A stretch of 43,969 bases of DNA from sequence record NC_073319.1; one strand, given 5' to 3'. The notes under the pieces were generated by a model. It was not told where the DNA came from. It saw only the letters and a list, made by a program, of their open reading frames with translations, and ran no database searches. Source of the stretch: Escherichia phage SZH-1. The position numbers and the translations under genes are program-made. How positions within the stretch are numbered: the stretch's first letter is position 1; the number at the start of each line of letters is the position of its first letter. Shown here one piece after another: positions 1 to 43,969 of the stretch.

Positions 1-51
1 ACGCGCCCTACGCGTCTAAAGGGATTATATAAGGGGATTAGGCGGGATGTA

Positions 52-75
52 CAGAAAAGCCCTCCGTAGAGGGCT
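52..75 (-). terminator. Putative intrinsic terminator ending the leftward small-gene operon
   Basis: Hairpin AGCCCTC-cgta-GAGGGCT (58..75); on the minus strand it is followed by TTTTCT. Confidence 0.4.
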
Positions 76-177
76 TGCATCAGTTGCATATGCCGTGTCG
101 TGGTGCTCTTTTACCATCGCCGCCGTAATGGTCGTTAGCTACGGGAATGGTCCAGGCGTTAGGTATGATTAGTAGTT

Positions 178-360
178 TCATTTGAAAAACCACAACAGGA
201 TTTGAGCGATACCGGCGACATATAGACCACCTACCGTCATCCATAATTGATTCTTAGGTAGTTGTTTCATCACCGACCAACTTGATATTAGAATCCATGC
301 AAAGGATATCGTGAATACATTATCCCCGAAATGGATAAGAAACTCTAAAACCTCAATCAT
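178..360 (-). CDS. Small hydrophobic membrane protein (60 aa)
   Basis: ATG start; ATGA overlap with upstream gene; hydrophobic sequence ...FAWILISSWSV...GGLYVAGIAQILLWFF. Confidence 0.5.
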   Translation of the reverse strand: MIEVLEFLIHFGDNVFTISFAWILISSWSVMKQLPKNQLWMTVGGLYVAGIAQILLWFFK

Positions 361-593
361 TCCCTGCTCTCCCCTCGTGCGATGCGTTGCTCAGTTTTAG
401 TGATACCCCGGCGCGTGAATAACACCGGGCTTGTCTTAACGTGCGTCATCAGACGGTTGTTATAAATTACGTGGCGCTCGCAGTTAACATCGTTGCGGTA
501 CTTGGCAATAGTCATTTCGCTGATACCTGTTTGCCGGCAAGTCTCCGACATATTTCCGTACTCTTCAATCAGTTTAGGGATGCTGGTAATCAA
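357..593 (-). CDS. Putative HTH DNA-binding protein (78 aa)
   Basis: TTG start overlapping the upstream stop (TTGA) with AAGGAG 9 nt upstream; HTH-like segment TGISEMTIAKYR. Confidence 0.5.
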   Translation of the reverse strand: MITSIPKLIEEYGNMSETCRQTGISEMTIAKYRNDVNCERHVIYNNRLMTHVKTSPVLFTRRGITKTEQRIARGESRE

Positions 594-871
594 TTTGTCT
601 CTCCTTTAGTGACAGTAATGTCTTTCTTGTCCAGGTCTACAAAAATAGTATGTGCACCGCTTGTGTAAACGTGGCATCGCGGGATGAGGCTTTCTGTGGT
701 CCATAAAAACTCGTGCGGACGACCAGCGCGCACCCTTCTAATTTCAAACTTGCCGTATTTAATGACAACCCCGTAGTTATGTGTTGCAGATTGGTTGCAG
801 AATTTACTATAAACGGCTTCTTCTATCGCAGATTCAATATCAGTGAATCTCGATGCAACAGTGCGTGCCAT
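590..871 (-). CDS. Hypothetical protein (93 aa)
   Basis: ATG-initiated ORF in the leftward gene chain; no recognisable motif. Confidence 0.5.
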   Translation of the reverse strand: MARTVASRFTDIESAIEEAVYSKFCNQSATHNYGVVIKYGKFEIRRVRAGRPHEFLWTTESLIPRCHVYTSGAHTIFVDLDKKDITVTKGETN

Positions 872-943
872 TAGTATCTACCCCACAAGAATCCAACCAA
901 CAGCCCAATGAAGTAACTAAGACTTACCAGACTGATAACCACT

Positions 944-1204
944 TCAAGACCCATATCCAATACCCCACATAACTAACATCCCAACCGCCACACCAATCAG
1001 AATCGATACTGTTGTATTCGTCCACACCCGTTGGCTACGCAAACTTTCGGCGTTCTCCAGAATGTTGCGAACACGCGTTAAGTGTTCAATCTCCAGTTTC
1101 GCAGCGGTTAGTTCCTGAGTTACTTTTGAGTATTTACCGTTAATCTTATCAAGCGCCCTCTTAAGGTCTTTGTTGTTCTTCTTGAGTTGTTCAATCTGTT
1201 CCAT
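944..1204 (-). CDS. Coiled-coil protein with C-terminal transmembrane anchor
   Basis: Internal ATG (MEQIEQLKK...) chosen; heptad-like N-terminal region, C-terminal hydrophobic helix VSILIGVAVGMLVMWGIGYG. Confidence 0.45.
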   Translation of the reverse strand: MEQIEQLKKNNKDLKRALDKINGKYSKVTQELTAAKLEIEHLTRVRNILENAESLRSQRVWTNTTVSILIGVAVGMLVMWGIGYGS

Positions 1205-1206
1205 AA

Positions 1207-1455
1207 CTACCCCACTATCTCGTCGCCAAGCCACGCCGTTTCTCGTATATCGTCAACCACACACGCGGCGTGCTCACGGCTAATTGCAAAAATGTAGAAG
1301 CTGAACTTCTTCCCGTCGGCGTCGATGTGGTTAACCGAGTAAGGTTTCCACAGGACGCCATCAATAACTACCGGTTTAGGCGGCCCCATACACTTCACCG
1401 CACTTAATGCACGTTGCTCTATGTAGTCCCCCAACCACATGTAGGTAGTAGTCAT
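1207..1455 (-). CDS. Hypothetical protein (82 aa)
   Basis: ATG start; overlaps the next ORF (1376..1615) by about 80 nt in another frame, so one of the two may be wrong. Confidence 0.4.
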   Translation of the reverse strand: MTTTYMWLGDYIEQRALSAVKCMGPPKPVVIDGVLWKPYSVNHIDADGKKFSFYIFAISREHAACVVDDIRETAWLGDEIVG

Positions 1456-1615
1456 GTACGCAAGGCTTCTCGTCCGCTTTCATGCTCTCAAGCAGCAACT
1501 TAAACGCCTCCAGTTGAAACTCACCGTTAATTGATAGTTGCCCGCCTAACGTCTGTTTCTCTGACTCAAGCACCAGGATACGGTTCTCGAGTGATGCGAT
1601 TGTGATTTTAGGCAT
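1376..1615 (-). CDS. Hypothetical Cys-containing protein
   Basis: Internal ATG at 1615 (MPKITIAS...); C-terminal CVHD...CIKCG; overlaps 1207..1455. Confidence 0.4.
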   Translation of the reverse strand: MPKITIASLENRILVLESEKQTLGGQLSINGEFQLEAFKLLLESMKADEKPCVHDYYLHVVGGLHRATCIKCGEVYGAA

Positions 1616-1850
1616 TAGTGTCACCTTTGTTCAGGTTGAAGCGGTTAATCAGTTCACGGCGGCGTTCCATAAGGATGTCTACCTGGCGTAAGTAGTGCTC
1701 AATGTGGGCGTCAATCCACGCTATTTCAGATTCACCAGTAGCGGATTCTACGCATGCTTTTTCATACTCACGGTCGGTCATAAAACTCGTCCCCATCAAC
1801 GTACTCGCAAGTACCATCGTTAAAATGCAGACACCAAACAGCTTTAACAT
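1608..1850 (-). CDS. Hypothetical protein with hydrophobic N-terminus
   Basis: ATG start; N-terminus MLKLFGVCILTMVLASTLMG looks like a signal or TM segment; overlaps 1768..1959, start may be internal. Confidence 0.4.
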   Translation of the reverse strand: MLKLFGVCILTMVLASTLMGTSFMTDREYEKACVESATGESEIAWIDAHIEHYLRQVDILMERRRELINRFNLNKGDTNA

Positions 1851-1959
1851 CTAACTGCGGCATTGGGTGTCTTTCACGGACAACTGCTGTTATTTTCAAC
1901 CTTCTCCACTCAGGGGTTAACCAGCTATCGCCAACTTTTGGTAACGGTTTACGTCTCAT
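1768..1959 (-). CDS. Hypothetical protein (63 aa)
   Basis: ATG start in ATGA overlap with a hand-called upstream ORF. Confidence 0.4.
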   Translation of the reverse strand: MRRKPLPKVGDSWLTPEWRRLKITAVVRERHPMPQLDVKAVWCLHFNDGTCEYVDGDEFYDRP

Positions 1960-2114
1960 TCCTTACGCTCTCCCCACATGCGATTGAGATACTTGTTCTT
2001 GTCCGGCCCCAGGAAACTGTTACGTTTCATCAGTTCCTCACGTGTCGGGAACGGAGTGTGACTGACCTTACGGCCTACTCGTAATGGTTGGCTTACTTGG
2101 CCTTGTTCACTCAT
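1956..2114 (-). CDS. Hand-called small ORF (52 aa, MSEQGQVSQPLRVGRK...)
   Basis: Below the track's size cut-off; ATGA overlaps at both ends link it into the gene chain. Confidence 0.35.
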   Translation of the reverse strand: MSEQGQVSQPLRVGRKVSHTPFPTREELMKRNSFLGPDKNKYLNRMWGERKE

Positions 2115-2320
2115 TTCTTCTCTCCTGCAAACTTGAATTTATCCTCAAACTCCTTCCTACCAACACAATATTCTAAATAGGATTCATTGAATTTTATCAA
2201 TGGGTGGTCGGCGATAAGTATGTGGCACAACCCAACCGCAGTTACAATGACACTAACTTCACCTGCATCACCCCACGAGTAATTACACCTATAGATGCCA
2301 CCAACGATAACGTCGCTCAT
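2111..2320 (-). CDS. Hypothetical protein (69 aa)
   Basis: ATG start with AGGAG about 8 nt upstream. Confidence 0.5.
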   Translation of the reverse strand: MSDVIVGGIYRCNYSWGDAGEVSVIVTAVGLCHILIADHPLIKFNESYLEYCVGRKEFEDKFKFAGEKK

Positions 2321-2466
2321 TTCTTCGCTCCTGCATAAGCTGCTTTAAGTGTCTGCACCGCGGCGAACCAGAACGCGGACGCGGGGATGCTGTTGCTAAG
2401 GTTGCTGACGGCGATGCGTGCCATCAGTTGTGCGTCTTTGAATGCTTCGATATCTGTGATTTTCAT
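2317..2466 (-). CDS. Hand-called small ORF (49 aa, MKITDIEAFKDAQLMARIAV...)
   Basis: ATG overlaps the stop of 2466..2663 and its stop overlaps the ATG of 2111..2320. Confidence 0.35.
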   Translation of the reverse strand: MKITDIEAFKDAQLMARIAVSNLSNSIPASAFWFAAVQTLKAAYAGAKK

Positions 2467-2663
2467 TAGTTATTCTCCAGTATTTCTAACGCTTTCACGA
2501 GGTAACGTTTACGTAAAACATCAGTCTGCGCGCTATTAGCCCTGCGTATGTAGCCCGCAGCAGCCCTCATCTGTAGTTTTTCCACCGAACCATTCCCTAT
2601 AACTGATGCGATACATTTAACTTCGAGTTCTTCGGTTATTTCTATCGTCGATACGTTGCCCAT
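2466..2663 (-). CDS. Hypothetical protein (65 aa), first gene after a leftward promoter
   Basis: ATG start; sits directly downstream of the TTGACT-N17-TATATT promoter. Confidence 0.5.
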   Translation of the reverse strand: MGNVSTIEITEELEVKCIASVIGNGSVEKLQMRAAAGYIRRANSAQTDVLRKRYLVKALEILENN

Positions 2664-2697
2664 TTCTCTCTACTCCGTTCTCGTTGTCGATGAAGTA

Positions 2698-2726
2698 AAT
2701 ATAATAGGGTCGAGGATAATAGTCAA
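2698..2726 (-). promoter_or_regulatory. Sigma70-like promoter TTGACT-N17-TATATT driving 2663 leftward
   Basis: Minus-strand reading of 2698..2726; lies between the lysis terminator and the next gene. Confidence 0.45.
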
Positions 2727-2748
2727 CTAGTCATCACAGAAAATAGAT

Positions 2749-2777
2749 AAAAAAATCCCGGCTGGGTCAGGGCCGGG
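2749..2777 (-). terminator. Intrinsic terminator after the lysis cassette
   Basis: Stem CCCGGC/GCCGGG with a 9-nt loop, followed on the minus strand by seven T. Confidence 0.6.
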
Positions 2778-2931
2778 ATAAAACTGGAGAGCAGAGGGAT
2801 GGAGCAGGAGGTGATTTAAGTATCGTCGGATTAGTCTCAGGTGTCAACCTTTACGGAGAGTGTCAATCACACCCCAAATCACGCCAGTTATCGCACCAGC
2901 CCAATAGCCAGGAAAATGAAGTCAAACTCTG

Positions 2932-3432
2932 TCATTTAACAGCCCTCCCGATAGCCTCAGCCTCTTGCCACGGTTTACCGTCGAACAGGGCCAGACGCCC
3001 TGCCGTACGGCGACGCAGGCCTAGTAGCGGTTTGCCGTTCTGGTTGATGAACAGCGCCAGCTTGGCACGCAGGGCCACAACATCGCCCGAGCGGAGTGCC
3101 TTACCCGTGCCGGTGGTAGCTGCAATCACACCGGCGCCCGCGTTATACACCAGGTCGCAAACAGCGTCGAACTGCGCCTGTGTCAGTGAATGGTGCGCCA
3201 CCGAATCCACCGCAGCTACGGCCTTAGCCATATCGCGATTAAGTAACAGGAGGCCTTGTCCCGGTGTGATAGTCTGCCCGGCCTTAACATGTGGGCCATA
3301 GCTTCCGTACCCAATAGTAAGGTACTTCTCATTTGGCGTAGCACGATATGCAGTTCCACGGAACCCCTCGAACGCAGCGGTAAAATGCAATCCATTATCT
3401 GAAATGTTTCGAGACACGCTTATGCCCTCCAT
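2932..3432 (-). CDS. Endolysin, phage lysozyme (GH24, T4/lambda-R-like)
   Basis: N-terminal motif FEGFRGTAYRA...YLTIGYGSYG typical of GH24 lysozymes; follows two membrane-protein genes. Confidence 0.85.
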   Translation of the reverse strand: MEGISVSRNISDNGLHFTAAFEGFRGTAYRATPNEKYLTIGYGSYGPHVKAGQTITPGQGLLLLNRDMAKAVAAVDSVAHHSLTQAQFDAVCDLVYNAGAGVIAATTGTGKALRSGDVVALRAKLALFINQNGKPLLGLRRRTAGRLALFDGKPWQEAEAIGRAVK

Positions 3433-3667
3433 ACGACAGCCACGCCTGACGAATCTGGCGCAGCGCGACTAATGTGATTAATGTCTCAGGCAGCGTAGGC
3501 GACATGCTGCCCTGTAACAGGTGAATACATCCGGCGGCACAGACGATAGCAGTCAGGATATAGAGAACACGCCCGAACAGCCCGTCGTCCACGCGTTCAT
3601 TATACACGTTGAACAGGGACGAAGCGCCCATTGCCAGCATTACGACAAACCAGAATAGCTCAGTCAT
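3395..3667 (-). CDS. Holin or antiholin-like membrane protein (2 TM, basic C-terminus)
   Basis: Internal ATG at 3667 overlapping the stop of 3660..3968; TM segments LFWFVVMLAMGASSLF and VLYILTAIVCAAGCIHLL. Confidence 0.5.
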   Translation of the reverse strand: MTELFWFVVMLAMGASSLFNVYNERVDDGLFGRVLYILTAIVCAAGCIHLLQGSMSPTLPETLITLVALRQIRQAWLSYGGHKRVSKHFR

Positions 3668-3968
3668 GCGGTCCTCCTGGGCGGGCAATATCGCCGCCCG
3701 ATACGATGCCAGAAAGGCGGGAATAGATAGGCATCCAGAGAATGGCAATGATGAATCCGAGGCCAGCTATCTCGCGCTCACCGGTAATACCAAACCATTG
3801 AGCAGCAAGAGGCGCACCGAAAATGGCGCACGCGAAGCCGGTGAGAAGAAAGACCAGTCCGTCAATCGGCCCGGATATAGACTTTTTATGTTGTCTTAGT
3901 CCGACCAATCCACCGACCAGTGCGGCAGCGAGAAGCCACCCTGTCACTGTTTCAGTAAATTTATCCAA
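3660..3968 (-). CDS. Holin-like membrane protein (about 3 TM)
   Basis: TTG start with GGAGGA 6 nt upstream; three hydrophobic helices; immediately upstream of the endolysin. Confidence 0.55.
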   Translation of the reverse strand: MDKFTETVTGWLLAAALVGGLVGLRQHKKSISGPIDGLVFLLTGFACAIFGAPLAAQWFGITGEREIAGLGFIIAILWMPIYSRLSGIVSGGDIARPGGPHD

Positions 3969-4027
3969 GATGAATCCTCCAGGTGCGTATTAAGTATGCA
4001 GTAACTGGAGGATACCACGGGTAGGAA

Positions 4028-4465
4028 TTATCCTAATAGTTGTTTGGTAATAATCTCGCCGCCTGTGTTGGTGTCGAATTGCGCGGCTACTGTTACCGAA
4101 CGTGCCGCTGTATGGCCTAAATACATAGCCGCTAACGCATATGGCGAGCCAGAACCAACGGCGGCAAAGCCGTCCGCAATCGGAATAACCGAACTAAGCG
4201 CGCAATCCCATGATTTATAAAACGAGACTTTGTACACCTTTTTTGTGTCTTTCATGAATACCAAGGCTTCGAAATCGAAGTCGTATGATTTGGGGTTAAG
4301 TACGCCATTATCACGGATTAGCATAGCCCCAACCCCTGCATCTCCAGCCACCCCGATAACGGCAAAGTCATTCTCGTATATCTTCGTGTATGTGTTGTAG
4401 ATGTGGTCCCCTGCTACTCGGGTATCGCAGGCCATTGTCTTTCCGTCAAATGCGATAGTAGTCAT
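4028..4465 (-). CDS. HslV (ClpQ)-like Ntn-hydrolase peptidase
   Basis: N-terminus M-TTIAFDG (catalytic Thr after Met removal, cf. HslV TTIVSVRR) and GSGSPYALAA (cf. HslV GSGGPYAQAA). Confidence 0.65.
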   Translation of the reverse strand: MTTIAFDGKTMACDTRVAGDHIYNTYTKIYENDFAVIGVAGDAGVGAMLIRDNGVLNPKSYDFDFEALVFMKDTKKVYKVSFYKSWDCALSSVIPIADGFAAVGSGSPYALAAMYLGHTAARSVTVAAQFDTNTGGEIITKQLLG

Positions 4466-4755
4466 TTATGTCTCCAGATGTATTGTCGTCTCTGCGGTTT
4501 CGTCGGAATATCATCATAGCCCAACGATTTCCAGTAATTAAATAACCGATTAGCGATAGCCGCGCGTTCCTTTGTCTTGAACTCACCGAGATTCACGGCC
4601 TTCCCGTTCTGGAATCCACAGGCGCGGGCAGCTTTGCGTCTGGCCTGAATCTCGGGGTACATCGCGTTACGGCGACGCTTGTATATCTGCGTTTTAGCTC
4701 TCGGTGACAGCGGCGCAATGCCGCTTCGTTTCAGGATGTCAGTTGCGAGGCTCAT
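4462..4755 (-). CDS. Hypothetical basic protein (97 aa)
   Basis: ATG start; ATGA-coupled to the HslV-like gene. Confidence 0.5.
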   Translation of the reverse strand: MSLATDILKRSGIAPLSPRAKTQIYKRRRNAMYPEIQARRKAARACGFQNGKAVNLGEFKTKERAAIANRLFNYWKSLGYDDIPTKPQRRQYIWRHK

Positions 4756-4817
4756 TCACATACACGCCATAAGAAACATACATACGCCAAGTATGGATAG
4801 CACAATTATCAGCCCCA

Positions 4818-5093
4818 TTACTCCACCCCTTCCACATGCGTAACTGACCCACAGTTCGCGCACTCGACGTAATCCGGGAACTGGTCTTTATATTTCTGTA
4901 ACTCAGCTTCCGCCTTTTCGGCACGTGCCAAAAAGCTGAAAGCGTCATTGAGTACCTGCACACGCCACGCCATGAGTTCTTTGAACTTACGCTCAAGTTC
5001 CTCATAGTCTTCGTATCTTACAAGATTACCCGCGTCACATTCATAAACTTCCATTTCCCAGTCATACCCGTATGTTTCATATCTCTGTACCAT
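4818..5093 (-). CDS. Hypothetical protein (91 aa)
   Basis: Internal ATG (MVQRYETYG...) placed next to the upstream stop; C-terminal CANCG. Confidence 0.45.
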   Translation of the reverse strand: MVQRYETYGYDWEMEVYECDAGNLVRYEDYEELERKFKELMAWRVQVLNDAFSFLARAEKAEAELQKYKDQFPDYVECANCGSVTHVEGVE

Positions 5094-5094
5094 G

Positions 5095-5298
5095 TTATTT
5101 CTCCTGTTTACCAAGTCGCTTAGGTGAGCATATAGCGCGTACCTCTGAATCGTTAGGCTTGTCACCCTGAAACAGGAAGTGCGCGTTCTCTGCGGCGCGT
5201 GCCGCTGACTGGCACGCCTCCATCGAGTAAAACGTTTCTGATGCCGCTAGTTGCATCTGGCCCGCAGACAGTACCCAGATAAAGAGGATGCTGGTCAT
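5095..5298 (-). CDS. Small protein with signal-peptide-like N-terminus
   Basis: MTSILFIWVLSAGQMQLAASE...; ATGA overlap with upstream gene. Confidence 0.5.
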   Translation of the reverse strand: MTSILFIWVLSAGQMQLAASETFYSMEACQSAARAAENAHFLFQGDKPNDSEVRAICSPKRLGKQEK

Positions 5299-5708
5299 TT
5301 AAGTTTAGCCCCACAATCAAGACACTTTTTAGTAAACCCAGGCGCAAAACCCTTACGCAAACCAACGGTATTAGTGTGTCGGCAATCAATTAATTCAGCT
5401 TCTTGCTTACCGCATTTAGCGCAAATGAAGTAGTCTCCTTTTTCATCCAGAACCCAATCATGCTCGCATTCCTGGGTATCCTCTTTACGGCAACCGGATT
5501 GCTCCTGTTTGCGGATAAGTTTGTACGCCTCCGCGTCGCCCGTAGCTTTGACCAGCGCCATATGTAGCTCCTTAATCTGCGCTGACGCATCACGTAACCG
5601 ATTCTTAAGTGACTGCACCCCATGCGCCAGGTCTTCGCACTTGTTGCTGTTTACCTGCTGCCGTAGCTGGTCAATCAGGTACTCGAATACTTCGTTTTTA
5701 GTGTTCAT
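5295..5708 (-). CDS. Cys-rich putative zinc-binding protein (137 aa)
   Basis: C-terminal half CEHD...CAKCG...C...CLDCG resembles a zinc ribbon. Confidence 0.55.
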   Translation of the reverse strand: MNTKNEVFEYLIDQLRQQVNSNKCEDLAHGVQSLKNRLRDASAQIKELHMALVKATGDAEAYKLIRKQEQSGCRKEDTQECEHDWVLDEKGDYFICAKCGKQEAELIDCRHTNTVGLRKGFAPGFTKKCLDCGAKLK

Positions 5709-5893
5709 AGTACATCTCCAACAAACCCAACCTTCATGATGCCGCGTTCACCTTTCTTACCGGCACGAAGCCACTCACGTGCGACTTTCTCGTCGGCGAA
5801 CACGAATTTAGGTACATGCTTTCCATCAGCGGCAATAACCCACGCCGACCATACCGGGGTGACTTTAATCAAACGCTCGTTTTTGTTACTCAT
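5705..5893 (-). CDS. Hypothetical protein (62 aa)
   Basis: Internal ATG with GGAGGAG upstream; starts MSNKNERLIK. Confidence 0.5.
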   Translation of the reverse strand: MSNKNERLIKVTPVWSAWVIAADGKHVPKFVFADEKVAREWLRAGKKGERGIMKVGFVGDVL

Positions 5894-6104
5894 CTTCTGA
5901 CTCCTCCCCATTATATTCTTCGAACACAAAGTCATCGTCTGCGGCTAGCGCCCATCGGCCGTAGCCAGTGTAATTGACATCAAGTTCAGTGCCGTTGTCG
6001 TCTATTATGTAGCAGCGGCTCTCGTCGCCGTCTTCTTTGAGGTGGTATAAGTCATTTTTAGTCAGCGCCCAATACCCATCATAGGATTTGCATTCCAGGA
6101 GCAT
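5886..6104 (-). CDS. Acidic hypothetical protein (72 aa)
   Basis: ATG start directly downstream of a TTGCAC-N17-TACTAT promoter. Confidence 0.5.
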   Translation of the reverse strand: MLLECKSYDGYWALTKNDLYHLKEDGDESRCYIIDDNGTELDVNYTGYGRWALAADDDFVFEEYNGEESEDE

Positions 6105-6133
6105 CTTCTGTCTCTCCTCTCGTTTGTGTAAAT

Positions 6134-6164
6134 GAATAGTAGTCTATTCTATCCCAGTGTGCAA
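6134..6164 (-). promoter_or_regulatory. Promoter TTGCAC-N17-TACTAT with perfect dyad GAATAG-tagt-CTATTC over the -10
   Basis: -35 at 6159..6164, -10 at 6136..6141, dyad 6134..6149; one member of the repeated promoter-operator family. Confidence 0.5.
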
Positions 6165-6171
6165 GTAAATT

Positions 6172-6345
6172 TTATTGGTGTGTTATGGAGTCGATGAATG
6201 CCAGTAACTCCCTTTCCGCTTCTGCTTCTCTTTCTTCAAGCGACCAGGTAGCGGATTCCTCTGTCGCCGTTGCTAAATCGGTTTTCGCATCAACCATCGT
6301 GTCGATTAACGTGATTAGTCGTTCAGCCTGTTCTTTAGTAATCAT
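6172..6345 (-). CDS. Hand-called small acidic ORF (57 aa, MITKEQAERLITLIDTMV...)
   Basis: ATG with AGGAG 9 nt upstream; antisense to a low-complexity plus-strand ORF that I reject. Confidence 0.35.
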   Translation of the reverse strand: MITKEQAERLITLIDTMVDAKTDLATATEESATWSLEEREAEAERELLAFIDSITHQ

Positions 6346-6395
6346 TGTTGCATCTCCTGCAATAGTCTCTTCGATTGTTGCGTTTGGTGAAATAG

Positions 6396-6436
6396 AACAA
6401 AAATGAGAAAAATGATACGCTGCTGTGTAGCAGCGT
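6396..6436 (-). terminator. Putative intrinsic terminator after the DUF551-like gene
   Basis: Perfect hairpin ACGCTGCT-gtgt-AGCAGCGT followed on the minus strand by a T-rich tract. Confidence 0.45.
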
Positions 6437-6469
6437 AAGTCACTCGGTAAAATCCCAAACTATTGAACA

Positions 6470-6670
6470 TCACACTTCCGGCGGCTCTGGTAACGGCATC
6501 CAGTGCGTCACGTACTTATCATAGTGATTCCAGAACGGCTTTCTACCGCCATCAGGAACTATGTAATAATCGTGCTGAACTGCGTTATTCAACGTTTCAT
6601 ACACCAGGAACTCTTTATTGGTACTACCGTTACCCGGCAGCATCTCGCTACACTTAATCCACTCACCCAT
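6470..6670 (-). CDS. DUF551-like small phage protein
   Basis: C-terminal WMPLPEPP-type ending common in DUF551 proteins; RBS GAGGTGA. Confidence 0.5.
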   Translation of the reverse strand: MGEWIKCSEMLPGNGSTNKEFLVYETLNNAVQHDYYIVPDGGRKPFWNHYDKYVTHWMPLPEPPEV

Positions 6671-6673
6671 AAA

Positions 6674-6817
6674 TCACCTCGTATTCATCACAGTTTGCAC
6701 ACCAGCTTTCCACGCCCGCCACGCGAGACGCGTCTTAACGTTCAGGTACTCTTTCTTTAAACCCTTGTTAACCGGCAGACCCTCTACGACGGCCCATCGT
6801 TCGAATGCTTCTCTCAT
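6674..6817 (-). CDS. Hand-called small ORF (47 aa, MREAFERWAVVEGLPVNKG...)
   Basis: Fills the gap between two listed genes; its stop lies next to the RBS of the next gene. Confidence 0.35.
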   Translation of the reverse strand: MREAFERWAVVEGLPVNKGLKKEYLNVKTRLAWRAWKAGVQTVMNTR

Positions 6818-6820
6818 AAC

Positions 6821-7012
6821 TCAGTCCTCCAGAACCTCACACTCACGGGGGTACACAACTATATACCCGGCGTCGCATTCAATTACGAATATACCGTCAA
6901 CTACGTCGTCCGCTTCAAATTCATCCCCAACGGCAATACCCCAGTAACTAAGCGGAAAATCGTCGCCATCGCACGGGTCCACATAATCAACATCAGTTAT
7001 TCGAATTCTCAT
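6821..7012 (-). CDS. Acidic hypothetical protein (63 aa)
   Basis: ORF in a translationally coupled early gene chain. Confidence 0.5.
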   Translation of the reverse strand: MRIRITDVDYVDPCDGDDFPLSYWGIAVGDEFEADDVVDGIFVIECDAGYIVVYPRECEVLED

Positions 7013-7266
7013 TTACGGCAACCTCCCTCAGAGTCGTCGGCACGAGCATCATGATTCGGTGCCGTTGCGAATGAGGCGGAAACAACATTGAAGAAACTAA
7101 CTGTTAAAGTTTCGCTCACAGAGTCCTCTAAATCCCATTCATCACCGTCTTCATCTAAAACGTATCGACGGCCGTCGTAATATACCCCCGACGAATACTT
7201 GTTACCCTTTACAAACCAATGCTGCACATCTGGACCGGATTCAATACAAATTAATTCTTCCATCAC
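7009..7266 (-). CDS. Hypothetical protein (85 aa)
   Basis: ATGA-type overlaps on both sides. Confidence 0.5.
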   Translation of the reverse strand: MMEELICIESGPDVQHWFVKGNKYSSGVYYDGRRYVLDEDGDEWDLEDSVSETLTVSFFNVVSASFATAPNHDARADDSEGGCRK

Positions 7267-7454
7267 TTCGCCCCTTTGAATTTAAAATTGTTGCCGATGA
7301 GTGTTAAATTATCGCGTAAGGCGAAACCAGGTTTCTTTCTTACCAGACCCCATACGTCGACCAGATTATCCTCGTCATACTCGTTCTCGTCCTGCAACAC
7401 TAATACATATTGTTCTCCGCGTTTAGTTTTCGCCAACTGACCCTTCTTAAACAT
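7263..7454 (-). CDS. Hypothetical protein, first gene of the leftward early operon
   Basis: Internal ATG at 7454 with GAGGAG about 9 nt upstream; directly downstream of a TTGCAT-N17-TACTAT promoter. Confidence 0.5.
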   Translation of the reverse strand: MFKKGQLAKTKRGEQYVLVLQDENEYDEDNLVDVWGLVRKKPGFALRDNLTLIGNNFKFKGAK

Positions 7455-7486
7455 AACCCCCACTCCTCTGTCTCGTTCCTATAGGT

Positions 7487-7517
7487 GAATAGTATCCTAT
7501 TATGTTGGGGTATGCAA
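7487..7517 (-). promoter_or_regulatory. Leftward promoter TTGCAT-N17-TACTAT with dyad GAATAG-tatc-CTATT
   Basis: -35 at 7512..7517, -10 at 7489..7494; same motif family as 6134, 10923, 29405 and 38257. Confidence 0.5.
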
Positions 7518-7599
7518 GAGATTCATTGAAAATGGTTACGTTGCCGTTGCGATTCTTCAGGGAAGGTTGTGCCTTTATTCTTATTACTTGGTAACTAAA

Positions 7600-7620
7600 G
7601 GGCAGGCTTAAGGCCTGCCC
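7600..7620. promoter_or_regulatory. GC-rich hairpin in the divergent control region
   Basis: GGGCAGGC-ttaag-GCCTGCCC, an 8-bp perfect stem inside the 495-nt non-coding region. Confidence 0.35.
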
Positions 7621-7897
7621 AATAATCGTTACATTTTTACGGTTGCGAATCTACGGCACTTTAAGAAAATCAGATACTTAAGAGATTTGCTGCCGTTGAG
7701 AATAGAGCTTGCCCAGGGCAACCGGAGATACTTAGGAAGGAAAGTTACAATAATTCTCGTGTTCAGTAAGCCTGTGTTTAACCCTTTGCTTGTCGCACGG
7801 GTTAAACATTCTTACAAGGTGAACAGGAATCAAAGTAACTAAGATACAGAAGCACCTTAAACGAAGATTTTCATAATGTCAATAGGTGCGATTATGT

Positions 7898-7926
7898 TTG
7901 ATTTCCCATTATTCGCAATGTATACT
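7898..7926 (+). promoter_or_regulatory. Rightward promoter TTGATT-N17-TATACT for the replication operon
   Basis: Hexamers at 7898..7903 and 7921..7926, about 30 nt before the 7959 gene. Confidence 0.45.
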
Positions 7927-7958
7927 TGGTTTCGTTAACTGATAATGAGGGTTTGAGA

Positions 7959-8129
7959 ATGACACAGAATGAAGTAGCTGAGCGTATCGGGGTTACTCGC
8001 CGCACGCTGAATAACTGGTTAAAGAGCGGGAAGTTCCCGGATTGTTGTATCCGCATTATGGGTCGCCGCCAGCCTGGTACGTTCGACCCGGAGAAAGTGG
8101 AAGCGTGGATTAAGGAGAACGTGAAATGA
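7959..8129 (+). CDS. AlpA-like HTH DNA-binding protein
   Basis: ATG at 7959 (listed ORF begins at TTG 7926); MTQNEVAERIGVTRRTLNNWLKSGKFP matches the AlpA/excisionase-type HTH pattern. Confidence 0.6.
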   Translation: MTQNEVAERIGVTRRTLNNWLKSGKFPDCCIRIMGRRQPGTFDPEKVEAWIKENVK

Positions 8130-8359
8130 CCGAGTTCCAGTCACGTGTATTCACGGCGGTCGTTTCATTAACACGTAAAAAAGGGTCGTGCAGCGTTATC
8201 GACTTGCGCCGTAGTTATTTTAAGTACTATAGTTCAGCCGTTATTGAAGGGTCGTTAAAGGCGCTGGTTAAATATGGTGTCGTGAAAAACGTTGGCGGGA
8301 AATATAGTGCCGTTGCTGAAGTTCGCGGAATGGCGGCCACTTTAGAAGACCTGGAATAA
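8126..8359 (+). CDS. Hypothetical protein with C-terminal ...TLEDLE tail
   Basis: ATGA overlap with upstream gene; shares the acidic EDLE C-terminus with two other replication proteins. Confidence 0.5.
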   Translation: MTEFQSRVFTAVVSLTRKKGSCSVIDLRRSYFKYYSSAVIEGSLKALVKYGVVKNVGGKYSAVAEVRGMAATLEDLE

Positions 8360-8417
8360 AAGAAAGCCCCGACGCGGTGAACGCCGAGGCTAAATTACTT
8401 GCTGAAGGAAATACAAC

Positions 8418-10661
8418 ATGTCCGATGTAATTTTATCCTACTCGTGGTCTCGTCGCAACGCGCGGGCAGAGAAAAAGGATATAAACGTCAGAACTACACA
8501 CACGGCAACACTGGACGACCTGAAAGAGTTAATCCAGCCGCTCGATGCTGTTCGTGATGGGATTAACCCGAAGACCGCGCCCGGTTATATCACTGCCGCG
8601 TGTGACTCGACGCACAGCACCGTAAAAGACCCGGAAACAGGAGACTTTAAGCAGGCGCGTAAAGGCTTTTTCTATCGCTGCGACGCGTCTGTAAGCAAAT
8701 CGTCGCTGGCGTATCTGGACTTCGACAACGCAACGCCGGAAGAGTATCAGGAAGCGGTGCGCCTGGTTAAGCGCAGCCGCCGGGCTATGTGTCTCTATAC
8801 CACGGCATCACATACCGATGAGTCCCCGCGCTTTCGCGTCGTCATGCCGCTGGGCCACCCTGTTGAAGGCGGCGACATCATCCGCGTTCGCCATGGATTG
8901 TTGGAACACTTCTTCAAAGGTATGGGCGCCGACCGCAGCGGTTTTACCCTGTCCCAGCCGATGTACCTGCCGCCAGTTGGCTCTACCGTTATCTGGTCGC
9001 GTCGCAACGACCTGATTGACCCGGACGAGTTACTGGAAGGCATCCCGGATTACGAGGTAAGCAGCGCATCGGATTACCAGATACCGGAAGAACTGCGCAC
9101 CGTGTTTACCGATGCGTTCGAGGCACTGGCGTTTGAATACGGCGGCATCATGACACCACGCGGCCTTAAGATGCCAGCTACACCAGAACACGCAGAGAAC
9201 TACAGCGACCCGACCCCTCGCCCGGATGACTTCCTGCTGTGTTTCCCGCGTGAGGGCTACGAAGCGCCTAACGTAACCATGATTCACGACACCGACATTA
9301 CAGCAACCGAAGGAATGTCGCCGAAAGAGGTGTGGAGATACGCGTGCGATGCGACCGGGCTGCCATTCAGTGAAGTCGCCGAGGCTATCGGCTGGGGTGC
9401 ACGTGAATATGTCTCATGCAGCCTCGACGACCTGGAAGATGGTGATGAGGACTCAGAGGAGGACGAGTTACCGGAACCGGTAAAGGCTGATTTCGTCGTT
9501 GAGGGGTATATGCCGTCGGATTGTATCTGGGATATTGTTGGGGAATCAGGCACGTACAAATCATTCTATACGCTGGGTATGATGTATCTCAGCGCCGCCG
9601 GATACCGGTTTGCTGGCGCTGACACGCAGCGTTGCCACCACTTCTATATCGACGGTGAGGGGGGCGCAGCCACACGTACACGTATTGACGCGCTCGCGGC
9701 TAAATACGGCGCAGAGGGTAAAGATTATGTACACGTCATCGACATGGGCGAAGTCGGCAAACTTAAAAGCCTGATTAAGTTAATGCGCGAAACTGCGGGC
9801 GATGAACCTATCGGCATGGTCGCGTTCGACACCCTTAACCAGACCCTGGCCCTGACGATTGATAAGTTCGACGAGAACAGCTCATCAACGGCAATCGGTA
9901 TGGGTAAAGTTATCGCCATCCTGAAAGAAGTACGTGATGCGACTAAAGCCGCGGTGGGCGTCGTCCACCATACACCGAAGGGTGGAAAGAAAGCCCGCGG
10001 TAGTGGGGCGCTGTATGCGGGCGTCGACGTGGAACTGACAATCGAACGCGCCACTGACCGTCAGATAAACGTATACCACTCTAAATTTAAGCATGGGCCT
10101 CAACAGAAGACGGTTGGCATGGTGCTGGAGTCGGTACAGTTCCGTGAAGCGCCACCACCGAAAGAGTACCGTGCGGTTGAGTTCCTCGGTAGCACAGAGG
10201 AATACGGCACAATCGTAAACCTCGACCTGCCGGAACCGCACAAGGCGCTTGTGCTGATGCCGTGGGGCTTCGAGCCGTTCAAAACTGACGAGGAGAAAGA
10301 GCGGGAAGAAGGGATGACAAAGGAAGGTAAAGAAAACGTAAAGAATGCCGTAAAACGTGGGAAGGATGAAGGAAGGAAGGAATCCATACTCGCCGCGCTG
10401 GAAGACCTGCAACAGTCTGACGACACCGGACGAGGTTTTACCCAACGGCAGATAGTATCGAACTCGGGTGACCATGCCATCACTAACCACCATCTCGAGA
10501 AGATGCTGAAAGACGGTGAGTTGATGCTAGGATGTGATGCTAACGGCGAGGTTATCCCCGGTACATACCGGATACCGGAAAAGATGGGTGACAGATTAAG
10601 ACCGAAGACAATATACGAACCAAATGAAATGCTGGTGGTTACAGAGGAGGATTTGGAATAG
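8418..10661 (+). CDS. Primase-helicase-like replication protein
   Basis: N-terminal primase-like region with LDFDN; C-terminal RecA-like NTPase with Walker A GESGTYKS and Walker-B-like VAFDTL; ends VTEEDLE. Confidence 0.8.
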   Translation: MSDVILSYSWSRRNARAEKKDINVRTTHTATLDDLKELIQPLDAVRDGINPKTAPGYITAACDSTHSTVKDPETGDFKQARKGFFYRCDASVSKSSLAYLDFDNATPEEYQEAVRLVKRSRRAMCLYTTASHTDESPRFRVVMPLGHPVEGGDIIRVRHGLLEHFFKGMGADRSGFTLSQPMYLPPVGSTVIWSRRNDLIDPDELLEGIPDYEVSSASDYQIPEELRTVFTDAFEALAFEYGGIMTPRGLKMPATPEHAENYSDPTPRPDDFLLCFPREGYEAPNVTMIHDTDITATEGMSPKEVWRYACDATGLPFSEVAEAIGWGAREYVSCSLDDLEDGDEDSEEDELPEPVKADFVVEGYMPSDCIWDIVGESGTYKSFYTLGMMYLSAAGYRFAGADTQRCHHFYIDGEGGAATRTRIDALAAKYGAEGKDYVHVIDMGEVGKLKSLIKLMRETAGDEPIGMVAFDTLNQTLALTIDKFDENSSSTAIGMGKVIAILKEVRDATKAAVGVVHHTPKGGKKARGSGALYAGVDVELTIERATDRQINVYHSKFKHGPQQKTVGMVLESVQFREAPPPKEYRAVEFLGSTEEYGTIVNLDLPEPHKALVLMPWGFEPFKTDEEKEREEGMTKEGKENVKNAVKRGKDEGRKESILAALEDLQQSDDTGRGFTQRQIVSNSGDHAITNHHLEKMLKDGELMLGCDANGEVIPGTYRIPEKMGDRLRPKTIYEPNEMLVVTEEDLE

Positions 10662-10662
10662 G

Positions 10663-10689
10663 TAAAAAGAAAGGGGCGTTAAGCCCCTT
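10663..10689 (-). terminator. Terminator of the XRE regulator transcript
   Basis: Hairpin AAGGGGC-gttaa-GCCCCTT overlapping the XRE stop codon, followed on the minus strand by TCTTTTT. Confidence 0.45.
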
Positions 10690-10894
10690 CACCGAACGCC
10701 AGCCACTTGGCGTCTACTTGCAGCACTTCCGCCAGTTTAAACAGCGTTGCCGGGCGGACGTCCTGAGTTACCCCGAGTGCGAGCTGGTTAATCGCACCCT
10801 GGGAAACGCCGGCCAGGACAGCCAGACGGCGCTGTGAGATGCCGAGTTCTTTACGGCGTTGTTCTACACGGATGCCTAGTTCAGATGGTTGCAT
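10679..10894 (-). CDS. XRE-family (Cro/CI-type) HTH transcriptional regulator
   Basis: RRKELGISQRRLAVLAGVSQGAINQLALG is a classic XRE HTH; AAGGAG RBS; divergent from a consensus promoter. Confidence 0.75.
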   Translation of the reverse strand: MQPSELGIRVEQRRKELGISQRRLAVLAGVSQGAINQLALGVTQDVRPATLFKLAEVLQVDAKWLAFGEGA

Positions 10895-10922
10895 GTTAAT
10901 TACTCCTTAGTCAGTTGATATG

Positions 10923-10937
10923 TGAATAGTACCATAT
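10923..10937 (-). promoter_or_regulatory. Operator-like dyad GAATAG-tacc-ATATT with TACTAT -10 upstream of the XRE gene
   Basis: -10-like TACTAT at 10925..10930 on the minus strand; no clear -35. Confidence 0.4.
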
Positions 10938-10958
10938 TAATTATTTTAGAAAAGCCCA

Positions 10959-10988
10959 TTGACAACCTGAATAGTTAGCTATTATAGT
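10959..10988 (+). promoter_or_regulatory. Near-consensus sigma70 promoter TTGACA-N17/18-TATAGT with dyad GAATAG-ttag-CTATT in the spacer
   Basis: TTGACA at 10959..10964, TATAGT at 10983..10988; near-identical copy at 13237. Confidence 0.65.
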
Positions 10989-11019
10989 TAGCCCATACCA
11001 AACGAGAGGAGAGAAACAA

Positions 11020-11508
11020 ATGTTAGAACAATTTTTAAAATTACTGGAACGTTTCGTAGTTGCGCACGAACTGATTGCCGCGAATAGCGTGAAACAACCT
11101 GTGTATGAACTTAAGGCAGATGTAAACATCGCAGATAGTGTTCGTGATGTTGTTGTGAAAGAAGTAACGAAAGAAATCCCGGTAGAAGGTGAAGACACCG
11201 TTGACACTAAACCAGCAGAAGAAGAGAAGCCGAAGCGCAAGCCGCGTAAAGCTAAAGTAGAGGAGCCAACGCCAGAGCCGGAAGAAGAGAAAGAAGAAGT
11301 CGATTACCAGTCTCTGCGCGACCAGATTCAGGCTATCGACGATGCAATTAACGAAGGTCCGAGCGATGCCGCGTGCGATGATTCCGATGAACTGCTGGAA
11401 GAGTTTACCGGTAAGAAGATGAAGATTGCTGCGATTAAAGACGAAGACCTGGCTGAGTACCTGGAACGCCTGACGGCAATCAAGAACAAGTATTTTGAAG
11501 AAGAATAA
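11020..11508 (+). CDS. Highly acidic protein (162 aa)
   Basis: Long D/E-rich stretches, ends ...KYFEEE; first gene downstream of the consensus promoter. Confidence 0.55.
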   Translation: MLEQFLKLLERFVVAHELIAANSVKQPVYELKADVNIADSVRDVVVKEVTKEIPVEGEDTVDTKPAEEEKPKRKPRKAKVEEPTPEPEEEKEEVDYQSLRDQIQAIDDAINEGPSDAACDDSDELLEEFTGKKMKIAAIKDEDLAEYLERLTAIKNKYFEEE

Positions 11509-11514
11509 CTATCT

Positions 11515-11531
11515 GGCGGCCTTCGGGCCGC
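11515..11531 (+). promoter_or_regulatory. Intergenic RNA hairpin with UUCG loop
   Basis: GCGGCC-ttcg-GGCCGC followed by only TTT. Confidence 0.35.
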
Positions 11532-11551
11532 TTTAACTGAGGGTCGGAAAT

Positions 11552-11824
11552 ATGATTTACCAACTCTATCGCGCCGTAGACAGGCGGGATAACACAGAGG
11601 CGCTATGGCTATTGCGTGCGCCGTCCGGTGCGCACCAGATGGAAGAGATGGCGTACTTAGGCAAAGTACCGCGGCCTAAAGATATAGGCCGTCACGTGTC
11701 GCAGATTAAGCGCACGACTTTCGCAAAACCTGACTTTTATGTCTTCGAGTCGATGTATAGCTGGGCTATGCATTGCCAGCACCAGACCAGACATCTAATT
11801 GACCAGTGGGAGAACAGGGCATGA
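11552..11824 (+). CDS. Hypothetical protein (90 aa)
   Basis: ATG with GAGGG RBS; stop overlaps the next gene's ATG. Confidence 0.5.
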   Translation: MIYQLYRAVDRRDNTEALWLLRAPSGAHQMEEMAYLGKVPRPKDIGRHVSQIKRTTFAKPDFYVFESMYSWAMHCQHQTRHLIDQWENRA

Positions 11825-13062
11825 TTTTAAAAGAACGCGGCGGCAATAACGATGTTCACGCATTACTGTCGCCGTCAGGTGCTAAAAAATGGCTGTCATG
11901 CGCTGCATCACTGGCCTGTGAAAAAGATATTCCTAACACGTCCGGCAAAGCTGCCGTTACAGGTACCGCGTGCCACACCATAGCAGAGATGCACCTTAAC
12001 CAGTACATCAAAGGCACTGCACTGCCGTTAGAGCGTGAAGTTGGCGCTTACGTGCTGGATGAGGGTAAAGGCCAGATTAAGGCGCTAATCAGCCCGATGA
12101 AAGGTGCGGTGCTGATTACGGCAGACATGATTGAGCAGGTGCGCAAGTACACCGACTACTGCAAAGCTGTTATCGATGTAGCGACTTACGCCAAGCTCGA
12201 GATGCGGGTAAATCTTACTGAGGTATTGCATCCTGGTTACGAAGGCGTTGAGACGTTCGGAACCGCCGACCTTGTTGCCGTTCAGGAACTGGCTAACACA
12301 GACGAGCACATGCTTATTATCGGCGACCTGAAAACGGGACGCCATCGTGTTGAAGCGAAAGAAAACAAGCAGCTTATGCTTTACGCTCTCGGTGTTTATC
12401 GCAGACTCAAGAGACGTTATAACATCACCGTGGTTCGTCTGGTAATCTTCCAGCCGTACGCCGGGGGCGCGTCGGAGTGGGACATCTCGGTTGAAGGTCT
12501 GGAACTGTTCGCTAAGTTCGCGCAGAAACGTGCCCTGTTAGCGTTAGGTGCATATTTCCGCGGTAAGAAGAACCTGAAAGCGTCGGATTTCAGGCCGTCA
12601 GTAGATGGCTGTCAGTGGTGTCGGTTCTCTGAACAGTGTGCCGCGCGTACAAAAACCGTTAACGCGGTACTGGCGGAAGAACTGGAGGATGACTTTGCAC
12701 TGGAGCTTACACCAGAGCAACTTGTGGCTGAGTACGAGAAGTTGCCGTTGTTGCGCCAGCACATCGACAAGGTTGAGAAAGCTATGGCTGCCGCTTTGCA
12801 TTCCGGTAAGAAAGTGCCGGGGTACAAACTGGTTGAAGGTCGCCCAGGTAATCGTGCGTGGAAAGATGCGGAGAAAGTGGCAGAACTCTACGGCGACAAG
12901 CTGACTAAAGAAGTGCTCATGACGCCAACCGAAGCGGTTAAAGTTGTGCCAGAAGAAGAACTGAAAGACTTCATTACCCGTAAGCCTGGCGCGCCATGCG
13001 TCACAACGGCAGACGACAAACGTCCTGAGTGGAATCAGGTAACAGAGGAGGATTTAGAATGA
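11821..13062 (+). CDS. PD-(D/E)XK nuclease, Cas4/RecB-like, with 4-Cys cluster
   Basis: ATG at 11821; nuclease core ...DLVAV...IIGDLKTGRH...; Cys residues WLSCAASLAC and CQWCRFSEQC; ends VTEEDLE. Confidence 0.7.
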   Translation: MILKERGGNNDVHALLSPSGAKKWLSCAASLACEKDIPNTSGKAAVTGTACHTIAEMHLNQYIKGTALPLEREVGAYVLDEGKGQIKALISPMKGAVLITADMIEQVRKYTDYCKAVIDVATYAKLEMRVNLTEVLHPGYEGVETFGTADLVAVQELANTDEHMLIIGDLKTGRHRVEAKENKQLMLYALGVYRRLKRRYNITVVRLVIFQPYAGGASEWDISVEGLELFAKFAQKRALLALGAYFRGKKNLKASDFRPSVDGCQWCRFSEQCAARTKTVNAVLAEELEDDFALELTPEQLVAEYEKLPLLRQHIDKVEKAMAAALHSGKKVPGYKLVEGRPGNRAWKDAEKVAELYGDKLTKEVLMTPTEAVKVVPEEELKDFITRKPGAPCVTTADDKRPEWNQVTEEDLE

Positions 13063-13232
13063 TGGTTTATATTCTCACGCGGTATCACCGCCGATACTCT
13101 ATTCAAGAACTTGATATTGTTTCTGTTCACGCTAAACGCGCCGACGCCGACAAAATTGCGGAAGAGAAGAACTCAAAGCATGAGGCGGTGCAGCCCTATA
13201 TTTATAAGGTAGTTCCGAAGAAACTTAAATAA
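13059..13232 (+). CDS. Hypothetical protein (58 aa)
   Basis: ATG overlapping the upstream stop, preceded by GAGGAGG. Confidence 0.45.
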   Translation: MMVYILTRYHRRYSIQELDIVSVHAKRADADKIAEEKNSKHEAVQPYIYKVVPKKLK

Positions 13233-13236
13233 AGTG

Positions 13237-13265
13237 TTGACACCTGAATAGTTAGCTATTATAGT
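13237..13265 (+). promoter_or_regulatory. Near-consensus sigma70 promoter TTGACA-N17-TATAGT with the same spacer dyad
   Basis: About 30 nt identical to the promoter at 10959; upstream of the SSB-like gene. Confidence 0.65.
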
Positions 13266-13323
13266 TCTAATCACTGGCCGGGCAGTTTCCCGGAGTAAAC
13301 GAAACTGAAAAGCGAGAAATCAA

Positions 13324-13950
13324 ATGGGACTGAAATTAAATCTGCGTAAAGTAAACACTGCATGGGTTAACGTATTTGAACGCGAAAAAGACCGTGAAAA
13401 CGACGATGGCTCAATCACTAAAGGCCAGTACAGCGCGACTATTATCCTGCCGTCCGACCACGCACAAATCGACGCGCTCTACGACACCGTTTACGCTGTA
13501 GTTGAAGAAGCGTTAGGTGCAGCCGCCGCCGAGAAGTGGATGAAGTCCAACTACGGCGAAGGTAAGCACATGGATAAATGTGCGATTAAAGACATTGCCG
13601 AGCGTGACAATCCGTTTGAAGACTTCCCGGAGGGCTTCTACTTCAAAGCGAAGGCACAGAAACAGCCGCTGATTGTAACCTCTAAAAAAGGTGAGACTCA
13701 GGTAGAGCAGGACTTCAACGTAGACGGCGAACAGATTGAAGGTGAACAAGTTTACAGCGGCTGCGTCGCTAACGTAAGCGTCGAAATCTGGTTCAGCCAG
13801 AAATATAAAGTCCTCGGCGTTAACCTGCTGGCGATTAAGTACGTCGGGGAAGGTAAAGCGTTCGGTGGTTCTAAAGTCGCTGCAAGCGTCAACGACCTTG
13901 AAGACGACGAAGAGGATGAAGCGCCGCGCCGCGAACGTCGCCGTCGCTAA
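13324..13950 (+). CDS. T7 gp2.5-like single-stranded DNA-binding protein
   Basis: Blocks align by eye with T7 gp2.5 (YSATIILP, PLIVTSKKGE, GVNLLAIKYVGEG...FGG); acidic DLEDDEEDE then basic RRERRRR C-terminus. Confidence 0.55.
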   Translation: MGLKLNLRKVNTAWVNVFEREKDRENDDGSITKGQYSATIILPSDHAQIDALYDTVYAVVEEALGAAAAEKWMKSNYGEGKHMDKCAIKDIAERDNPFEDFPEGFYFKAKAQKQPLIVTSKKGETQVEQDFNVDGEQIEGEQVYSGCVANVSVEIWFSQKYKVLGVNLLAIKYVGEGKAFGGSKVAASVNDLEDDEEDEAPRRERRRR

Positions 13951-13970
13951 TATCTGAATCAATTTAACTA

Positions 13971-13992
13971 AGGCCCTTCATTGGGCCTTTTT
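13971..13992 (+). terminator. Intrinsic terminator after the SSB-like gene
   Basis: AGGCCC-ttcatt-GGGCCT followed by TTTTT. Confidence 0.6.
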
Positions 13993-14006
13993 ACTAAGGG
14001 TCGAAA

Positions 14007-14165
14007 ATGATGTTTTTCTGTAAGCACGTATACCGATATATGAAGCCACTTCCGTGGTACGCGGACGAGTACCGTGCCGGGTACAGGCATGTGTGGATTT
14101 GCCGTGATTGTATGAAAATAAGACTCAGCGAAACTAAGGCACTGGATTTAAGGAAAAAGAAATGA
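14007..14165 (+). CDS. Hand-called small ORF (52 aa) coupled to the polymerase gene
   Basis: ATG with AAGGG upstream; contains WICRDC; stop overlaps the polymerase ATG. Confidence 0.35.
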   Translation: MMFFCKHVYRYMKPLPWYADEYRAGYRHVWICRDCMKIRLSETKALDLRKKK

Positions 14166-16435
14166 GCTACTTATACCTGGACTTTGAAACATTCTCCGAA
14201 GCCGATTTAAAGAAAGTTGGCTCCTACGCTTATGCTGAACACCCGTCGACCGAAGTGCTCATCTGTACCTATGCTTTTGACGACAAGCCTGTGCATATAT
14301 GGGATTGCACAGACGGCAGCGACATGCCGGGTGATTTGCATCGCGCGTTACGCCGCCTGGTTAAGCCAAACAGCCGCATCAAGATGGTGTGGCACAACGG
14401 TGGACTTTTCGATAGGCTCATCATGAAACACTGCTGGGGCTTTGATATTCCGGTAAGCAATACCATCGACACTATGATTTGGGCGTTCCGTCACGCGCTG
14501 CCAGGGTCACTTGATGCGTTGTGCGAAGTGCTGGGCGTGTCTGCAGACAACGCGAAAGATAAACGCGGAAAGGCGCTGATTCAGCGTTTCTCTAAACCGA
14601 CGCCGAAGAACTACAAAATCCGCCGTTACACCGCTGAAACACACCCGGACGAGTGGGCGCTGTTCATCAAGTACGCCGTGAGCGACATCACTGCGATGCG
14701 TGAAGTGTTCCATAAGCTGCCGCGTTGGGGTAACTCCGAGTTCGAAGACCGCGTACTGGAACTGGACCAGTTAATCAACGACCGCGGGTTCTTTGTCGAC
14801 ACGGCTCTTGCGGAGGCGGCGGTAGCGGCAGTTGAACGCCACAAGCAAGAGCTAAAAAATGAGGCCCGCGCGAAATTCGGGGGGAAGCTAACGGGGAAAG
14901 ACTTCCTGCCCATCCTTCGGGAGCTGGCACCGGCCTACAATATTTATAATGCGCAGAAGGCAACGCTCGAAGGTTTGCTAGAGGACGACGACTTGCCTGA
15001 CGATGCGCGCACAATCATTGAGATGCGCCTCGGTGCGGCCTCCACGGCGTCGACAAAATACAAACCGCTCCTGCTAGGACGGTCCAAAGACGGGCGCCGC
15101 CGCGGTTGCATCCAGTACGGTGGGGCAAAGCGCACTTTACGATTTGCGGGTAAAGGGTTCCAACCGCAAAACCTGTCGCGCGGGTACTACCATGACGACC
15201 CGACTAACGAGGAAAAGAAACTTGTACGCCAGCCGTGGGAGTCCGACGAAGACTGGAACCGTCGTCTCAACCCCCTATCGTTCGGCATCAATCTGCTGCT
15301 AAAGGGTCGGGCGCATCGCCGTTTCGATGTGTCTAAACTAACGGCCTCGACTGTCCGCAGTTGCATCATCCCGGAAAAAGGTAATAAGTTGCTCGTTGCC
15401 GACTACTCAAACGTGGAAGGGCGCGGGCTAGCCTGGACGGCGGGGGAGACGTCCGCCCTTGAGACGTTCCGCGCGGGGATTGATATCTATTGCGCCACAG
15501 CTGGTAAGATGTTCGGCATGGACCCCGTAGAACTAAAAGCCACCCGTAAGGACCTACGTCAGGTCGGGAAATGTTGCGAGCTTGGCCTCGGCTATGAGGG
15601 GGGTGTAGGGGCCTTTATGACTATGGCTAAAACTTACGGGCTGGACCTCTTTAAAATGACAGAGACAATGCGGGGCACGTTCCCCGACCACATTTGGGCG
15701 GCTACCGCCCGTGGCTACGAATGGGCCAGAATTCAGGAGGCTAAACGCCCGCCAAAGCCTGGTAAAAAAGATGAACGGGCCTCTTATGTGCTGCCTAAAG
15801 AAGTCTGGCGCACCTGCGACGCCATTAAGCGCATGTGGCGGGAAGCCCATCCGGAAACAGTGAAATTCTGGAATGACCTTAAGGATTCGGTGATAGCCGC
15901 CATTAGAAATCCGGGACGAGAGTTTTGGGCGGGGGCCCGAGTACGCCTTAACGGCGACAGAGCCATCCGCATCTGGCGTACTAAAGAGAAAGACAGACAG
16001 GGTAACTTTGTGCCGGGTTGGTGGTTGTGCGTGGAACTGCCGTCTGGGCGCATCATGTCCTACCCTGGTATAGGCTTAAGCGTCACTAAAGAGACTGACG
16101 AGGATGGGCGCGTAACAACTAACGTTCGCATTAAGTACCAGGGCGAAAATCAGACCACCCGCCAGTGGACAACTTTGTACACCCACGGCGGAAAATTGTG
16201 TGAAAACATCATCCAGGCGTTGTGCCGTGATTTACTGGTTAACGGACTCCTGACGGTCGAGGCGGCGGGCTACCCAATTGTACTCCACGTACATGACGAA
16301 TGTGTTGCCGAAACGCCAGACACGCCAGAGTACACGGTTAAAGAGATGGGTGACCTGCTATGCTCATTACCTGAGTGGGCCGAAGGGTTCCCGTTAACAT
16401 GGGCTGGGGAAGAGGTGTACCGTTATGCTAAGTAA
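14162..16435 (+). CDS. Family A DNA polymerase with 3'-5' exonuclease domain
   Basis: Exo motifs YLDFETFS, HNGGLFD, YAVSDI; polymerase motifs ADYSNVEGR, RQVGKCCELGLGYEGG, VLHVHDE. Confidence 0.9.
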   Translation: MSYLYLDFETFSEADLKKVGSYAYAEHPSTEVLICTYAFDDKPVHIWDCTDGSDMPGDLHRALRRLVKPNSRIKMVWHNGGLFDRLIMKHCWGFDIPVSNTIDTMIWAFRHALPGSLDALCEVLGVSADNAKDKRGKALIQRFSKPTPKNYKIRRYTAETHPDEWALFIKYAVSDITAMREVFHKLPRWGNSEFEDRVLELDQLINDRGFFVDTALAEAAVAAVERHKQELKNEARAKFGGKLTGKDFLPILRELAPAYNIYNAQKATLEGLLEDDDLPDDARTIIEMRLGAASTASTKYKPLLLGRSKDGRRRGCIQYGGAKRTLRFAGKGFQPQNLSRGYYHDDPTNEEKKLVRQPWESDEDWNRRLNPLSFGINLLLKGRAHRRFDVSKLTASTVRSCIIPEKGNKLLVADYSNVEGRGLAWTAGETSALETFRAGIDIYCATAGKMFGMDPVELKATRKDLRQVGKCCELGLGYEGGVGAFMTMAKTYGLDLFKMTETMRGTFPDHIWAATARGYEWARIQEAKRPPKPGKKDERASYVLPKEVWRTCDAIKRMWREAHPETVKFWNDLKDSVIAAIRNPGREFWAGARVRLNGDRAIRIWRTKEKDRQGNFVPGWWLCVELPSGRIMSYPGIGLSVTKETDEDGRVTTNVRIKYQGENQTTRQWTTLYTHGGKLCENIIQALCRDLLVNGLLTVEAAGYPIVLHVHDECVAETPDTPEYTVKEMGDLLCSLPEWAEGFPLTWAGEEVYRYAK

Positions 16436-16556
16436 ACTGATTATCGCAGTACTGGCGGGATTTGCCACCGGTGTCTACTGTCACGAGGGCCAATACGGCA
16501 TGATTGTAGCCGTATTAGGTATGTTCATCGCAATTTATCTGTGGGTGCTGGAATGA
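16425..16556 (+). CDS. Hand-called tiny membrane peptide (43 aa)
   Basis: MLSKLIIAVLAGFATGVYCHEG...; first of three ORFs linked by ATGA overlaps. Confidence 0.3.
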   Translation: MLSKLIIAVLAGFATGVYCHEGQYGMIVAVLGMFIAIYLWVLE

Positions 16557-16642
16557 AAATCTACTGGTTCTATGAAGAAGACTGTCGAATCTGTCCGCGC
16601 TGCGGGATTGAGCACACGAAACGTGAGGGGTGTGTATTATGA
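16553..16642 (+). CDS. Hand-called tiny zinc-ribbon-like peptide (29 aa)
   Basis: MKIYWFYEEDCRICPRCGIEHTKREGCVL; ATGA overlaps on both sides. Confidence 0.3.
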   Translation: MKIYWFYEEDCRICPRCGIEHTKREGCVL

Positions 16643-16791
16643 CAATGTTTGTATTTTGGACAATAGTAACCATGCTTGCACTGTTACTCGGGGCGGGAAT
16701 AGCCACGATGTTCTGTTATGGCCTGTTCTTTAAGTTTGTCGGTGTTGCCGTTCTAGGAGGGGCTTTCCTTACTTGGGTTCTACGCCCATGA
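16639..16791 (+). CDS. Hand-called tiny membrane peptide (50 aa)
   Basis: MTMFVFWTIVTMLALLLGAGIATMFCYG...; stop overlaps the VRR-NUC ATG. Confidence 0.3.
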   Translation: MTMFVFWTIVTMLALLLGAGIATMFCYGLFFKFVGVAVLGGAFLTWVLRP

Positions 16792-17102
16792 CTAAAGAGG
16801 GCCGCGTACAGAAATATGCAAAGGAGCGATTCGAGGCCCTTGGTGGCCTCGTTCGTAAACTTTCCTACGAGGGGCGTTCCGGCGCCCCTGACCTGCTGGC
16901 AATTCTCCCCGGCGGCGTCGTCTGGTTCGTCGAGGTTAAGAAAGACGAAAACACGAAGCCTGACCCCCACCAGCTACGTGAGCATGAGCGGATGCGCAAA
17001 CGTGGCGCAAATGTTTTTGTCGTTGGTTCGATAAAACAGATTGACACCCTAATAGCAGACTATTATAGTAAGCACATACCCCAACAATATAAGGAATTAT
17101 AA
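16788..17102 (+). CDS. VRR-NUC domain nuclease
   Basis: ATG at 16788 (listed ORF begins at TTG 16773); PD-(D/E)XK-like core ...PDLLAILPGGVVWFVEVKK... Confidence 0.65.
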   Translation: MTKEGRVQKYAKERFEALGGLVRKLSYEGRSGAPDLLAILPGGVVWFVEVKKDENTKPDPHQLREHERMRKRGANVFVVGSIKQIDTLIADYYSKHIPQQYKEL

Positions 17103-17103
17103 A

Positions 17104-17358
17104 ATGGCTATCGAACTTCAACTGTCAGTAAACACCATGATTATTGGTTCAATCGATTCATCTGTTCGTATCGGTAAATACACAGGGGCGTCAGTTAATT
17201 ACTCATGGTCTATGAAGGTTTCGGAAGTAAACCGTATCCTGGGTTTCGGGTCGGTTGGCCGCAAAGTGCTTGCGGAAGACGTAGCCAAACGGCTGTCCGT
17301 AGACTTCACAACGGCTGGAGAACTTATTAAGCAAGTTCAAGGCGAATTATCTAACTAA
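17104..17358 (+). CDS. Hypothetical protein (84 aa)
   Basis: ATG two nt after the upstream stop. Confidence 0.5.
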   Translation: MAIELQLSVNTMIIGSIDSSVRIGKYTGASVNYSWSMKVSEVNRILGFGSVGRKVLAEDVAKRLSVDFTTAGELIKQVQGELSN

Positions 17359-17361
17359 TAC

Positions 17362-17377
17362 AGGCCCTTCGGGGCCT
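17362..17377 (+). promoter_or_regulatory. Intergenic RNA hairpin with UUCG loop, no U-tract
   Basis: AGGCCC-ttcg-GGGCCT. Confidence 0.35.
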
Positions 17378-17397
17378 TAACTATAAGGAATTGAGAA

Positions 17398-17589
17398 ATG
17401 AAACACGAATACGACCGCAAACCAGCACGTGACATCGTACCGGGCGACATGATTTTCAATGTTAAGACCCGTCGCCCTGTTGCCGTTGATACGGTGTACG
17501 TAGAGTCGAACGGTAAACTGGTTATCGAAGACGTAACCGGTAACGTTACGGCGTTCGGGCGTAAAGAGTTAGTTCTGGTGGCGAAATGA
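17398..17589 (+). CDS. Hypothetical protein (63 aa)
   Basis: ATG with AAGGAA RBS. Confidence 0.5.
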   Translation: MKHEYDRKPARDIVPGDMIFNVKTRRPVAVDTVYVESNGKLVIEDVTGNVTAFGRKELVLVAK

Positions 17590-18269
17590 TTATCTGGTCA
17601 TTGTTCGACGGTTCGGGCCTCATGGCCCAACCGTGGGCGGAAGCGGGCCATACTTGCTATTGTTTCAACTACGACGGTGCCGACCACGGCGACTACGCGC
17701 GATTGGGCGCAAAAGTTGAACACGAGAACATCCACTATATAAACGCGTGGATTGACAATAAATTCGACTTCGAGGTTGCGCCGGATATTATTTTTGCGTT
17801 CCCTCCGTGCACAGATTTAGCTGTTAGCGGCGCAGCGCATTTCGAAACGAAGCGGAAGAAGAATCCAACTTTTCAGGTAGAGGCCGTGATTACATGCAAA
17901 GCGGCTGCGCGTCTGGCTAAAAAGTACAACGTACCTTATATGATTGAGAACCCGGTTAGCGTTCTTTCGTCTTTATGGCGCAAGCCTGACTATTCGTTCA
18001 ATCCGTACGAATACGGCGGCTATTTACCCGAAGACGACACGCACCCAATGTTCCCCGAATACATAAAACCGCGGGACGCGTACCCTAAGAAGACATGTAT
18101 TTGGGCGGGTAACGGTTTTGTGATGCCCGTTAAATCATGTGTCGCCGTGGTTGATGGGTACTCCGACCAACACAATAAATTAGGCGGTAAATCGGTGAGG
18201 ACAAAAACAATACGCAGCCTTACCCCGCGTGGTTTCGCAAAAGCAGTTCATGAGGCCAATCATGTCTAA
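17586..18269 (+). CDS. Compact DNA (cytosine-5)-methyltransferase-like protein
   Basis: Motif I LFDGSG, motif IV FPPCTDLAVSG, motif VI ENPV, RSLTPRGFAKAV near the C-terminus; only 227 aa. Confidence 0.55.
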   Translation: MIIWSLFDGSGLMAQPWAEAGHTCYCFNYDGADHGDYARLGAKVEHENIHYINAWIDNKFDFEVAPDIIFAFPPCTDLAVSGAAHFETKRKKNPTFQVEAVITCKAAARLAKKYNVPYMIENPVSVLSSLWRKPDYSFNPYEYGGYLPEDDTHPMFPEYIKPRDAYPKKTCIWAGNGFVMPVKSCVAVVDGYSDQHNKLGGKSVRTKTIRSLTPRGFAKAVHEANHV

Positions 18270-19686
18270 GTTTCAAAGGCGCGAGTACCAAAAGCTCATG
18301 ACTTCGTTCATGCTGCAACACCCTCGCTGTAATATCTGGTGCGGCATGGGAGGGGGTAAAACCTCCTCTACTATGTGGGTGCTTAATCGCCTGTTCCGCA
18401 ACGGGCAGCTTACGGAAGATGACCGCGTGTTAATCCTTGCCCCGTTACGCGTTGCATCAGGTACATGGCCCGCAGAACAAGAGAAATGGCAATTCCCGTG
18501 TCTGAGTGTCGTCGATGCGACCGGTTCAGAGAAGCGCCGCATCGCGGCGCTGGAGTCAGATGCTAACGTGGTGTGCACCAACTACGAAGTTATCGAGTGG
18601 CTGATTGACTACTACGGCAAAGACGACTGGCCTTTTACTGTTATTGTTGCCGATGAAAGCACGAAACTGAAATCATTCCGCAGCCGTTCTGGCGGAAGCA
18701 AGCGGGCGAAGGCGCTAAGCAAAGTGGCGTTCGGTAAGGTTAAGCGTTTCATTAACCTCACTGGCACACCGTCGCCAAACGGCCTCAAAGACTTGTGGGG
18801 GCAGAACTGGTTTATCGACGCTGGCGAGCGCCTCGGTTCATCATACACCGCATTCACCGACCGCTGGTTTAACTCGGTACAGAAAGGCAAATCCGCGATG
18901 GCGCGTGAGTATCATGCGCGCCCTGGCGCGGATAATGAAATTCACCAGAAGATGAAGGACATCAGTCTCACTATTGACGCCGCAGAGTGGTTCGGTTGCG
19001 AAGCGCCTATTATAGTGCAGGTTGAAATCGACCTGCCGAAGAAGGCGCGTCAGGCGTACATCGATATGGAGGAGAAGTTATTCGCGGAACTGGAGAGCGG
19101 AGAAGTTGAAGCGGCTAACGCGGCGGCGAAGACGTCAAAGTGTTTGCAGATTGCCTCCGGTGCCGTATATGTGACGGGCGACGACGGAGAAGCAACGAAA
19201 GAATGGGAGAAAGTGCACGACACAAAACTTGACGCACTTGAGTCGATTGTTGAGGAGTTACAGGGTGCGCCATTACTGGTGGCCTATCAGTTTAAGCACG
19301 AACTGGAGCGCATCCTGAAACGTTTCCCGCAGGCCCAGGCGTTTGCAAAAGGCGCTAAGGGTAATAAGCAGATGGACGCGTGGAACCGTGGTGAAATTGA
19401 GATTTTATGCGTTCACCCTGCGTCAGCGGGCCATGGTTTGAATTTACAGGACGGCGGGCATCATCTGGCATTTATTTCGCAAGGCTGGAACCTTGAGCAC
19501 TATTTGCAGGTCGTTGAGCGCATCGGCCCGGTACGCCAGAAACAGGCGGGCCACGAGCGCCCGGTGTTCCTGTATCATATCGTTGCTAAAGACACGCTGG
19601 ACGAGGTTGTTGCCGCGCGTGCAGACGAGAAGAAATCTGTCCAAGAAGAGTTGCTTAATTACATGAAGAGACGAGGTAAGAAATGA
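18262..19686 (+). CDS. SNF2-family (DEAD/DEAH-like) helicase
   Basis: ATG at 18262 (listed ORF begins at GTG 18229); GMGGGKT, DEST, LTGTPSPNG, C-terminal helicase motifs. Confidence 0.8.
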   Translation: MSKFQRREYQKLMTSFMLQHPRCNIWCGMGGGKTSSTMWVLNRLFRNGQLTEDDRVLILAPLRVASGTWPAEQEKWQFPCLSVVDATGSEKRRIAALESDANVVCTNYEVIEWLIDYYGKDDWPFTVIVADESTKLKSFRSRSGGSKRAKALSKVAFGKVKRFINLTGTPSPNGLKDLWGQNWFIDAGERLGSSYTAFTDRWFNSVQKGKSAMAREYHARPGADNEIHQKMKDISLTIDAAEWFGCEAPIIVQVEIDLPKKARQAYIDMEEKLFAELESGEVEAANAAAKTSKCLQIASGAVYVTGDDGEATKEWEKVHDTKLDALESIVEELQGAPLLVAYQFKHELERILKRFPQAQAFAKGAKGNKQMDAWNRGEIEILCVHPASAGHGLNLQDGGHHLAFISQGWNLEHYLQVVERIGPVRQKQAGHERPVFLYHIVAKDTLDEVVAARADEKKSVQEELLNYMKRRGKK

Positions 19687-19874
19687 AACTGTTTTGCGTA
19701 AGTTCTACTATAGGTGTTTTCGATGAAGGTAATTATTACGTCGCGGAGTACAAGGGTGGCGGGCAATTCGTGGTGATGGATAACACCGCCAATCGTTGGG
19801 GCGCGTGTTACGATGATAGAACAGGACTAATTTACACAGAGTCGGTAAATGGTGATTTTATGGAGTTCGAATGA
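19683..19874 (+). CDS. Hypothetical protein (63 aa)
   Basis: ATGA overlap with the SNF2 gene. Confidence 0.5.
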   Translation: MKLFCVSSTIGVFDEGNYYVAEYKGGGQFVVMDNTANRWGACYDDRTGLIYTESVNGDFMEFE

Positions 19875-20011
19875 TGAACATCATAGCCCCGATTCCGGCA
19901 TTGCAAAAACGTATCAAGGAACTCGAAGAAGAGGTTCTACGACTACGGCAACAGAGAGATGCCGCTAATGCGCAACTGGCGTTTGTACTGGAGAAGTTAT
20001 CGGAAGAGTAG
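19871..20011 (+). CDS. Hand-called small coiled-coil ORF (46 aa)
   Basis: MMNIIAPIPALQKRIKELEEEVLRLRQQRD...; last rightward gene before the terminator. Confidence 0.35.
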   Translation: MMNIIAPIPALQKRIKELEEEVLRLRQQRDAANAQLAFVLEKLSEE

Positions 20012-20016
20012 AGAAA

Positions 20017-20043
20017 AGGCCCCGTTTGGGGCCTTAGTTTTAA
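20017..20043. terminator. Bidirectional terminator between the replication and tail operons
   Basis: AAGGCCCC-gttt-GGGGCCTT with T-rich flanks on both strands; near-identical to the hairpin at 31385. Confidence 0.65.
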
Positions 20044-20087
20044 ATAGTTCTTATCCAGCAACTTGATGCCATTCCGCTTGAGTTAAA

Positions 20088-22277
20088 TTAGACATACGTG
20101 GCCTTCACTACACGTACTCGCAATGTTGATGACAACGAATCTATCGTCGCCCCTGTTTCATTTCTGAAAAACACAGTAACGGTATTTGCGCTGGTTACCT
20201 GAGCCCACATTTGAATGCCTTGCAGGTCTATCCCGAAACTGGGGATAGCGAAATCACCAAGCTCCGCACCGTTTACTGTAATTGTCGTGCTAGCACCCGT
20301 CCCAGTCGCCATACTCGGCGGATTGTACGACACAGACCCAAGTAGCTCACTAACTGCTGGGGCAGCCACCATGGGCTGCCCACCCTCACCAAATGTTACT
20401 GCGGCATAGCAAACATCAACGTTGAACGGGGTTGCGTCATTTGTCAGGATTTGGATGTCTGGCTGCTGCCCTGCTGCAATGTCTGCACCCACCGTCAGAG
20501 TCCAGAAAGTCCAGTCCGTGTTGCTAATCTCTGCGACTTCGTAAAGATTGTTAAAACCAAGGCGGATTGTTCTAGCTCCAGGGTCGGCATTGCGGATGAT
20601 TATTGCTGCGGTGTATCTGCCTGTGAACGGGAGCGGCACCGGCCTAAATCGAGTGGTGCCACTTGTTCCAGCTTGATTGATGTTCAGATATCTGCCGGAT
20701 ATTGCACCGGACGCTTCGGTGATCACCGCGCCACCAGATGCTCCGATAGGACGTCCAGCTCCGGCATAAGTCGGAAGACCTACGCGGAAATCCCCATCAG
20801 GGATGAAGTTGATGGCTGAGAATTGCGCCCAACCGGCGGAGCGGTCTTGGCGAAACATATCCTGCCCGCCGCGAGCAACAGCCTGCATTTTTGCAGAGTT
20901 CGGAAGGCTTGTTGTACTGTTTGAGTAGTGACACTTCTTTGTTTGAACTCTGCTTCTAGCGCGATTGATTGGAGCGGGGGTCAGCGTGTCGAAATACGTC
21001 CCGTCGAACGTCAACTCAATGTCTCCATTTGTGTTTCCAGCGCCAACATTGTAAACAGCAATATTGTGATAACTAATATCCCCTCCCCAGAAAACCCATG
21101 CTTGTGCGTTTGCGTTAGCGTTGAACTCGAATGCATAGTCTGCTGGGCCAGAAAAACCTTGGTTTGCGTTACCCCGCATTGAGCATGAATACCAATCAAA
21201 CTTATTATTGAACGTTGAAGCCGCGCCAGTTTTAATGGATTGGAATTGGCAGTTTGTCCACTGACACCAGTAGTTGCTTGTAAATGCAGTTCCCGCCACA
21301 TCAGCGAGCATTAGGTATTTAAATCGCATCCCTTCGAAGTTGCTCCACCAGCAACCGCGCAAAATAAGATTGTGATTTGGCGCATCGATACCGACAATAG
21401 TCAGTCTCTTGCAGCTATCGACAATAATATTTCCGCTACCTGTAAACCGGACCCCTTCGGCATTTAAGCGAAACGACCCAAAAGGCCCGGTAGTGCTTTC
21501 GTTGTTCTTCAACTGGATTATCACATCGCCGTTGATTGCGTATTCACCGGGGGGTATTGTTAGCTCGCCATCCGCCATTCCAGCGATGGAAGTGTTAATT
21601 GTTGCGATAGATACAGCCCCAACTTGTTTGACGGCGTTTAACTCATCGCTCCTATCAAGCCACACCTCCGGCTCTGCGCTGGGGGTGGAGCCAGCCGCAA
21701 CAGTGTGCGGCAGAGTGCCGGAGTAGGAGTAGGCTTTGCCTTTCGATTCATATAGCAGCACATCGGTGGCGGTCGTTACCGTGCCACCAGCCTCGAAGCT
21801 GCCAGCAACCAGATTATATCCAGTCTCGGCGTAGGAGCGGCGCAAGACTTCGCGCACAGCAATGCGTAATTCAGGGTCGAATCGGCTAATCCAAGCTCCA
21901 GATGCCGGGGTGCTGGCCGCGGGTACGACTTTCGGGAACGCGCCGCTCCATCCGTATTCCTGGCCGTCGCCCCCATCGGCAACGTCCCACAGCAGAGTCT
22001 GGCGCGGATTGGTAAGTGTTGCGCCTGCTGCAAAGGTTCCGACGCGAGTAAACCCCATGTTCAGAATCTGGGCGTCGAAATCCGCGTTGGCGTCCGCAAT
22101 AACAGCCGGTAGCGTCTTTTGTGCCTGTCCGGTAACCTGATTTGTCGCGTAATCAATATTAGCGCCACCAGCAACGCCGCCGGATTTACCGGTGATAACC
22201 TCAGCTTCGAAAATCTGGTGTTTCTTGGCGGTCTGTAAATCCGCCAGGCTTAAAACGTCACCGCATCCGCTTGACAT
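20088..22277 (-). CDS. Tailspike / receptor-binding protein with beta-helix-like repeats
   Basis: Last gene of the tail operon; AGAGGA RBS; repetitive N/G/T-rich segments typical of pectate-lyase-fold spikes; no resemblance to P22 tailspike seen. Confidence 0.65.
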   Translation of the reverse strand: MSSGCGDVLSLADLQTAKKHQIFEAEVITGKSGGVAGGANIDYATNQVTGQAQKTLPAVIADANADFDAQILNMGFTRVGTFAAGATLTNPRQTLLWDVADGGDGQEYGWSGAFPKVVPAASTPASGAWISRFDPELRIAVREVLRRSYAETGYNLVAGSFEAGGTVTTATDVLLYESKGKAYSYSGTLPHTVAAGSTPSAEPEVWLDRSDELNAVKQVGAVSIATINTSIAGMADGELTIPPGEYAINGDVIIQLKNNESTTGPFGSFRLNAEGVRFTGSGNIIVDSCKRLTIVGIDAPNHNLILRGCWWSNFEGMRFKYLMLADVAGTAFTSNYWCQWTNCQFQSIKTGAASTFNNKFDWYSCSMRGNANQGFSGPADYAFEFNANANAQAWVFWGGDISYHNIAVYNVGAGNTNGDIELTFDGTYFDTLTPAPINRARSRVQTKKCHYSNSTTSLPNSAKMQAVARGGQDMFRQDRSAGWAQFSAINFIPDGDFRVGLPTYAGAGRPIGASGGAVITEASGAISGRYLNINQAGTSGTTRFRPVPLPFTGRYTAAIIIRNADPGARTIRLGFNNLYEVAEISNTDWTFWTLTVGADIAAGQQPDIQILTNDATPFNVDVCYAAVTFGEGGQPMVAAPAVSELLGSVSYNPPSMATGTGASTTITVNGAELGDFAIPSFGIDLQGIQMWAQVTSANTVTVFFRNETGATIDSLSSTLRVRVVKATYV

Positions 22278-22289
22278 ATAGAGTCCTCT

Positions 22290-24854
22290 TTAACTAAAAC
22301 CGTTGCTGAATCCGCCGGAGAAACCGCGACCGAAAGGCGCGACGCCGTCGTATTTATAGAAATCTGCTTCATAGTTAATCCCGGTAATCTTAACTGTTCT
22401 GTCATCTCCAGGGTCAACTGTGGAAACAAGAATCATCTGAGCATTATGCCTTGCTTCGTTGCCGAATGAAAACTCAGTTTTTAGTGCGCTATTCCCTGTG
22501 TAGATTGCTTCCTGTGGGGCAGATAACATAACTACTTCCCGTTCATTACTTCCAGGAACTACCGCGACGCTCTGGACACCGCCGTCGCGCTTCTTAAGGA
22601 TTAAAGAGTGGTCGTCACCCGGGGTAAATGTAACAGGCTGCGACAGAGTTAATGTAAGCCCGTTAACGGCGACAATATAACCATCCTGCGGGGCCATACG
22701 CGAACCTTTTACCACACTTACCGCGCGCCCTGGCATCGCAAAAACGCCTTCTTCTGTCGCCGTGAATGATACTGTCACCTTCTTCAACAGGTTTTTCTGG
22801 TATCGGCGGTATGCGGCCCAGTACGCCTGTCGATAGTTACGGATACCTTTAGAGTCGTACGTTTCAGTATTAACGCCACCTTCTGCTGGGATGCTGATTG
22901 TCTCTTTGACGTTTGTATTCGGGTCGATGTACGAAAACTTGAGACTATCGTATACCTGGGAGTCATTAAACGTGCGTGTCCACTTCTCCGTAGCGGTAGT
23001 TTTACTGCGGTGGGTGAATACCATCTCAGGACCAATCCGCGGGCGTTCAAAGTCCAGAAGAATATCCGCACCTCTACGATATGGAGTGCAGAAAATTGCT
23101 TCCGCTATCGTAGTAACGATGTCCTGCATCGTAGTTTTGTAATCATCAAACGTATAGCAAAACTCACCGGCGGATGCGCTACCAAAATAACTCTCAATTT
23201 CGTTTTGCACAGCCAACAGCTTATCCATATTTGCCGTTGTCAGATTTAATGCCCCGACATCCGGGTCGCGGGCAAGGCGAATCAGAGACTGTACAGCTTG
23301 TGTGTTTGGTGTTCTTACGGAGTCAAAAACACCGTTACCGAGGTACTTGTGCACCATTTCCGTTACCACCATGCGCAACTGAGGCTGTTTAACCTCCGCG
23401 GCTCGTGGCGTCTGTTTACGCGCGGAATGTACGGTCGTTCGGTTGCCGTAATGTGGGGTTCGGTCAACAGACTGCCCATACAGATTTATGTACGAAACTT
23501 CATCTGACACTGTTCCGGAGAAGTCGCGGTCAGTGCCAGATACACGACGGCAGCGAACACGTACCTTAGATTTAACAGGAAGGTCAGCGTAGACAGTAAC
23601 CCCAGTGTAATCGCTGCTTCTGCCGGAAATAGTTCCCTGTTTGGTGTAGATTGGGCCGTAAGCACCCCCGTCATCGCCAATTAGCTGGTACTGAACTTCT
23701 ATCGTTGCCGATGCGCTTTGTTTGTTGCCGTCATCCTTAAACATCCCATTCGCGGCGGCGAAATTAGCAACTACACGTTCCACCGGGATTCGGTTAAGGG
23801 ATACCCAATCCGTCAGGCTAGCGCTATATGTATCAGTCGGGCCAATAGTCGCCGCTTTATCTGCCGTAACGTACCCTTCGCGGATTCCGCCTCCGCGGTC
23901 CGGTAAGGTCTGCCACTCAGATAGTTTTGGTGAAGCATCTACCGTTATCTGGAACTCGTCCACACTTAATACCGTGTAGACTCCGTCAAGGTTTCCCCCA
24001 CCTTCCGGACGTATCCACGTAAAAGTGGCCTGGTCCCCCGGGGATATGTATGTATTAAAAGCCGAGTCGCCTGTAGGGTCCGTTACGGTCCCTGTTGCCC
24101 CCACAAGTCTGGCACGCGAAGAATTACCAACATTATTAGCCAGGTCATTAGGTGCTTTTAGAACCACACCATCTACTTCATTGGACGCTATTGTTATATA
24201 CAACCCTTGTCCGATAGGTTCGCCGACAAGAATTTGCGGGGAGCTTGTGTTATTGGGTGATGTGTACGGGGCATACACGGCAACAGAAGTTCCGGTTATC
24301 TCCTGGACTTTGGTGTCGCCGTCGGTGATGTCTTCTGCTTTAACGTCCAGATATCCGCGTCCGGCATCATAGAAGCCGTACTCAATGATTCGTCCCGCGT
24401 TATCGAAAACCTTATAAGTGGTCATAAGGTTATTGGGTATCGTCTGCACCCGGCCGCAGATGTCATAAGTTCGCTCGTATGGGCGGGCCTTGTTATTCCG
24501 GTCTGTCAGGCTGTTGTTTGGGGAGTCAGCTTGCTGGTTAGCGAGATTGTTAGACGCACCCTTCGTTGACGGGGTAAGTAATTTAGCCAGCGGTTTAAGG
24601 ATTATGCTGAACACTTTCATCACACCTTTGATAACGCCGCCGCCAGCACCTTCCAGGACGTGAAAAACAGCATCCTGTTTTAATGCGTCAAAATCTTCTG
24701 TTACGTCGTTATCCTCCCCTATCTCTTCGAGGAAAACGCGAAACGGTACACCATCAGGGATATGGTTTACGACGAAATTCAGCGGCGAGTCGTTATGCCG
24801 TTTTTGTGTGAATGTCCCGTCTTCGTTGCGGGTGTAGTGGATGACTATCGCCAA
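22290..24854 (-). CDS. Tail tip / central fibre protein (gpJ-like position)
   Basis: 854-aa ORF after gpM/L/K-like genes; TTG start with AGGAG upstream. Confidence 0.6.
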   Translation of the reverse strand: MAIVIHYTRNEDGTFTQKRHNDSPLNFVVNHIPDGVPFRVFLEEIGEDNDVTEDFDALKQDAVFHVLEGAGGGVIKGVMKVFSIILKPLAKLLTPSTKGASNNLANQQADSPNNSLTDRNNKARPYERTYDICGRVQTIPNNLMTTYKVFDNAGRIIEYGFYDAGRGYLDVKAEDITDGDTKVQEITGTSVAVYAPYTSPNNTSSPQILVGEPIGQGLYITIASNEVDGVVLKAPNDLANNVGNSSRARLVGATGTVTDPTGDSAFNTYISPGDQATFTWIRPEGGGNLDGVYTVLSVDEFQITVDASPKLSEWQTLPDRGGGIREGYVTADKAATIGPTDTYSASLTDWVSLNRIPVERVVANFAAANGMFKDDGNKQSASATIEVQYQLIGDDGGAYGPIYTKQGTISGRSSDYTGVTVYADLPVKSKVRVRCRRVSGTDRDFSGTVSDEVSYINLYGQSVDRTPHYGNRTTVHSARKQTPRAAEVKQPQLRMVVTEMVHKYLGNGVFDSVRTPNTQAVQSLIRLARDPDVGALNLTTANMDKLLAVQNEIESYFGSASAGEFCYTFDDYKTTMQDIVTTIAEAIFCTPYRRGADILLDFERPRIGPEMVFTHRSKTTATEKWTRTFNDSQVYDSLKFSYIDPNTNVKETISIPAEGGVNTETYDSKGIRNYRQAYWAAYRRYQKNLLKKVTVSFTATEEGVFAMPGRAVSVVKGSRMAPQDGYIVAVNGLTLTLSQPVTFTPGDDHSLILKKRDGGVQSVAVVPGSNEREVVMLSAPQEAIYTGNSALKTEFSFGNEARHNAQMILVSTVDPGDDRTVKITGINYEADFYKYDGVAPFGRGFSGGFSNGFS

Positions 24855-25210
24855 AATTCAATCTCCTGATATGTGTCGCGTAAATCGTCCAGGCGGTCGA
24901 GGCGCACTTGTCTGGACGCTAACTCGCAGTGGCTTACCATACCGTCATAATACACGCCAGCGTGCCACACTACACGTCCTCTGTGGTAAGTACCAAGCAA
25001 CACCGCATCATAATTCTGCGGACTGGCGGCGCGTTCCAGACCTTTAGGGTTGGAGTGGCCCGCGTCAAACGCCGCGTCTATCGCCGTCGGGGAGGTTACG
25101 TCGAAAGTCGGGGTAGATAGTCCAACATCACCGCGCACCCTGCGCACGTGATGCCAACAATTGTAACGACGGAAGTCATAAGGGAGGCCAGTATAGGCAG
25201 TGATACTCAT
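24845..25210 (-). CDS. NlpC/P60-type tail peptidase (gpK-like)
   Basis: ATG at 25210 in ATGA overlap; Cys-His signature YNCWHHV...H. Confidence 0.6.
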   Translation of the reverse strand: MSITAYTGLPYDFRRYNCWHHVRRVRGDVGLSTPTFDVTSPTAIDAAFDAGHSNPKGLERAASPQNYDAVLLGTYHRGRVVWHAGVYYDGMVSHCELASRQVRLDRLDDLRDTYQEIEFWR

Positions 25211-25722
25211 GACAAAAGTACCCCACGCAGCAGCGGAATTTCTTCTGGCGTCATCAGGATTCCTGTCTGCCGTTGGTTGAGCATAGGCGTTCCGGTCTCT
25301 GCGGTGAACACGCCTTTTTCTTGCGTCAACGTCTGCAACTCGTATACCACAGGGCCATCGCACGGGTACGACAGGTCAGTGCTTACATAACGGCGGAATA
25401 TAAATTTTGGTAACTCTGTGTTGCTGTACGGGATGCGGTCCATCTCTTCATCGAGAATGTTAAGAACATCCGGCAGTGAGAATGAAGCTGTCTGGTCCAT
25501 GTCATTATTGTTCGCGGCGTTCTTGGCGTCCATAGGGGTTGCTTCGAACGTAACGGTTTCGCCAGTCTCAAGCGTAGCGGTAAGGTCAGACGTCCCGCGC
25601 ACGAGCAACCACCGCTTTGAGAGAAGCGGGTGCGTTATTTCAAGAGTAATGTAATCCAGTTCGCCGTCTGGGTTAGACGCCAGTTTACGACGATATGCGG
25701 CTTCTACTGATTCCTGGCTCAT
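25207..25722 (-). CDS. Minor tail protein (gpL-like position)
   Basis: ATG at 25722 overlapping the gpM-like stop; assignment by position only. Confidence 0.5.
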   Translation of the reverse strand: MSQESVEAAYRRKLASNPDGELDYITLEITHPLLSKRWLLVRGTSDLTATLETGETVTFEATPMDAKNAANNNDMDQTASFSLPDVLNILDEEMDRIPYSNTELPKFIFRRYVSTDLSYPCDGPVVYELQTLTQEKGVFTAETGTPMLNQRQTGILMTPEEIPLLRGVLLS

Positions 25723-26213
25723 TGCATTGGGTCCCAAATACGTGGAAACGTTGATTGCGCGGTTCCGTATGCTTTAAGGAATCCGCCTAAGCAATCCCCA
25801 TAGCAGCCGAACAAATCCGGCAGATTCTTCGTAAGACATGTGTCTTCCTGAATCGCTGTGCGTTCTGCTGTTGCGGTGAACGAGATTACCCAGTTCTTGC
25901 CGTCGTCGGTGCTGTCACTAATAGTCGATGTGATGAGTACCTGGTGGTCCTCGATGCCCATACCTGTATCATGCGGCATTATGAAAGACGATGCGCCGCC
26001 ATCTATGTGATTCAGGAAGCTATAAAACGCCTGGCGCCCGAGAGAAGACACGACAAGCGTTACACTAATAGGCACTGGTTCAAAGTACGTGTCTCGCCCC
26101 TGCCGGGGTAAGCCACCCTGAACCTCGGTGCGCCAGATATTACTCCCCCTTGTCTGGGAGTACCCCTTCGACACTATCGGGCGAAGGGACATAGGGAATC
26201 TCAAATCGCTCAT
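25719..26213 (-). CDS. Minor tail protein M-like
   Basis: SKGYSQTRGSN resembles lambda gpM GDGYSQRAPAG; follows the tape measure gene. Confidence 0.6.
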   Translation of the reverse strand: MSDLRFPMSLRPIVSKGYSQTRGSNIWRTEVQGGLPRQGRDTYFEPVPISVTLVVSSLGRQAFYSFLNHIDGGASSFIMPHDTGMGIEDHQVLITSTISDSTDDGKNWVISFTATAERTAIQEDTCLTKNLPDLFGCYGDCLGGFLKAYGTAQSTFPRIWDPMQ

Positions 26214-26216
26214 TAA

Positions 26217-28526
26217 TTAGTACCCCGGCTGACCGCGAGTAGAGCGGCGAGCTTTAGAAATCGGTGAGTTGTTATCCTGTAACTGCGACGCTACTGTTTC
26301 ACTGATTATAATACGTAACCGCCCTTCGTCGTCACGTTCTGTTACGGCAGAATCAACGCGTCCGGTGGTGTTGTTGACGATTGTCACGTTATCACCGCCG
26401 GACTGGCCGCCGTTTTGCCCCATGATTTCTTTCATCTGCTGCGCGGTGCGCACACGCGATGCACCCGCGGGCATGATAACTTCTGGCTTACCACGTTCCG
26501 CTATAGTTGACATCTGACCCGCGGATAACTGACCGCCCTGTTCACGCGCCGAGCGGATTTTGGCGATATTAGCCAGCCCCGCAGCAACGGCGGTAGCCGC
26601 GGCAACCGGAGCCAGGAATGGGCCGACAACAGGGATAGCAGCCGTTGACTTATACGCCTCAATAGCCGATGTGTACGTGGCGATTGTGGCCTGAGCAATA
26701 GCGAACGCTTTATACGCGGTGGACGCCTCGCCAAATGCTGTTTTAGCGTTAGCCGCCATGTCACCGAAAGAACTACCTAAAGCATCCGCACGTTTCGTGG
26801 CGTACTGCTCGTTGATGGCGTTAAGCGCCGCCTGATACTGTTCCTCGTTAATCAGACCCTGTTCGCGGTATTTATCTGCTACAGCCAGTTTCTGCTGTTC
26901 CTGGATGTCGAGAAGCTCAAGCTCAGTAGCGTTCTGGCCCATAATCTGAGCCATGAAGTCGTCACCTTTCTGCTGCTTTTCCTGCTGCTCTTTTCTTTTC
27001 TTATCCAGTTCTTCCTGTCGGGCCTGCTCGGCTGTGAGCATAATTTGAGTTTTGGCGTTTTCGTACTGCTGCTGGTTTATTGTTCCAGCGCGGTTGAACT
27101 CCTCCAGTTTCGCTAGTTTCTGTTCTTCTGCCGCCGTGATTCGAGAAATTTCGTCTCCGGTTGTACGGTCAACCGTAGCGAGAAAATCTTCCGCGGCTTT
27201 CTTCTGGCGTTGTGCCGCTGTTTCTTCGCGTTTGGCTTGTGCCGCCAGACGTTTCTCGTTCGATTTAGCCTCGCGGTCTGCCTTCGCTTTTTCGGTAGCG
27301 TCGATGCGGGCGATGTCTTGCTGTGCTTCCGTGTCACGAGCGGCATTATACGCGGCGATCTGTTCTTTGGTGACGGCTTCACGTTTAGCGAACGCCTGCT
27401 TATCCAGTTCAGCTTGCGCCCGGATGCGCTCACGGTCGCTTAAGATAGCGATTTGCTGGTTTTTGACGATAGCTTCGTTCTGTTCCTGGAATCTCTGCGT
27501 GGTTGAGTTGACGTTACGACCGAGATTCTTTTGGGCCTCCGCCGCAGCGTTTGCCGACTTCTCCGCGTTCTCCAGTGCCGTTGCGTTCTTGTTGGCGTTG
27601 TCCGTCAGGCGGATAAGTTCCGGGTTCAACTGTTTTGTGTTACCGAGCCAGTCGGTAAACACATCGGCGATGCGACGGGCATTCTCGGCGGTTGGCTCTT
27701 TGTTAAACGCACTCTGCGCCGCTATCATCTCCAGCGCCTGGTCACGGTTAACTCCGAACTTACTGCTAAGCTCCGCTATATTCTGCGCCAGCATGTTGAC
27801 GCCTACGATGTTACCCTCGTAAGTGCCGCCAAGTTTTTCTAACGTGTCGCCTACATCCGCACCCTTAGAGACCAATGCATCGTACTGGCTAATAGCGGAT
27901 GCCGTGGAGGCTTTCCATGTCTCCCATGACTCGGCGTCCTCGCGGACAGCTTTAGCTGTTTGCTGCGCGATAAGGTCTGCGTTAGCCTTAGCCAGAGCAA
28001 GCTGAGTCTCCGCCGCTTCTCTGCTGATTTGGGTAAGCTGGATAAGGCCGTCTGTCAGTTCGAGGGAGCCAGATGCCGTTTGCTGGAAAGTATCCTTTAA
28101 CTGCTTCTGCGCAGCTTCGAGGTCTTTTGAACTGCCTTCTGCTTCGGTTAGTGATTTGTACAGGACACCACCAATTGCTGATGCTAGAGCGATTACCGCC
28201 CCGAGCACCGCACCACCAGGGCCGAAAGCGCCAGCAAGTTGGGAACCTTGCTGCCCTATCGCAACGAATGCAGACGTACCGGATTGCAACTGGACTACCA
28301 TGTCCTGCACCTGGAAACCAACCTGCCCAGCAGCGTTACGGAACTTAGCGAAACCGTCGGACGCTGCTTTAGAGGTGGCGGTGTTAACTTTATTAACATC
28401 CGGCGTTAGTTTGTTTACAGATGTGTCCGCCCGGTCTGCGGATGCCGCCATAGCGTCAAGCTGTTTGGCAGCGACGTCAGCCCCTTCAGTTTTTACTCTG
28501 GCGATTAGGGAAGCCGTATCAGCCAT
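26217..28526 (-). CDS. Tail tape measure protein
   Basis: Largest tail ORF, A/Q/E/K-rich coiled-coil character; ATG at 28526 placed just after the chaperone stop. Confidence 0.85.
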   Translation of the reverse strand: MADTASLIARVKTEGADVAAKQLDAMAASADRADTSVNKLTPDVNKVNTATSKAASDGFAKFRNAAGQVGFQVQDMVVQLQSGTSAFVAIGQQGSQLAGAFGPGGAVLGAVIALASAIGGVLYKSLTEAEGSSKDLEAAQKQLKDTFQQTASGSLELTDGLIQLTQISREAAETQLALAKANADLIAQQTAKAVREDAESWETWKASTASAISQYDALVSKGADVGDTLEKLGGTYEGNIVGVNMLAQNIAELSSKFGVNRDQALEMIAAQSAFNKEPTAENARRIADVFTDWLGNTKQLNPELIRLTDNANKNATALENAEKSANAAAEAQKNLGRNVNSTTQRFQEQNEAIVKNQQIAILSDRERIRAQAELDKQAFAKREAVTKEQIAAYNAARDTEAQQDIARIDATEKAKADREAKSNEKRLAAQAKREETAAQRQKKAAEDFLATVDRTTGDEISRITAAEEQKLAKLEEFNRAGTINQQQYENAKTQIMLTAEQARQEELDKKRKEQQEKQQKGDDFMAQIMGQNATELELLDIQEQQKLAVADKYREQGLINEEQYQAALNAINEQYATKRADALGSSFGDMAANAKTAFGEASTAYKAFAIAQATIATYTSAIEAYKSTAAIPVVGPFLAPVAAATAVAAGLANIAKIRSAREQGGQLSAGQMSTIAERGKPEVIMPAGASRVRTAQQMKEIMGQNGGQSGGDNVTIVNNTTGRVDSAVTERDDEGRLRIIISETVASQLQDNNSPISKARRSTRGQPGY

Positions 28527-28905
28527 CTTCTCTGCCCTCAAATATTCCGTCTAAGCCCATGATAACCTCGGCTTCGAACAAACTTATGCCGTAACCGGCG
28601 ACATCACGAAACGCTACCAAATCTTGCCATTTGAGCGCATCGCGCGGGATTATAACGATAGTATCATCTGTTTCGCGCTGTAGGAATTTAATGGCACGGT
28701 ATTTCTCGAACACGTCGATAAGAGAAACGGGGCATTCTGGCCCCGTCGCTTCTTTCATCTGCGGTTCTTTAATCACGCCCATTGCAATCAAAGCCGCCTG
28801 GTGCCCCGCCGCGATGTCGTCGAATTGCTTACGTTTCTGGCGGTCGACAAAGCACCATTGCGCAAATTCATACAGCGCTTTTACTTTTCCGAGAGTTTCT
28901 CGCGG
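28519..28905 (-). CDS. Tail assembly chaperone -1 frame extension (gpT-like part of a G-T fusion)
   Basis: Frame open without a start codon from 28905 to 28519, overlapping the last 25 nt of 28881..29297; slip site GGAAAAG next to the stop. Confidence 0.5.
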   Translation of the reverse strand, partial: PRETLGKVKALYEFAQWCFVDRQKRKQFDDIAAGHQAALIAMGVIKEPQMKEATGPECPVSLIDVFEKYRAIKFLQRETDDTIVIIPRDALKWQDLVAFRDVAGYGISLFEAEVIMGLDGIFEGREDG

Positions 28906-29297
28906 CTATCGGTGTGGTGCTTAACTACGGCTTCTGCCAACCCACTGTACTGGTCAAACAGGTTAGCCAGCGCCTCTTTGCTGAACGGTTCGTCGAATGA
29001 CCAACCGGTGACGATTTCCACGGCAAGCTGCTTGTTCAGGTCCATCACCCGCCAGCCCTTCTCATCATTATAACGCGCCCAGTTATTCAGTGCCTCACAC
29101 TCTTTATCTAATGGCGCAAGTTCTTCCGTAAGGCGTCGAATTGCCGTTGTGTAGGCGCGGCCCGCGCTAACCCCGACATCACAATCAGGACCAATGACCT
29201 GCAACCATTCTCCGGAGTCTTTACCACTCGGCAGAAGGATAGGCATTTTAGTACCGGCAGCGTGTCGGTCAGCAAAATAGAAATCAGAAAGTTTCAT
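28881..29297 (-). CDS. Tail assembly chaperone (gpG-like)
   Basis: Directly upstream of the tape measure gene; AAGGA RBS; carries the frameshift site. Confidence 0.6.
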   Translation of the reverse strand: MKLSDFYFADRHAAGTKMPILLPSGKDSGEWLQVIGPDCDVGVSAGRAYTTAIRRLTEELAPLDKECEALNNWARYNDEKGWRVMDLNKQLAVEIVTGWSFDEPFSKEALANLFDQYSGLAEAVVKHHTDSREKLSEK

Positions 29298-29404
29298 TCT
29301 TTAGTCCTTTGGTTAAGAGGTTACAGGTTAAGGTTGACGCGCCAGACGGGAACCACCCGCTTTTCGTGTGCGACACTAGGCGCAAACTTATTCTAGCACA
29401 CTAC

Positions 29405-29433
29405 TTGCACACCCCAATATAATAGGGTACTAT
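29405..29433 (+). promoter_or_regulatory. Promoter TTGCAC-N17-TACTAT with dyad AATAG-ggta-CTATT for the plus-strand island
   Basis: 27-nt core caccccaatataatagggtactattca identical to the copy at 38263. Confidence 0.5.
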
Positions 29434-29461
29434 TCACCTGTAACTTACTGAGGAAATAATT

Positions 29462-29788
29462 ATGCGTAAATTAGTGTTAGCTCTTGGTTTTATGTCTTTT
29501 GCTACTTTTGGGTCTCCGTGTGAACAGGTGTTTAGTGAATCCGTTCTTATGACTTCTGGTGTGCTTGATAGAGCCGACCCTACTATTGTAAAGGCATTTA
29601 AGGACTCTACAGTTCGCGAGTGTGAGGCCGCCGTGGAGGTTGGTAAATCGGGCCTACCCCCGCAGGCCGTAACCTACACAGTGATACGTTCGGTAGAGAA
29701 AAACGGAGATGCTTTCTATAGCCTACTGACAGCCACCCGTCTGCAAATGGTAATGACAGGGTGGGCGATAGGCGCAGAAAGTAAATAG
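29462..29788 (+). CDS. Secreted/periplasmic small protein (108 aa)
   Basis: Signal-peptide-like MRKLVLALGFMSFATFG; two Cys; GAGGAAA RBS. Confidence 0.55.
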   Translation: MRKLVLALGFMSFATFGSPCEQVFSESVLMTSGVLDRADPTIVKAFKDSTVRECEAAVEVGKSGLPPQAVTYTVIRSVEKNGDAFYSLLTATRLQMVMTGWAIGAESK

Positions 29789-29853
29789 TTGCCTTTATTT
29801 AAAGGAATCCACTGTGGTTAAATAGAACAAATCCTAAACACGAGGAAGTAAGC

Positions 29854-30984
29854 ATGGCCCAGAAGAAAATAACCGACGAACAGTTACAGGAAGAATTGAA
29901 CGCCGGGATGAAGAATGTAGACATCGCCCGTAAATACGGCATCTCAGACCGAGTTATTCGTATCCGTAAAGCGAAGCTGGCTAAGAAAGGTGTAGGCCAC
30001 GGGCGTGACGTTAGCCACCTTGTCCCAGACGGCTACAAGATTAAAGGGACGTCGTCTCTGGTAGACGAGTTCGGCAATACTAAGTTGCAATGGGTTAAGA
30101 CAGACACCGACGCTGAACGTCAGGTCGAGTTGATGAAAGCCGTGATTGAAGGCATGAAGTCAGAGATTACGCCAGTTGCGCCGGCTAAAGCGACTCGAGC
30201 CAAACGCGACGACAAGCTACTCAATCTTTACACGGTATCTGATTTCCATCTCGGTATGCTTGCCTGGGCCGACGAGAGCGGCGACGACTGGGATATAAAG
30301 ATTGCGGAAGACCTGTTCTCTCGTTGGTTCGACGCGGCGTTTCAGAAAGCACCGGATGCAGGAACAGGAGTTATTAACCTGCTGGGTGATTTCGCGCACT
30401 TCGATAGTCTGGATGCCGTTACACCTGAGTCGCGTCACGTGTTGGACGCAGACACTCGCTACCAGAAACTCGTCCGCTACATGATTCGTATGGTACGCCG
30501 TGTTGTAGATATGGCACTGGTTAAACATAAAAATGTTCGCTTGCTTATCGTACAGGGGAACCATGACCCTGTAGGCTCTGTATGGCTGGCTGAAATGTTC
30601 ACAGTTTTATATTCGAACGACAGCCGAGTGATTGTCGATACGTCGCCGGATGTTTACAAGATGGTGCAACACGGAAAAACGACGTTGTTCTTTCACCACG
30701 GGCATAAGGCGCGATTCGATGCTATCGAACCGGTTATGATTGCCAAATTCCGCAAAGCGTTCGGCGAGAGTGTTTACAGCTACGCCCACGTCGGCCACCT
30801 GCACCACCAGAAGATTGTAGAAAGCCGTAACATGATTGTTGAGCAACACCGCACCTTAGCGGCTAAAGACGCCTACGCCTCCCGCGGCGGATGGATGTCG
30901 GGCCGTAGTGCAAACGTAATTACTTATAGCGCCGAATATGGCGAGGTCGCGCGTTTAACTATTTCACCGGAGATGTTGGGATGA
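29854..30984 (+). CDS. HTH-fused calcineurin-like metallophosphoesterase
   Basis: N-terminal HTH NVDIARKYGISDRVIRIRKAKL; all five metallophosphoesterase motifs: SDFHLG, LLGDFAHFD, VQGNHD, FFHHGH, HVGHLHH. Confidence 0.75.
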   Translation: MAQKKITDEQLQEELNAGMKNVDIARKYGISDRVIRIRKAKLAKKGVGHGRDVSHLVPDGYKIKGTSSLVDEFGNTKLQWVKTDTDAERQVELMKAVIEGMKSEITPVAPAKATRAKRDDKLLNLYTVSDFHLGMLAWADESGDDWDIKIAEDLFSRWFDAAFQKAPDAGTGVINLLGDFAHFDSLDAVTPESRHVLDADTRYQKLVRYMIRMVRRVVDMALVKHKNVRLLIVQGNHDPVGSVWLAEMFTVLYSNDSRVIVDTSPDVYKMVQHGKTTLFFHHGHKARFDAIEPVMIAKFRKAFGESVYSYAHVGHLHHQKIVESRNMIVEQHRTLAAKDAYASRGGWMSGRSANVITYSAEYGEVARLTISPEMLG

Positions 30985-31211
30985 CTTCAAAATACAACCG
31001 CACAATGACAAACACCCACGGCAGCACTATGACTGTAGACGTTTACGATGTGCTGCGCGCCTTCGACATCCGCGACCCGGCGCTACAGCACGCATTGAAG
31101 AAGCTACTGTGTATGGGCCTTCGCGGACACAAGGATACCGGGACAGACTTAGCGGAAGCAATTGAAAGTCTGGAGAAGTTACAGGAGTACAGGAGTAACA
31201 TTGATGAGTAA
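30981..31211 (+). CDS. Hypothetical protein (76 aa)
   Basis: ATGA overlap with the phosphoesterase gene. Confidence 0.5.
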   Translation: MTSKYNRTMTNTHGSTMTVDVYDVLRAFDIRDPALQHALKKLLCMGLRGHKDTGTDLAEAIESLEKLQEYRSNIDE

Positions 31212-31380
31212 GACCGTAATGAAAACAATATACGTAATCCGTGTATATGACGAAGAATGGGATGAGTGGGTCGATATTTACGCCGTGGGTAGCAAGGAAG
31301 AGGCCTCGAAAGAGATGACAGAACGGAGTGACCGAGGTCAGTTAACTAACTTCTATGAAATGCCGTTCAAAAGTGAGTGA
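31204..31380 (+). CDS. Hypothetical acidic protein (58 aa)
   Basis: Internal ATG overlapping the upstream stop by 8 nt; followed by a terminator. Confidence 0.45.
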   Translation: MSKTVMKTIYVIRVYDEEWDEWVDIYAVGSKEEASKEMTERSDRGQLTNFYEMPFKSE

Positions 31381-31384
31381 GAAA

Positions 31385-31411
31385 AAGGCCCCGAAAGGGG
31401 CCTTAGTTTTA
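31385..31411. terminator. Bidirectional terminator between the plus-strand island and the major tail gene
   Basis: AAGGCCCC-gaaa-GGGGCCTT with T-tracts on both strands. Confidence 0.65.
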
Positions 31412-32581
31412 TGCGTAGGTGATACGCTGGATAATAATGGACGACTGGTACTGGTTGCCGGTTGCCTGGCCTTCAATGGACTGAGTGATTGACTCAGGTC
31501 CTCCAATCTCAGGTGTGACCGCCGTAAGTTCTGCGCGTTTCAGACTGAAAGACATAGCACCGTTTACTCCCGCCAGAATAGAGTTAATCTCTACCTGCTG
31601 TTCATTGATAAACTTCTGAATCATCGCCATGTCGTACAGCTTGCCGGAGATGGAGAAGGTGTTAGCCGCGCGACCGCGTTCCACGAACGCAACGCTACTG
31701 TTGCCAAGTTCGAACTGCGCAGAAGCACCGTTGTCGTTGGTGATGGTCAGAGTATCGCAACGCAACGGCGTTGAGCCATCGAACACAGAAACATCAACCG
31801 AAGAGAACGGCTCGTCGCCAAACGTAACAGATGAGAAGTTGGAACCGGTCGGCGGCGTAGTGAGAATCTCCTGACTGCGGCCGATGAATGGGAAGCTGCC
31901 AGTTACCATCGCGTTAACAGCCTGTTCGATGGTAAAACCAGAAACTTCCACGCCTTTGGTTAACGTGTACGCGTCAGTACCGCCGCACTGGCCTTTGTAC
32001 CAGGTAAGGATAGAGAACGTCTTACACGTGTTACCGGTTTCCAGCGTGTCGCCGGTTTTAGCCTTACTAGTTTTTGTCTCGGTGGTCAGGGTGTGTTGGA
32101 TGCCCGCACCAGTAACAACCGTAGCCGTTACTGCAGTAACAATAAATGGTTTTGCGTTATCGCCTGTTAAATCGGTAAATGCAATCAGGTCGCCTACCCC
32201 AACTCCGTCAGCGATAAAACTGCCGGTGGCGCGTGTGAACGTCTTGCCCGCGGGTGCGACGGTAATCGACAGACTGGACAGGGAAACACCGGATTGCCAC
32301 GTAGAGCCTAAAGCACCAGCTAGCCAGTCATCCTGGCTTTTCGAGCTAAGCTCGATCGCGTATTCACCGCTAACCTGTTTGTTACCGGTGCGGATGGATG
32401 TAGTTTCACGGCTGCCGTCCAGTTCGTTGGAAGTCAGCGCATCGCGGGTTACGGCAGGAACGCCACCAGTGTTACGCAACGGAGACCAGACCGGGTTACT
32501 TGGTGTTACGCCCGGGGTCACTTCTGCCACATAGAATTGCGCGGTATTCGCGCCCTTAAAAGGAGTTGTAGCCATATTCAC
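31409..32581 (-). CDS. Major tail protein
   Basis: 390-aa T/S/G-rich protein between tail completion genes and the chaperone genes. Confidence 0.65.
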   Translation of the reverse strand: MNMATTPFKGANTAQFYVAEVTPGVTPSNPVWSPLRNTGGVPAVTRDALTSNELDGSRETTSIRTGNKQVSGEYAIELSSKSQDDWLAGALGSTWQSGVSLSSLSITVAPAGKTFTRATGSFIADGVGVGDLIAFTDLTGDNAKPFIVTAVTATVVTGAGIQHTLTTETKTSKAKTGDTLETGNTCKTFSILTWYKGQCGGTDAYTLTKGVEVSGFTIEQAVNAMVTGSFPFIGRSQEILTTPPTGSNFSSVTFGDEPFSSVDVSVFDGSTPLRCDTLTITNDNGASAQFELGNSSVAFVERGRAANTFSISGKLYDMAMIQKFINEQQVEINSILAGVNGAMSFSLKRAELTAVTPEIGGPESITQSIEGQATGNQYQSSIIIQRITYA

Positions 32582-32994
32582 AGCCTCTTGGTGAATGCAA
32601 TAAAGTTAATTGACAATGGTCGTTTGGCCCATCCGTTTTCTACAATCAGCGGCCCCAGGCTAACCGATTGAACCTCGGCGCAGATGTCGTTACGTGAAAA
32701 TGACTTACCTGCTTTAAACGCTGTGTTAAGTAAGTCTGCCATTTTATTGATTGGCGCGCTACCTTTCACCGATGCGTAGTTAATGTCTACCTGATAAACA
32801 CCGGCGCGTTGCTCGGTGAAGAACAAATCGGCCTGTTCCGTATCGGCAAGTAACATGTAACTCGCCAGATAGGGCGTATCGGTTGACGTCGGTGCGTCGA
32901 TGTTTTCAAGCGCGACATTGATGCCGTTGGCAGTTCCGAAGGCTACCAGCGGCACGTCAAACGCTTTTGTTAAGTCCTCAAAGTAGCCCATCAT
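32578..32994 (-). CDS. Tail terminator / tail completion protein (by position)
   Basis: ATGA-coupled, directly upstream of the major tail gene. Confidence 0.45.
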   Translation of the reverse strand: MMGYFEDLTKAFDVPLVAFGTANGINVALENIDAPTSTDTPYLASYMLLADTEQADLFFTEQRAGVYQVDINYASVKGSAPINKMADLLNTAFKAGKSFSRNDICAEVQSVSLGPLIVENGWAKRPLSINFIAFTKRL

Positions 32995-33386
32995 TTCACC
33001 TTGTTGGCTTCTTCATTAATGAGTTGCTGGAAACGCGATATGTTAGTCCTTACCATGCCTTGCGGGGCCTGTTGTGACCAGCCATACTCCAGCCGCTGTA
33101 TATACGGCAGGTTATTGGTAAGTGTGAATTCGCGCCAGTCTGTAGCGGTGTTTATAACCGCAGTAACGCGCTGGATAGTAGCCGTTCCTTGTGGTGCGCC
33201 GTAGGTAGTAGTTTCCGGTGACGGAGTACCGCCCGACGCGAACCAGTTATTTCTCGCACGACCGGTATCAACTGGCGTCGCCTTTATAATAGCGGAAAAC
33301 AGCTTAATAGACACCTGACGCATCACCTTCTCAGGGTTCTTCTTCGCCTTTTCCACGAACTTAGAGACATCAAGCGCGAAACTCAT
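32991..33386 (-). CDS. HK97 gp10-like head-tail joining protein
   Basis: VDTGRARNNW matches the DTGRLRNSW signature of the HK97 gp10 family. Confidence 0.6.
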   Translation of the reverse strand: MSFALDVSKFVEKAKKNPEKVMRQVSIKLFSAIIKATPVDTGRARNNWFASGGTPSPETTTYGAPQGTATIQRVTAVINTATDWREFTLTNNLPYIQRLEYGWSQQAPQGMVRTNISRFQQLINEEANKVK

Positions 33387-33742
33387 TTTCTCACCTGAAT
33401 AAAGTAGGCTACGGCATCATCATTAACCATCTTCTTCTCGATAGCTACGACAGACCATTGCTCGCCGCCGAATTGCACCTTGTCTTCCATCTTCGGAACG
33501 ACGCTGTAATCGGCTTTAACAATCATGTCGCCAGCCTGAATCGTCGTACCGTTTACCAGTCCCGCGTTTACCGGAACCGGAACGGCCTTCAACGGTAGCA
33601 CTTCATTCGCGGACCAGACGTACTCGCCGAGGGCTTCATCCCACACTTTCGAGCCAGCGCGAATCAGAGATACTGTGCTGCCGAATTTGGCTAGCAGGCG
33701 CGTACCCACGACTTGCATACGTTTACTGAAAGCGGTGCTCAT
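33383..33742 (-). CDS. Head-tail adaptor / head closure protein (by position)
   Basis: 119-aa ORF in ATGA overlap within the connector block. Confidence 0.45.
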   Translation of the reverse strand: MSTAFSKRMQVVGTRLLAKFGSTVSLIRAGSKVWDEALGEYVWSANEVLPLKAVPVPVNAGLVNGTTIQAGDMIVKADYSVVPKMEDKVQFGGEQWSVVAIEKKMVNDDAVAYFIQVRK

Positions 33743-33851
33743 TTGACGCCTCTCTTGGTCGAAAGAATGTTGGCTAATTCCTTACTTGCGTCAGACAACC
33801 GCTTCTTATGACCATAACTACGTTTTATTACGGTGCGTTTTTTACACCCCA

Positions 33852-34466
33852 TTACGCGGCCTCCAGTCTCGAAATAACCAGTAGCGCGGACGGTGCTGTG
33901 CCCCATGCGGTTACGGTAGCCGATTGTGGGTATACGCCGCCGAAGTTGCTTCCAGCGCTATCTCGCATAATCTGAACGGCAAATGTCTGGCCTGCAGTCG
34001 GGTTAATAACGACGCGAGACTCAATCGGGATTGTAGTATCCGCGCTTACCAGTTTAGTAGCTGCGGGCGAGCCGTACTGAGCGCCGTTCAGAAGAAGGCG
34101 TGATAACAGGATAGACGTTCCGCTAGCCCCCGTGCGCCCAGCCTGTAACTTGATGCGAACGGCATAGTTACCCGCGGTGTTGAACGTAACCAGCCCCGCG
34201 GCATTAATCATTACAGGGTCGGATGCGCTACCCTGTGCAGCTCCAAAAGTTAACTGCAACGCCGTGTTCGTTGCGGTGGGCACTTGTATCACGGTCGACG
34301 CTGCGCGGAGAACTTCAACCTCTTTAACACCGGGAGTGGCGTAAATAGGTGAGTCCGCCATCTGCGTCATTACCTCGCGTAGCTTCGCGGGTGTGATGGC
34401 ACCGTTGGTGTTATCGGGGAGATTCGCGCCGATGAGGGTGAACATCTCTGATTTAGTCTTCGCCAT
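33852..34466 (-). CDS. Hypothetical structural protein (204 aa)
   Basis: A/T/G-rich protein in the connector region; function unassigned. Confidence 0.45.
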   Translation of the reverse strand: MAKTKSEMFTLIGANLPDNTNGAITPAKLREVMTQMADSPIYATPGVKEVEVLRAASTVIQVPTATNTALQLTFGAAQGSASDPVMINAAGLVTFNTAGNYAVRIKLQAGRTGASGTSILLSRLLLNGAQYGSPAATKLVSADTTIPIESRVVINPTAGQTFAVQIMRDSAGSNFGGVYPQSATVTAWGTAPSALLVISRLEAA

Positions 34467-34468
34467 TT

Positions 34469-34981
34469 TTAACCCCGGTACACATTAAATGAGAAGCCAT
34501 TGTTAAGACCACCACACAGTAACGGGCGTAAGGCGTCGTCCGCAGCGGTAATCGCGGTTGTAGCGCCACTGCTGCCGTTGTTGAAGTATGTCACTGTTAC
34601 TGCGCCCTCAACACGCTCAGTCTGCACGGAACGCCCGTCAGAGTTGGCCCGCACTTCCGTGCCCGCGCCATATGTGGCGGAGGCGATTACCTGCGCAAGA
34701 ATTACCTGTTTCGGGATAACATTATCCGCTACCGGGAATCCGTTTAACGTTACCCCGGTGCGAGGATATGCCAGAGACTGTTCGGCGGATACACGACGAC
34801 CACACATCTGCGGTTCCGCAAGCCCGACATAAGTTGCGCCGTTGCGCAAGGCGACTTCGGCGGCGGTACCATCCGCAGGTAGCTCAAGGCCATAATTAGC
34901 CGCTAACGCGCGGGCGTCAGCCAGACTAACGTAACTGTCGGCATTCGGGACGATTGCCCCCGTTTCCACGATTAGCGGCAT
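34469..34981 (-). CDS. Head-tail connector protein (gp6-like)
   Basis: N-terminal SYVSLADARALAANYGLELPADG resembles the gp6-like connector family pattern. Confidence 0.5.
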   Translation of the reverse strand: MPLIVETGAIVPNADSYVSLADARALAANYGLELPADGTAAEVALRNGATYVGLAEPQMCGRRVSAEQSLAYPRTGVTLNGFPVADNVIPKQVILAQVIASATYGAGTEVRANSDGRSVQTERVEGAVTVTYFNNGSSGATTAITAADDALRPLLCGGLNNGFSFNVYRG

Positions 34982-34984
34982 AAA

Positions 34985-35164
34985 TTATTCCTCTGACTTA
35001 CGGCGACGTCGCTTAGTACCACCGCCGTTGTTGTGCGCTTCTTCGTTGTCCAGTTGAGTCGCAACCAGTTCATCCGCTTCTACCACACCGCGAACAGGCA
35101 TTACCTGACCGTCAACAATATCAACGTGGGTGTACTTTTCGCGGATTACATAATTATCTGCCAT
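34985..35164 (-). CDS. Hand-called small ORF (59 aa)
   Basis: MADNYVIREKYTHVDIVDGQ...; preceded by AAGGAAAGG RBS. Confidence 0.4.
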   Translation of the reverse strand: MADNYVIREKYTHVDIVDGQVMPVRGVVEADELVATQLDNEEAHNNGGGTKRRRRKSEE

Positions 35165-35178
35165 GACCTTTCCTTATT

Positions 35179-35196
35179 ACGGCCCCGAAGGGCCGT
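35179..35196 (-). promoter_or_regulatory. RNA hairpin with UUCG loop between decoration gene and next gene
   Basis: Minus-strand ACGGCCC-uucg-GGGCCGU, immediately 5' of the RBS of 35164. Confidence 0.4.
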
Positions 35197-35200
35197 TGTA

Positions 35201-35545
35201 TTAAGACACAGTTGCTACAGTGCTGCTGGAGATAATATTACCATATACGTCGTGAACAACCACTTTATACGTACCGGAGTCGGTAGTAGCAACAGTAGTG
35301 GCCTTGGTGTACGTAGCCTCGGTAGCGCCTGCGATGGCGTTGTTATTCTTATACCACTGGTAGGAATAAGGGGCCAGACCACCAGTTACCGCAACAGTGA
35401 GAGTCAATGCGGCGGGTGCGGTAACCTCGGTAGTAGCGTTAAGTGGGGTAGAAAAAGACGCAGGAGAAATAGTCGCCATGTCAATCTTAGCACCTGGGGC
35501 GTCAGCGGAGACGCCGGTGATGCGCCGCTTCAATACGTCTGCCAT
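35201..35545 (-). CDS. Ig-like domain head decoration protein
   Basis: YSYQWYKNNNAIAGATEATYT...DSGTYKVVV is an Ig-like signature; immediately after the capsid gene. Confidence 0.6.
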   Translation of the reverse strand: MADVLKRRITGVSADAPGAKIDMATISPASFSTPLNATTEVTAPAALTLTVAVTGGLAPYSYQWYKNNNAIAGATEATYTKATTVATTDSGTYKVVVHDVYGNIISSSTVATVS

Positions 35546-35570
35546 ATAGGAATCCTCTTAGTAAATGAAA

Positions 35571-35590
35571 AGAGGGACCGAAGTCCCTCT
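35571..35590 (-). promoter_or_regulatory. Hairpin/attenuator after the capsid gene
   Basis: Minus-strand AGAGGGAC-uucg-GUCCCUCU followed by UUUCAUUU. Confidence 0.45.
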
Positions 35591-35606
35591 CGATTATAGC
35601 TTAACC

Positions 35607-36656
35607 TTAAGACCCGACACCAGTTACCAGGAAGGCGATCGGTACGTGCTTACGTTCAACAACACGGTTCCAGTTGGAGGCGTTCGCCAGGTCCTGCCAG
35701 GAGGCAGAACGTGCGACAGTCTCGGTGCCGTTGCCGGTGATTACTGCGCTGGTGAAGCTGTAGCCCAGTGGGTGCAGCAACCAGGTCTTACGGGTCCACA
35801 GGGTTTCTACGCCACCGCCGTTGCCGCGGGACTCTTCGCGCTCATATGCCAGCGGATTGGTCGGGTTACCTTCACCGTAACCGATAGCGCCGTTGCCGAA
35901 GATGATAGAGATGAACTTACGGCTGCCACCAGTACCGACTACGGTCATGCTGTCATCAACAATCACGCGGTAGCCCTGGTAGGTGGCGAACAGGGTGTCG
36001 TTGTCAGCATCTTTGATGAAGTCAATAAGCTGCTGCTTACGGGCCTGCGCGTATACGAAGCTGTGCATCGCGATAGCGCCCAGCACTTCACCACCGTTGC
36101 CCATCAGCGCATCGCCCATAGTCTGGGTAGCGTCGATGAACGCGCCTGCGTCGAAGCCCAGAGTAGAGGACACGTCGATTACCATGTCGTTCTGCTCGTG
36201 ATATGCGTCGGTAGCGGCTACGTTGTCGTTGTATAGACCAAGCGCAGTAGCAATCAGACGGCGTTGGGCCTGGCGCTGCCAGAAATTATCCAGACGGGAT
36301 GCTACAGATTGCAGCGGGTTCTGGCTGGTCAGTTCGACAGTCAGGTCAGCCTGGCCGAAACCTTCGTTCAGGTAGGCAACGCGTGCCATCATCTCACCGG
36401 TCTGCACGTTACGCGGGGTAGCGATGTCCTGGTATACGTCGTTCGAGTAGTTCGGCTCGATGGAAGTGTCAATCGCTTTCCAGAAAGGAATATTAGCGAC
36501 GTTGGACGGGCCGCGGGCAATCTCGGCAGCGTATGGGGTCGGGGTCAGAATACCAGACTGGAAGAATGCGGTTTTTTCTACCGGGTCCTCGGTCATATAA
36601 GACGCCAGGACCGGGATGTTGCCAGTTACGATATCGCCGATAGTGGTAATTGCCAT
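35607..36656 (-). CDS. Major capsid protein
   Basis: 349-aa ORF directly after the scaffold gene and before the hairpin and decoration gene. Confidence 0.8.
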   Translation of the reverse strand: MAITTIGDIVTGNIPVLASYMTEDPVEKTAFFQSGILTPTPYAAEIARGPSNVANIPFWKAIDTSIEPNYSNDVYQDIATPRNVQTGEMMARVAYLNEGFGQADLTVELTSQNPLQSVASRLDNFWQRQAQRRLIATALGLYNDNVAATDAYHEQNDMVIDVSSTLGFDAGAFIDATQTMGDALMGNGGEVLGAIAMHSFVYAQARKQQLIDFIKDADNDTLFATYQGYRVIVDDSMTVVGTGGSRKFISIIFGNGAIGYGEGNPTNPLAYEREESRGNGGGVETLWTRKTWLLHPLGYSFTSAVITGNGTETVARSASWQDLANASNWNRVVERKHVPIAFLVTGVGS

Positions 36657-36658
36657 TA

Positions 36659-37360
36659 TTATTTCCTCAGGGCTTTAAGTTGCCGTTCAAATTCGGCAGG
36701 GTTCGATTTATACAGAGCTAAACGCTCCGCTTCACTCATGTCTTTAAACGCTGGTGCGGCCCCGCCGCCTTTGCTACCGGAAGCCCCGCCGCCGGAAGCT
36801 GCATTTGCTTTAATCAAATGCGAAAACGCTTTGTGTTCACGCAGGTATTTGCGGAACTGTTCCGGGTCAGTCGTGATTACGTTGCCATCTGCACCGACAA
36901 ACTTAGTAACCACGTCATCGCCTTCAAACTCAGTCTTAACGAACGGCGCAAGAATGTCTACAGCTTCCGGGGTAATAAAGTCACCCGCGAAAGAGCCTAA
37001 CACCGCTTTACGTTCGCTGCCGAGGATGCGCTCCGCCATTCTGGAGATGCGACCATCTTTCTCAGCTAACACCGGGTCATACTGGCTACGAATCGTCTTT
37101 TCGAACTCGTCCATCTTACCCGCGGCTTTTAACGCCTCCTGGTGTGCGCGCTGCCGTTCTTCTTCGGCCTCTTTTGCTTTACGGGCTGCTTCTTTCTTCT
37201 CCGCCAGCAACGCTTCCTGGTTGGCCTTAAGCCCGGCGACTTCTTTCTCAATCAGCGCCTGAACTTCTTCGGCTGTGAACATTTTCGGCGCGTCACCGCC
37301 ACCGGCTTTATCTTCTGCCCCAGCTTCTTCCTGGAACGGATAACGTAAAAAACGATTCAT
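36659..37360 (-). CDS. Scaffolding protein
   Basis: ATG at 37360 (listed ORF begins at TTG 37414); helical, charged, A/E/K-rich. Confidence 0.65.
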   Translation of the reverse strand: MNRFLRYPFQEEAGAEDKAGGGDAPKMFTAEEVQALIEKEVAGLKANQEALLAEKKEAARKAKEAEEERQRAHQEALKAAGKMDEFEKTIRSQYDPVLAEKDGRISRMAERILGSERKAVLGSFAGDFITPEAVDILAPFVKTEFEGDDVVTKFVGADGNVITTDPEQFRKYLREHKAFSHLIKANAASGGGASGSKGGGAAPAFKDMSEAERLALYKSNPAEFERQLKALRK

Positions 37361-37413
37361 GGTCAGTATGTCCCCTGGACGTTGGAACCCGGGCCACCCG
37401 GATTTACATGTCA

Positions 37414-37456
37414 AGAATAAATTATTCCAACATGCAAGGCAACTATTCCAGAATAT
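37414..37456 (-). promoter_or_regulatory. Candidate leftward promoter upstream of scaffold with CTATTC..GAATAT dyad
   Basis: Minus strand reads (A)TATTC-tg-GAATAG then TTGCCT-N17-TATTCT; weak -10. Confidence 0.25.
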
Positions 37457-37706
37457 TCCTCACGTAATCCTGCAACATGAACACTTTCAGTCTCAGTTGC
37501 CGTACACATTCGGCATTCTGAACGTCGATAGCCAAATCTTCGTCAGCGTCGCTACTTGGGGGCGCCAGTTTGCACGGCGGCTGCATCATCGTCGTATCCG
37601 GGGATGGAATTGGCGTTTGCGACGGCGCGGGACTTGAGCAGGACGCGAGCATCGTCAAAAGTGCACACGCTACGGCCAGGTGTTTCAATGTACTTAACGA
37701 CTTCAC
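37443..37706 (-). CDS. o-spanin (Rz1-like outer-membrane lipoprotein)
   Basis: GTG start with AGAGGTGA RBS; lipobox LTMLASC; Pro-rich mature part; overlaps the i-spanin 3' end out of frame. Confidence 0.6.
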   Translation of the reverse strand: MKSLSTLKHLAVACALLTMLASCSSPAPSQTPIPSPDTTMMQPPCKLAPPSSDADEDLAIDVQNAECVRQLRLKVFMLQDYVRNILE

Positions 37707-37938
37707 GGGTAATCACCTCTGATTTCGTCTTGCCTTCGTTGTCAGCGGCTGCGGCCTTTGATTCGTCCTGCTGCTGCCGTTGTGTTTTCTTCGCTAACTC
37801 AGCCTGTGCTTCCTGCTGTTGCTGCGAAACGAGATTCGCCCGGCCTTCGTTCCAGCCGCTGCGGTACTGGTAGATGCCGTGTGCGTAAGCCAGGATGATG
37901 AAACATGCTCCCGCTACGACAGTTGCTTTAAGATTCAT
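37552..37938 (-). CDS. i-spanin (Rz-like)
   Basis: N-terminal TM VVAGACFIILAYA, Q-rich coiled-coil, periplasmic C-terminus; AAAGGAG RBS. Confidence 0.7.
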   Translation of the reverse strand: MNLKATVVAGACFIILAYAHGIYQYRSGWNEGRANLVSQQQQEAQAELAKKTQRQQQDESKAAAADNEGKTKSEVITREVVKYIETPGRSVCTFDDARVLLKSRAVANANSIPGYDDDAAAVQTGAPK

Positions 37939-37952
37939 GTTTCTCCTTTCTC

Positions 37953-37982
37953 GATAAGTAAAGCCCCGCCTTAAAGCGGGGC
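37953..37982 (-). promoter_or_regulatory. GC-rich hairpin immediately 5' of the i-spanin RBS
   Basis: Minus-strand GCCCCGC-uuuaag-GCGGGGC followed by UUUACUU. Confidence 0.4.
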
Positions 37983-38161
37983 GCTAGGCCTTATCATTTA
38001 AACATAGAAACGGCGTAATCTCAGTAAACCAGTTACTTTTTACACAAGCAATAGAGTATGGCCCTTCCGAACGCGTCAGCGTAACTACACTCGGACTTAA
38101 CGTCCGGCTCCGTTACCTGCCACGCCGCGGTCGCTTGTTCATACTTCACAAGCTCAGGTGG

Positions 38162-38204
38162 AGCTTAGCACATTTTTGGTGAAAAGTCAACTATTCGAAT
38201 AGTT
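38162..38204 (-). promoter_or_regulatory. Candidate leftward promoter with perfect 16-bp palindrome AACTATTCGAATAGTT at the -35
   Basis: TTGACT (rc of 38185..38190), N17, TAAGCT; palindrome at 38189..38204. Confidence 0.3.
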
Positions 38205-38256
38205 TATTCCAACATTTACAATTGAGTGGAATAACAGGAATACATAAACAAATAGT

Positions 38257-38285
38257 TTGCGCACCCCAATATAATAGGGTACTAT
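38257..38285 (+). promoter_or_regulatory. Promoter TTGCGC-N17-TACTAT with dyad AATAG-ggta-CTATT for the lipoprotein unit
   Basis: Same 27-nt core as the promoter at 29405. Confidence 0.5.
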
Positions 38286-38312
38286 TCATTCTATCGAACC
38301 GGGGAGGCCGTC

Positions 38313-38414
38313 ATGTTAGTCGTTATTTCAGTAGTAATTGCAGTTGATGCGGTGATGTTTCTTTGGGCTTGTAGTGGTATTGGTGAAATTGACACGGGTA
38401 ATGGTGAACTATGA
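38313..38414 (+). CDS. Hand-called tiny hydrophobic peptide (33 aa)
   Basis: MLVVISVVIAVDAVMFLWACSG...; GGGGAGG RBS; stop overlaps the lipoprotein ATG. Confidence 0.3.
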   Translation: MLVVISVVIAVDAVMFLWACSGIGEIDTGNGEL

Positions 38415-38755
38415 AATATATTAAATTAGCAGTAGCGGGTGTTGTAGCCGTTTGTTTGAGTGGTTGCGTAAGGTCGTTGCCAGACCCGGCTTTACAGGTT
38501 TATCAGGCAGGGGATACAACGGCAACATGTAATCAGTTACTATCGAGAATCGCCACGACAAAACAAGCTCAAGCCAACGCTACGCACCGTGTTAATAAGC
38601 AAATAGGTACTAACGTTGTACTCGGTGTTACAGGCGCATTCCTGATTGTTCCGCTGTTCTTTATGGACACGGGCGCCGGGCCTTCTATGGACGAGATGAC
38701 AGCCGGTAATCGTCTGTCGCAGTTACAACAAACATACGACGAGAAATGCAAATGA
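38411..38755 (+). CDS. Lipoprotein with internal hydrophobic segment
   Basis: Signal peptide with lipobox LSGC; hydrophobic VVLGVTGAFLIVPLFF; antisense island inside the head module. Confidence 0.6.
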   Translation: MKYIKLAVAGVVAVCLSGCVRSLPDPALQVYQAGDTTATCNQLLSRIATTKQAQANATHRVNKQIGTNVVLGVTGAFLIVPLFFMDTGAGPSMDEMTAGNRLSQLQQTYDEKCK

Positions 38756-38828
38756 CAAATAGTGTGATGTTTTATTTTGTTTTGTGGGTATCGGCTGCGG
38801 CTATCACCGCGATGTTCATATAAAAATA

Positions 38829-38850
38829 AAGCCCCATAGCGGGGCTTTTT
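38829..38850. terminator. Bidirectional terminator after the lipoprotein unit
   Basis: AAGCCCC-atagc-GGGGCTT followed by TTTTTAT; minus strand also T-rich. Confidence 0.6.
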
Positions 38851-38851
38851 A

Positions 38852-39313
38852 TCATTCCGGCTTAGTAACCTTCGCCGCTTTGCTTACCGCCTCTACACCA
38901 TCGGCATCGGTGACTTTAACGAAGTATTCACCCACCGCGTTAACCGTCAGAGACAGAGCCTCTTCCGGGGCGTTTACCACTTCCTTCCCGTCTTTGTACC
39001 AGGTCAACGCATATGGTGCTTTGCCAGCCTTAACGTCTACAGTGATGGTTGCGCTGCCGTCTGCCAGTTCGGTGTCCTGCGGTTGCACTGAGAAATACAC
39101 GTCGCCCGCGTCAGCCAGATACGGAATTTCATAAAGCATACCCGCCGCTGGCAGCGCGATACCTGTTTTATCCGCAAACGGCATATCGTCTACAGGTGTA
39201 CCGAGTACACTTTCGTCCTCAATAAATACCACGTTCTCGCCGGAGCCAGACACTCGGGCGTACTGAACTACGCGACGCGACGGTACATCAGTTACTTTGA
39301 AAAAGCCCATCAT
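38852..39313 (-). CDS. Ig-like domain protein, probable virion surface protein
   Basis: YALTWYKDGKEV...GEYFVKVTDADG Ig-like signature; coupled to the head morphogenesis gene. Confidence 0.5.
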   Translation of the reverse strand: MMGFFKVTDVPSRRVVQYARVSGSGENVVFIEDESVLGTPVDDMPFADKTGIALPAAGMLYEIPYLADAGDVYFSVQPQDTELADGSATITVDVKAGKAPYALTWYKDGKEVVNAPEEALSLTVNAVGEYFVKVTDADGVEAVSKAAKVTKPE

Positions 39314-40356
39314 TATTCCCCTTTCAGATAATCAGCAACACGTTTATCGAGTTCCGCCATCTGCTTAAGCGTGAGCGGATTCCCGAAACCATCTACAGAT
39401 ATTACGCGAAACTCTTCCGGCGATATACCGCTGTTACGGAAAATCTTACCACGCACCGGGCCGAGCGCCTGGTCCTGAAACCACGCCGGTTGTTGTTTAA
39501 GGAACTCGTAATAGGTGGTGTCTGCGCTTACCTGGGTACCGCCGTCTGCGCCTTTAGCCGCGCGTTTAGCTCCTACGTCCAGGAAGTCGAACTCGGAACT
39601 TATCACCGGGGCTGTGGTACTTCGACAATTTGGATGCGCTGGCGGCATCGGGCCCTTACCGATTTCCCACGTCATTCCGTCTCTGGCCCTGCAAATCGTA
39701 CTGGTGCGGCTGTCCAGCGTTGACACCCACTCGTACTTCTCGATAATGTCGTCGTTCTGGCGATACGTCTCGTTACGTGCTTCGTTGGATACGTGGGACA
39801 GCGCAGTGCGGATTACGGTAGCTGCGTTACGCTCAGAGATGTCCGCCAGTCCACCAGCGCCTACGACATTTTTAACAATCTGCCGTGTGGTTTGGCCTTG
39901 TACGAAACCCATCTTAACGCCAGTTACCAGGCGCGCGACCTCCGTTTCACCCCAGCCAGACATCAGCTTCGTGAAATCAACAGGCTTGTCACTTAACGAT
40001 AATGGCTGAAACTCGGCAGCGGCCCACACCTGTTCTGCGGTAGGCGTAACAAATTCCGCGTTAACGTTAGCCGTCAGCGTCTTTACGTTCCACTCAGCCT
40101 CATATGCCACCAGTTCCTTAAGGTCTTCTGTCAGTTTTGTTTGCCAGTCACCGGTAAGTCCTGCCAGTGCTTCTTCGAGGTCGCGTAACAGTTTATTCAG
40201 TCGCGCGGTGCTTCGCCCGTCGTCGCCAAATAACAGCACCTGCCGTTTTATTTCGTCCCGCATCTCCTGGACGAACGGTGCGAGGTCTTTCACTTCGCCG
40301 GATGCGGTGCGTTGCAGCCAAATCTGGTGGCTGATTAGGGATGTAAGTAGTGGCAT
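39313..40356 (-). CDS. Minor head / head morphogenesis protein (Mu gpF / SPP1 gp7 family)
   Basis: RARDGMTWEIGKGPMPPAHPNCRSTT matches the Mu-F family signature. Confidence 0.8.
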   Translation of the reverse strand: MPLLTSLISHQIWLQRTASGEVKDLAPFVQEMRDEIKRQVLLFGDDGRSTARLNKLLRDLEEALAGLTGDWQTKLTEDLKELVAYEAEWNVKTLTANVNAEFVTPTAEQVWAAAEFQPLSLSDKPVDFTKLMSGWGETEVARLVTGVKMGFVQGQTTRQIVKNVVGAGGLADISERNAATVIRTALSHVSNEARNETYRQNDDIIEKYEWVSTLDSRTSTICRARDGMTWEIGKGPMPPAHPNCRSTTAPVISSEFDFLDVGAKRAAKGADGGTQVSADTTYYEFLKQQPAWFQDQALGPVRGKIFRNSGISPEEFRVISVDGFGNPLTLKQMAELDKRVADYLKGE

Positions 40357-40384
40357 ATTTTATCGCCTCGATAAACAATTCGAT

Positions 40385-40413
40385 TTGAAGGTGTCATGTA
40401 TGCGTACGATACT
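40385..40413 (+). promoter_or_regulatory. Weak candidate promoter TTGAAG-N17-GATACT for the antisense small gene
   Basis: Hexamers at 40385..40390 and 40408..40413. Confidence 0.25.
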
Positions 40414-40443
40414 ACATTCGTTGATTAAACAGGAGGCTTAAAC

Positions 40444-40611
40444 ATGAACTACCATAAACTGATTACCGCTTTCATCAATAACGGTTTGACCGAGAAAGAC
40501 GCTTTTGATGCCGCATACGCGTATAGAAACTGTGACTTGACGCTTGAAGGTGACTCTCAAGAAGATTATGACGAAGCGATAAGAGAAGAAATTAGTTGCT
40601 GGGAGAGTTAA
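40444..40611 (+). CDS. Hand-called small acidic ORF (55 aa) antisense within the head module
   Basis: MNYHKLITAFINNGLTEKDAFD...; AGGAGG RBS 8 nt upstream; followed by a terminator. Confidence 0.45.
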   Translation: MNYHKLITAFINNGLTEKDAFDAAYAYRNCDLTLEGDSQEDYDEAIREEISCWES

Positions 40612-40615
40612 AACT

Positions 40616-40640
40616 AAGGCCTCGAAAGAGGCCTTTTTCT
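40616..40640 (+). terminator. Intrinsic terminator after the small plus-strand gene
   Basis: AAGGCCTC-gaaa-GAGGCCTT followed by TTTTCTTT. Confidence 0.6.
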
Positions 40641-42122
40641 TTACTGCTGAGTGACATCTTGTTGCTGCGCCGACTGCGGAATCTCCCCTGCTACCTGGGT
40701 AACCGCGCCCATCGGCAGCGGCGCGTCCTCGATAGCGTTCTGAATATCCTCGTCTGTCCAGTCGGTTACACCAGCCTTACGCAACGCGGCATAGTAAGCA
40801 GTGGCGGGTAGTAAACCTGCGTTAATGTCTGTCATCCACTGAGCGCGGTCCTGAGCGGTCATCGGTTGCAGGAAGAACTCCATGTTCAGTTTGAACTCAA
40901 TCTCTGTGCCTTCGCGCAGCCCAAGCATCGCTGCCACCCAGCGCAACGCATCGGTGTACGCCATGCTTACGTTACGTGCGATTGTAGCCATAACGGACGT
41001 ATCAGCGCCGCGTTGTAGACGGGCGGATTCAGCGGTTATTTGCTGCGTCGGCGTGATAAGCTGCGCGCCAATCTGAATGGCCTGATTCTCTTTATCCAGC
41101 ATGTTTTGTTTGGCGAGGTTGTTCTCTCCTGCCTGAACCAGAAACGCATTACCGCCGTAACCAATGTTATGGCCTGAACGCGACCCCATGCGAACGCCGT
41201 GCGGGTTAGCCTCTTTCCACTGTTCCATGCTCATATTCTCACCAGGGGCGATGAACAGAGTGGGCTGGCCCACAACGAAACTGGACTCCTCATTGTCTGC
41301 GCTGTTGCGGAAATGCCCGATATTAAGCTCGGCCAACGGCAGCAAAGGCGCATCGTCGATGGTTGCATCGTTGTTGCTTGCACCAATAAACGTGAACGGG
41401 ATTTTGCCGCGCAACTGTTCGCCAAGTTCCGGGAATATTTCGATTACGTCACCATGAGCGCCACCTTCTGCATCGAAGCGGTAAATGCGCTGGCGGTAGC
41501 GACCATCAATCAAATCGAGAACGCGGTATTGCTCACCGAATTTTGTTTCGAACTCTGCCCCAGGTTCCGAGTATTCCCATACCTCCCGTAACACGACCAT
41601 TGTCACACGGTTAACCGAACCGACGCGAGTCAATCGCCAGTTGATGATGTTCTCAGCGGTGTAGAATGCGATGACCGGGTTTAATAATCCCGCGTTCTGT
41701 TCTGCTGCCGTTGCCGCAGCCGTCTCCGGGGCATCCACCAGCAACCCTCCACGACCTACCGAGTCAATCTCCATTAGCGTATCCTGCGCGTGCTGCCACA
41801 GCCCGACACCAGAACCGTCCGCATTGCGTAACAGGTACTCAAGTTCAGGCGGGATAATCTGCTCAGGGTCTTTGCGCATAACACTGCCAACCATCCCCGC
41901 CAGTGTACGTTTAGTGAAGTTGTAGCAGATAGCGCCGTTCTCGTATTCTTCCTGGCGCTGTGCTGCGTATGTCGGGTCTGGTTCGTTCTTCCCGACGTTG
42001 CGAAGATAGCGAATAAGGTCGCCTTCCAGCGCGTGGCGTACCTTCTGCCATTTATCGAAGTGATGCAGCCATTCCCGGTGTTTTGTCTTAACACCCTGAT
42101 TCTGACCGTTCATAGTTAACAT
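40641..42122 (-). CDS. Portal protein
   Basis: 493-aa ORF directly after the large terminase gene. Confidence 0.8.
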   Translation of the reverse strand: MLTMNGQNQGVKTKHREWLHHFDKWQKVRHALEGDLIRYLRNVGKNEPDPTYAAQRQEEYENGAICYNFTKRTLAGMVGSVMRKDPEQIIPPELEYLLRNADGSGVGLWQHAQDTLMEIDSVGRGGLLVDAPETAAATAAEQNAGLLNPVIAFYTAENIINWRLTRVGSVNRVTMVVLREVWEYSEPGAEFETKFGEQYRVLDLIDGRYRQRIYRFDAEGGAHGDVIEIFPELGEQLRGKIPFTFIGASNNDATIDDAPLLPLAELNIGHFRNSADNEESSFVVGQPTLFIAPGENMSMEQWKEANPHGVRMGSRSGHNIGYGGNAFLVQAGENNLAKQNMLDKENQAIQIGAQLITPTQQITAESARLQRGADTSVMATIARNVSMAYTDALRWVAAMLGLREGTEIEFKLNMEFFLQPMTAQDRAQWMTDINAGLLPATAYYAALRKAGVTDWTDEDIQNAIEDAPLPMGAVTQVAGEIPQSAQQQDVTQQ

Positions 42123-42134
42123 TTAATAATCCTC

Positions 42135-43385
42135 TTAAAGTGCGAAAGTCACCGGGATGTTGATTACTGGTTTAGCCACCGGCATCTCATAAACTACAGG
42201 ATAGCCGAGAGCATCTGCCATATGGTCAATGATGCCGTCTTTAGCTGGCTCTCCATTATCGTCGTATGCCTGCTGCTCCAGCGTCTTCGCTATCTCAGGG
42301 CATAAGTGGTCGTTAATCCACAGCTTACCTTTTTCCAGCGCGGTATTCACCGCTAAAACACGGTCTTTAACCGGGGGGTTGGCGGATTTAGCGCGAACAT
42401 CAAAACCGGCCTGCTGTAGTAAGGCGATATCAGAGATTGATGCCGAGTTGGTTTTGCGGTTCTTGCCGCTGGCGTCGGGGTAAACGACGATGCGGTGGCC
42501 CTGCGACTTCCACTTCTCGGTAATTACCCGCACGGTGTCTGGTGTATCGAACAGGCCTTTCAGTTCTGCAACCGCGTGCCAGCCGTCTTTACGCTGTACA
42601 TATACAGCGCTTGCGTTCTTCGTAACGTTGAAGTCCTGACCGATGTACAGAGTGTCGCCCGGTTGAATTGTCTCTTTGCTGCGGTGTTTATGGCGGTCAT
42701 AGGCATAATATACGCTGCCAGAGGTAAGGTTAACGAACTCCCCGTTCAGATACGCGTTAATCAGTTGCGCCGGGTAAGTCTCTGTCAGCGAGCTAATGTA
42801 ATCCGGCGGCAGGAATCGCGCATTCTCATGTGTGGAAGCCTGCACCATCGAGTAACTTGGCGTCGGATTATCTTTAAACTTGGCGAAGACGAACTTGAAC
42901 CCTTCCGGCGTCGTGGTAACAGAGATGTGGTTAGTTACGCCCGGGATAACCAGACGCATACGGGCCACAATTTTGTTCCACGCCAGTTCAGCTTTCTCGC
43001 GACTCAATACGTCCAGCTCGTCCACGACCGCAGCGGCGATTTTGAAGCCGACTATCGAACCGGGGTTATCCATCGAACGGCAGATAACAGTACCGAGCAC
43101 CGTCTTACCCCGAGTAACCACAACCTCTTTGTCGCCGGATTTAACCAGCACATCAAGGCCGAGCAGGTTAGCCGCCTCCTCGAATGTTGGGTAGAAGATG
43201 TCGCGTATGGCCGGGTATGTCGGGCCGAAGTAGCCAAGGCGCGTACCAGGGTGCTTTAGCATAAAAGTAAGCAGGTCAAGGCAGCCGACGAAGGTCTTGC
43301 CACTGCCGAAGCCGCCGACATAGGCCTTGTATTTGTTATCGCAATTCAGAAACAACGCCTGAGGGGCCGATAGCTGGATACTCAT
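42135..43385 (-). CDS. Terminase large subunit
   Basis: Walker A GGFGSGKT near the N-terminus; ATGA-coupled to the upstream small-subunit gene. Confidence 0.9.
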   Translation of the reverse strand: MSIQLSAPQALFLNCDNKYKAYVGGFGSGKTFVGCLDLLTFMLKHPGTRLGYFGPTYPAIRDIFYPTFEEAANLLGLDVLVKSGDKEVVVTRGKTVLGTVICRSMDNPGSIVGFKIAAAVVDELDVLSREKAELAWNKIVARMRLVIPGVTNHISVTTTPEGFKFVFAKFKDNPTPSYSMVQASTHENARFLPPDYISSLTETYPAQLINAYLNGEFVNLTSGSVYYAYDRHKHRSKETIQPGDTLYIGQDFNVTKNASAVYVQRKDGWHAVAELKGLFDTPDTVRVITEKWKSQGHRIVVYPDASGKNRKTNSASISDIALLQQAGFDVRAKSANPPVKDRVLAVNTALEKGKLWINDHLCPEIAKTLEQQAYDDNGEPAKDGIIDHMADALGYPVVYEMPVAKPVINIPVTFAL

Positions 43386-43927
43386 TCCTCCACCTCGCCC
43401 ATATTCGTTGTTACTATTTTACCTACAGGCTCCGCGACACTGAAAATAATCTCGGTCGGTGCCGGTTCTTCGGTGGATTCGACTGGTTTATCTTTGCCAA
43501 GACCCAGCTTAGCCGCGGCAAATCGAGCCGAGATGCCGATTGCCCCGTTTTCTAAGAAGTAGGCCTCTTCAAGCGCTTTCGCGGTTTCGTAGGCTTCAGC
43601 AAATGCAGGAATCTCGCGCAGCCACAGATTAATAATCGGGATAGTTACCCCTATGTGTAGTGCGAATCGGACCAGTGATGGTGGTTTATCCTGCATAAGA
43701 GCGCGTTTTTCACCTTTCGGCGTAAGCTCGAATTCCCATGACGTGCGGTCGAAGAAACGAATCAATTCGTCACAATAGTCCGGGTCCCACAACGCAGCGG
43801 AATTACGGGATGATTGATAAAGGCTCTGTTTACCGCGCGGTCGTTTACGGCGACGGTTTGCGCTAACAGCTTCTTCATGTGCAGCTTGCACCACCTCTGG
43901 CGATGGTTGCTTAAGTTTCAGCTTCAT
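43382..43927 (-). CDS. Terminase small subunit (putative)
   Basis: ATG at 43927 with AAGGGGA RBS (listed ORF begins at 43966); position and size fit TerS. Confidence 0.55.
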   Translation of the reverse strand: MKLKLKQPSPEVVQAAHEEAVSANRRRKRPRGKQSLYQSSRNSAALWDPDYCDELIRFFDRTSWEFELTPKGEKRALMQDKPPSLVRFALHIGVTIPIINLWLREIPAFAEAYETAKALEEAYFLENGAIGISARFAAAKLGLGKDKPVESTEEPAPTEIIFSVAEPVGKIVTTNMGEVEE

Positions 43928-43969
43928 AGAATCCCCTTGCATATGCGTCTGACCATCAGAGCGCATCAG

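Follow-up and report, generated by a model that had tools for sequence, protein, structure and literature searches.

Four short hairpins with a UUCG loop lie between the genes of Escherichia phage SZH-1 (NC_073319.1; the whole stretch of 43,969 nt was analyzed and is called the window below), which raises the question of what such structures do inside phage operons. The phage is a Kagunavirus-like (Guernseyvirinae) siphophage of E. coli and presents about 90% identity to Golestan, hz69 and Bas74. The original prediction described four intergenic hairpins with GC stems on the coding strand; all of them are present, at positions correct to within 1 nt. We consider it rather probable that the four hairpins (H1 to H4) are sense-strand elements of the terminator or 3'-stabilizer class, located in operons transcribed by the host RNA polymerase and acting to different degrees.

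Two of the hairpins are on the plus strand. H1 (GCGGCC-UUCG-GGCCGC; 11516-11531, or 11515..11532 with an outer G.U pair; tail UUUAACUGAGGG) is located 7 nt 3' of the stop codon of an ORF encoding a 162-aa protein of unknown function (plus strand, 11020-11508; phrog_3127) and 20 nt 5' of the AUG at 11552, which opens the downstream ORF (plus strand, 11552-11824). H2 (AGGCCC-UUCG-GGGCCU; 17362-17377) is followed by UAACUAUAAGGA without a U-tract and is found 3 nt 3' of the stop codon of the ORF 17104-17358 and 20 nt 5' of the AUG at 17398. The other two are on the minus strand. H4 ((G)AGAGGGAC-UUCG-GUCCCUCU(U); hairpin 35590-35571, or 35561..35591 with its U-rich tract UUUCAUUUAC) lies 16 nt 3' of the stop codon of the major capsid protein gene (minus strand, 35607..36656; phrog_247 major head protein, E 5e-119) and 25 nt 5' of the AUG at 35545. 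Between H4 and H3 stands the gene of a Hoc-like, Ig-like head decoration protein (minus strand, 35201..35545; phrog_4069, E 5e-50; Bas74 annotation). H3 (ACGGCCC-UUCG-GGGCCGU; 35196-35179; tail AAUAAGGAAAGG, without a U-tract) starts 4 nt 3' of the stop codon of this gene and 14 nt 5' of the AUG at 35164, where a 59-aa gene of unknown function begins directly downstream (minus strand, 34985..35164; phrog_4451, E 3e-32).

The stems of the four hairpins are perfect and G+C-rich (6-9 bp with 5-6 G-C pairs), and in the sense RNA the UUCG loop is closed by a C-G pair in every case, which places all four in the C(UUCG)G class. The folding check proposed with the original prediction yielded four stable hairpins, with predicted energies of -11.2 to -13.7 kcal/mol. 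Such structures are not expected by chance: four UUCG hairpins with a perfect stem of at least 6 bp were observed in the window, against a mean of 0.11 and a maximum of 2 across 400 dinucleotide-preserving shuffles. Each of the four lies between genes, in sense orientation. A Shine-Dalgarno (SD) sequence is located about 4-16 nt downstream of each hairpin, and that of the 59-aa gene comes directly after H3. Searching the whole window on both strands with the Rfam covariance models returned no match at the gathering threshold. One further UUCG hairpin (18003-18016) has a stem of 5 bp closed by an A-U pair; it is intragenic and looks like a chance occurrence.

A hairpin occupies the H4 position in 66 of 66 relatives and the H3 position in 65 of 65, with 26 and 24 variants, respectively, although the variants are phylogenetically related, so that fewer independent events underlie them than these figures suggest. 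At the H4 position the stems include GAGGGAC, GAGGGGC, AGGGCGC and GGCGAC, and a hairpin is also found there in phages whose capsid protein is just 58% and 37% identical. Six of the nine pairs of the H4 stem have changed on both sides and 91.3% of the cells are paired. Its covariation score (0.424, reached in 0 of 500 shuffles) exceeds that of shuffled alignments (0.213) and is at most 0.19 when the pairing partners are slid. At the H3 position all variants are fully paired and the stem core CGGCC is nearly invariant; the evidence there consists of the coordinated loss of one C-G pair and of changes in the outer pairs, with few independent double substitutions. Of the 45 relatives whose alignment spans the H1 site, 43 conserve its sequence and the two others present an unrelated hairpin in its place. 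This near invariance leaves almost no covariation in the stem, and the conservation of H1 could reflect mere inheritance, the two relatives with a different hairpin excepted. H2 is confined to 8 of 50 relatives, in one of which a single base of the 3' arm differs.

The loops are informative about the strand on which these elements act. The 24 variants at the H3 position comprise 13 UUCG, two each of UCCG, UGCG and GAAA, and single cases of GCAA, CUCG, CCCG, UCCU and UUAG. UNCG or GNRA loops, which account for just 12 of the 256 possible tetraloop sequences, were found on the sense strand in 20 of 26 distinct variants for H4 and 20 of 24 for H3; none of the observed loops falls into either class when reverse-complemented. 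This confinement of stable loops to the sense strand points to a function at the RNA level. The sense stems also contain G.U pairs, which would be A-C mismatches on the opposite strand. Since the loop itself varies among relatives (UUCG, UACG, UGCG, UCCG, GAAA, GCAA), it is stability that is conserved and not a sequence recognized by a protein. Judging from these alignments, RNA structure is under selection at the H4 and H3 positions.

All four hairpins present the stem-loop half of an intrinsic terminator (G+C-rich stem and short loop), but terminator strength is governed by the U content of the tract (PMC9257418), and here the four differ. Within the first 8 nt past the stem, H4 has six U (UUUCAUUU) and H1 four, starting with UUU; H2 has three scattered U (UAACUAUA) and H3 a single one (AAUAAGGA). 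A rough score of the d'Aubenton-Carafa type was positive for H4 and H1 only; it serves for ranking only, because the formula was combined with modern energy parameters. The claim that the hairpins lack U-tracts thus stands for H2 and H3 but fails for H4, and H1 keeps its UUU. H4 resembles a canonical intrinsic terminator of the leaky kind. The Golestan genome paper (PMC7203180, Table S5) lists Rho-independent terminators predicted by ARNold, among them T04, T05 and T10: T04 is the H4 homologue with the same sequence, whereas T05 corresponds to H3 but was called on the antisense strand only. The H1 homologue is not in this list, and the exact H1 21-mer is probably present in the Golestan genome.

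H4 would have to be leaky for the genes behind it to be expressed. From H4 to the tail-tube gene (31409), the minus strand contains neither a sigma-70-like site with at least 10 of 12 matches nor a copy of the phage's own promoter motif, so that read-through of H4 is required. A conserved TATAAT is located just 5' of H4, and transcripts could also start there. More generally, because the genes downstream of the four hairpins belong to the same operons and still need to be expressed, these sense-strand elements suit partial termination (attenuation in a loose sense) and mRNA stabilization. The view that they are attenuation or stability elements and not simple terminators agrees with this arrangement; it does not suit H4, a textbook hairpin with a U-tract whose homologue has already been called as a terminator.

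On the plus strand, hairpins recur in a common architecture. Three sigma-70-like promoters with 11 of 12 matches were identified (10959-10988, TTGACA-N18-TATAGT; 13237-13265; 17041-17069; all plus strand), each containing the palindrome AATAG-N4-CTATT, which is 11-fold enriched in the window. The first gene behind the 10959 promoter ends at H1, and the 17041 promoter precedes the gene that ends at H2. The 13237 promoter is followed by an SSB/annealing-protein gene (plus strand, 13324-13950) and then by a hairpin of the same class without the UUCG loop (AAGGCCC-UUCAUU-GGGCCUU followed by UUUACUAAGG; plus strand, 13970..13989), the homologue of Golestan T10. Each of the three units thus consists of a promoter, one gene and a hairpin, and on the minus strand the hairpins come after the capsid and decoration genes. 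This architecture fits a control of stoichiometry, and the suggestion that the hairpins help to set capsid relative to downstream products is plausible. H2 forms an accessory cassette with the 84-aa gene 17104-17358, at whose 3' end it stands: it always accompanies this gene in the eight relatives that carry H2, and in the other relatives the promoter directly precedes the homologue of the gene starting at 17398. The cassette is flanked by an 11-nt direct repeat (TATAAGGAATT; 17088-17098 and 17382-17392).

From these features we infer termination, read-through and stabilization of different extent at the four hairpins. At H4, the 9-bp G+C-rich stem, the extra-stable C(UUCG)G loop and the U-rich tract would release a fraction of the polymerases and leave the capsid mRNA with a protected 3' end. 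The head-completion and tail genes would be reached through read-through only, and the combination of partial release and protection would make the capsid message more abundant than theirs. H1, with its UUU tail, may act in the same way but more weakly, past the first gene of an early or middle promoter. H2 and H3 would probably cause little termination: they have no U-tract, and a terminating ribosome would cover their 5' arm, which starts only 3-4 nt past the stop codon. These two more likely act post-transcriptionally, by blocking exonucleases that degrade RNA from its 3' end (PNPase, RNase II); after a cut in the downstream RNA, the upstream cistron would thereby survive longer, in the manner of the malE-malF intercistronic region. 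A stable, conserved structure borders the 3' end of the presumed abundant cistrons (capsid, Hoc-like, SSB-like and promoter-proximal genes). Low-energy 3' hairpins raise the expression of upstream genes (PMC9257418), and the stoichiometry within E. coli operons is shaped by 3' structures that protect the mRNA (PMC5927463).

Alternatively, all four hairpins could be plain intrinsic terminators of unequal strength, the U-poor ones ending a few per cent of transcripts, with no stabilizing role; we regard this as unlikely. Besides the terminator stem-loop present at all four, this reading is in line with the short U runs in the H3-position tails of other clades (UUUAAGG, CUUUAAGG) and with the observation that T7 RNA polymerase still terminates to some extent when just 2 U are present (PMC8783025). 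The U-poor tails of H3 and H2 argue against it, as does their distance from the stop codon: in E. coli, the in vivo repression of a terminator is nearly complete when it lies only a few bp past a gene (PMC4824070). Moreover, the H3 hairpin is kept in every relative whereas a U-rich tail is not, which indicates selection on the hairpin and not on a whole terminator.

The position of the hairpins upstream of an SD sequence allows for a different kind of protection, to which we assign a low probability: RNase E would cut an AU-rich spacer just 5' of the hairpin, which, now at the new 5' end, would shield the downstream mRNA as in papBA, or the hairpin would keep upstream structure from interfering with the adjacent ribosome-binding site. 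The proximity of an SD sequence to all four hairpins, the 3-6 nt spacing between hairpin and SD that is kept across clades at the H3 position, and the AU-rich spacer before each hairpin (UAAUACA, UAACUAUCU) are consistent with this possibility, and E. coli operons are known to contain protective 5' structures that arise through RNase E (PMC5927463). However, the presumed abundant proteins (capsid, decoration and SSB-like) are encoded upstream of the hairpins, and the partner of H2 in its cassette is the upstream gene and not the downstream one.

Equally tentative is the idea that H2, H3 and possibly H1 are gated by ribosomes: they start 3-7 nt past a stop codon, and only 3-6 nt separate them from the SD that follows. 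A terminating ribosome would occlude the 5' arm, and formation of the hairpin would thus report how heavily the upstream cistron is translated. This translation level would then decide on protection of the upstream mRNA, on access to the downstream SD, or on weak termination. The conserved modules of hairpin and SD might in addition serve in Guernseyvirinae as short homologous linkers for swaps of accessory cassettes.

We consider it very unlikely that the hairpins are DNA-level elements, either palindromes bound by proteins or short homologous linkers for the exchange of gene cassettes. The alignments of relatives do break just past the hairpin and SD at all four sites, and the 21-mer GCGGCCTTCGGGCCGCTTTAA of the H1 site also occurs at the H3 site in Jersey-type relatives; mosaic junctions at gene borders are nevertheless usual in phages, with or without a hairpin. 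The sense-strand bias of the stable tetraloops, the G.U pairs, which are meaningless for duplex DNA, and the stem changes that preserve pairing all speak against this explanation. Finally, processing by RNase III, as in the T7 early region or at lambda sib, has only the intercistronic position in a phage operon in its favor and is highly implausible, because RNase III substrates need roughly two helical turns (about 20 bp or more of double-stranded RNA, which may be interrupted), the stems here measure only 6-9 bp, and no longer conserved helix surrounds the sites in folds of the window or of its relatives.

The favored reading, terminator or 3'-stabilizer hairpins of graded action, has precedents in known systems. 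The UUCG tetraloop was first discovered in the mRNA of phage T4 (PMC4371310), and CUUCGG hairpins in the mRNA of phages have been on record since 1988 (Tuerk et al. 1988, as cited in PMC4371310). The T4 hairpins share with those of SZH-1 the loop and closing pair, a short G+C-rich stem, a stability intrinsic to the hairpin, and a location between cistrons of a coliphage that uses the host RNA polymerase; T4 belongs to a phage family other than that of the Guernseyvirinae siphophages. In T7-like phages an intrinsic terminator follows the capsid gene. H4 resembles the intrinsic terminators of E. coli and its phages in its hairpin, U-tract, distance to the stop codon and position past the major capsid gene, and H1 in its hairpin and UUU, whereas H2 and H3 depart from them in U content and proximity to the stop codon. 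These two are closer to the malE-malF REP and the structures of Dar and Sorek 2018 (PMC5927463), which likewise stand just 3' of the more-needed cistron of a polycistronic message, require no U-tract and are conserved between relatives. Unlike REP, they are single tetraloop hairpins of 6-7 bp carried by a phage.

Overall, these hairpins are of a familiar terminator or mRNA-protecting kind, by which phages obtain certain proteins, such as that of the capsid, in larger amounts than those encoded downstream; they are real but ordinary and already known, and the value of the analysis lies mainly in annotation, with little beyond. It provides a reasoned transcript map of a Kagunavirus-type phage, with a probable leaky terminator past the capsid gene and, in the replication region, units of promoter, first gene and hairpin. 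It also draws attention to terminator predictors, which overlook two of the four hairpins or put one on the wrong strand. This is useful for engineering therapeutic-candidate phages and for borrowing compact terminator or stabilizer parts. The principle of differential operon decay is already established; if the hairpins devoid of a U-tract do set mRNA half-lives, they would offer a clean and minimal (16-18 nt) phage model of it.

The four C(UUCG)G hairpins of the original prediction are present at their predicted places, each on the coding strand with a perfect stem and a C-G-closed loop. On the plus strand, H1 (11516-11531; GCGGCC-UUCG-GGCCGC) lies 7 nt from the preceding stop codon and H2 (17362-17377; AGGCCC-UUCG-GGGCCU) lies 3 nt from it. 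On the minus strand, H3 (35196-35179; ACGGCCC-UUCG-GGGCCGU) and H4 (35590-35571; AGAGGGAC-UUCG-GUCCCUCU) are found at 4 nt and 16 nt, respectively. Four UUCG hairpins with stems of 6 bp or longer were observed, whereas 400 dinucleotide-preserving shuffles gave a mean of 0.11 per genome (maximum 2). All four are intergenic and in sense orientation, and the sole further UUCG hairpin in the window is a 5-bp, A-U-closed, intragenic one. RNA folding with energy estimates, suggested alongside the original prediction, was run: RNAfold recovered each hairpin in its sequence context, with energies from -11.2 to -13.7 kcal/mol. A whole-window scan returned no match to any Rfam family. These hairpins are a real and non-random feature of the genome.

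The tails of the hairpins differ. Counting uracils in the first 8 nt after the stem, we found 6/8 for H4 (UUUCAUUU), 4/8 for H1 (UUUAACUG), 3/8 for H2 (UAACUAUA) and 1/8 for H3 (AAUAAGGA). The proposed lack of U-tracts is thus correct for H2 and H3, marginal for H1, which carries a minimal UUU tract, and wrong for H4, which was also returned by a terminator scan of the window.

BLAST searches against phage genomes identified the window as a Kagunavirus-type (Guernseyvirinae) E. coli siphophage that shares long stretches of about 90% identity with Golestan, hz69, Bas74 and others. Gene order agrees with the annotated Bas74 genome, and PHROG matches back the minus-strand assignments: scaffold (36659-37414), major capsid protein (35607-36656), Hoc-like decoration protein (35201-35545) and a 59-aa protein (34985-35164), downstream of which lie the head-tail adaptor and the genes on to the tail tube. 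The replication-gene block occupies the plus strand (7926-19874).

We compared the H4 position across 72 loci fetched around relatives of the capsid gene, 66 of which had sequence beyond the capsid stop codon. A hairpin follows the stop codon in 66/66 loci, in 26 distinct variants, and it is kept even in two distant phages with capsid protein identities of 58% and 37%. The stems vary (GAGGGAC, GAGGGGC, AGGGCGC, GGCGAC) with pairing retained: in a 23-sequence alignment, 6/9 pairs varied on both sides, and 91.3% of cells were paired. The covariation score was 0.424 vs 0.213 for shuffled alignments (0/500 shuffles reached it) and at most 0.19 with slid partners. A U-rich tail is found in most clades (UUUUCAUUU, UUUUCAC). 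Two further pairings seen in the window were rejected: a long-range helix that in its fold encloses H4 and includes the start codon downstream is not conserved in Jersey-type phages or other clades, and the complementarity between the H4 3' arm (CCUCUU) and the downstream SD (AAGAGG) is lost in other clades and was treated as coincidence. The stretch separating the capsid stop codon from H4 also contains a TATAAT hexamer (35592-35606, minus strand; TAAGGTTAAGCTATAATCGAGAGGG). It is kept across most clades despite variable flanks (TATACT in Jersey-type phages), and neither a -35 element nor a TG extension accompanies it in any clade. This hexamer could be a -10-only, activator-dependent promoter from which transcripts would start within the hairpin, or a coincidence.

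At the H3 position, a fully paired hairpin is present in 65/65 loci aligning across the site, in 24 variants. The stems fall into two classes, ACGGCCC/GGGCCGU and GCGGCC/GGCCGC, which differ by the coordinated loss of one C-G pair and a change of the outer A-U pair to G-C. Because MAFFT placed these 7-bp and 6-bp classes out of register, we report pairing per variant in place of covariation pair counts. The spacing from hairpin to SD is always 3-6 nt and the tails are not consistently U-rich (AAUAAGG, UUUAAGG, CAUAAGG, AACAGG). On the sense strand, UNCG or GNRA loops occur in 20/26 variants at the H4 position and in 20/24 at the H3 position; their reverse complements are neither UNCG nor GNRA, and G.U pairs are present in the sense stems. 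These tetraloop classes and G.U pairs indicate that what is selected is how stable the hairpin is in the sense RNA, and not a palindrome in the DNA or an invariant loop sequence that a protein might recognize. They also argue against the antisense terminators called by ARNold on the H3 homologue and by the window scan on H2 (minus strand).

The H1 and H2 positions were compared across 74 loci fetched around DNA polymerase relatives. H1 is nearly invariant in 43/45 loci aligned across the site, and the other two carry an unrelated hairpin at exactly its location, an argument that the site needs some hairpin. An alternative fold of H1 sequestering its downstream SD is not maintained in other clades and was treated as coincidence. 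The H1 sequence GCGGCCTTCGGGCCGCTTTAA (11516-11536) is also the hairpin of Jersey-type relatives at the H3 position (e.g., locus L031), and one contig carries this 21-mer at two separate places (L159 and L167). In IMG/VR, the exact 21-mer was found in 42 viral contig stretches and was confined to this phage family. Most of these stretches were on 40-45 kb contigs already recovered as relatives and the remainder were shorter fragments, so we rejected the idea of a widely mobile element. The GGCC(C) stem core is common to many other hairpins in the window.

Gene content varies directly after these hairpins. Between H4 and the Hoc-like gene, an additional gene of 123 aa is found in most relatives (e.g., L002:3600-3990) and is missing from the window and four relatives; its junction in the window (35546-35570, minus strand) directly follows the shared SD AAGAGG. 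Two relatives (L014 and L021) have an extra gene inserted directly after H3 and its SD, and about half of the relatives present a different gene after H1 and its SD. Cassette junctions therefore coincide with hairpin-SD modules. H2 was found in only 8/50 relatives, always with the preceding 84-aa gene; one of these eight copies has a stem weakened by the change of a single base in its 3' arm. The 84-aa gene and H2 lie between two direct 11-nt copies of the ribosome-binding region (TATAAGGAATT; 17088-17098 and 17382-17392), and most relatives lack the cassette and have a single copy of the repeat. In relatives without H2, the promoter TTGACG-N17-TATAGT directly precedes the homologue of gene 17398. 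The co-occurrence and the flanking repeat show H2 to be where an inserted accessory cassette ends on its 3' side; the repeat looks like the footprint of a moron-like insertion.

We then considered transcription around the hairpins. On the plus strand, three strong sigma-70-like promoters (11/12 matches) are each followed by one gene and a hairpin: 10959-10988, gene 11020-11508 and H1; 13237-13265, the SSB/annealing-protein gene and a U-tract hairpin (13970-13989); and 17041-17069, the 84-aa gene and H2. An efficient terminator at H2 would cut off the downstream methyltransferase and helicase genes. A promoter-associated palindrome, AATAG-N4-CTATT, occurs at 11 sites vs 1 expected, including 6135-6148, 7488-7501, 10970-10983, 13247-13260, 17051-17064, 29421-29434 and 38273-38286, and, with one mismatch, 2718, 10925 and 38182. 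It sits in the spacer/-10 region of sigma-70-like promoters (TTGACA/TTGCAC-N17-TATAGT/TACTAT), corresponds to the PHIRE "promoter" motif described in Golestan, and looks like an operator that overlaps every early/middle promoter and is bound by a repressor or activator of the phage. From H4 to the tail-tube gene (minus strand), we detected neither this palindrome nor any promoter-like site with at least 10/12 matches. Expression of about ten head-completion and tail genes downstream would therefore require polymerases to read through H4 and H3, which implies that H4 must be leaky and that H3 cannot be an efficient terminator.

Other hairpins of the window have terminator-like features. Two plus-strand genes are separated by a strong hairpin with an 11-bp stem (8365-8391) and a U-tract on the minus strand only (AGCCUCGGCGU-UCACC-GCGUCGGGGCU UUCUUUUAUU); it reads as an antisense-oriented terminator in the replication operon, which may stop transcripts from the divergent minus-strand HTH gene region. 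Four bidirectional terminator-like hairpins with A- and U-tracts on both sides are based on AAGGCCCC, AAGGCCUC or AAAGCCCC. Three mark borders between convergent gene blocks (20016-20035, 31385-31404, 38828-38848), and the fourth separates the portal gene from the head-morphogenesis gene, which are co-directional on the minus strand (40616-40635). A UACG-loop hairpin (76-57, minus strand; AAGCCCUC-UACG-GAGGGCUU UUCUGUACAU) is directly followed by a promoter-like TGTACA-N18-TATAAT (53-24, minus strand). Should the window be a complete, circularly permuted genome, the terminase genes at its other end would directly follow this pair, which would then be the terminator and late-promoter junction (Golestan T13).

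H4 shows the full set of sequence features expected in an intrinsic terminator and a workable distance from the stop codon, whereas H2 and H3 lack a U-tract and start 3-4 nt past the stop codon. In E. coli, a terminator a few bp after a gene is almost fully repressed by the translating ribosome (PMC4824070), and terminator strength is governed in large part by the tract's U content (PMC9257418; PMC8783025). Stable 3' hairpins shield upstream mRNA from PNPase/RNase II and yield unequal operon stoichiometry, as in the classic case of malE-malF, and protective 3' structures are frequently conserved in E. coli (PMC5927463); higher upstream expression correlates with lower-energy 3' structures (PMC9257418). 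Because of the tracts, the distances and these published observations, we favor with moderate confidence a graded account in which H4 would be a leaky terminator and 3' protector of the capsid message, H1 a weaker form of the same, and H2 and H3 mainly decay barriers. Termination at H4 is quite likely, and likelier than mRNA stabilization by H2 and H3, which we propose tentatively, at slightly under even chances. The view that these are not simple terminators would suit H2 and H3 and does not suit H4; the original interpretation was partly right.

That all four are plain weak terminators with no stabilizing role seems unlikely. We regard as more doubtful still that they protect or insulate the downstream cistron in a papBA-like manner. 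A role as DNA-level linkers or binding sites is very improbable, being contradicted by the sense-only tetraloop classes and G.U pairs. RNase III processing, one of the functions originally suggested, can be practically discarded, given stems of only 6-9 bp and the absence of a conserved extension.

UUCG tetraloops have been known since their discovery in phage T4 mRNA in 1988 (PMC4371310), and the present hairpins belong to this already known class. Two were already annotated in silico in a close relative: among the 13 ARNold-predicted Rho-independent terminators of the Golestan genome paper, T04 is the H4 homologue, identical in sequence, and T05 is the H3 homologue, but placed on the antisense strand; that list does not contain the H1 homologue. 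In the parts of the Guernseyvirinae RNA-seq paper available to us (PMC12645636), we found no per-gene values. Our analysis adds evidence for selection on the sense-strand RNA, tells terminator-like hairpins apart from those without a U-tract, and recognizes H2 as part of a cassette.

Follow-up and report, generated by a model that had tools for sequence, protein, structure and literature searches.

Small genes between a DNA polymerase and a nuclease are known from phage T7, where genes 5.3-5.9 lie between the DNA polymerase (gene 5) and the exonuclease (gene 6). These non-essential genes include one of the homing-endonuclease type, are dispensable and variable among relatives, and yield soluble inhibitors of host proteins. 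The locus described here, in the window (the whole stretch of 43,969 nt from Escherichia phage SZH-1, NC_073319.1), resembles that of T7 in having small accessory genes packed between polymerase and nuclease in a DNA-metabolism operon. However, there is no sequence similarity between the two, and ORF1 and ORF3 of this locus are predicted membrane peptides whereas the T7 products are soluble. Small inner-membrane proteins of virulent and temperate phages also act in superinfection exclusion, as do Imm of T4 and gp15 of HK97. By analogy, ORF1 and ORF3 would share with them a tiny size, hydrophobicity, pre-late expression, dispensability and a patchy occurrence among close relatives. Nevertheless, with 43 and 50 aa ORF1 and ORF3 are the shorter proteins, and no homology was found in Pfam, PHROG, NCBIfam or PADLOC.

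The ATGA-coupled gene pairs of phage and bacterial operons are comparable in their 4-nt overlap of stop and start, and ORF2 and VRR-NUC, the genes that would depend on such coupling, have Shine-Dalgarno (SD) sequences of background strength. Yet a natural variant hints that the coupling here may not be absolute. ORF2 is likewise comparable to the CPxCG zinc-finger microproteins, such as Brz of Halobacterium (PMC2253796), in being very small and soluble with a CPxCG knuckle. Those proteins usually have two CPxCG-like motifs with four cysteines, whereas ORF2 has one motif, and its other candidate cysteine, C11, gives way to R or F in 7 of 59 relatives. The four potential ligands of ORF2 span 14 residues, as in the retroviral-type CCHC knuckle. 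However, their spacing is C-x2-C-x3-H-x5-C rather than the C-x2-C-x4-H-x4-C that defines the CCHC knuckle, and zf-CCHC of Pfam was not matched at E <= 1.

The closest counterparts are found in related phages. In BUCT789 (XQU49907-05) and Bas71 (Bas71_0041-0039) the order, lengths and junctions of the three ORFs are as in the window, with DNA identity of up to 97%. The ORFs are ordinary members of PHROG families 10404, 38225 and 14925, whose function is unassigned and which occupy the same polymerase/VRR-NUC context in Guernseyvirinae. By sequence comparison, then, they belong to existing, uncharacterised and lineage-restricted families that are already annotated as hypothetical proteins in relatives. 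The original prediction, made from the sequence of the window alone, had called them unlisted; this merely reflects a length cut-off, as BUCT789, Bas71, Sciku and other phages have the same ORFs annotated as CDSs.

Layout of the locus

The family A DNA polymerase gene occupies 14162..16435 of the + strand (Pfam DNA_pol_A, 1.9e-12; annotated as DNA polymerase in relatives). Its stop codon TAA lies at 16433-16435, and its last codons (..R-Y-A-K-stop) include the start of ORF1. The VRR-NUC nuclease gene (16788..17102, +, ATG 16788) was recognised by phrog_93 and phrog_5702 and by a weak Pfam VRR_NUC match. The gap between the two genes is tiled on the + strand by ORF1 (43 aa, 16425..16556, ATG 16425, TGA ending at 16556; phrog_10404), ORF2 (29 aa, 16553..16642, ATG 16553, TGA ending at 16642; phrog_38225) and ORF3 (50 aa, 16639..16791, ATG 16639, TGA ending at 16791; phrog_14925). 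The presence of three ORFs of 43, 29 and 50 aa in this gap is therefore borne out from the sequence. They had been described as a chain linked by ATGA and anchored to both flanking genes. ATGA junctions indeed join ORF1 to ORF2 at 16553, ORF2 to ORF3 at 16639, and ORF3 to the VRR-NUC start at 16788; the polymerase/ORF1 junction, however, is an 11-nt overlap (ATGCTAAGTAA) and not ATGA.

Evidence for coding

Comparison with relatives shows that ORF1, ORF2 and ORF3 truly encode proteins and belong to the replication operon of a siphophage of Kagunavirus type (Guernseyvirinae). The comparison set comprised 59 sampled loci, with a GenBank tally over ~451 records having a close VRR-NUC. The dN/dS values are 0.196 for ORF1, 0.086 for ORF2 and 0.173 for ORF3; those of the flanking VRR-NUC and polymerase C-terminus are 0.133 and 0.097, and shifted frames give 0.84-2.96. 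The value of ORF2 is the lowest among the tested genes, at a pS of 0.41 that equals the pS of VRR-NUC. Exact lengths of the three ORFs are unchanged in 18/18 contiguous-type loci. Conservation of the frames in related phages, proposed earlier as a check, is thus found as in-frame purifying selection with fixed lengths. Control frames behave differently: only 11/17 loci have an open antisense frame, and only 8/17 an intact ORF in the alternative + frame. An antisense 63-aa ORF (16515-16706) and a 53-aa ORF in the alternative + frame (16572-16733) were rejected as genes, since neither is conserved.

The argument for translation had originally been drawn from the geometry of the junctions. Of 20000 dinucleotide-shuffled spacers, 122 (0.6%) contained a chain without gaps that uses ATG starts only and links the stop of the polymerase to the start of VRR-NUC, while loose rules (any start codon, gaps <=10 nt) gave a chain in 24%; geometry alone is therefore moderate evidence only. 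That the ORFs are translated genes is supported, chiefly by the comparative evidence and less by the junctions. No Ribo-seq or mass spectrometry evidence for the ORFs was found in the literature on the Kagunavirus/Jerseyvirus group, and searches of the Kagunavirus K1B4 transcriptome, the BASEL extension paper and the Jerseyvirus proteomics returned nothing on them. No Rfam family lies inside the chain (best match E = 0.72).

Absence of the frames from relatives that keep the flanking genes had been put forward as evidence against coding. Taken literally, such absence occurs for ORF1 and ORF3, which are missing from many Jerseyviruses, but not for ORF2, which is kept in 59/59 loci. The absences of ORF1 and ORF3 are clean, frame-preserving losses or gains with no decay of the frame, and they therefore point to dispensability and not to non-coding status.

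ORF2, a conserved core gene

ORF2 is shown by its distribution to be a core gene of the Kagunavirus/Jerseyvirus group. The gene is intact in all 59 loci, with a conserved start and stop, and is found in ~443 of the ~451 GenBank relatives; it is unannotated in many records, including the RefSeq entries of K1G, Jersey, Ent1-3 and SE2. The sequence MKIYWFYEEDCRICPRCGIEHTKREGCVL reads C11-x2-C14-x2-C17...H21...C27. The pattern CxxC..CxxC ascribed to it earlier proved wrong, as a second CxxC is lacking and the actual pattern is CxxCxxC...H...C. The conserved set consists of C14 (59/59), C17 (58/59), H21 (58/59) and C27 (59/59), in which C14-P-R-C17-G forms the single CPxCG knuckle. Hydrophobicity analysis predicts a soluble peptide. 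The match to the phrog_38225 HMM covers positions 5-32 of 36 (E = 2.5e-22).

Zinc-finger models of Pfam, NCBIfam or the PDB gave no significant match to ORF2; in the PDB, zinc-ribbon knuckles (COX5B, Nop10, RpoM) were matched only at E values of at least 0.4. Homologues were sought by tblastn and by exhaustive phmmer against 1.84 billion representatives, among which no similarity outside its own family was detectable. An extra phmmer match, P0171, is spurious, being a protein of low-complexity repeats. An AlphaFold model from the single sequence, with pLDDT 60 and without secondary structure, was set aside. The large protein search also returned apparent ORF1-ORF2 and ORF2-ORF3 fusions of 72-79 aa, mostly in clusters of one to three members that stem from raw assemblies. 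Their joints are scrambled and frameshifted, and they were rejected as Rosetta-stone evidence.

ORF1 and ORF3, two hydrophobic microproteins

ORF1 is strongly hydrophobic (GRAVY 1.47), and for one of its segments the insertion free energy is clearly negative. Its hydrophobic segments, residues 5-17 and 26-42, flank a YCHEGQYG loop, and its C-terminus (..LWVLE) has no charged tail. It matches the phrog_10404 HMM over 1-43 of 43 (E = 4.4e-30) and is carried by 49-50 of the 59 loci; in GenBank, 222 records contain it. Similarly, ORF3 is strongly hydrophobic (GRAVY 1.69), has one such segment and ends in ..WVLRP without a charged tail. It matches phrog_14925 over 1-49 of 50 (E = 5.8e-33), shows 11 invariant alignment columns, and is carried by 27 of the 59 loci; the GenBank count is 119 records. 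Its AlphaFold model is a single long helix (residues 2-48, pLDDT 93.8), in which a hairpin and a single span cannot be told apart; a Foldseek comparison of the model with viral structures gave no matches. ORF1 may accordingly be described as an accessory hydrophobic microprotein, putatively of the inner membrane, and ORF3 as an accessory hydrophobic microprotein, predicted by the model to be all-helical and likewise putatively of the inner membrane. The proposed order of membrane helix, Cys-rich peptide and membrane helix holds insofar as ORF1 and ORF3 are hydrophobic and ORF2 is soluble; the reading of one helix each is only tentative, because both have two hydrophobic segments. No alignment was obtained between ORF1 and ORF3, and they were rejected as paralogues.

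The ATG of ORF1 is created by the TAT codon of polymerase Tyr(-3). TAT is used in 57/59 loci, unlike at three of the four other conserved Tyr codons nearby, which favour TAC. Nevertheless, conservation of the Tyr(-3) codon is not above that of 6 of 29 comparable two-fold sites. In one locus, L036, a synonymous change of TAT to TAC in the polymerase abolishes the ATG of ORF1 while ORF2 is intact.

A fast-changing gene slot

The original prediction implied a membrane/Cys-rich/membrane unit. This does not hold: ORF1 and ORF3 come and go independently, so the three ORFs are not one unit. Both are present in 25 of the 59 loci, ORF1 only in 24, ORF3 only in 2, and neither in 8. Most Salmonella Jerseyviruses have ORF2 but neither accessory gene as a rule: ORF1 is found in 106/324 and ORF3 in 50/324. 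Altogether 15 slot architectures were counted among the 59 loci, with contents that also include HNH endonucleases and other small genes. The third position may be empty or hold ORF3, an HNH endonuclease or a soluble protein of 63 aa. HNH endonucleases, which carry CxxC motifs, have inserted repeatedly, either directly after ORF2 or between polymerase and ORF1. A different hydrophobic micro-ORF of 23-25 aa lies at the ORF3 position in two loci (L031, L047), and in a distant phage (L066) an unrelated 69-aa hydrophobic protein is ATGA-coupled to VRR-NUC. The comparison thus shows ORF1 and ORF3 to be independently gained or lost accessory genes in a fast-changing polymerase/VRR-NUC slot.

Where ORF1 is missing, ORF2 becomes a 33-36 aa ORF that starts from the ATG and SD of ORF1 as an in-frame fusion. 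Compared with the window type, the contiguous ORF2-ORF3 type lacks 116 nt (= 2 mod 3), and this difference brings ORF2 into frame with that ATG. The shortest architecture requires no bridge besides ORF2.

Translation starts and probable coupling

The strength of each SD was taken as the energy of its duplex with the anti-SD, the background being -2.3 +/- 2.4 kcal/mol. ORF1 is preceded by AAGAGG at 16410..16415 (+), 9 nt upstream of its ATG, with -7.1 kcal/mol in the window and a mean of -6.8 in 49 loci. A second SD, GAGGGG at 16625..16630 (+), lies within the 3' end of ORF2 and serves whichever gene comes after ORF2. In the window this gene is ORF3, with -8.8 kcal/mol (-8.4 across loci). The SD of ORF2 is of background level (-3.7 +/- 0.09 kcal/mol). 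That of VRR-NUC gives -3.2 kcal/mol after ORF3, against a mean of -8.6 where ORF3 is absent and VRR-NUC directly follows ORF2. Since ORF2 and VRR-NUC combine background-level SDs with ATGA junctions, the data suggest that both start by reinitiation. The L036 variant keeps ORF2 though the ATG of ORF1 is lost, and ORF2 may therefore not depend strictly on ORF1 translation.

The junctions are well conserved. Polymerase/ORF1 overlap by 11 nt in 47/49 loci, ORF1/ORF2 by 4 nt in 49/49 and ORF3/VRR-NUC by 4 nt in 27/27, and ORF2/ORF3 are joined by ATGA in 21/27. The junctions survive every slot rearrangement, and even in outgroups with unrelated slot genes the gene preceding VRR-NUC overlaps its start by 4 nt. 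In the window, AGGAGG at 16755-16760 with an in-frame TTG at 16773 would offer VRR-NUC a possible independent start. This candidate was rejected, as neither element is conserved (AGGAGG in 5/25 and TTG in 15/25 distinct sequences).

Possible functions and alternative explanations

We consider it probable that the locus consists of real genes, a core ORF2 with accessory ORF1 and ORF3, expressed through SDs and reinitiation and having metal-binding and membrane roles. One polycistronic mRNA would carry the genes. Ribosomes would initiate at the SDs of ORF1 and ORF3, ORF2 would be made mainly by termination-reinitiation from ORF1, and VRR-NUC likewise from ORF3. ORF2 may be a zinc-knuckle-like module that folds round a single metal ion liganded by C14, C17, H21 and C27, and may serve the co-expressed replication and recombination proteins as a small partner protein or regulator. 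ORF1 and ORF3 would enter the inner membrane in non-essential host-interaction roles, most likely the envelope-level exclusion of competing phages or the modulation of host membrane proteins. The functional part is the weakest of this account; the roles of ORF1 and ORF3 are suggested by analogy and by their patchy distribution, and sequence searches of PADLOC, NCBIfam, Pfam and the PDB gave nothing significant for the function of the ORFs. A bolder version is rather unlikely in our estimate. It would make ORF2 a zinc-knuckle subunit or cofactor of Guernseyvirinae replication and recombination that binds the polymerase, VRR-NUC or DNA, with its production tied to polymerase translation by reinitiation and with ORF1, ORF3 and the alternative micro-TM peptides as interchangeable membrane adaptors for localisation. 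If true, few conserved core proteins of tailed phages would be smaller than ORF2.

Alternatively, the three products could form an obligate complex, in which a zinc peptide between membrane anchors tethers the replisome or nuclease to the inner membrane, like p1 and p16.7 of phi29. The hydrophobic, Cys/His, hydrophobic order, the tight co-translation with polymerase and VRR-NUC, the micro-ORF that replaces ORF3 in L031 and L047, and the coupled hydrophobic protein of L066 agree with such a complex. It is nevertheless unlikely, given the independent occurrence of ORF1 and ORF3, the presence of ORF2 without ORF1, and without ORF3, in most Salmonella Jerseyviruses, a third position equally occupied by a soluble protein, an HNH endonuclease or nothing, and the frameshift origin of the apparent fusions. 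Could the peptides be functionless, the ORFs serving as translated ribosome bridges from polymerase to VRR-NUC or being chance frames of a spacer? The yield of the loose-rule shuffles, the 4-nt overlap of VRR-NUC with any gene before it and the dispensability of ORF1 and ORF3 in nature would fit. A pure bridge, however, requires just an open frame, whereas the amino acid sequences are under purifying selection that matches the flanking enzymes (dN/dS 0.09-0.20). C14 and C27 are invariant in the 59 loci with C17 and H21 changed once each, ORF3 has its invariant columns, and the shortest architecture needs only ORF2 as a bridge. This explanation is very improbable.

About equally improbable is that ORF1, ORF3 or both, expressed with the replication genes, control the timing of lysis (as a holin, antiholin or pinholin-like protein) or act as toxins that depolarise the membrane. 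Their small size, high hydrophobicity and two hydrophobic segments are suggestive, and a "holin" label occurs near the region in one relative. Yet that label, in SGP009, belongs to a gene downstream of VRR-NUC in a record whose annotation is clearly unreliable. A complete lysis cassette of two holins, endolysin and spanins lies elsewhere in the genome; in the related Bas71, holins, endolysin and spanins are at Bas71_0070-72 and 0008-09, with the chain in the replication operon. Moreover, neither ORF1 nor ORF3 has the charged C-terminal tail that is typical of holins; both share an operon with the polymerase and have no lysis match in Pfam or PHROG. The repeated insertion of CxxC-bearing HNH endonucleases in the slot would allow ORF2 to be the decaying zinc-binding remnant of one of them. 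A decaying remnant is hardly compatible with the lowest dN/dS at a pS equal to that of VRR-NUC, an intact frame in every locus and no detectable similarity outside its family, and we regard this origin as extremely unlikely. The probable account of a core gene with two accessory genes is preferred.

The importance of these genes is modest, and no new kind of system is revealed. They place a 29-aa gene, missing from many reference annotations, in the conserved core of the large and widely isolated Kagunavirus and Jerseyvirus group, both genera being used in therapy and biocontrol work. The locus also illustrates, in nature, how expression of a core microprotein and of a nuclease is maintained amid insertions and deletions, with the overlaps and one shared SD retained. 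A natural difference in ORF3 content between Bas71 and Bas75, two BASEL isolates of Kagunavirus, makes the function of these microproteins directly testable.

Transcription context

Between 13265 and 16992, a consensus scan of the + strand found neither a promoter-like site of comparable strength to the one described below nor a terminator-like site. Inside the chain there are three weak promoter-like matches of 9/12, one on the + strand at 16639 and two on the - strand; the number of promoter-like sites in the scanned region is not above that in shuffles. The transcription unit that includes the chain likely starts at TTGACA-17-TATAGT (13237..13265, +), a promoter-like site with 11/12 consensus matches. 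The first terminator-like site on this strand lies at 16993, within the 3' part of VRR-NUC.

Gene order and prior cataloguing

The chain formed by ORF1, ORF2 and ORF3 is sited in the replication operon. The DNA polymerase gene (14162–16435, + strand, 757 aa, stop TAA) is followed on the same strand by ORF1 (ATG 16425 to 16556, 43 aa), ORF2 (ATG 16553 to 16642, 29 aa), ORF3 (ATG 16639 to 16791, 50 aa) and the VRR-NUC gene (ATG 16788 to 17102, 104 aa). The original prediction gave these ORF sizes and linked the chain by ATGA, which holds for three junctions; the polymerase/ORF1 junction differs and is corrected here to an 11-nt overlap. The region resembles that of Kagunavirus and Jerseyvirus (Guernseyvirinae) siphophages, and its closest match is Escherichia phage BUCT789, with 97% identity across 16100–17150. 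In the related genome of Bas71 the order is helicase-primase, exonuclease, gp2.5-like SSB, small ORF, family A DNA polymerase, three small ORFs, VRR-NUC, small ORF, methyltransferase and SNF2-type helicase. T7 carries small non-essential genes between genes 5 and 6, a positional analogue of the chain.

The finding is ordinary in that the three ORFs had been catalogued before, as hypothetical genes restricted to this lineage. They match, over their full lengths, PHROG families of unassigned function (ORF1, phrog_10404, 4.4e-30; ORF2, phrog_38225, 2.5e-22; ORF3, phrog_14925, 5.8e-33), and are listed as hypothetical proteins in BUCT789, Bas71, Sciku, EcoPhCCP1 and other phages. Large-scale searches with ORF1 and ORF3 matched close relatives only, all at about 70% identity or higher and on contigs of 40–45 kb. 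An exhaustive phmmer search of 1.84 billion representatives with ORF2 returned its own family and one match outside it, which was dismissed as a low-complexity artefact. Sequence searches of Pfam, NCBIfam, PADLOC and PDB with the ORFs gave nothing significant. What is added here is the division into a core ORF2 and accessory ORF1 and ORF3, the apparent maintenance of a Shine-Dalgarno (SD)/reinitiation logic despite gene turnover, and the wide omission of ORF2 from annotation. In many reference genomes no annotated feature covers its homologue (82–100% protein identity), for instance in K1G (NC_027993), Jersey (MT588083), Ent1 (NC_019539), SE2 (JQ007353) and the RefSeq records of Ent2 and Ent3, and a core gene of 29–36 aa is therefore systematically missed.

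The small ORFs as coding sequences

The window was compared with 58 related loci, taken from GenBank matches and IMG/VR contigs, for a total of 59; since these were anchored on VRR-NUC, the sample is independent of the presence of the small ORFs. Pairwise Nei-Gojobori dN/dS in the annotated frames is 0.196 for ORF1, 0.086 for ORF2 and 0.173 for ORF3, next to 0.133 for VRR-NUC and 0.097 for the polymerase C-terminus, and the same alignments scored in shifted frames give 0.84–2.96. The exact lengths of all three ORFs are unchanged in all 18 loci with the contiguous architecture of the window. Among the 17 distinct sequences of these loci, an antisense 63-aa frame is open in 11 and an alternative ORF on the + strand is intact in 8. 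No Rfam family was matched (best E = 0.72), and the chain contains no terminator-like site on the + strand. It has three promoter-like matches, at 16639 on the + strand and at two places on the − strand; all are weak, at 9/12, and the scanned region is no richer in such sites than its shuffles. The dN/dS values, the kept lengths and the empty non-coding searches together show that ORF1, ORF2 and ORF3 are real coding sequences, and the comparative evidence supports the earlier proposal that they are translated. Dinucleotide shuffling yields a gap-free, ATG-only chain in 0.6% of cases, or in 24% when loose rules are applied; by itself the chain geometry is moderate evidence. No ribosome profiling or proteomic evidence for the ORFs was found in the literature.

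Strong promoter-like sites of the form TTGACA-17-TATAGT, with identical hexamers and 11/12 matches, occur at 13237–13265 and 17041–17069 (+). The latter sits in the 3′ end of VRR-NUC, just 5′ of an 84-aa ORF at 17104.

A core gene between accessory genes

The chain does not form one unit. ORF2 is present in all 59 loci, ORF1 in 49–50 and ORF3 in 27; ORF1 and ORF3 occur in every combination of presence and absence (both in 25 loci, ORF1 alone in 24, ORF3 alone in 2, neither in 8). Among GenBank phage records, VRR-NUC at ≥60% identity occurs in about 451 and ORF2 in about 443, with ORF1 in 222 and ORF3 in 119. ORF1 and ORF2 are equally frequent in Escherichia records (101 each) and in Kagunavirus records (11 each), whereas 106 Salmonella records carry ORF1 against 324 with ORF2. 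The isolates Bas71 and Bas75 form a natural pair, the first with ORF3 and the second lacking it.

The slot between polymerase and VRR-NUC takes 15 architectures across the 59 loci. ORF2 can be followed by ORF3, by a phrog_25645 protein with or without ORF3, by an HNH endonuclease or its remnant, by a micro-ORF of 23–25 aa, or by nothing. Genes for HNH-type homing endonucleases lie directly 3′ of ORF2 or between polymerase and ORF1 in four related loci (L006, 1722–2213; L027, 1999–2505; L028, 1441–2148; L048, 1765–2280), and a fifth, L053, retains only a 43-aa N-terminal remnant (2361–2492). Some relatives also have inteins in their polymerase and helicase genes. The phrog_25645 product is a soluble protein of 63–64 aa (MSNKPFSKKLAALVDMPEWEF...CAGCTHKG..., 1.4e-39), encoded at L008 1740–1931, L010 2161–2355 and L040 2310–2504; in L040 the VRR-NUC gene comes immediately after it, with a GTG start that shares 4 nt with the stop of the phrog_25645 gene. 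The micro-ORFs, found in two relatives (L031, 2424–2501; L047, 2430–2501), encode hydrophobic single-helix peptides (MTMLTTIMIIVAVFLGVAVLSKVTD, MITIIAVLVALLLGAAIFSRIIG) and start on the same ATGA junction as ORF3, in whose place they stand; they show no alignment to the ORF3 body and no PHROG match.

Unrelated slot genes are found in the outgroups, namely a 117-aa soluble protein in Serratia phage Smarc3 (L092, 1451–1804), which has an HExxH-like motif (IAHECTH), and a 200-aa CxxC-rich HNH-like protein in Dhillonvirus PNS1. In both phages this gene runs 4 nt into the start of VRR-NUC. Another locus, L066, encodes an unrelated 69-aa hydrophobic protein (2295–2504) ATGA-coupled to VRR-NUC; Smarc3 and L066 are more distant phages in which the order of polymerase then VRR-NUC is kept.

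Synonymous divergence is lower in ORF1 (pS 0.24) and ORF3 (0.28) than in the flanking genes (0.41–0.62), which is consistent with a more recent spread of the two by recombination. The polymerase C-terminus (last 100 codons, 16133–16432 in the window, compared with L001–L058) exists as two deeply diverged alleles, with 93–99% or about 66% nucleotide identity to the window. The alleles do not track VRR-NUC identity, an indication that breakpoints of recombination lie close to the polymerase/ORF1 junction. LSPA1 (L003, L055), for instance, combines a polymerase end of the window type with an ORF1 of 67% and a VRR-NUC of 77% identity.

Translation signals and probable coupling

The SD:anti-SD duplex energies of the starts fall into two classes. 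Means are −6.8 kcal/mol for ORF1 and −8.4 kcal/mol for ORF3, and −3.7 kcal/mol for ORF2 (sd 0.09, 50 loci) and −3.2 kcal/mol for VRR-NUC after ORF3, with a background at random positions of −2.3 ± 2.4 kcal/mol. The strong SD of ORF3 in the window is GAGGGG, within the 3′ end of ORF2. In loci without ORF3, VRR-NUC starts at the ORF2-end junction with an equally strong SD (−8.6 kcal/mol), so an SD in the last part of ORF2 seems to be used by any gene that comes next. In loci without ORF1, ORF2 is an ORF of 33–36 aa (MLSKLIIYYF...) that starts at the polymerase-overlapping ATG and SD of ORF1; compared with the window type, the contiguous ORF2-ORF3 type is shorter by 116 nt, and as 116 = 2 mod 3, ORF2 is there in frame with this ATG.

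The simplest reading is that SD-driven initiation probably takes place twice, at ORF1 and at ORF3, and that each would be followed by ATGA reinitiation on a core gene, ORF2 after ORF1 and VRR-NUC after ORF3. A detail in favour of this scheme is that Tyr(-3), the third polymerase codon from the C-terminal end, which creates the ATG of ORF1, is TAT in 57/59 loci although nearby conserved Tyr codons are mostly TAC; its conservation is not decisive because 6/29 comparable sites are equally conserved. Two observations are counter-points. In the related locus L036 (1790–1796), a synonymous TAT to TAC change at this codon abolishes the ATG of ORF1, and ORF2 and the rest of ORF1 are intact. Within ORF3 of the window, AGGAGG (16755–16760, +) lies 12 nt 5′ of an in-frame TTG at 16773, which would lengthen VRR-NUC by 5 codons and could provide it with an independent start; among 25 distinct sequences the AGGAGG occurs in 5 and the TTG in 15, and neither is conserved.

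The encoded peptides

ORF2 (MKIYWFYEEDCRICPRCGIEHTKREGCVL) is soluble by hydrophobicity analysis. A CxxC..CxxC peptide had been described; the sequence instead gives CxxCxxC...H...C. C14 and C27 are kept in 59/59 loci and C17 and H21 in 58/59, and C11 is variable in 7/59. The segment C14-P-R-C17-G is a CPxCG knuckle, and CPxCG zinc-finger microproteins are a class already described (PMC2253796). The four putative ligands of ORF2 cover 14 residues, the span of a CCHC zinc knuckle, but they are spaced x2, x3, x5 and no profile is matched; ORF2 may thus work like a known zinc-finger family without being classifiable as one. Sub-threshold PDB alignments (E ≥ 0.4) fall on the zinc-ribbon knuckles of COX5B, Nop10 and RpoM. 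The universality of ORF2, its dN/dS, the lowest found, and its likely co-expression with polymerase and nuclease point to a role inside the replication/recombination module.

ORF1 and ORF3 are strongly hydrophobic, and they are not paralogues. In each, the summed insertion free energy is clearly negative for one segment (ORF1 26–42, ORF3 3–21), and there is a second, shorter hydrophobic stretch; the model of ORF3 is all-helical (helix 2–48, pLDDT 93.8). Both seem hydrophobic enough to be membrane peptides. The N-terminal segment of ORF1, made up of K4 and a hydrophobic core of 13 residues, might be a signal peptide that is cleaved off. Holins were ruled out, as the lysis cassette (in Bas71 two holins, endolysin and spanins) lies away from the replication operon and a charged tail is absent; the gene labelled 'holin' in SGP009 is a different one. 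Their patchy distribution and replacement by other genes would fit accessory host-interaction genes, such as those whose products exclude superinfecting phages or modulate host membrane proteins.

A 52-aa ORF (MMFFCKHVYRY...WICRDCMKIRL...) at 14007–14165 (+) overlaps, through an ATGA at its end, the start of the polymerase gene (14162); it contains C5, H7, C32 and C35, so that tiny Cys-containing ORFs abut the polymerase gene on both flanks. Its PHROG match is weak (phrog_7696, E = 0.0017), and Bas71_0043, a small hypothetical ORF of 156 nt, shares its position 5′ of the polymerase, the likeness being positional.

Follow-up and report, generated by a model that had tools for sequence, protein, structure and literature searches.

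Is a 227-residue phage protein that carries signature motifs of the C5-cytosine methyltransferases a DNA methyltransferase, and which sequence would it modify? The question is raised by a gene in a 43,969-nucleotide DNA sequence (Escherichia phage SZH-1, NC_073319.1), referred to below in its full length as the window, which holds nearly all of the genome of an E. coli phage of the Kagunavirus type (Guernseyvirinae). A preliminary description had read the gene product as an unusually compact C5-cytosine methyltransferase-like protein, possibly a minimal anti-restriction methylase and possibly an enzyme with a different substrate.

The gene and its neighbours

The gene follows the order DNA polymerase A, VRR-NUC protein, two small ORFs, methyltransferase, SNF2-related helicase. 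The features that define its borders are:

17577..17581, plus strand: GGTGG, a Shine-Dalgarno-like sequence 4 nt 5' of the methyltransferase ATG (direct sequence reading; putative function)
17586..18269, plus strand: methyltransferase coding sequence, 227 aa, ATG start, TAA stop included (ORF list and translation)
18262..19686, plus strand: SNF2-related helicase gene (hz69 annotation; Pfam SNF2-rel_dom, E 1.5e-12)

The reverse strand beneath 17586..18269 is interrupted by many stops. The TGA stop of the preceding 63-aa ORF and the ATG start of the methyltransferase gene share bases in ATGA (17586-17589), an arrangement that suggests translational coupling of the two. At the other end, the helicase ATG at 18262 overlaps the 3' end of the methyltransferase gene by 8 nt and is preceded, 7 nt 5', by GAGG. 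The overlaps on both sides place the methyltransferase in a tightly packed operon. For the helicase itself, the mechanical ORF list gives a GTG start at 18229 (485 aa), while the hz69 annotation and the GAGG favour the ATG at 18262 (474 aa).

Over 2.7 kb around the methyltransferase gene, the window is 94% identical to Escherichia phage hz69 (ON556632) and to several Kagunavirus assemblies. The hz69 protein UTQ77382.1, annotated "DNA cytosine methyltransferase," has 99.6% identity to the window protein. Like the window, hz69 and other Kagunavirus orthologues have the order VRR-NUC, two small ORFs, methyltransferase, helicase, and carry the same allele, YSxQH, of a cassette described below. There is essentially no difference between hz69 and the window within the methyltransferase gene, whereas the 5' region of the adjoining helicase gene is mosaic. 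The annotation of this near-identical hz69 genome includes no second methyltransferase (none of the Dam type) and no TET-type, CmoA-type, dioxygenase, glycosyltransferase or base-hypermodification gene. Phage hz69 came from sewage in China and was isolated on E. coli. In a comparison with Kagunavirus BCH953P1, from which the swapped cassette was left out, codon differences number 21 synonymous and 6 non-synonymous; judged at this level, the gene is under purifying selection.

Motifs, fold and family

Conservation was counted over an alignment of 41 diverse members of the family to which the protein belongs, PHROG 757. The motifs are located as follows:

17601..17618, plus strand: motif I, LFDGSG, aa 6-11 (F-x-G-x-G), predicted SAM-binding loop after strand beta1 (hhalign and hmmsearch)
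17799..17813, plus strand: motif IV, FPPCT, aa 72-76, with the predicted nucleophile Cys75 (conservation, profile alignment, K42 numbering)
17946..17957, plus strand: motif VI, ENPV, aa 121-124, with the predicted protonating Glu121 (conservation, profile alignment, K42 numbering)
18081..18095, plus strand: YPKKT, aa 166-170, at the start of predicted strand 170-175, presumed counterpart of motif VIII (predicted fold, conservation)
18210..18236, plus strand: IRSLTPRGF, aa 209-217, motif IX-like (direct sequence reading)

All of the motifs that had been named at the outset in the ORF at 17586-18269 are present, with LFDGSG at aa 6-11, PPC within aa 72-75, ENPV at aa 121-124, and the RxLTPRGF-like element at aa 209-217. 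Given their conservation in the 41 members, these motifs are, on sequence comparison, not chance matches. Cys75 is invariant (41 of 41) and Pro73 is at least 90% conserved. Glu121 and Pro123 are likewise invariant and Asn122 is at least 90% conserved, so that ENP stands in place of the canonical ENV, to which it aligns. In motif I (F7-D-G9-S-G11), Gly11 is at least 90% conserved, and distant members of the family keep only this last Gly. Toward the C-terminus, Tyr166 is invariant, with Lys168 and Thr170 at least 90% conserved; in the IRSLTPRGF element Pro214 is invariant, with Arg210, Ser211, and Gly216 at least 90% conserved. Further invariant positions in the C-terminal third are Pro140, Trp173, and Pro181.

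Pairwise and single-model searches scarcely reach the canonical enzymes. Pfam model PF00145 scores 16.4 bits, against a gathering score of 22 (E 0.0065), over aa 3-102 only, and is matched by only three of the 41 diverse family members (E up to 0.01). The NCBIfam search with the window protein gave no match, and neither single-sequence nor first-profile searches of PDB sequences returned anything relevant. A more diverse family profile found M.HaeIII as its best PDB sequence match, weakly (E 0.016), over motifs I-IV. E. coli Dcm taken alone aligns in the PC region only (BLASTP E 0.36), with an hhalign probability of 0.3%. A profile of eight canonical Dcm-type enzymes of 302-472 aa, assembled from phage records, gave a clearer result. 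Profile-profile alignment of the family against it by hhalign has a probability of 75.7% (E 2.4e-5) and covers aa 1-130 only. It pairs LFDGSG with LFAGIGG, FPPC with GFPCQ (Cys75 with Cys177 of E. coli Dcm), and IENP with ENV (Glu121). The corresponding elements in the hmmsearch alignment to M.HaeIII are SLFSGAGG for motif I and PPCQ for motif IV.

The AF2 model of the window protein (pLDDT 90.3) has a class I SAM-methyltransferase fold that is closest to known C5 enzymes. Fold comparison placed it nearest to DNMT3B, M.HaeIII, and M.HhaI, with Foldseek in agreement; all of the best matches are C5-cytosine methyltransferases, with DNMT3 and bacterial DNA methyltransferases ranking above DNMT2. 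Sequence identity to the catalytic domains of DNMT3A and DNMT3B is 12-14%; these eukaryotic enzymes work as DNMT3L-assisted oligomers and act at CpG.

The region from aa 131 to 227 is different in kind. In the hhalign comparison with the eight canonical enzymes, it aligns to no canonical motif, and it contains no QxRxR (motif VIII), no GN (motif X), and no motif IX Glu. YPKKT is presumed, from its position in the predicted fold, to be functionally equivalent to motif VIII, and IRSLTPRGF resembles in sequence the motif IX consensus PRRLTPRECxRLQGFP of the canonical alignment. The observation that little room is left for a target-recognition domain holds up, with only about 34 residues lying between strand 170-175 and Arg210, where RSLTPRGF begins. 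In C5-methyltransferases this domain usually occupies 80-200 residues. Predicted secondary structure places two insertions, aa 140-169 and aa 176-214, on either side of strand 170-175. Together they make up some 70 confidently modelled residues, a region that, on the model, would replace the usual target-recognition domain.

The window protein thus has in common with canonical PF00145 enzymes (Dcm, M.HhaI, M.HaeIII) a Rossmann-type fold, FxGxG, the PC cysteine, EN(V/P), and an RxLTPR-like element, and by analogy its chemistry would be the same. It differs from them in length (227 aa versus 302-472 aa) and in having no QxRxR, GN motif, or alignable target-recognition domain. Motifs I, IV, and VI and the fold agree with those of C5 enzymes; the PF00145 score falls below threshold and motif VIII is missing. 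Judged from its sequence, and despite the nickname "Dcm," the protein is no orthologue of E. coli Dcm or M.EcoRII. Homologues of E. coli Dcm proper, such as those of phages KP15 and RB16, make up another group, of 302-360 aa. The "Dcm" of KP15/KP27, with its roughly 300 aa, was considered as experimental support and rejected, since it is a canonical Dcm homologue outside PHROG 757. The best filing is within a separate small phage family, PHROG 757 ("Dcm-like"), inside the C5-methyltransferase superfamily.

The match to PHROG 757 ("DNA methyltransferase") is full-length, with aa 1-226 aligned to profile positions 15-219 of 247 (E 5.6e-86). By tblastn against the phage collection, the family is present in 1,515 phage records, from Escherichia, Klebsiella, Salmonella, Shigella, Campylobacter, and Vibrio phages that include Drexlerviridae, Dhillonvirus, rV5-like, and JSE-like phages. 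A large protein collection contains 7,105 relatives, and a profile search of representatives at 50% identity found 2,010 clusters, nearly all of 200-260 aa. Compactness is therefore the norm of the family rather than a peculiarity of the window gene, and the preliminary wording "unusually compact" is apt against the aligned canonical enzymes but not within the protein's own family, whose members are mostly of 200-260 aa. For true E. coli Dcm homologues (E up to 1e-20), the number of phage records is only 363, which makes the compact enzyme the commoner "Dcm" among sequenced phages, though it falls under the PF00145 threshold. Annotations of the BASEL phages call this small methyltransferase family "Dcm-like."

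Two distant members are fusions. One of 563 aa (P0254) has a C-terminal region that by eye is Dam-like N6-adenine methyltransferase ("FLKWAGGKY" ... "DPPY"), and one of 348 aa (P0263) has a fused HNH_2 domain (Pfam E 5.9e-8). Both architectures would fit a DNA substrate. With a widespread family that is annotated already and includes a characterised member, the finding is genuine but ordinary; at the level of routine annotation, it gives the phage a single orphan cytosine methyltransferase of a kind that many phages carry. The family is nonetheless under-described, as it lies under the Pfam threshold and has neither a solved structure nor a recognisable target-recognition domain.

Characterised homologues and the proposed activity

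The homologue with the most direct data is the retron Ec86-triggering Dcm of phage K42, whose genome is 95.4% identical to that of the BASEL phage KarlJaspers (bioRxiv 10.1101/2023.08.16.553469). In that study, each of the four K42 mutants that escaped retron Ec86 was altered within the 711-bp dcm gene or immediately upstream of it, and expression of K42 Dcm was toxic only if Ec86 was present. Ec86 msDNA from cells expressing K42 Dcm had high 5mC, as measured by LC-MS against a 5mC standard, whereas a C82A/E128A/K175A/K176A mutant left msDNA 5mC low; changing CCTGG in the msDNA stem abolished Ec86 defence. Among 35 Ec86-sensitive phages from three families, 34 encode a K42-type Dcm, with varying identity to that of K42. 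The host was dcm+ MG1655, and msDNA methylation in the empty-vector control was low (bioRxiv 10.1101/2023.08.16.553469). In its activity on msDNA, if in nothing else, the phage enzyme thus departs from host Dcm; the difference may be one of site, position, or activity.

We identified the corresponding protein in KarlJaspers (Bas06, MZ501090) as bas06_0055, of 711 bp and 236 aa, annotated "Dcm-like C5 cytosine methyltransferase," in which residues C82, E128, K175, and K176 match the published K42 Dcm numbering. Along its full length it is 57% identical to the window protein, in which these four residues correspond to C75, E121, K168, and K169. The K42/KarlJaspers enzyme resembles that of the window in family, C/E/KK spacing, size class, orphan status, and occurrence in a virulent siphovirus. 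It differs in coming from Drexlerviridae rather than Kagunavirus/Guernseyvirinae and in having the "DNPGW" rather than the "YSxQH" cassette allele.

A second homologue, gp52 of Pantoea phage AAS23, has 54% identity to the window protein by tblastn. HHpred matched it at 99.7% to the C5-methyltransferase 3ME5, and DNA of the phage showed Dcm-type resistance in restriction digests, to which host Dcm may have contributed (PMC8004638). In the literature on PHROG 757 members that we examined, an anti-restriction benefit is not demonstrated and the recognition sequence is nowhere determined directly.

By analogy with the 57% identical homologue, we infer that the window protein forms 5mC in DNA. The reading as a minimal C5-cytosine methyltransferase is upheld by the PHROG 757 match, the hhalign result, the fold matches, and the 5mC made by K42 Dcm. 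We consider it quite likely that the protein is an orphan SAM-dependent DNA C5-cytosine methyltransferase of PHROG 757, probably acting at CCWGG and serving in anti-restriction. Taking the established chemistry of M.HhaI together with conservation as a guide, residues 1-130 would form the SAM-binding and catalytic half. Cys75 of motif IV would attack C6 of a flipped-out cytosine, Glu121 of motif VI would protonate N3, and the methyl group of SAM would pass to C5. The C-terminal 97 residues, with Lys168/Lys169 and RSLTPRGF, would hold the mini-domain of about 70 residues that takes the place of a target-recognition domain. The gene would be expressed together with those for DNA polymerase, VRR-NUC protein, and SNF2 helicase, and newly replicated phage DNA would become methylated, presumably blocking 5mC-sensitive restriction enzymes such as EcoRII. 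The likeliest target would be CCWGG, the EcoRII-type site, carried over from homologues with the other cassette allele. The expected price would be the triggering of Ec86-type retron defences, which respond to such methylation; by the same analogy, the phage is predicted to be sensitive to Ec86-type retrons. Its DNA is probably 5mC-modified at a short motif, which matters for cloning, restriction mapping, and nanopore basecalling.

A two-allele cassette and the choice of substrate

Within the otherwise well conserved gene, one block has been exchanged:

18039..18191, plus strand: swapped cassette, "YSxQH" allele, codons about 152-202, recognised from a drop in identity; presumed mini target-recognition region

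Compared with BCH953P1, the 5' part of the gene has 93.5% nucleotide identity; the value drops to 50-63% at about 18040-18190 and rises again beyond. At the protein level, identity to close relatives is 93-97% outside aa 156-200 and 53-60% inside. Two alleles of the cassette, "YSxQH" and "DNPGW," were counted in the family, across several phage families. The first, with the sequence ...EYIKPRDAYPKKT...GYSxQHxKLGG, is found in the window, hz69, LM08P2, and many T1-like and rV5-like phages. The second, ...DVIPARDAYxKKT...DNPGWAKLGG, is found in BCH953P1, KarlJaspers, and AAS23. This two-allele mosaic is a new observation, the rest of the gene's assignment being already known, and it offers a handle on the way in which so small a methyltransferase (about 220 aa) recognises its DNA sequence. 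We infer from the sequence pattern a role for the cassette in target recognition.

A second mosaic block lies at 18290-18400, in the 5' part of the helicase gene, with 58-63% identity to hz69 and LM08P2 and 90-96% to BCH953P1. This pattern is the reverse of that in the methyltransferase cassette and indicates recombination breakpoints around the gene junction.

Both of the homologues that have been probed, K42/KarlJaspers and AAS23, carry the DNPGW allele, and a CCWGG target for the window protein is therefore an extrapolation. The only serious rival to the preferred assignment, possible though unlikely in our judgment, accepts an active DNA C5-methyltransferase but takes the two alleles as alternative specificity modules, so that the YSxQH allele would target a sequence other than CCWGG. 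The sharpness of the exchanged block (some 150 nt, codons 152-202, 50-63% identical between flanks of about 93%) speaks for it, as does the position of the block between the presumed motif VIII and motif IX-like regions, where target recognition would be expected. Against it, the presence of a K42-type Dcm in 34 of 35 Ec86-sensitive phages and the dependence of defence on CCTGG in msDNA suggest a common target (bioRxiv 10.1101/2023.08.16.553469), the conserved residues Tyr166, Lys168, Thr170, Trp173, and Pro181 flank and traverse the cassette, and CCWGG is not depleted in the window. The stronger proposal that codons 152-202 constitute a swappable mini target-recognition module, in which an exchange of about 150 nt shifts specificity and the YSxQH allele methylates a non-CCWGG motif, we regard as doubtful; were it true, the family would provide a minimal, naturally modular C5-methyltransferase scaffold. 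Phage hz69, which has the YSxQH allele, is possibly one of the "Hzau" phages, a collection in which the Ec86-sensitive members reportedly encode K42-type Dcm; in that case this allele would already have indirect experimental support.

Site counts were also considered as a means to name the target motif and were set aside. The window has 94 CCWGG sites, with observed/expected ratios of 0.79 (Markov) and about 1.0 (base composition), so the site is neither avoided nor enriched; the count is compatible with CCWGG methylation and is not diagnostic of it.

Assignment as a DNA C5-methyltransferase also has to be weighed against other substrates and products, beginning with the notion in the preliminary description that the substrate might be a different one. 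An RNA substrate (DNMT2-like tRNA C5-methylation) or another non-DNA molecule would agree with the presence of DNMT2-type enzymes among the fold matches and weak sequence matches, and with the lack of a canonical DNA-recognition domain detectable by profile alignment. The idea is very improbable: DNMT3 and bacterial DNA methyltransferases outscore DNMT2, the gene is located in a DNA replication module, and a different substrate finds no backing in the homologue, which methylates DNA in vivo (bioRxiv 10.1101/2023.08.16.553469), or in the fusion of one distant family member (P0254) to a Dam-like DNA methyltransferase. Equally improbable is transfer of a group other than methyl, such as carboxymethyl from the Cx-SAM of host CmoA, to give a modified cytosine other than 5mC. 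The fold match behind this suggestion is one of eleven similar C5-enzyme matches and not distinctive, hz69 has no CmoA-like gene annotated, and LC-MS identified the product of the 57% identical homologue as 5mC (bioRxiv 10.1101/2023.08.16.553469). Least credible of all is that 5mC is a mere precursor for hypermodification (5hmC and beyond) by partner enzymes; phage pathways that combine a methyltransferase with TET/5mYOX are reported (bioRxiv 10.1101/2023.12.21.572611), but the annotation of the whole hz69 genome lists no partner of the dioxygenase or glycosyltransferase kind or the like, and the gene is flanked by small unknown ORFs and a helicase.

The preferred reading, a single orphan DNA C5-cytosine methyltransferase, can be set beside the pattern of sites that the genome avoids. 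GATC occurs at only four positions in the window (20721, 27357, 32354, and 35637), where about 151 (Markov) or 171 (base composition) would be expected. Several 6-bp palindromes are avoided as well, with observed/expected counts of 0/11.9 for AAGCTT, 1/11.5 for CAGCTG, 2/10.6 for AGTACT, and 2/10.5 for GGGCCC. Since no Dam-type gene is annotated in hz69, the phage seems to pair the avoidance of sites with a single cytosine methyltransferase.

What the first reader, a model, noticed from the sequence alone, without database searches (positions are those of the whole stretch)
28881..28905. Likely programmed -1 frameshift joining the tail chaperone to its extension
The downstream frame is open back to 28905 with no start codon and overlaps the last 25 nt of the gpG-like gene. 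On the coding strand the overlap reads ...CUC-GGA-AAA-GUA-A..., a GGAAAAG heptamer one substitution away from lambda's GGGAAAG G-T slip site, lying directly on the stop codon. A -1 slip here would yield the conserved G-T fusion.
Basis: partly seen in the sequence, partly recalled or inferred. Interest (0 to 1): 0.5.

Follow-up and report, generated by a model that had tools for sequence, protein, structure and literature searches.

The report
Tail chaperone −1 frameshift site
This is a real but ordinary phage feature: a ribosomal −1 slip at the last codon of a tail-assembly chaperone gene that makes a longer fusion protein. It is already annotated in sister phages, though its slip signal is weaker and less standard than lambda's.

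Summary
On the minus strand, a 138-aa tail assembly chaperone gene (29297..28881) ends ...TCG GAA AAG TAA. The −1 frame is open from 28905 to 28519 and has no start codon for its first 38 codons. The tape measure gene follows.

The window is Escherichia phage SZH-1 (Kagunavirus). RefSeq K1H and K1ind1, and phages Shemara, Shelanagig and AH01, already annotate the joined frameshift product here.

Comparative evidence strongly supports a −1 frameshift:
- A_AAG is present in every one of about 55 distinct relatives, and a stop follows it directly in all but one.
- The extension evolves as coding sequence from the junction onward.
- No start codon is conserved.
- Distant homologues carry canonical U_UUU_UUC heptamers at the same junction.

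G_GAA_AAG is published as a poorly slippery control. The codon before AAG varies (GAA, GCA, GTA, GGA, TCA), so the conserved core is A_AAG plus the stop.

No Shine-Dalgarno-like or RNA-structure stimulator is conserved. An unexplained synonymous constraint (GCG YTG) lies 5 nt downstream.

No experimental proof was found for this phage group. The mechanism is a known kind, so interest is low to moderate.

The parts
28881..29297 (-). Tail assembly chaperone gene (G-like), 138 aa, zero frame. It is identical to YP_010749261.1 of Escherichia phage SZH-1.
   Evidence: ORF and translation. Pfam PF08748 Phage_TAC_4 at 7.9e-9, 36.2 bits against a 21.1 cut-off. phrog_15027 positions 1-138 of 259. Exact database match.
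28884..28890 (-). Slip site G_GAA_AAG (zero-frame codons GAA = Glu137, AAG = Lys138). The conserved core is A_AAG at 28887..28884.
   Evidence: Sequence. A_AAG is present in every family member examined. The preceding codon is always NNA: GAA, GCA, GTA, GGA or TCA.
28881..28883 (-). Zero-frame stop TAA directly 3' of the slip codon. It is overlapped by the −1-frame Val codon GTA (28884..28882).
   Evidence: Stop TAA or TAG abuts AAG in all but one of about 55 distinct relatives. The Val139 codon is GTA in 46 of 46 sampled sequences, whereas other Val columns vary freely.
28881..28905 (-). The 25-nt overlap in which both frames are open. The −1 frame is closed upstream by TAG at 28908..28906. 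Any frame change must occur here.
   Evidence: In six relatives the equivalent window is only 19 nt, which confines the shift to the last five codons.
28871..28878 (-). Synonymously constrained block GCGCTGTA (−1-frame codons Ala141 GCG, Leu142 CTG, Tyr143 TA-), starting 5 nt after the slip site. Its function is unexplained.
   Evidence: In the homology-selected sample, only K138, V139, A141 and L142 out of 57 conserved degenerate codon columns show no synonymous variation. In Jerseyvirus, Shashou and Hafnia phages, Leu142 is TTG, so the block is GCG-YTG. No pairing partner was found.
28519..28884 (-). T-like extension read in the −1 frame (121 codons plus TGA at 28521..28519). The predicted fusion is join(29297..28884, 28884..28519), 259 aa, with junction ...LSEK|VKALYEF...
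   Evidence: Translation. Pfam PF23812 Phage_TAC_18 at 8.2e-18. phrog_15027 positions 139-259 of 259. Third-codon-position periodicity and no stops in this frame across 39 distinct relatives, upstream of any start codon.
26217..28526 (-). Tape measure protein gene (769 aa from ATG 28526). Its start overlaps the T stop by 8 nt (ATGGCTGA).
   Evidence: phrog_1538 at 4e-197. Gene calls of 769 aa in identical contigs. K1H annotation. Sequence.
31409..32581 (-). Context: tail (tube) protein gene upstream of the chaperone. It is separated from the chaperone by a divergently oriented two-gene block.
   Evidence: phrog_290 tail protein at 1.4e-80. Orthologues are annotated as tail tube protein (T5-like) in Shashou, and PF18906 Phage_tube_2 occupies the same position in relatives.

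Best explanation
A programmed −1 ribosomal frameshift occurs at the last sense codon of the tail assembly chaperone gene.

Most ribosomes read ...GAA AAG, terminate at TAA and release the 138-aa chaperone. A minority slip back one nucleotide. tRNA-Lys re-pairs from AAG to AAA, and tRNA-Glu re-pairs imperfectly from GAA to GGA through a middle-position G:U pair. Those ribosomes then read GUA AAA GCG CUG ... and make a 259-aa G-T fusion (...LSEK-VKALYEF...).

By analogy with lambda gpG/gpGT, the G part would bind the tape measure protein and the T part would recruit the tail tube protein. A low fixed GT:G ratio would then be set by the slip frequency.

What is shown and what is inferred:
- Shown here: the frame architecture, the gene identities, family-wide selection on A_AAG, on the abutting stop and on G at position −7, coding in the −1 frame from the junction, and the absence of a conserved start.
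- Inferred: that the fusion is actually made, its frequency, and its function.

The slip could occur with Lys-tRNA in the A site (tandem slip during translocation). It could also occur with Lys-tRNA in the P site while the stop codon waits for a release factor. I favour some contribution from the stop, because no other stimulator is conserved. Both routes give the same protein.
For: - Gene identities and order: tube, G, T, tape measure.
- One PHROG profile of 259 positions covers G at 1-138 and the extension at 139-259.
- Joined CDSs are annotated in RefSeq K1H and K1ind1 and in Shemara, Shelanagig and AH01.
- In 46 distinct fusions (G identity 99% down to 43%), the −1 frame is always open for about 120 codons and the +1 frame is closed.
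- A_AAG is invariant. Codon 137 encodes five different amino acids but always ends in A.
- When codon 137 is GAA, GTA, GGA or TCA, position −7 is always G, across seven different preceding codons for GAA. When it is GCA, position −7 is free. Fisher p = 0.008 over distinct codon combinations.
- Only the four junction codons lack synonymous variation, out of 57 conserved columns.
- No start codon is conserved. In some relatives the first one is at codon 47, 57 or 94.
- The 84 nt after the junction have third-position diversity of 15.5 against 7.1 and 7.4, and no stops in the −1 frame.
- Five distant homologues have canonical in-frame U_UUU_UUC or A_AAU_UUU heptamers in the equivalent overlap.
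- A_AAG is the best −1 tetramer in E. coli, and NNA_AAG hexamers are used by IS1222 and B. subtilis cdd (PMC4066793, PMC5009743).
Against: - I found no experimental detection of the fusion for any Guernseyvirinae phage.
- G_GAA_AAG gave mainly 0-frame product in a reconstituted system and is described as unfavourable for slippage (PMC6924986).
- A_AAG alone was barely above background (0.147% vs 0.112%) without a pseudoknot (PMC4066793).
- No SD-like element is present upstream: none in 54 of 60 junctions.
- No conserved or stable downstream structure exists.
- The Atkins review states that a slow A site matters more for +1 than for −1 shifting.
- One relative (L188) has the stop displaced by one codon.
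- Annotators of Shashou and Snoke concluded there is "no canonical slippery sequence" and started the T ORF at a TTG.
Confidence: 0.85

Rival explanations
1. The extension is translated on its own from the Leu142 codon (CTG here, TTG in Jerseyviruses), 5 nt after the chaperone's stop. This might happen by termination-reinitiation and would give a free 118-aa T protein rather than a fusion.
For: - Codon 142 is restricted to CTG or TTG, both possible weak initiators, and never another Leu codon.
- The stop lies 5 nt upstream in nearly all relatives.
- Shashou and Snoke annotators start the ORF at this TTG, with AGGA inside the slip site as RBS.
- Bas76 and PHROG 4557 start it at the same codon.
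Against: - CTG is a very poor initiator in E. coli (general knowledge), and it is the codon in this window and most clades.
- AGCAAAG and CGCAAAG variants have no SD-like sequence.
- This model does not explain the invariance of AAG over AAA, of A at the third position of codon 137, or of G at −7.
- Distant homologues have canonical heptamers and no start.
- In lambda, the T domain works only when tethered to G (PMC5009743).
- It could coexist with frameshifting rather than replace it.
Confidence: 0.08
2. The downstream ORF starts at its first conventional start (TTG 28791 or ATG 28782, Met34 of the extension). Automatic gene callers call it this way, giving an 87-90 aa protein. The 98-nt stretch after the chaperone stop would then be non-coding.
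For: - Gene callers predict an 87-aa product with a Phage_TAC_18 hit in identical contigs.
- The ORF listing gives a 90-aa ORF from the TTG.
- The ATG is present in many relatives.
Against: - The 84 nt upstream of these starts show codon periodicity and no stops in the −1 frame across 39 distinct sequences, with conserved residues ALY..A....V...K...FD.I..GH.
- Shemara-like loci, L016, L018-20 and L030 lack a start at that position.
- No SD-like sequence precedes it in the window.
Confidence: 0.04
3. The frame change is made at the RNA level, by transcriptional slippage on the A run, not by the ribosome.
For: The site contains an A4 run, and transcriptional slippage is used in some phage and bacterial genes (PMC5009743, title and scope).
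Against: - Four A's is far shorter than the runs known to cause productive RNA polymerase slippage (established knowledge).
- Relatives with GCAAAG or GTAAAG have only three A's.
- The selection on AAG over AAA and on the adjacent stop points to the ribosome.
Confidence: 0.01

Closest known systems
Phage lambda G/GT tail assembly chaperone frameshift (Levin, Hendrix & Casjens 1993; Xu, Hendrix & Duda 2004, 2013, 2014; as summarised in PMC5009743)
   Same: Both have two overlapping ORFs just upstream of the tape measure gene. In both, the second is in the −1 frame without its own start, and the slip ends on AAG read by tRNA-Lys. The first −1 codon encodes Val in both. Neither has a stimulatory RNA structure. 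The expected outcome is a low fixed GT:G ratio.
   Different: - Lambda uses the canonical G_GGA_AAG, five codons before the stop. Here the site is G_GAA_AAG (a second-position mismatch for the first tRNA) and directly abuts the stop.
- The proteins belong to different Pfam families: lambda has Phage_TAC_2 and Phage_tail_T, this window has Phage_TAC_4 and Phage_TAC_18.
- Here the tube gene and the chaperone gene are separated by a divergent gene block.
NNA_AAG hexanucleotide / A_AAG tetranucleotide −1 sites: IS1222 (G_CGA_AAG) and Bacillus subtilis cdd (A_CGA_AAG)
   Same: tRNA-Lys slips alone from AAG to AAA, with little or no re-pairing of the preceding tRNA. Efficiency depends on the wobble properties of the tRNA reading the NNA codon (PMC5009743). 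The GCA, GTA and TCA variants in this family fit that class.
   Different: The window's own site has a GAA first codon with G at −7, so it is intermediate between a hexamer and a heptamer. The known examples rely on SD-like or structural stimulators, and none is conserved here.
E. coli dnaX (A_AAA_AAG)
   Same: The same shift-prone AAG codon and the same single tRNA-Lys.
   Different: dnaX needs an upstream SD-like element and a downstream hairpin and reaches 50-80% efficiency. Neither element is present here, so the efficiency is probably far lower.
Existing annotations of the orthologous site in Guernseyvirinae (RefSeq K1H NC_027994 gp21, K1ind1 NC_041897 gp23; Shemara, Shelanagig, AH01)
   Same: The same genes and, for K1H, an identical junction sequence. 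The joined CDS is 779 nt, which means one base is read twice.
   Different: These are predictions, and I could find no published analysis of the slip signal. Other records of the same group (Bas76, Shashou, Snoke, Ro145clw, TS33, Kenya-K22) and the gene calls for this phage do not annotate the fusion.

Membership tests
Tailed-phage G/GT-type tail assembly chaperone with programmed frameshift (Xu, Hendrix & Duda 2004) | A pair of overlapping ORFs lying between the major tail (tube) gene and the tape measure gene, immediately 5' of the latter | tested here: met
   The order on the minus strand is tube (31409..32581), G (29297..28881), T frame (28905..28519), tape measure (28526..26217). One deviation: two divergently oriented genes (29462..30984, + strand) sit between the tube gene and G.
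Tailed-phage G/GT-type tail assembly chaperone with programmed frameshift (Xu, Hendrix & Duda 2004) | The second ORF is in the −1 (or +1) frame, has no initiation signal of its own, and is conserved as coding from the overlap onward | tested here: met
   It is in the −1 frame. The first start codon is 38 codons into the open frame here and up to codon 94 after the junction in relatives. Codon periodicity and no stops are seen upstream of any start. Caveat: codon 142 is CTG or TTG.
Tailed-phage G/GT-type tail assembly chaperone with programmed frameshift (Xu, Hendrix & Duda 2004) | A shift-prone sequence in the correct register inside the overlap | tested here: met
   A_AAG is in register, invariant across the family, and lies inside the smallest (19-nt) overlaps. 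The full canonical X_XXY_YYZ form is not met in the window (G_GAA_AAG). It is met only in one relative, L043 (G_GGA_AAG), and in distant homologues.
Tailed-phage G/GT-type tail assembly chaperone with programmed frameshift (Xu, Hendrix & Duda 2004) | The fusion protein is actually produced at a low ratio to the short product and is needed for tail assembly | not testable with these tools
   This needs infected-cell proteomics, reporter assays or phage genetics. No such data were found in the literature held.
Lambda gpG / gpT protein families (Pfam PF06894 Phage_TAC_2; PF06223 Phage_tail_T) | Sequence membership above the Pfam gathering score | tested here: not met
   Lambda G and T hit PF06894 and PF06223. 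The window's proteins hit only PF08748 Phage_TAC_4 and PF23812 Phage_TAC_18. They are functional analogues, not members of the same sequence families.
Pfam Phage_TAC_4 (PF08748) + Phage_TAC_18 (PF23812) chaperone pair; PHROG 15027 | Scores above curated cut-offs, and full-length match to the fusion-length profile | tested here: met
   36.2 bits against a 21.1 cut-off and 64.8 bits against 27. phrog_15027 matches at 3.8e-65 over positions 1-138 and 7.4e-61 over positions 139-259 of 259.
Stimulated −1 PRF cassettes (dnaX / IS3 / IS911 type) | An upstream SD-like element about 10 nt 5' and/or a downstream hairpin or pseudoknot 5-9 nt 3' of the slip site | tested here: not met
   No SD-like motif in 54 of 60 junctions. 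RNAalifold consensus energy is −0.1 kcal/mol with no covariation. No conserved complement to the 3' block. The window's downstream folds have z-scores of +0.4 to +1.4.

The most novel reading that the evidence does not exclude
The Guernseyvirinae G-T junction may be a distinct, structure-independent recoding cassette. In this reading, an intrinsically weak slip site (G_GNA_AAG or NNA_AAG) is made productive by the abutting stop codon and by a linear element, GCG-YUG. That element is synonymously constrained, sits exactly 5 nt downstream, and has no pairing partner. It could act through contacts with the ribosome or a release factor. Alternatively, it could double as a weak re-initiation codon, so that both a G-T fusion and free T are made.
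Probability: 0.2. Interest if true: 0.55.

Novelty: already known. Interest (0 to 1): 0.28.

Why it matters
**Annotation.** The 259-aa fusion is missing from this phage's gene calls, which leave a false 98-nt "intergenic gap" and an 87-aa fragment. Records of the same phage group disagree with each other. The comparative evidence here settles which annotation is right: join at the G of AAG.

**Recoding biology.** The family offers a natural series of slip-site variants (G_GAA_, G_GUA_, G_GGA_, G_GCA_, A_GCA_, C_GCA_ and G_UCA_AAG). All are followed by a stop, and none has an SD-like or structural stimulator. The series could be used to test how far a stop codon and linear 3' context can substitute for classical stimulators of −1 shifting.

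**Phage engineering.** Kagunaviruses are used against K1 E. coli. Recoding or codon-optimising this junction would probably disturb tail assembly.

Tried and rejected
- **Downstream stimulatory structure.** RNAalifold on 13 diverse sequences gave no consensus structure. Single-sequence folds differ between clades. The window's own downstream 40-90 nt fold no better than shuffles. Rejected.
- **A pairing partner for the constrained GCGCUGU block, allowing G:U pairs.** The best position is shared by only 24 of 45 sequences, all from one clade. There is no other invariant run of 4 nt or more within −420..+380. Rejected.
- **The 17-nt motif AAAGTARNNGCGCTGTA as a portable cassette in unrelated phages.** Of 120 IMG/VR hits, 51 are homologues and 69 lack the architecture. 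The one apparent lead, L058, is an ordinary gene with its own AGGAGG..ATG start. Rejected.
- **Upstream SD-like stimulator.** Absent.
- **Natural single-ORF G-T fusions in metagenome gene calls.** The search returned only G-domain hits, so it is uninformative.
- **Solved structures by sequence.** None.
- **Literature.**
  - No experimental report was found for Kagunavirus, Jerseyvirus or Guernseyvirinae.
  - The Jerseyvirinae paper (PMID 25663216), cited in GenBank notes as predicting a secondary structure here, is not held.
  - The thermodynamic dnaX study has no data for second-position mismatches.
- **Correction to an early claim.** I first took the GCGCTGT block to be strictly invariant. 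Wider sampling corrected this to GCG-YTG. Stop adjacency likewise has one exception.
- **Transcriptional slippage.** Rejected because the A run is only 3-4 nt long.

Full report
**1. The observation.**
The region was read on both strands. On the minus strand, an ATG at 29297 opens a 138-aa ORF ending ...AAA CTC TCG GAA AAG TAA, with the stop at 28883..28881. Relative to it, the −1 frame has a TAG at 28908..28906 and is then open from 28905 to a TGA at 28521..28519. The overlap is exactly the 25 nt reported. The first ATG/GTG/TTG in the −1 frame is the TTG at 28791, 38 codons in. GGAAAAG lies at 28890..28884 in the register G_GAA_AAG, and its last base is followed by the stop. Lambda's own site, read from NC_001416, is GCG GGA AAG TGT TCG ACG GTG AGC TGA. 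The heptamer here therefore differs from lambda's by one base, and lambda's site lies five codons before its stop. The bare heptamer occurs 5 times in the window against 5.9 expected. On its own it means nothing; context carries the weight.

**2. What the genes are.**
- The 138-aa protein matches Pfam Phage_TAC_4 (36.2 bits, cut-off 21.1).
- The −1-frame product matches Phage_TAC_18 (64.8 bits, cut-off 27).
- One PHROG, 15027 "tail assembly chaperone", has a 259-position profile. It is matched at positions 1-138 by the first protein and 139-259 by the second, so public records already contain the fused protein.
- The next gene is the tape measure protein (phrog_1538, 4e-197). Its ATG at 28526 overlaps the extension's stop.
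- Upstream lies a tail tube-type gene at 31409..32581. It is separated from the chaperone by two genes on the other strand.
- The chaperone is identical to YP_010749261.1 of Escherichia phage SZH-1, on a contig of 43,969 bp, the window's length. The closest records in the phage collection are K1H/K1G-like Kagunaviruses at about 96% identity.

**3. Existing annotation.**
RefSeq K1H (identical junction sequence) and K1ind1 carry a two-piece joined CDS of 779-782 nt, which implies one base read twice. Salmonella phages Shemara and Shelanagig carry "tail assembly chaperone frameshift product", and Pantoea phage AH01 also has a joined CDS. Other records do not:
- Bas76 starts a separate ORF at the CTG five nt after the stop.
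- Shashou and Snoke start it at a TTG in the same position. The Shashou paper says there is "no canonical slippery sequence" (PMC6776780).
- Ro145clw, Tsm2, TS33 and Kenya-K22 annotate fragments.
- For the window's own sequence, the exact 259-aa fusion is not in the protein collection. Gene callers give an 87-aa ORF from Met34, leaving a 98-nt gap.

**4. Comparative test of the frameshift.**
I collected 50 IMG/VR loci by homology to the chaperone alone, plus GenBank and metagenome relatives.

- *Architecture.* In 46 distinct fusions with chaperone identity from 99% to 43%, the −1 frame is always open for about 120 codons past the stop, and the +1 frame is closed.
- *Junction sequences.* Among 45 distinct junctions the decamers are:

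  | Decamer | Count |
  |---|---|
  | GGAAAAGTAG | 22 |
  | GGAAAAGTAA | 13 |
  | GGTAAAGTAG | 4 |
  | AGCAAAGTAA | 3 |
  | GGGAAAGTAG | 1 |
  | GGCAAAGTAG | 1 |
  | CGCAAAGTAG | 1 |

. A_AAG is invariant. Codon 137 encodes Glu, Ala, Val, Gly or Ser but always ends in A.
- *Synonymous constraint.* Of 57 conserved degenerate codon columns in the fusion alignment, only Lys138 AAG, Val139 GTA, Ala141 GCG and Leu142 CTG show no synonymous variation. The other 53 have a major codon at 30-89%.
- *No conserved start.* No start codon is conserved in the extension. The first one lies at codon 47, 57 or 94 in some clades, and the smallest overlaps are 19 nt.
- *Coding signal.* The 84 nt after the junction, upstream of any start in the window, have third-position diversity of 15.5 against 7.1 and 7.4. 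They have no stops in the −1 frame, against 27 and 115 in the other frames, across 39 distinct sequences.
- *Distant homologues.* Five distant homologues (27-35% identity) lack the AAAG-stop junction. Each has a canonical in-frame heptamer inside the −1-open overlap (U_UUU_UUC in four, A_AAU_UUU in one) and no nearby start.

Together these results show that the extension is translated from the junction and that frameshifting is the ancestral way this chaperone family expresses it.

**5. How the slip probably works.**
A_AAG is the best −1 tetramer in E. coli, because the single tRNA-Lys pairs better with AAA than with AAG. Alone, however, it was barely above background (0.147% vs 0.112%), and it reached 5.6% only with a pseudoknot (PMC4066793). 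NNA_AAG hexamers are used by IS1222 and occur in B. subtilis cdd. Their efficiency depends on the wobble behaviour of the tRNA reading NNA (PMC5009743).

The exact heptamer of this window, G GAA AAG, was the "unfavorable for slippage" control of Peng et al. tRNA-Glu would face a second-position mismatch on GGA, and the site gave mainly 0-frame product (PMC6924986). So the site is intrinsically weaker than lambda's.

The family data still suggest that the first tRNA matters. With GAA, GTA, GGA or TCA as codon 137, position −7 is always G, across seven different preceding codons for GAA. With GCA it is A, C or G. Fisher p = 0.008 over distinct codon combinations, not phylogenetically corrected. 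From general knowledge, GCA is read by a cmo5U34 tRNA of the shift-permissive class. PRFect's survey notes the same GAA→GGA re-pairing through G:U in about a thousand actinophage GGGGGAA sites, and it lists a "twofour" motif class that GGAAAA fits (PMC10885494).

Classical stimulators are absent:
- No SD-like motif upstream in 54 of 60 junctions.
- No consensus structure downstream.
- No stable fold in the window.

What is conserved instead is the stop codon directly after AAG, in all but one of about 55 distinct sequences. In the exception, L188, the stop sits one codon later. The base after the stop is A or C in 58 of 60 junctions and never G. I infer that slow termination, with Lys-tRNA in the P site, adds time for the slip. 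This is inference only, and the Atkins review cautions that a slow A site matters more for +1 than for −1 shifting. Tandem and P-site slips give the same protein...LSEK-VKALYEF....

**6. An unexplained element.**
Five nt after the slip site, the codons Ala141-Leu142 read GCG CTG in every sequence of the first sample. Wider sampling showed GCG TTG in Jerseyviruses, Shashou/Snoke and Hafnia TS33, so the constraint is GCG-YTG. Several observations bear on it:
- Its spacing from A_AAG is kept even where the stop has moved.
- It has no conserved pairing partner.
- It is not found at chaperone junctions outside this family.
- It is absent from the distant homologues that use canonical heptamers. That hints at a link with the weak slip site.

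It may be a linear 3' context element. It may also mark a weak (re)initiation codon, which is the main rival reading.

**7. Rivals.**
- *Initiation at codon 142.* This would explain the YTG restriction and the nearby stop. It would not explain the selection on A_AAG, on NNA at codon 137 or on G at −7. It also fits poorly with CTG as the codon in most clades and with variants that lack any SD-like sequence.
- *Initiation at Met34.* This is contradicted by the coding signal upstream of it and by clades that lack that start.
- *Transcriptional slippage.* This is implausible on a run of 3-4 A's.

**8. Comparison and verdict.**
Functionally this is the lambda G/GT arrangement. By sequence, the proteins belong to other families: Phage_TAC_4 and Phage_TAC_18, against lambda's Phage_TAC_2 and Phage_tail_T. 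The slip signal is closer to the NNA_AAG class than to a canonical heptamer. It is therefore not new.

What is worth keeping:
- The corrected annotation for this phage.
- The finding that the conserved core is A_AAG plus the stop, not a lambda-like heptamer.
- The unexplained GCG-YTG constraint.
- The fact that no experiment has yet shown the fusion in this phage group.

Noticed in passing
window 29298-30984 (intergenic 29298-29461; + strand genes 29462..29788 and 29854..30984): A divergently oriented block sits between the tail tube gene and the chaperone gene, breaking the usual tube-G-T-TMP contiguity. It holds a 108-aa protein of unknown function and a 376-aa DNA repair exonuclease (phrog_704). 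The intergenic region holds a back-to-back pair of sigma-70-like promoter matches (29444-29416 on −, 29433-29460 on +; 2 found vs 0.3 expected). The chaperone and tape measure genes therefore probably start their own transcription unit.
   Followed up: partly
window 28519-28541: The tape measure gene most likely starts at ATG 28526 (769 aa, as in gene calls and K1H), not at the TTG 28541 listed mechanically. Its start overlaps the extension's stop in ATGGCTGA, a typical coupling arrangement.
   Followed up: partly
window 28878-28886: In the zero frame the stop is flanked by identical Lys codons (AAG TAA AAG). This is the layout of synthetic "stop-hop" constructs mentioned in PMC5009743. A hop would add a 30-residue zero-frame tail. 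It is seen only in K1H-like phages (TAA AAG), not in relatives (TAG ACG), so it is probably incidental.
   Followed up: no
L043 (IMGVR_UViG_2974654489_000001), junction near 1905-1925: This is a natural variant with lambda's exact canonical heptamer, CAG GGA AAG TAG. It differs from its close relatives (CAG GAA AAG TAG) by one base. The optimum is one mutation away yet rare, which suggests selection for a low slip rate or for Glu137.
   Followed up: partly
L188 (ENA ERZ27251535 k141_1427969), 1115-1150: This is the only relative whose stop is not directly after AAG. It reads GCA AAG TTA TAG CGCTGTAC, with Val139 as GTT. The spacing between A_AAG and the GCGCTG block is unchanged.
   Followed up: partly
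window 28889-28905 (minus strand CCGCGAGAAACUCUCGG): A small hairpin (CCG.GAG...CUC.CGG) ends on the first two bases of the slip heptamer. It appears in the centroid fold (−6.1 kcal/mol), but the 60-nt segment folds no better than shuffles (z = 0.51). The sequence is not conserved outside close relatives.
   Followed up: partly
proteins P0021, P0027, P0030, P0032, P0041 (loci L190-L192): Some metagenomic chaperone homologues are called with N-terminal extensions of 25-45 residues (162-181 aa) before the conserved M-K-L-S-D-F-Y start. These could be real extensions or upstream-start artefacts of gene calling.
   Followed up: no
whole window: The window appears to be the complete 43,969-bp genome of Escherichia phage SZH-1. 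That record is not among the hits from the phage collection searched, where the best match is 96.3% identical.
   Followed up: partly

Follow-up and report, generated by a model that had tools for sequence, protein, structure and literature searches.

The window analysed here is the whole 43,969-nucleotide stretch of Escherichia phage SZH-1 (NC_073319.1), which is assigned to Kagunavirus (Guernseyvirinae). It carries a cassette of four plus-strand genes (29462..31380) between the genes for the tail assembly chaperone and the tail tube, both of which are on the minus strand, and the cassette is transcribed in the direction of the replication genes, on the same strand as these. The features of the cassette and its flanks, including the domains of the encoded HTH-metallophosphoesterase (MPE), are as follows:

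28881..29297, minus strand: tail assembly chaperone gene (PF08748)
29405..29433, plus strand: predicted cassette promoter, -35 TTGCAC (29405-29410), 17-nt spacer, -10 TACTAT (29428-29433)
29416..29444, minus strand: overlapping divergent promoter-like site, GTTACA-N17-TATATT, 9/12 in the scan
29462..29788, plus strand: g1, secreted protein of 108 aa
29854..30984, plus strand: MPE gene, 376 aa
29875-29985, plus strand: HTH of the MPE, aa 8-44, three helices in the AF2 model
aa 45-60 of the MPE, plus strand: flexible linker (AF2 model)
30034-30165, plus strand: beta-hairpin and helix of the MPE, aa 61-104 (AF2 model)
30208-30981, plus strand: phosphoesterase domain of the MPE, aa 119-376 (AF2 model)
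30981..31211, plus strand: g3, 76 aa, start codon overlapping the MPE stop (ATGA)
31204..31380, plus strand: g4, 58 aa, variable add-on gene
31385..31404, both strands: bidirectional intrinsic terminator, AAGGCCCC-GAAA-GGGGCCTT, found by scan
31409..32581, minus strand: tail tube gene (PF18906, E 3e-37)

The initial annotation had described the four genes as antisense to the tail genes and as lying between the major tail and chaperone genes; the open reading frames are indeed found there, all on the plus strand, and the flanks are a tail tube gene of PF18906 and a chaperone gene of PF08748. The promoter that it had assigned to the block, TTGCAC-N17-TACTAT, agrees with the consensus at only 7/12 positions and is absent from the promoter-scan list. 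However, in the alignment of Kagunavirus with Jerseyvirus both hexamers and their spacing are kept while the spacer has diverged, and equivalents exist in Cornellvirus (TTGCAC-N17-TATATT) and Serratia phage Eta (TTGCAA-N16-TATTAT), which argues that the predicted promoter is more than a chance match. The divergent site, which reads TTGACG-N17-TATTAA in the Jerseyvirus sequence of the alignment, may serve the chaperone and tape-measure genes; the depositors of phage Eta annotated divergent promoters at the equivalent place. A perfect TATAAT at 29418-29423 was dropped as a candidate -10 element, since it lacks a usable -35 and Jerseyvirus does not share it. The promoter had also been called operator-bearing, which we could not sustain, as the arms of the 12-nt inverted repeat lie 101 nt apart and Jerseyvirus has not kept the right one. 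The claimed bidirectional terminator was recovered by our scan as an 8-bp stem with six G-C pairs and T-runs on both strands. Five phages have kept it, although in Ent3 the loop is flipped, and it is common to the cassette on the plus strand and the tail tube gene on the minus strand. A cassette with a sigma-70-type promoter overlapping a divergent promoter, a bidirectional terminator and transcription in the direction of the replication genes is well supported. RNA-seq data from Kagunavirus K1B4 group the first cassette gene with the helicase and polymerase genes, not with the structural genes (PMC12645636).

The block had been said to look like an acquired module, and its behaviour agrees with acquired and exchangeable cargo: in 38 of the 492 related records the flanks are too close together to fit an MPE gene, and the site carries just a small secreted protein in Cornellvirus and Serratia phage Eta. 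One of the 38, Cornellvirus vB_CECAV_044, shares the replication and virion backbone, but no MPE homologue was found anywhere in its genome; nor was a copy found elsewhere in the portion of the Eta genome that the search covered (83%). Since Cornellvirus, with this backbone, does without an MPE, the enzyme is not a core replication function. However, the island is not special to this phage, as an MPE-bearing cassette is found at the same position in about 90% of Guernseyvirinae-type records. It is therefore well supported that nearly all phages of Guernseyvirinae, and their relatives, have an inverted site for accessory cassettes, and that this block is what the site usually carries. The genes in the window are the same or nearly the same as deposited, annotated phage genes, and their arrangement is the norm of the subfamily. 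We also observed a structured RNA-like element at the cassette site, and that the phage of the CiPGr genome-reduction study is a Skatevirus.

The first position of the cassette site is always taken by a small envelope protein, which is g1 here and alternates with Imm (PF14373) in other phages. As the initial annotation had noted, g1 has a signal peptide (approximately residues 1-17); the alignment reveals two invariant cysteines, C20 and C54, and the remainder is helical. It matches PHROG 14165, a family without an assigned function (E 1e-55), and its AF2 model (pLDDT 76) has no fold match in the PDB. The protein forms only 22 clusters at 90% identity, mostly on contigs of about 31-45 kb, which is phage-genome length, and occurs in 97 phage records, each of which bears the name of a Salmonella, Escherichia, Shigella or Kagunavirus phage. 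In Cornellvirus and Eta, the protein at the first position has in common with g1 a signal peptide, two cysteines, a similar size and the position, with no homology detected by hhalign (probability about 3%). Judging from position, the cell envelope is the probable target of the first-position protein (g1 or Imm), which might, for instance, serve in superinfection exclusion. The third gene, g3, is found in 780 phage records, and is 89% identical in phage Ent3, whose MPE is only 54% identical to that of the window. It has no Pfam match, matches just the C-terminal 70 or so residues of several PHROGs of 180-250 aa, one of which is named 'ATPase', and shows no similarity to the 74-aa gene at the same position in aldrigsur. 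We rejected the idea that g3 is a remnant of the K1H ATP-binding protein (ORF15), since BLASTP shows no similarity between them. For g4, the ATG at 31204 (58 aa, AGGAG 8 nt upstream) is a likelier start than the TTG at 31162. This gene is missing in phage Bas75, where the alignment has a 177-bp gap, is found in only 21 records, all of Kagunavirus type, and has no family match in Pfam, PHROG or NCBIfam. NCBIfam returned nothing for any of the four cassette proteins, nor did PADLOC-DB, which covers defence systems and not phage counter-defence enzymes.

The AF2 model of the MPE (pLDDT 92.5) confirms the N-terminal HTH proposed initially, since it forms three helices over aa 8-44, and members of the family match Sigma70_r4_2, GerE and HTH_1 in this region, with a best E-value of 1.5e-9. 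The complete phosphoesterase core that had been proposed also stands: all five metal-ligand motifs (DxH, GD, GNH[DE], H and GHxH) are present, and D130, H132, G178, D179, N236, H237, H282, G314 and H317 do not vary among 61 homologues at 32-50% identity, while H315 is at least 90% conserved. However, motif II had been given as GDxxD, and in fact reads GDFAH, which is the GDxxH form found in Mre11. Since every catalytic ligand is invariant at this level of divergence, catalysis appears to be under selection. The catalytic domain clearly has a metallophosphoesterase fold, with 160 PDB matches at E<=0.001, the best 50 of which are all metallophosphoesterase-fold proteins or entries containing one. 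On the other hand, the protein falls below the Pfam gathering thresholds for PF00149 (22.1 vs 27 bits) and PF12850 (17 vs 21.5 bits), and at E<=0.01 these families match only 18 and 12, respectively, of 61 relatives; judged by these scores, this is a divergent clade that Pfam covers poorly. The modelled architecture and the aligned active-site residues thus identify the MPE as a predicted binuclear metallophosphoesterase that is catalytically intact and has its own N-terminal putative DNA-binding HTH.

The same protein, with 100% identity, is deposited for phage Bas75 (Bas75_0023), and the profile search assigns it to a phage family that is ordinary and already annotated, namely PHROG 704 'DNA repair exonuclease' (E 1.5e-162, residues 3-375 aligning with profile positions 1-389 of 390), the name of which is an inherited prediction. 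This family includes TLS gp66 of the T1-like phages, which is 44% identical to the MPE, as well as K1H ORF17, Jersey gp24 and Bas75_0023 of Guernseyvirinae, and the window MPE is a member without distinguishing features. The initial annotation had considered the HTH fusion unusual, but the architecture of HTH, hairpin and phosphoesterase is standard throughout: homologues occur in 2041 phage records and cover the full length, with the HTH, in 1959 of these, and the family comprises 4567 clusters at 50% identity. About 4% of all sequenced phage records contain it, and a published survey reports it for 508 of 522 Drexlerviridae (PMC13164509). Among the BASEL isolates, Bas70-76 belong to Kagunavirus and Bas01-13 to Drexlerviridae.

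The top match of the MPE model among solved structures is Thermotoga maritima Mre11 (PDB 4nzv; E 1.5e-8, TM about 0.42, about 13-14% identity), other near matches being the PolD DP1 exonuclease (E 2.3e-8) and the cNMP phosphodiesterase Rv0805 (E 7e-8). However, Mre11 is barely ahead of Rv0805 and YfcE, and an identity of about 12% with a TM of about 0.4 is typical of all these matches, whether to nucleases, Rv0805, YfcE, purple acid phosphatase or LpxH, so the fold search does not separate cNMP phosphodiesterases from nucleases. Single-sequence and profile searches of the PDB with the cassette proteins gave no significant match, the best profile match of the catalytic domain being to Mre11/SbcD over motifs I-II (SDWHLG...GDLLH) with an insignificant E-value of 0.2. 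Motif I takes the form DxHLG and motif II the form GDxxH both in Mre11/SbcD (T. maritima Mre11, T4 gp47) and in the MPE, which differs in having the N-terminal module of HTH and hairpin. The annotation of the near-identical Bas75 genome shows no Rad50/SbcC partner, and the neighbours of the MPE in the window are g1, g3 and g4. Class III cNMP phosphodiesterases (Rv0805, CpdA, GpdQ) have the fold and the five motifs in common with the MPE, but they are no closer to it than the nucleases, have no sequence-level link to it, and lack the DNA-binding domain that it adds.

Two further groups of phage proteins were considered as distant relatives; the likeness is at the motif level and the scores are insignificant. 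The metallophosphoesterases of cluster A mycobacteriophages (A10ZJ24 gp48, Bxb1 gp47) are likewise phosphoesterase-fold proteins made outside the late operon, but they have about 255 aa and no HTH. Bxb1 gp47 aligns with the family over motifs III-V, with the same HGH..K and GHxH forms, at a hhalign E-value of 0.005 and a probability of 6.8%, and scores 5.7 bits against the family HMM; the likeness thus appears to be at the superfamily level only. A10ZJ24 gp48 is an early metallophosphoesterase with phosphodiesterase activity that damages host DNA (PMC12287305). In T5 A1, a pre-early protein needed for host DNA degradation, the C-terminal half looks phosphoesterase-like by eye (GDIH, SNHD, HGH, GHTH), and an 'NHD..S.WL' stretch aligns with the family, but the N-terminal region differs. 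T5 A1 has no Pfam match and scores an insignificant 2.3 bits against the family HMM, and we regard the resemblance as a possible lead, not as a relationship.

In K1H and Yersinia phage 636, the genes directly after the MPE encode a Pnk-type HAD phosphatase (PF25109) and a P-loop or dNMP kinase. In aldrigsur they encode a Pnk-type HAD phosphatase and a PF18909 dATP/dGTP-diphosphohydrolase-domain protein, and the MPE also adjoins exonuclease, endonuclease and DNA polymerase genes there. The MPE adjoins ThyX and dCMP deaminase in an N4-like roseophage and HNH homing endonucleases in some phages, and an arrangement of MPE and kinase is frequent in Drexlerviridae (PMC13164509). The window phage and most Jerseyviruses keep the MPE without the Pnk and kinase genes. 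Found in unrelated phage backbones, these neighbourhoods point to DNA and nucleotide metabolism rather than second messengers. In T4, the Rad50/Mre11 pair gp46/47 and the dNMP kinase gp1 recycle host DNA. T1 and TLS degrade host DNA by enzymes not yet assigned (PMC11447400).

The explanation that we favour, at about an even chance of being correct, is that the cassette is standard cargo and that the MPE is a DNA-directed nuclease or phosphodiesterase for the breakdown and salvage of host DNA. The MPE would be a metal-dependent enzyme with a chemistry like that of Mre11/SbcD, in which the HTH stands in for the Rad50/SbcC partner; its task would be the breakdown of host DNA or the processing of DNA ends, and the products would feed nucleotide salvage and aid host takeover, while g3, being translationally coupled to the MPE, may modulate it. 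A more specific form of this explanation is possible and on balance doubtful, namely, that the family is the host-chromosome nuclease of the T1-like phages, with the HTH replacing Rad50/SbcC and g3 as a modulator, and could also silence host defence genes by analogy with A10ZJ24 gp48 of the mycobacteriophage.

We consider it unlikely that the MPE instead heals nucleic-acid ends, opening 2',3'-cyclic phosphates or removing 3'-phosphates on cleaved tRNA, RNA or DNA, and works with a Pnk-type phosphatase/kinase to undo the damage of host anticodon nucleases. Such a role has models in the phosphoesterase domain of Clostridium thermocellum Pnkp and in the Pnk-based tRNA repair of T4, and is favoured by the position of the MPE directly before the Pnk-type HAD phosphatase and kinase in K1H and Yersinia phage 636 and before the HAD phosphatase and PF18909-domain protein in aldrigsur, and by its frequent arrangement with a kinase in Drexlerviridae. 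However, no RNA ligase is seen in the K1H, Yersinia 636 and aldrigsur loci, the kinase is annotated in several phages as a dNMP kinase, not a polynucleotide kinase, the MPE is kept by the window phage and most Jerseyviruses without these partners, and its HTH suggests binding to double-stranded DNA.

The initial annotation had suggested that the MPE could degrade immune second messengers. We found no positive evidence for this, and it seems quite improbable that the enzyme is a counter-defence phosphodiesterase destroying the cyclic (oligo)nucleotide signals of CBASS, Pycsar, Thoeris or type III CRISPR systems. Although the fold includes class III cNMP phosphodiesterases, with Rv0805 scoring nearly as well as Mre11, our PDB and NCBIfam searches linked the MPE neither by sequence nor by profile with a nucleotide-signal phosphodiesterase, and the known anti-signal enzymes have other folds, namely 2H in Acb1 and metallo-beta-lactamase in Apyc1. 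The MPE is exchangeable cargo, dispensable for the backbone, at a site that also holds Imm-type exclusion genes, which favours this reading; on the other hand, its near-universal presence in two large phage groups and the adjacent HNH homing endonucleases are more typical of a housekeeping gene, and it is not obvious what a DNA-binding HTH would do in signal degradation. In addition, the BASEL Kagunavirus isolates that carry the gene are not especially resistant to the defences tested (PMC11990801).

That the protein is mainly non-catalytic, serving through its HTH as a transcription or recombination accessory factor that might control an early/late switch at the overlapping promoters, is very improbable. 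The HTH is of the sigma-70 region 4 or LuxR type, the protein weakly matches PHROG 836 'late transcriptional activator' (E 9e-4), and its gene lies beside the overlapping divergent promoters of the window, but in aldrigsur, the roseophage, Yersinia phage 636 and others it lies far from any comparable promoter switch. Bxb1 gp47, which has a phosphoesterase fold, serves as a recombination directionality factor, and its alignment over motifs III-V (E 0.005) would favour a similar role; however, the probability of that alignment is only the 6.8% given above, and the invariance of all catalytic ligands at 32-50% identity argues for selected catalysis. It is scarcely credible that the MPE is a NinI or lambda-phosphatase-type Ser/Thr protein phosphatase reprogramming host signalling, as the superfamily in common and the annotation of some relatives by their depositors (Ent3 gp23) might suggest, since the PPP signatures are missing (SDFHLG for GDxHG, GDFAHFD for GDxVDRG, GNHD for GNHE, and no HGG), hhalign gives a probability of 0.6% against lambda NinI, and lambda phosphatase is absent from the best 50 of the 160 fold matches.

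The importance of these results for the window itself is little. The cassette site is a compact natural slot for accessory genes that is wired into the late operon, with overlapping divergent promoters and exchangeable cargo. The favoured reading of the MPE as a DNA-directed nuclease or phosphodiesterase concerns a catalytically intact predicted enzyme carried by about 4% of sequenced phage records.

At the DNA level, the region has matches in 440 phage records, which come almost entirely from Kagunavirus or Jerseyvirus (Guernseyvirinae), with the BASEL isolates Bas70-76 and Shigella phage phiSD1 being the closest at about 96-97% identity. Four plus-strand open reading frames were found at the positions claimed by the initial annotation, flanked by a PF18906 tail tube gene on one side and a PF08748 tail assembly chaperone gene on the other. 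The tail genes lie on the minus strand, while the helicase-primase, DNA polymerase and helicase genes lie, as the cassette does, on the plus strand. The cassette genes had previously been deposited and annotated. The features are as follows.

29339..29383, minus strand, RNA-like element
29405..29444, both strands, overlapping promoter-like sites: proposed cassette promoter (plus) and a GTTACA-N17-TATATT promoter-like site (minus, 9/12)
29462..29788, plus strand, g1 (108 aa)
29854..30984, plus strand, metallophosphoesterase, the enzyme (376 aa)
30981..31211, plus strand, g3 (76 aa)
31204..31380, plus strand, g4 (58 aa), probably starting at the ATG at 31204
31385-31404, both strands, terminator hairpin (8 bp stem, 6 G-C)

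The 376-aa protein gave a full-length match to the phage family PHROG 704 ('DNA repair exonuclease'; E 1.5e-162), and its scores against the Pfam phosphoesterase models fell under the gathering thresholds; therefore, the enzyme family is a divergent clade. This family has 3817 hits in a 90%-identity database and 4567 clusters at 50% identity (E<=1e-3), and occurs in 2041 phage records (full length in 1959), including Guernseyvirinae, Drexlerviridae, Klebsiella, Vibrio and Alteromonas phages and N4-like roseophages. The Bas75 copy is 100% identical to ours, and TLS gp66 (Drexlerviridae) 44%. The canonical metal ligands are all invariant or nearly so among 61 aligned representatives (32-50% identity), in line with the complete metallophosphoesterase core described initially, except that motif II reads GDFAH instead of GDxxD. 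In the AlphaFold2 model (pLDDT 92.5), residues 8-44 form an HTH of three helices, followed by a linker of low confidence; residues 61-104 make up a beta-hairpin and a helix, and residues 119-376 the phosphoesterase domain. Since family members match Sigma70_r4_2, GerE, HTH_1 and other HTH models, the HTH is a family trait, and not the unusual fusion that had been proposed.

The cassette is located at exactly the same position in Jersey, Ent3, demigod, K1H and Bas75. Using its two flanks joined as the query, we found 492 records, in 38 of which the flanks are about 1.1 kb or less apart, leaving no room for the enzyme gene. These short sites, found in Cornellvirus (vB_CECAV_044, St162), Serratia phages Eta, Otaku and Tsm2, and Enterobacter phiEap-2, among others, hold one or two small plus-strand ORFs; the depositors of Eta marked divergent promoters and bidirectional terminators at the site. 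Homologues of the enzyme, g1, g3 and g4 were found neither in the whole genome of vB_CECAV_044, whose polymerase, SSB, exonuclease and helicase-primase genes form the same set as in our phage, nor in the 35.5 of 42.7 kb of Eta that were searched. The site is absent from a more distant Vibrio phage (tail tube 32% identical). These comparisons show that the site is old and its cargo exchangeable; the enzyme and g3 are fixed in Kagunavirus and Jerseyvirus (about 90% of records), yet dispensable for the backbone. The notion of an acquired module is weakened, and survives in the sense of a conserved site whose cargo can be exchanged. The two outcomes named initially as counting against the proposal, an ordinary phage family and a conserved position, largely hold: the feature exists and has clear limits, yet is ordinary for the subfamily.

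Two markedly different enzyme alleles, about 86% and about 54% identical to our protein, occur at this locus in Jerseyvirus (L003, the Ent3 locus, 3501-4655, and L004, the demigod locus, 3501-4631, compared with 29854..30984 of the window). The neighbouring g3 keeps about 89% identity, even where the enzyme is only 54% identical, and an HNH endonuclease accompanies the divergent allele. This pattern suggests allele replacement through recombination or homing.

As for the small genes, the g1 product carries a signal peptide as well as two cysteines that are invariant. The g1 family is tiny, seemingly confined to these phages, and the model of the protein is helical, without a match in the fold search. 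The first cassette position is taken by g1 in some phages and by Imm (PF14373) in others; the proteins that Eta and Cornellvirus encode at this position share the signal peptide and the pair of cysteines, their homology to g1 not being demonstrable. The counterpart of the cassette in Kagunavirus K1B4 is genes 041-045, 045 being the Imm gene, which RNA-seq of poor time resolution classed with the helicase and polymerase genes, not the structural genes (PMC12645636). g3 overlaps the stop codon of the enzyme gene; 780 phage records contain it, in some cases as a domain within larger proteins. This domain of about 70 residues, for which there is no Pfam model, stands alone, N-terminally in a 204-aa 'phosphodiesterase' of Alteromonas phage R7M, or C-terminally in several 180-250-aa PHROG families, one labelled ATPase (loci compared: window 30981..31211; L010 2992-3606; L009 3498-3761). 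g4, present in 21 records, adds 177 bp to the cassette and forms a clean insertion at 31204..31380 relative to the Bas75 locus (L001, about 8005-8015). Its junctions are alike (GATGAGTAA left, AGTGAGTGA right), which suggests that g4 was inserted or deleted through microhomology.

The proposed cassette promoter, TTGCAC-N17-TACTAT, fits only 7/12 consensus positions and was missed by the promoter scan; the operator ascribed to it is putative. The promoter's hexamers and spacing are the same in Kagunavirus and Jerseyvirus despite a diverged spacer sequence, and its counterparts are TTGCAC-N17-TATATT in Cornellvirus and TTGCAA-N16-TATTAT in Eta, the latter annotated as a promoter by the depositors. 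The plus- and minus-strand promoter-like sites overlap almost completely, with divergent predicted starts about 30 bp apart, and a comparable divergent pair is annotated at the equivalent place in Eta. RNA polymerase on one promoter would exclude it from the other, and the pair could thereby switch transcription from the cassette to the downstream tail genes or back. The terminator hairpin, with T-runs on both sides, is conserved in five phages, its loop being flipped in one.

The minus-strand stretch 29339..29383, which lies between the chaperone gene start and the cassette promoter, is almost invariant. It matches the Rfam int-alpA RNA motif (RF02996) at 27.7 bits, below the gathering score of 35.8 (E 0.0047), and the match recurs in K1H (31.6 bits), Ent3, demigod and Jersey. 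RNAalifold on eight sequences from three genera gave an outer stem around two hairpins, with compensatory changes in 4/14 pairs and two loop-closing pairs broken in Cornellvirus. The element would lie within the 5' UTR of the chaperone/tape-measure transcript.

When the enzyme model was searched against PDB using Foldseek, Thermotoga Mre11 ranked first (E 1.5e-8), together with the PolD DP1 proofreading exonuclease, closely followed by Rv0805, YfcE, purple acid phosphatase, sphingomyelinase, GpdQ and LpxH, all with roughly 12% identity and a TM score near 0.4. The family profile gave weak matches to PDB sequences: GerE for the HTH (E 0.03), Mre11/SbcD over motifs I-II (E 0.2) and the Pseudomonas nuclease MPE (E 0.64). 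A BFVD search returned many phage homologues, unnamed or loosely named, and Bxb1 gp47 aligns with the family across motifs III-V, not significantly. Taken together, the fold and sequence comparisons lean, though not decisively, toward nucleases. A lambda NinI type was ruled out by motifs and hhalign (0.6% probability). The C-terminal half of T5 A1 (L018 1706-3376), a protein required for host DNA degradation (PMC13250531), shows by eye GDIH, SNHD, HGH and GHTH in the phosphoesterase motif order I, III, IV, V; its Pfam search was blank, and the enzyme-family HMM gave a statistically null 2.3 bits.

The most likely function, put at about even chances, is that of a DNA-directed nuclease or phosphodiesterase that serves to break down host DNA, salvage nucleotides or process ends. 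In T1 and TLS, the enzymes behind host-DNA degradation are still unidentified (PMC11447400), and gp48 of mycobacteriophage A10ZJ24 is an early phosphoesterase that shows phosphodiesterase activity and causes damage to host DNA (PMC12287305). The enzyme adjoins exonuclease, endonuclease and DNA polymerase genes in aldrigsur, and ThyX and dCMP deaminase genes in an N4-like roseophage; HNH homing endonucleases are frequent neighbours. In K1H, the genes after that of the enzyme encode a Pnk-type HAD phosphatase (PF25109) and a P-loop protein; Yersinia phage 636 has Pnk and dNMP kinase in the same order, and aldrigsur a 74-aa ORF, the HAD phosphatase and a PF18909-domain protein. Among Drexlerviridae, the gene occurs in 508 of 522 genomes, adjoining lysis genes, often with Pnk and dNMP kinase downstream (PMC13164509), and the TLS and Snitter loci are consistent with this arrangement. 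The main rival reading is end healing jointly with Pnk. Second-messenger degradation, one of the roles initially suggested, is less likely and found no support.

An N4-like homologue with 26% identity, orf28 of Roseovarius Plymouth podovirus 1 (L013 3450-4610), is annotated as a 'structural protein'. If it is truly a virion component, some members of the family might enter the cell with the injected DNA.

Follow-up and report, generated by a model that had tools for sequence, protein, structure and literature searches.

Two overlapping open reading frames (ORFs) on the minus strand of the Escherichia phage SZH-1 genome (NC_073319.1) very probably encode, judging from their sequences, a two-component spanin of the published "Jersey" overlapped family. 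They are located among the head genes, about 9 kb from the holin and endolysin genes on the circular map. Pair, family, overlap and head-gene placement are all already present in GenBank and the literature and are therefore ordinary; discovery value is otherwise small, the sole open thread being a conserved leader stem-loop and a promoter-like site in front of the spanin genes. All coordinates refer to the window, i.e. the whole stretch of 43,969 nt that was analyzed (Table 1).

An earlier note on this DNA, made from the sequence alone, had described an overlapped i-spanin/o-spanin pair between an Ig-like head gene and the scaffold gene, and the ORFs, their matches to PHROG spanin families and both neighbors are indeed as it described. 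Since the matched PHROG families are Rz-like spanin families, the two ORFs are not chance ORFs. Prediction of transmembrane segments and lipoboxes, which the same note had suggested as a check, yielded one of each, as follows. The i-spanin carries an N-terminal transmembrane segment at approximately residues 5–23 (Kyte–Doolittle, 19-residue window mean 1.72) and no further hydrophobic segment by this measure, and would presumably have a type II inner-membrane topology. The segment is followed by a Q/A/E/K-rich region, and single-sequence AlphaFold2 predicted helices at residues 3–84 and 94–107 with low confidence (mean pLDDT 63; 76–88 over residues 1–60 only). Cys92 is invariant in an alignment of eight sequences, and overall identity is 60–77% to Jerseyvirus and >90% to Kagunavirus i-spanins. 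A Pfam search with the i-spanin gave nothing significant: DUF2514 reached E = 0.012 (16 bits versus a cut-off of 26), and one other match was spurious.

The o-spanin has the N-terminus MKSLSTLKHLAVACALLTMLAS-C23-S24, then a further Ser, that is, a basic start, a hydrophobic core and the lipobox L-A-S-C. The lipobox cysteine is Cys23, and with Ser at position +2 there is no Asp retention signal. The mature part of 65 residues includes nine prolines (a proline-rich linker) and two further cysteines, Cys45 and Cys67. In a strict genome-wide scan for a lipobox combined with a ribosome-binding site, this was the sole ORF to pass. No Pfam family matched the o-spanin at E ≤ 0.1, neither spanin significantly matched Pfam, including its lambda Rz and Rz1 families, and a sequence search of solved structures retrieved no relative of either protein.

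The two genes are adjacent, with the i-spanin first, in an overlapped architecture, and the overlap of 155 bp recurs in the phages Golestan, fBC-Eco01, phiSD1, Shelanagig, S102 and Ent2. Periplasmic cysteines available for homotypic intermolecular disulfides are Cys92 of the i-spanin and Cys45 and Cys67 of the o-spanin. These properties match those of the 27-member "Jersey" overlapped spanin family described by Kongari et al. in 2018, which includes the Kagunavirus phages K1G, K1H and K1ind1–3 as well as Jersey, SETP3, SE2, HK578 and SO-1, and for which a 155-bp overlap in phage Jersey and constant o-spanin cysteines at positions 45 and 67 were reported (PMC6139136). SZH-1 shares with this family the PHROG families, the product lengths of 128 and 87 aa, the overlap length, both o-spanin cysteines, the single periplasmic i-spanin cysteine and the place between head-morphogenesis/decoration and scaffold genes. 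Nothing substantial sets the two apart, the lipobox being LASC with Cys23 in SZH-1 and LSGC with Cys22 in Jerseyvirus.

Previous annotations agree with this assignment. In RefSeq, Golestan gp07 and gp08, which are flanked by the decoration and scaffold genes, are each an "Rz-like spanin"; the fBC-Eco01 record has a "putative spanin" and an "o-spanin" at the equivalent place, and the Shelanagig record an "i-spanin" (387 nt) and an "o-spanin" (264 nt) with the same overlap. The Golestan paper lists ORF7/8 as spanins and ORF66–68 as holins and endolysin (PMC7203180), the spanin/lysis-gene arrangement is described in PMC9825357, and the same split of spanins from lysis genes is listed for Jerseyvirus SeF1 (PMC9409062). 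Literature searches for experiments on Jersey-family spanins, or for papers that explicitly discuss where they are placed, returned genome descriptions only.

Spanin complexes disrupt the outer membrane of the bacterium during lysis. For the SZH-1 spanins, direct observation covers gene structure, targeting signals, family membership and conserved synteny, and spanin function is assigned from sequence features, homology and gene context; the mechanism we infer is taken from the established biology of lambda Rz/Rz1. By this analogy, the i-spanin would be anchored in the inner membrane through its N-terminal helix, with a helical domain reaching into the periplasm, and the o-spanin would be exported, lipidated on Cys23 and sorted to the inner leaflet of the outer membrane. 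Bound to each other by their C-terminal parts, both proteins would form disulfide-linked complexes that cross the periplasm through the peptidoglycan mesh. These complexes would remain inert until the holins trigger and the lysozyme removes the peptidoglycan; once freed, they would fuse inner and outer membranes as the last step of lysis.

The comparison with lambda shows both the likeness and its extent. In both phages one stretch of DNA encodes, in different frames, a type II inner-membrane protein and a small proline-rich outer-membrane lipoprotein (PMC6139136), and membrane fusion is the presumed mechanism. Lambda Rz1 is fully embedded in Rz, whereas the SZH-1 o-spanin extends past the i-spanin stop, and the lambda spanins end the S-R-Rz lysis cassette, whereas those of SZH-1 lie among head genes.

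Table 1. Features of the spanin region and of the holin-endolysin cassette in the window
Feature	Position	Strand	Remarks
Endolysin (lysozyme)	2932..3432	-	phrog_7/33703; Pfam PF00959 E=2e-25
Second holin	3395..3748, probable ATG start 3667	-	PHROG match (holins: phrog_2359, phrog_2508)
Holin	3660..3968	-	PHROG match (holins: phrog_2359, phrog_2508)
Major capsid gene	35607..36656	-	downstream of scaffold
Head scaffolding gene	36659..37360	-	phrog_206 E=3.4e-55; 82 nt downstream of o-spanin stop
o-spanin, 87 aa, GTG start	37443..37706	-	phrog_5672 E=4.5e-30; phrog_1267 E=2.2e-18 (residues 9-86)
Dual-coding overlap, 155 bp	37552..37706	-	i-spanin C-terminus / o-spanin signal peptide and linker, in different frames
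i-spanin, 128 aa, ATG start	37552..37938	-	phrog_2536 "Rz-like spanin" E=3.8e-55
o-spanin ribosome-binding site AGAGGTGAT	37712..37720	-	7 nt before GTG; embedded in i-spanin coding sequence
i-spanin ribosome-binding site AAGGAG	37943..37948	-	4 nt before ATG; read from sequence
Two-tier stem-loop	37953..37995	-	leader of spanin genes; predicted fold
Small ORF (38 aa), coding status uncertain	38033..38149	-	between candidate promoter and hairpin
Candidate sigma-70 extended -10 promoter, TTGACT-N14-TGC-TAAGCT (17-nt spacer)	38162..38190	-	read from sequence; ~250 nt upstream of i-spanin ATG
Bidirectional terminator-like hairpin	38828..38848	both	minus-strand tail ATTTTTAT; annotated terminator, both strands, in fBC-Eco01
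Hoc-like Ig-domain head decoration gene	38852..39313	-	phrog_3945 E=2.1e-86; upstream of variable slot

Distance to the lysis cassette and transcription of the spanin block

The spanin region matches 480 phage records and is ∼95% identical to Kagunavirus (Guernseyvirinae) phages, among them VB_EcoS-Golestan and fBC-Eco01. When the end of the window is joined to its start, 1800 bases across the junction are contiguous in Shigella phage phiSD1 at 99.3% identity, which shows that the window holds the whole of a Kagunavirus genome in circularly permuted form. Read along the minus strand of the circle, the genes run from the holins and endolysin through small genes, terminase, portal, head morphogenesis, Ig decoration and a variable slot to spanins, scaffold and capsid, with the lysis cassette directly upstream of the terminase/packaging genes, as in lambda. 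The variable slot between the decoration gene and the spanins comprises ∼900 bp, and the scaffold ATG at 37360 agrees with the 702-nt gene annotated in Golestan.

The earlier note had located holin-like and lysozyme genes at 2932..3968, and two holins and a lysozyme are encoded there (PHROG matches; PF00959). Its description of the spanins as far from these genes is accurate as to physical separation, linkage to the holin and endolysin genes being absent in SZH-1, but not as to "far": the 34 kb hold for the linear window only, and once the map is closed into a circle, 8,962 bp (∼9 kb) of the same strand separate the endolysin stop from the i-spanin start.

From this split the note had concluded that transcriptional timing is separate, for which we found no support. 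Such a separately timed unit, with a promoter of its own and outer-membrane disruption regulated apart from holin and endolysin, appears unlikely, and the regional signals bear on it in both directions. In its favor, the strong bidirectional terminator-like hairpin upstream of the spanin block, which closes both the head-morphogenesis/decoration block and a plus-strand insert, and the conserved extended −10 site together mean that the spanin-scaffold-capsid block may start its own transcript. The next minus-strand terminator-like site, at 35570..35591, follows only after the capsid gene. As any such transcript would carry the scaffold and major capsid genes too, it would represent a head operon rather than a unit specific to the spanins. 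In lambda, moreover, spanins accumulate harmlessly during morphogenesis and are inactive while the peptidoglycan is intact. Co-expression with head proteins would be enough, and no separate control would be needed, because intact peptidoglycan keeps the spanins inactive. Finally, in the one Kagunavirus transcriptome retrieved, RNA-seq of K1B4 placed the lysozyme, a Mu-F-like head gene and the capsid gene all in the "middle" class, at coarse resolution and with spanin genes not named (PMC12645636).

The promoter that the note had proposed before the spanins is partly borne out. There is a single well-conserved promoter-like site; 36 of 67 related loci have exactly its hexamers, with a TACGCT variant in one more and a variable third base of the TGn element; its positional counterpart in Jerseyvirus is TAGACT...TGT-TACGCT. 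A generic promoter scan did no better than chance, calling promoter-like sites in the region no more commonly than in shuffled sequence, which also speaks against a separate spanin unit. The candidate itself fell below the threshold of the scan. The motif is unique in the window, and a search for a second copy before the holin genes, as a test of co-regulation, did not find one. Between candidate promoter and leader hairpin lies a small ORF without a PHROG match that is "hypothetical" in fBC-Eco01 and has a small ORF at the equivalent place in Shelanagig. Our preferred reading is that the spanins would be the first substantial genes of a unit comprising promoter, leader, spanins, scaffold and capsid; at the front of the scaffold/major-capsid transcription block, they would hence be co-transcribed and made along with the head proteins.

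A conserved stem-loop ahead of the spanin genes

The GC hairpin mentioned in the note is present at 37963..37982 on the minus strand, 24 nt upstream of the i-spanin ATG. In the terminator scan, this upper stem, GCCCCGC(T)/(G)GCGGGGC, has eight pairs, seven of them G-C. The lower stem of the predicted fold is GATAAG/CTTATC, in which the T-rich tail (CTTATC) pairs with the upstream GATAAG. The hairpin with its tail TTTACTTATC passes the terminator scan, although this tail is able to pair upstream. At the equivalent place, Jerseyvirus has GCCCGGC/GCCGGGC over TATACG/CGTATA, so that the lower stem differs in sequence and stays complementary; the hairpin tail there is TTAGCGTATA. In a Cornellvirus-like clade a different, long stem without a T run is present, and no hairpin was found at the equivalent place in a Klebsiella/Serratia clade. 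Because the T-rich tail pairs upstream and one related clade lacks a T tail, the SZH-1 hairpin is not clearly a terminator.

The predicted leader structure is conserved. In a comparison of 13 distinct sequences from Kagunavirus and Jerseyvirus, 96% of the upper-stem cells pair, and sliding the partner by one column lowers this value to 54–61%. Two upper-stem pairs show double changes (C-G to G-C, C-G to U-A and G-C to A-U). Pair counting was confined to the upper stem because MAFFT places the Jerseyvirus lower stem one column off. An Rfam search of 37300..38900 gave no relevant family.

The stem-loop could act as a leaky terminator, a processing site or a stabilizer. In three genera it lies 20–25 nt ahead of the i-spanin start, with differing sequences and compensatory changes; together with the promoter-like site it might form a functional RNA element, a reading that we regard as doubtful. 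Such an element could serve processing, by RNase III or in another way, or act as a leader that determines the amount of spanin relative to the very abundant scaffold and capsid proteins encoded on the same transcript. If so, it would account for the persistence of the spanins at the front of the operon since before the split between Guernseyvirinae and Dhillonvirus.

Conservation of the head-gene placement and the role in lysis

A tblastn search with the i-spanin retrieved 616 phage records. The pair lies between head-morphogenesis/decoration genes and the scaffold gene in the Jerseyvirus phages Shelanagig, S102, Ent2 and LDT325, and its placement is identical in the unclassified Guernseyvirinae Tsm2, VLCpiS11a, GRNsp27 and PhiSTP2 and in the Dhillonvirus phages SO-1 and Pubbukkers. 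Metagenomic viral loci gave a similar picture: 64 of 80 have a head-morphogenesis gene upstream and a scaffold gene downstream of the spanins, five are short contigs compatible with the head-module order, and four are Dhillonvirus-like, with terminase, portal and head-morphogenesis genes directly upstream. The remaining seven (i-spanin identity 33–57%) have no head genes nearby. Judged by gene order in these relatives, placement in the head module is an old, fixed trait of Guernseyvirinae and Dhillonvirus and is not peculiar to SZH-1.

Spanin genes outside the lysis cassette are also known from other phages. In T7 the spanin genes 18.5/18.7 are flanked by the two terminase genes, a long way from the amidase of gene 3.5; they differ from the SZH-1 pair in their unrelated sequences, their embedded architecture and the nearby holin gene (17.5). 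T4 pseT.3/pseT.2 resemble the SZH-1 genes in being unlinked to the endolysin gene, and differ in their unrelated sequences and separated architecture. Neither the holin nor the endolysin of T4 is close to its spanins (PMC6139136), and unlinked spanins are thus an accepted phenomenon.

Distant homologues, in turn, occupy classical lysis cassettes of other phages and prophages. At the loci L084, L086 and L087 a homologous pair directly follows holin and endolysin genes, at L090 a homologous i-spanin directly follows the endolysin, and the arrangement in Klebsiella phage Kp4887-1 looks like that of these cassette-type loci, in which the endolysins of L084, L086, L087 and L090 are of three different types. 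The spanin ORFs of L084 and L087 again match phrog_2536 and phrog_5672. The lambdoid-type cassette pairs (L084–L088, L090 and Kp4887-1) share with SZH-1 the families phrog_2536/5672, the overlap and the motifs ITREVVKYV and DVxNAEC; they differ from it in directly following holin and endolysin and in i-spanins that are 35–57% identical to that of SZH-1. With the SZH-1 spanins unlinked to holin and endolysin, guilt by association comes only from these distant homologues, and their place in holin-endolysin-spanin cassettes supports a lysis role for Jersey-type spanins.

This evidence also bears on whether the two membrane proteins could be non-lytic, serving as an envelope-anchored assembly factor, in superinfection exclusion or in another role in the head module or infection. 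Such a role could be argued from their fixed position between head genes as far back as the subfamily can be traced, and from the fact that the function of Jersey-family spanins has been assigned from sequence, homology and context. It is nevertheless very improbable, given that homologues from the same PHROG families fill the spanin slot of canonical holin-endolysin cassettes, that all sequence features of two-component spanins are present, and that the genome would otherwise have no spanin. We found no spanin-like ORF after the endolysin gene, where the downstream ORFs have neither a transmembrane helix nor a lipobox, and no second or unimolecular spanin beside the endolysin or elsewhere in the genome. 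A plus-strand lipoprotein-like ORF at 38411..38755 was considered as a unimolecular spanin and rejected: it is on the opposite strand, occurs in nine phage records only and has 29 residues past its hydrophobic segment.

Two practical points arise. When phages used for therapy are assessed, and many isolates of Kagunavirus and Jerseyvirus are among these, the location of these genes outside the lysis cassette should not be taken to mean that spanins, or a complete lysis system, are lacking. Moreover, that one spanin family is found in classical lysis cassettes and, elsewhere, as a fixed part of a head operon makes a tidy example of movable lysis genes.

The o-spanin start codon

The earlier note had called an o-spanin of 87 aa, and this 5′ limit is right, as indicated by the Shine–Dalgarno (SD) sequence, the lipobox and conservation in 86 loci. 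Length (264 nt) and architecture are the same as those of the annotated o-spanin of phage Shelanagig. Among 94 related loci, 86 (77 distinct sequences) contain an intact o-spanin ORF with signal peptide and lipobox, the eight without a call being failures of the search pattern. All 86 have exactly two further cysteines, none has Asp at +2, and an SD-like motif precedes the equivalent start in 82. The sequence of the signal peptide drifts across these loci while its properties are preserved.

By contrast, a shorter o-spanin of 47–48 codons, which starts at an internal ATG and lacks the signal peptide, is annotated in Golestan, fBC-Eco01, phiSD1, S102 and Ent2, and the profile of phrog_5672 spans no more than 47 positions. 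That this short form (ATG at ∼37586) is the true o-spanin, so that the pair would not make a classical membrane-spanning complex, is scarcely credible despite these annotations and the profile length: the longer frame is open, with AGAGGTGAT at the right distance and a textbook signal peptide and lipobox; it is conserved over the 77 distinct sequences despite signal-peptide drift; phrog_1267 aligns with residues 9–86; the Shelanagig record, which marks ribosome-binding sites, has the 264-nt form; and wrong start codons have been reported for 64 database o-spanins, because gene callers avoid overlaps (PMC6139136). On this sequence evidence, the 87-aa o-spanin is correct and the common 47–48-aa annotation is wrong. 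Most database records, and the phrog_5672 profile built from them, therefore contain an o-spanin cut down to 47 aa, from which the lipoprotein signal is missing.

Start of the o-spanin gene and spanin overlap in relatives

In most Kagunavirus and Jerseyvirus GenBank/RefSeq records, the o-spanin gene is cut at its 5′ end, leaving the part that corresponds to 37443..37586 on the minus strand of the window, and PHROG family 5672 (47 positions) likewise represents the truncated protein. This shortened version begins at an internal ATG and is devoid of the signal peptide and the lipobox; the conserved start, GTG or ATG, lies 120 nt upstream of the internal ATG. The lipobox itself reads L-N-G-C in nine related loci, for example in L012 (Pseudomonas phage LDT325, 1733..1996), and an Asn at position −2 is unusual among lipoprotein signal peptidase sites.

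Members of a Cornellvirus-like clade (loci L013 and L014 and their relatives GRNsp27 and PhiSTP2) encode spanins of the same family that overlap by only 8 bp, corresponding to the 'separated' architecture of Kongari 2018 (PMC6139136). Despite this short overlap, the position of the spanins in the head module is unchanged.

Leader of the spanin genes

The position of the two-tier stem-loop preceding the i-spanin gene is kept in Kagunavirus, Jerseyvirus and the Cornellvirus-like clade, with differing sequences and compensatory changes. A search of Rfam gave no match for this structure. The promoter-like element further upstream was kept across all Kagunavirus-type loci examined, and a positional counterpart is present in Jerseyvirus. 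The −10 hexamers end in CT (TAAGCT, TACGCT, TAACCT).

Features around the spanin pair and widened gaps in relatives
Feature	Coordinates	Strand	Remarks
Two-tier stem-loop	37953..37995	-	directly before i-spanin start
Promoter-like element, extended -10 type	38162..38190	-	TTGACT-N14-TGn-TAAGCT
Small ORF of insert	within 38313..38755	+	33 aa
Lipoprotein-like ORF of insert	within 38313..38755	+	114 aa; phrog_13472
Widened o-spanin–scaffold gap, examples	L064 5481..6646; L080 5523..6421		related loci

Variable slots on both sides of the spanins

A plus-strand insert (38313..38755), flanked by 38828..38848, separates the spanins from the decoration gene, and its longer ORF has a lipobox (LSGC, Cys19) and a hydrophobic segment at residues 68-85. 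Only nine phage records carry the insert, with an identity of at least 99%, and homologues with ∼30% identity occur in Aeromonas phages. The insert looks like a moron, perhaps one serving superinfection exclusion. This slot is filled differently in relatives: S102 encodes an adenine methyltransferase there, and GRNsp27 has another ORF.

On the other side, the gap between the o-spanin and scaffold genes widens from 82 nt to 0.3-1.2 kb in several relatives (loci L064-L080), and in SO-1 a reverse-strand RusA-like gene lies within it. A second variable slot is therefore located directly 3′ of the spanins.

Elsewhere in the head module, the portal and head-morphogenesis genes are separated by a second small opposite-strand ORF (40444..40611, plus strand), accompanied by a bidirectional terminator-like hairpin (40616..40635). 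Directly upstream of both holin genes, we also observed an HslV-family peptidase-like ORF (4028..4465, minus strand; phrog_1040, E=5e-35).
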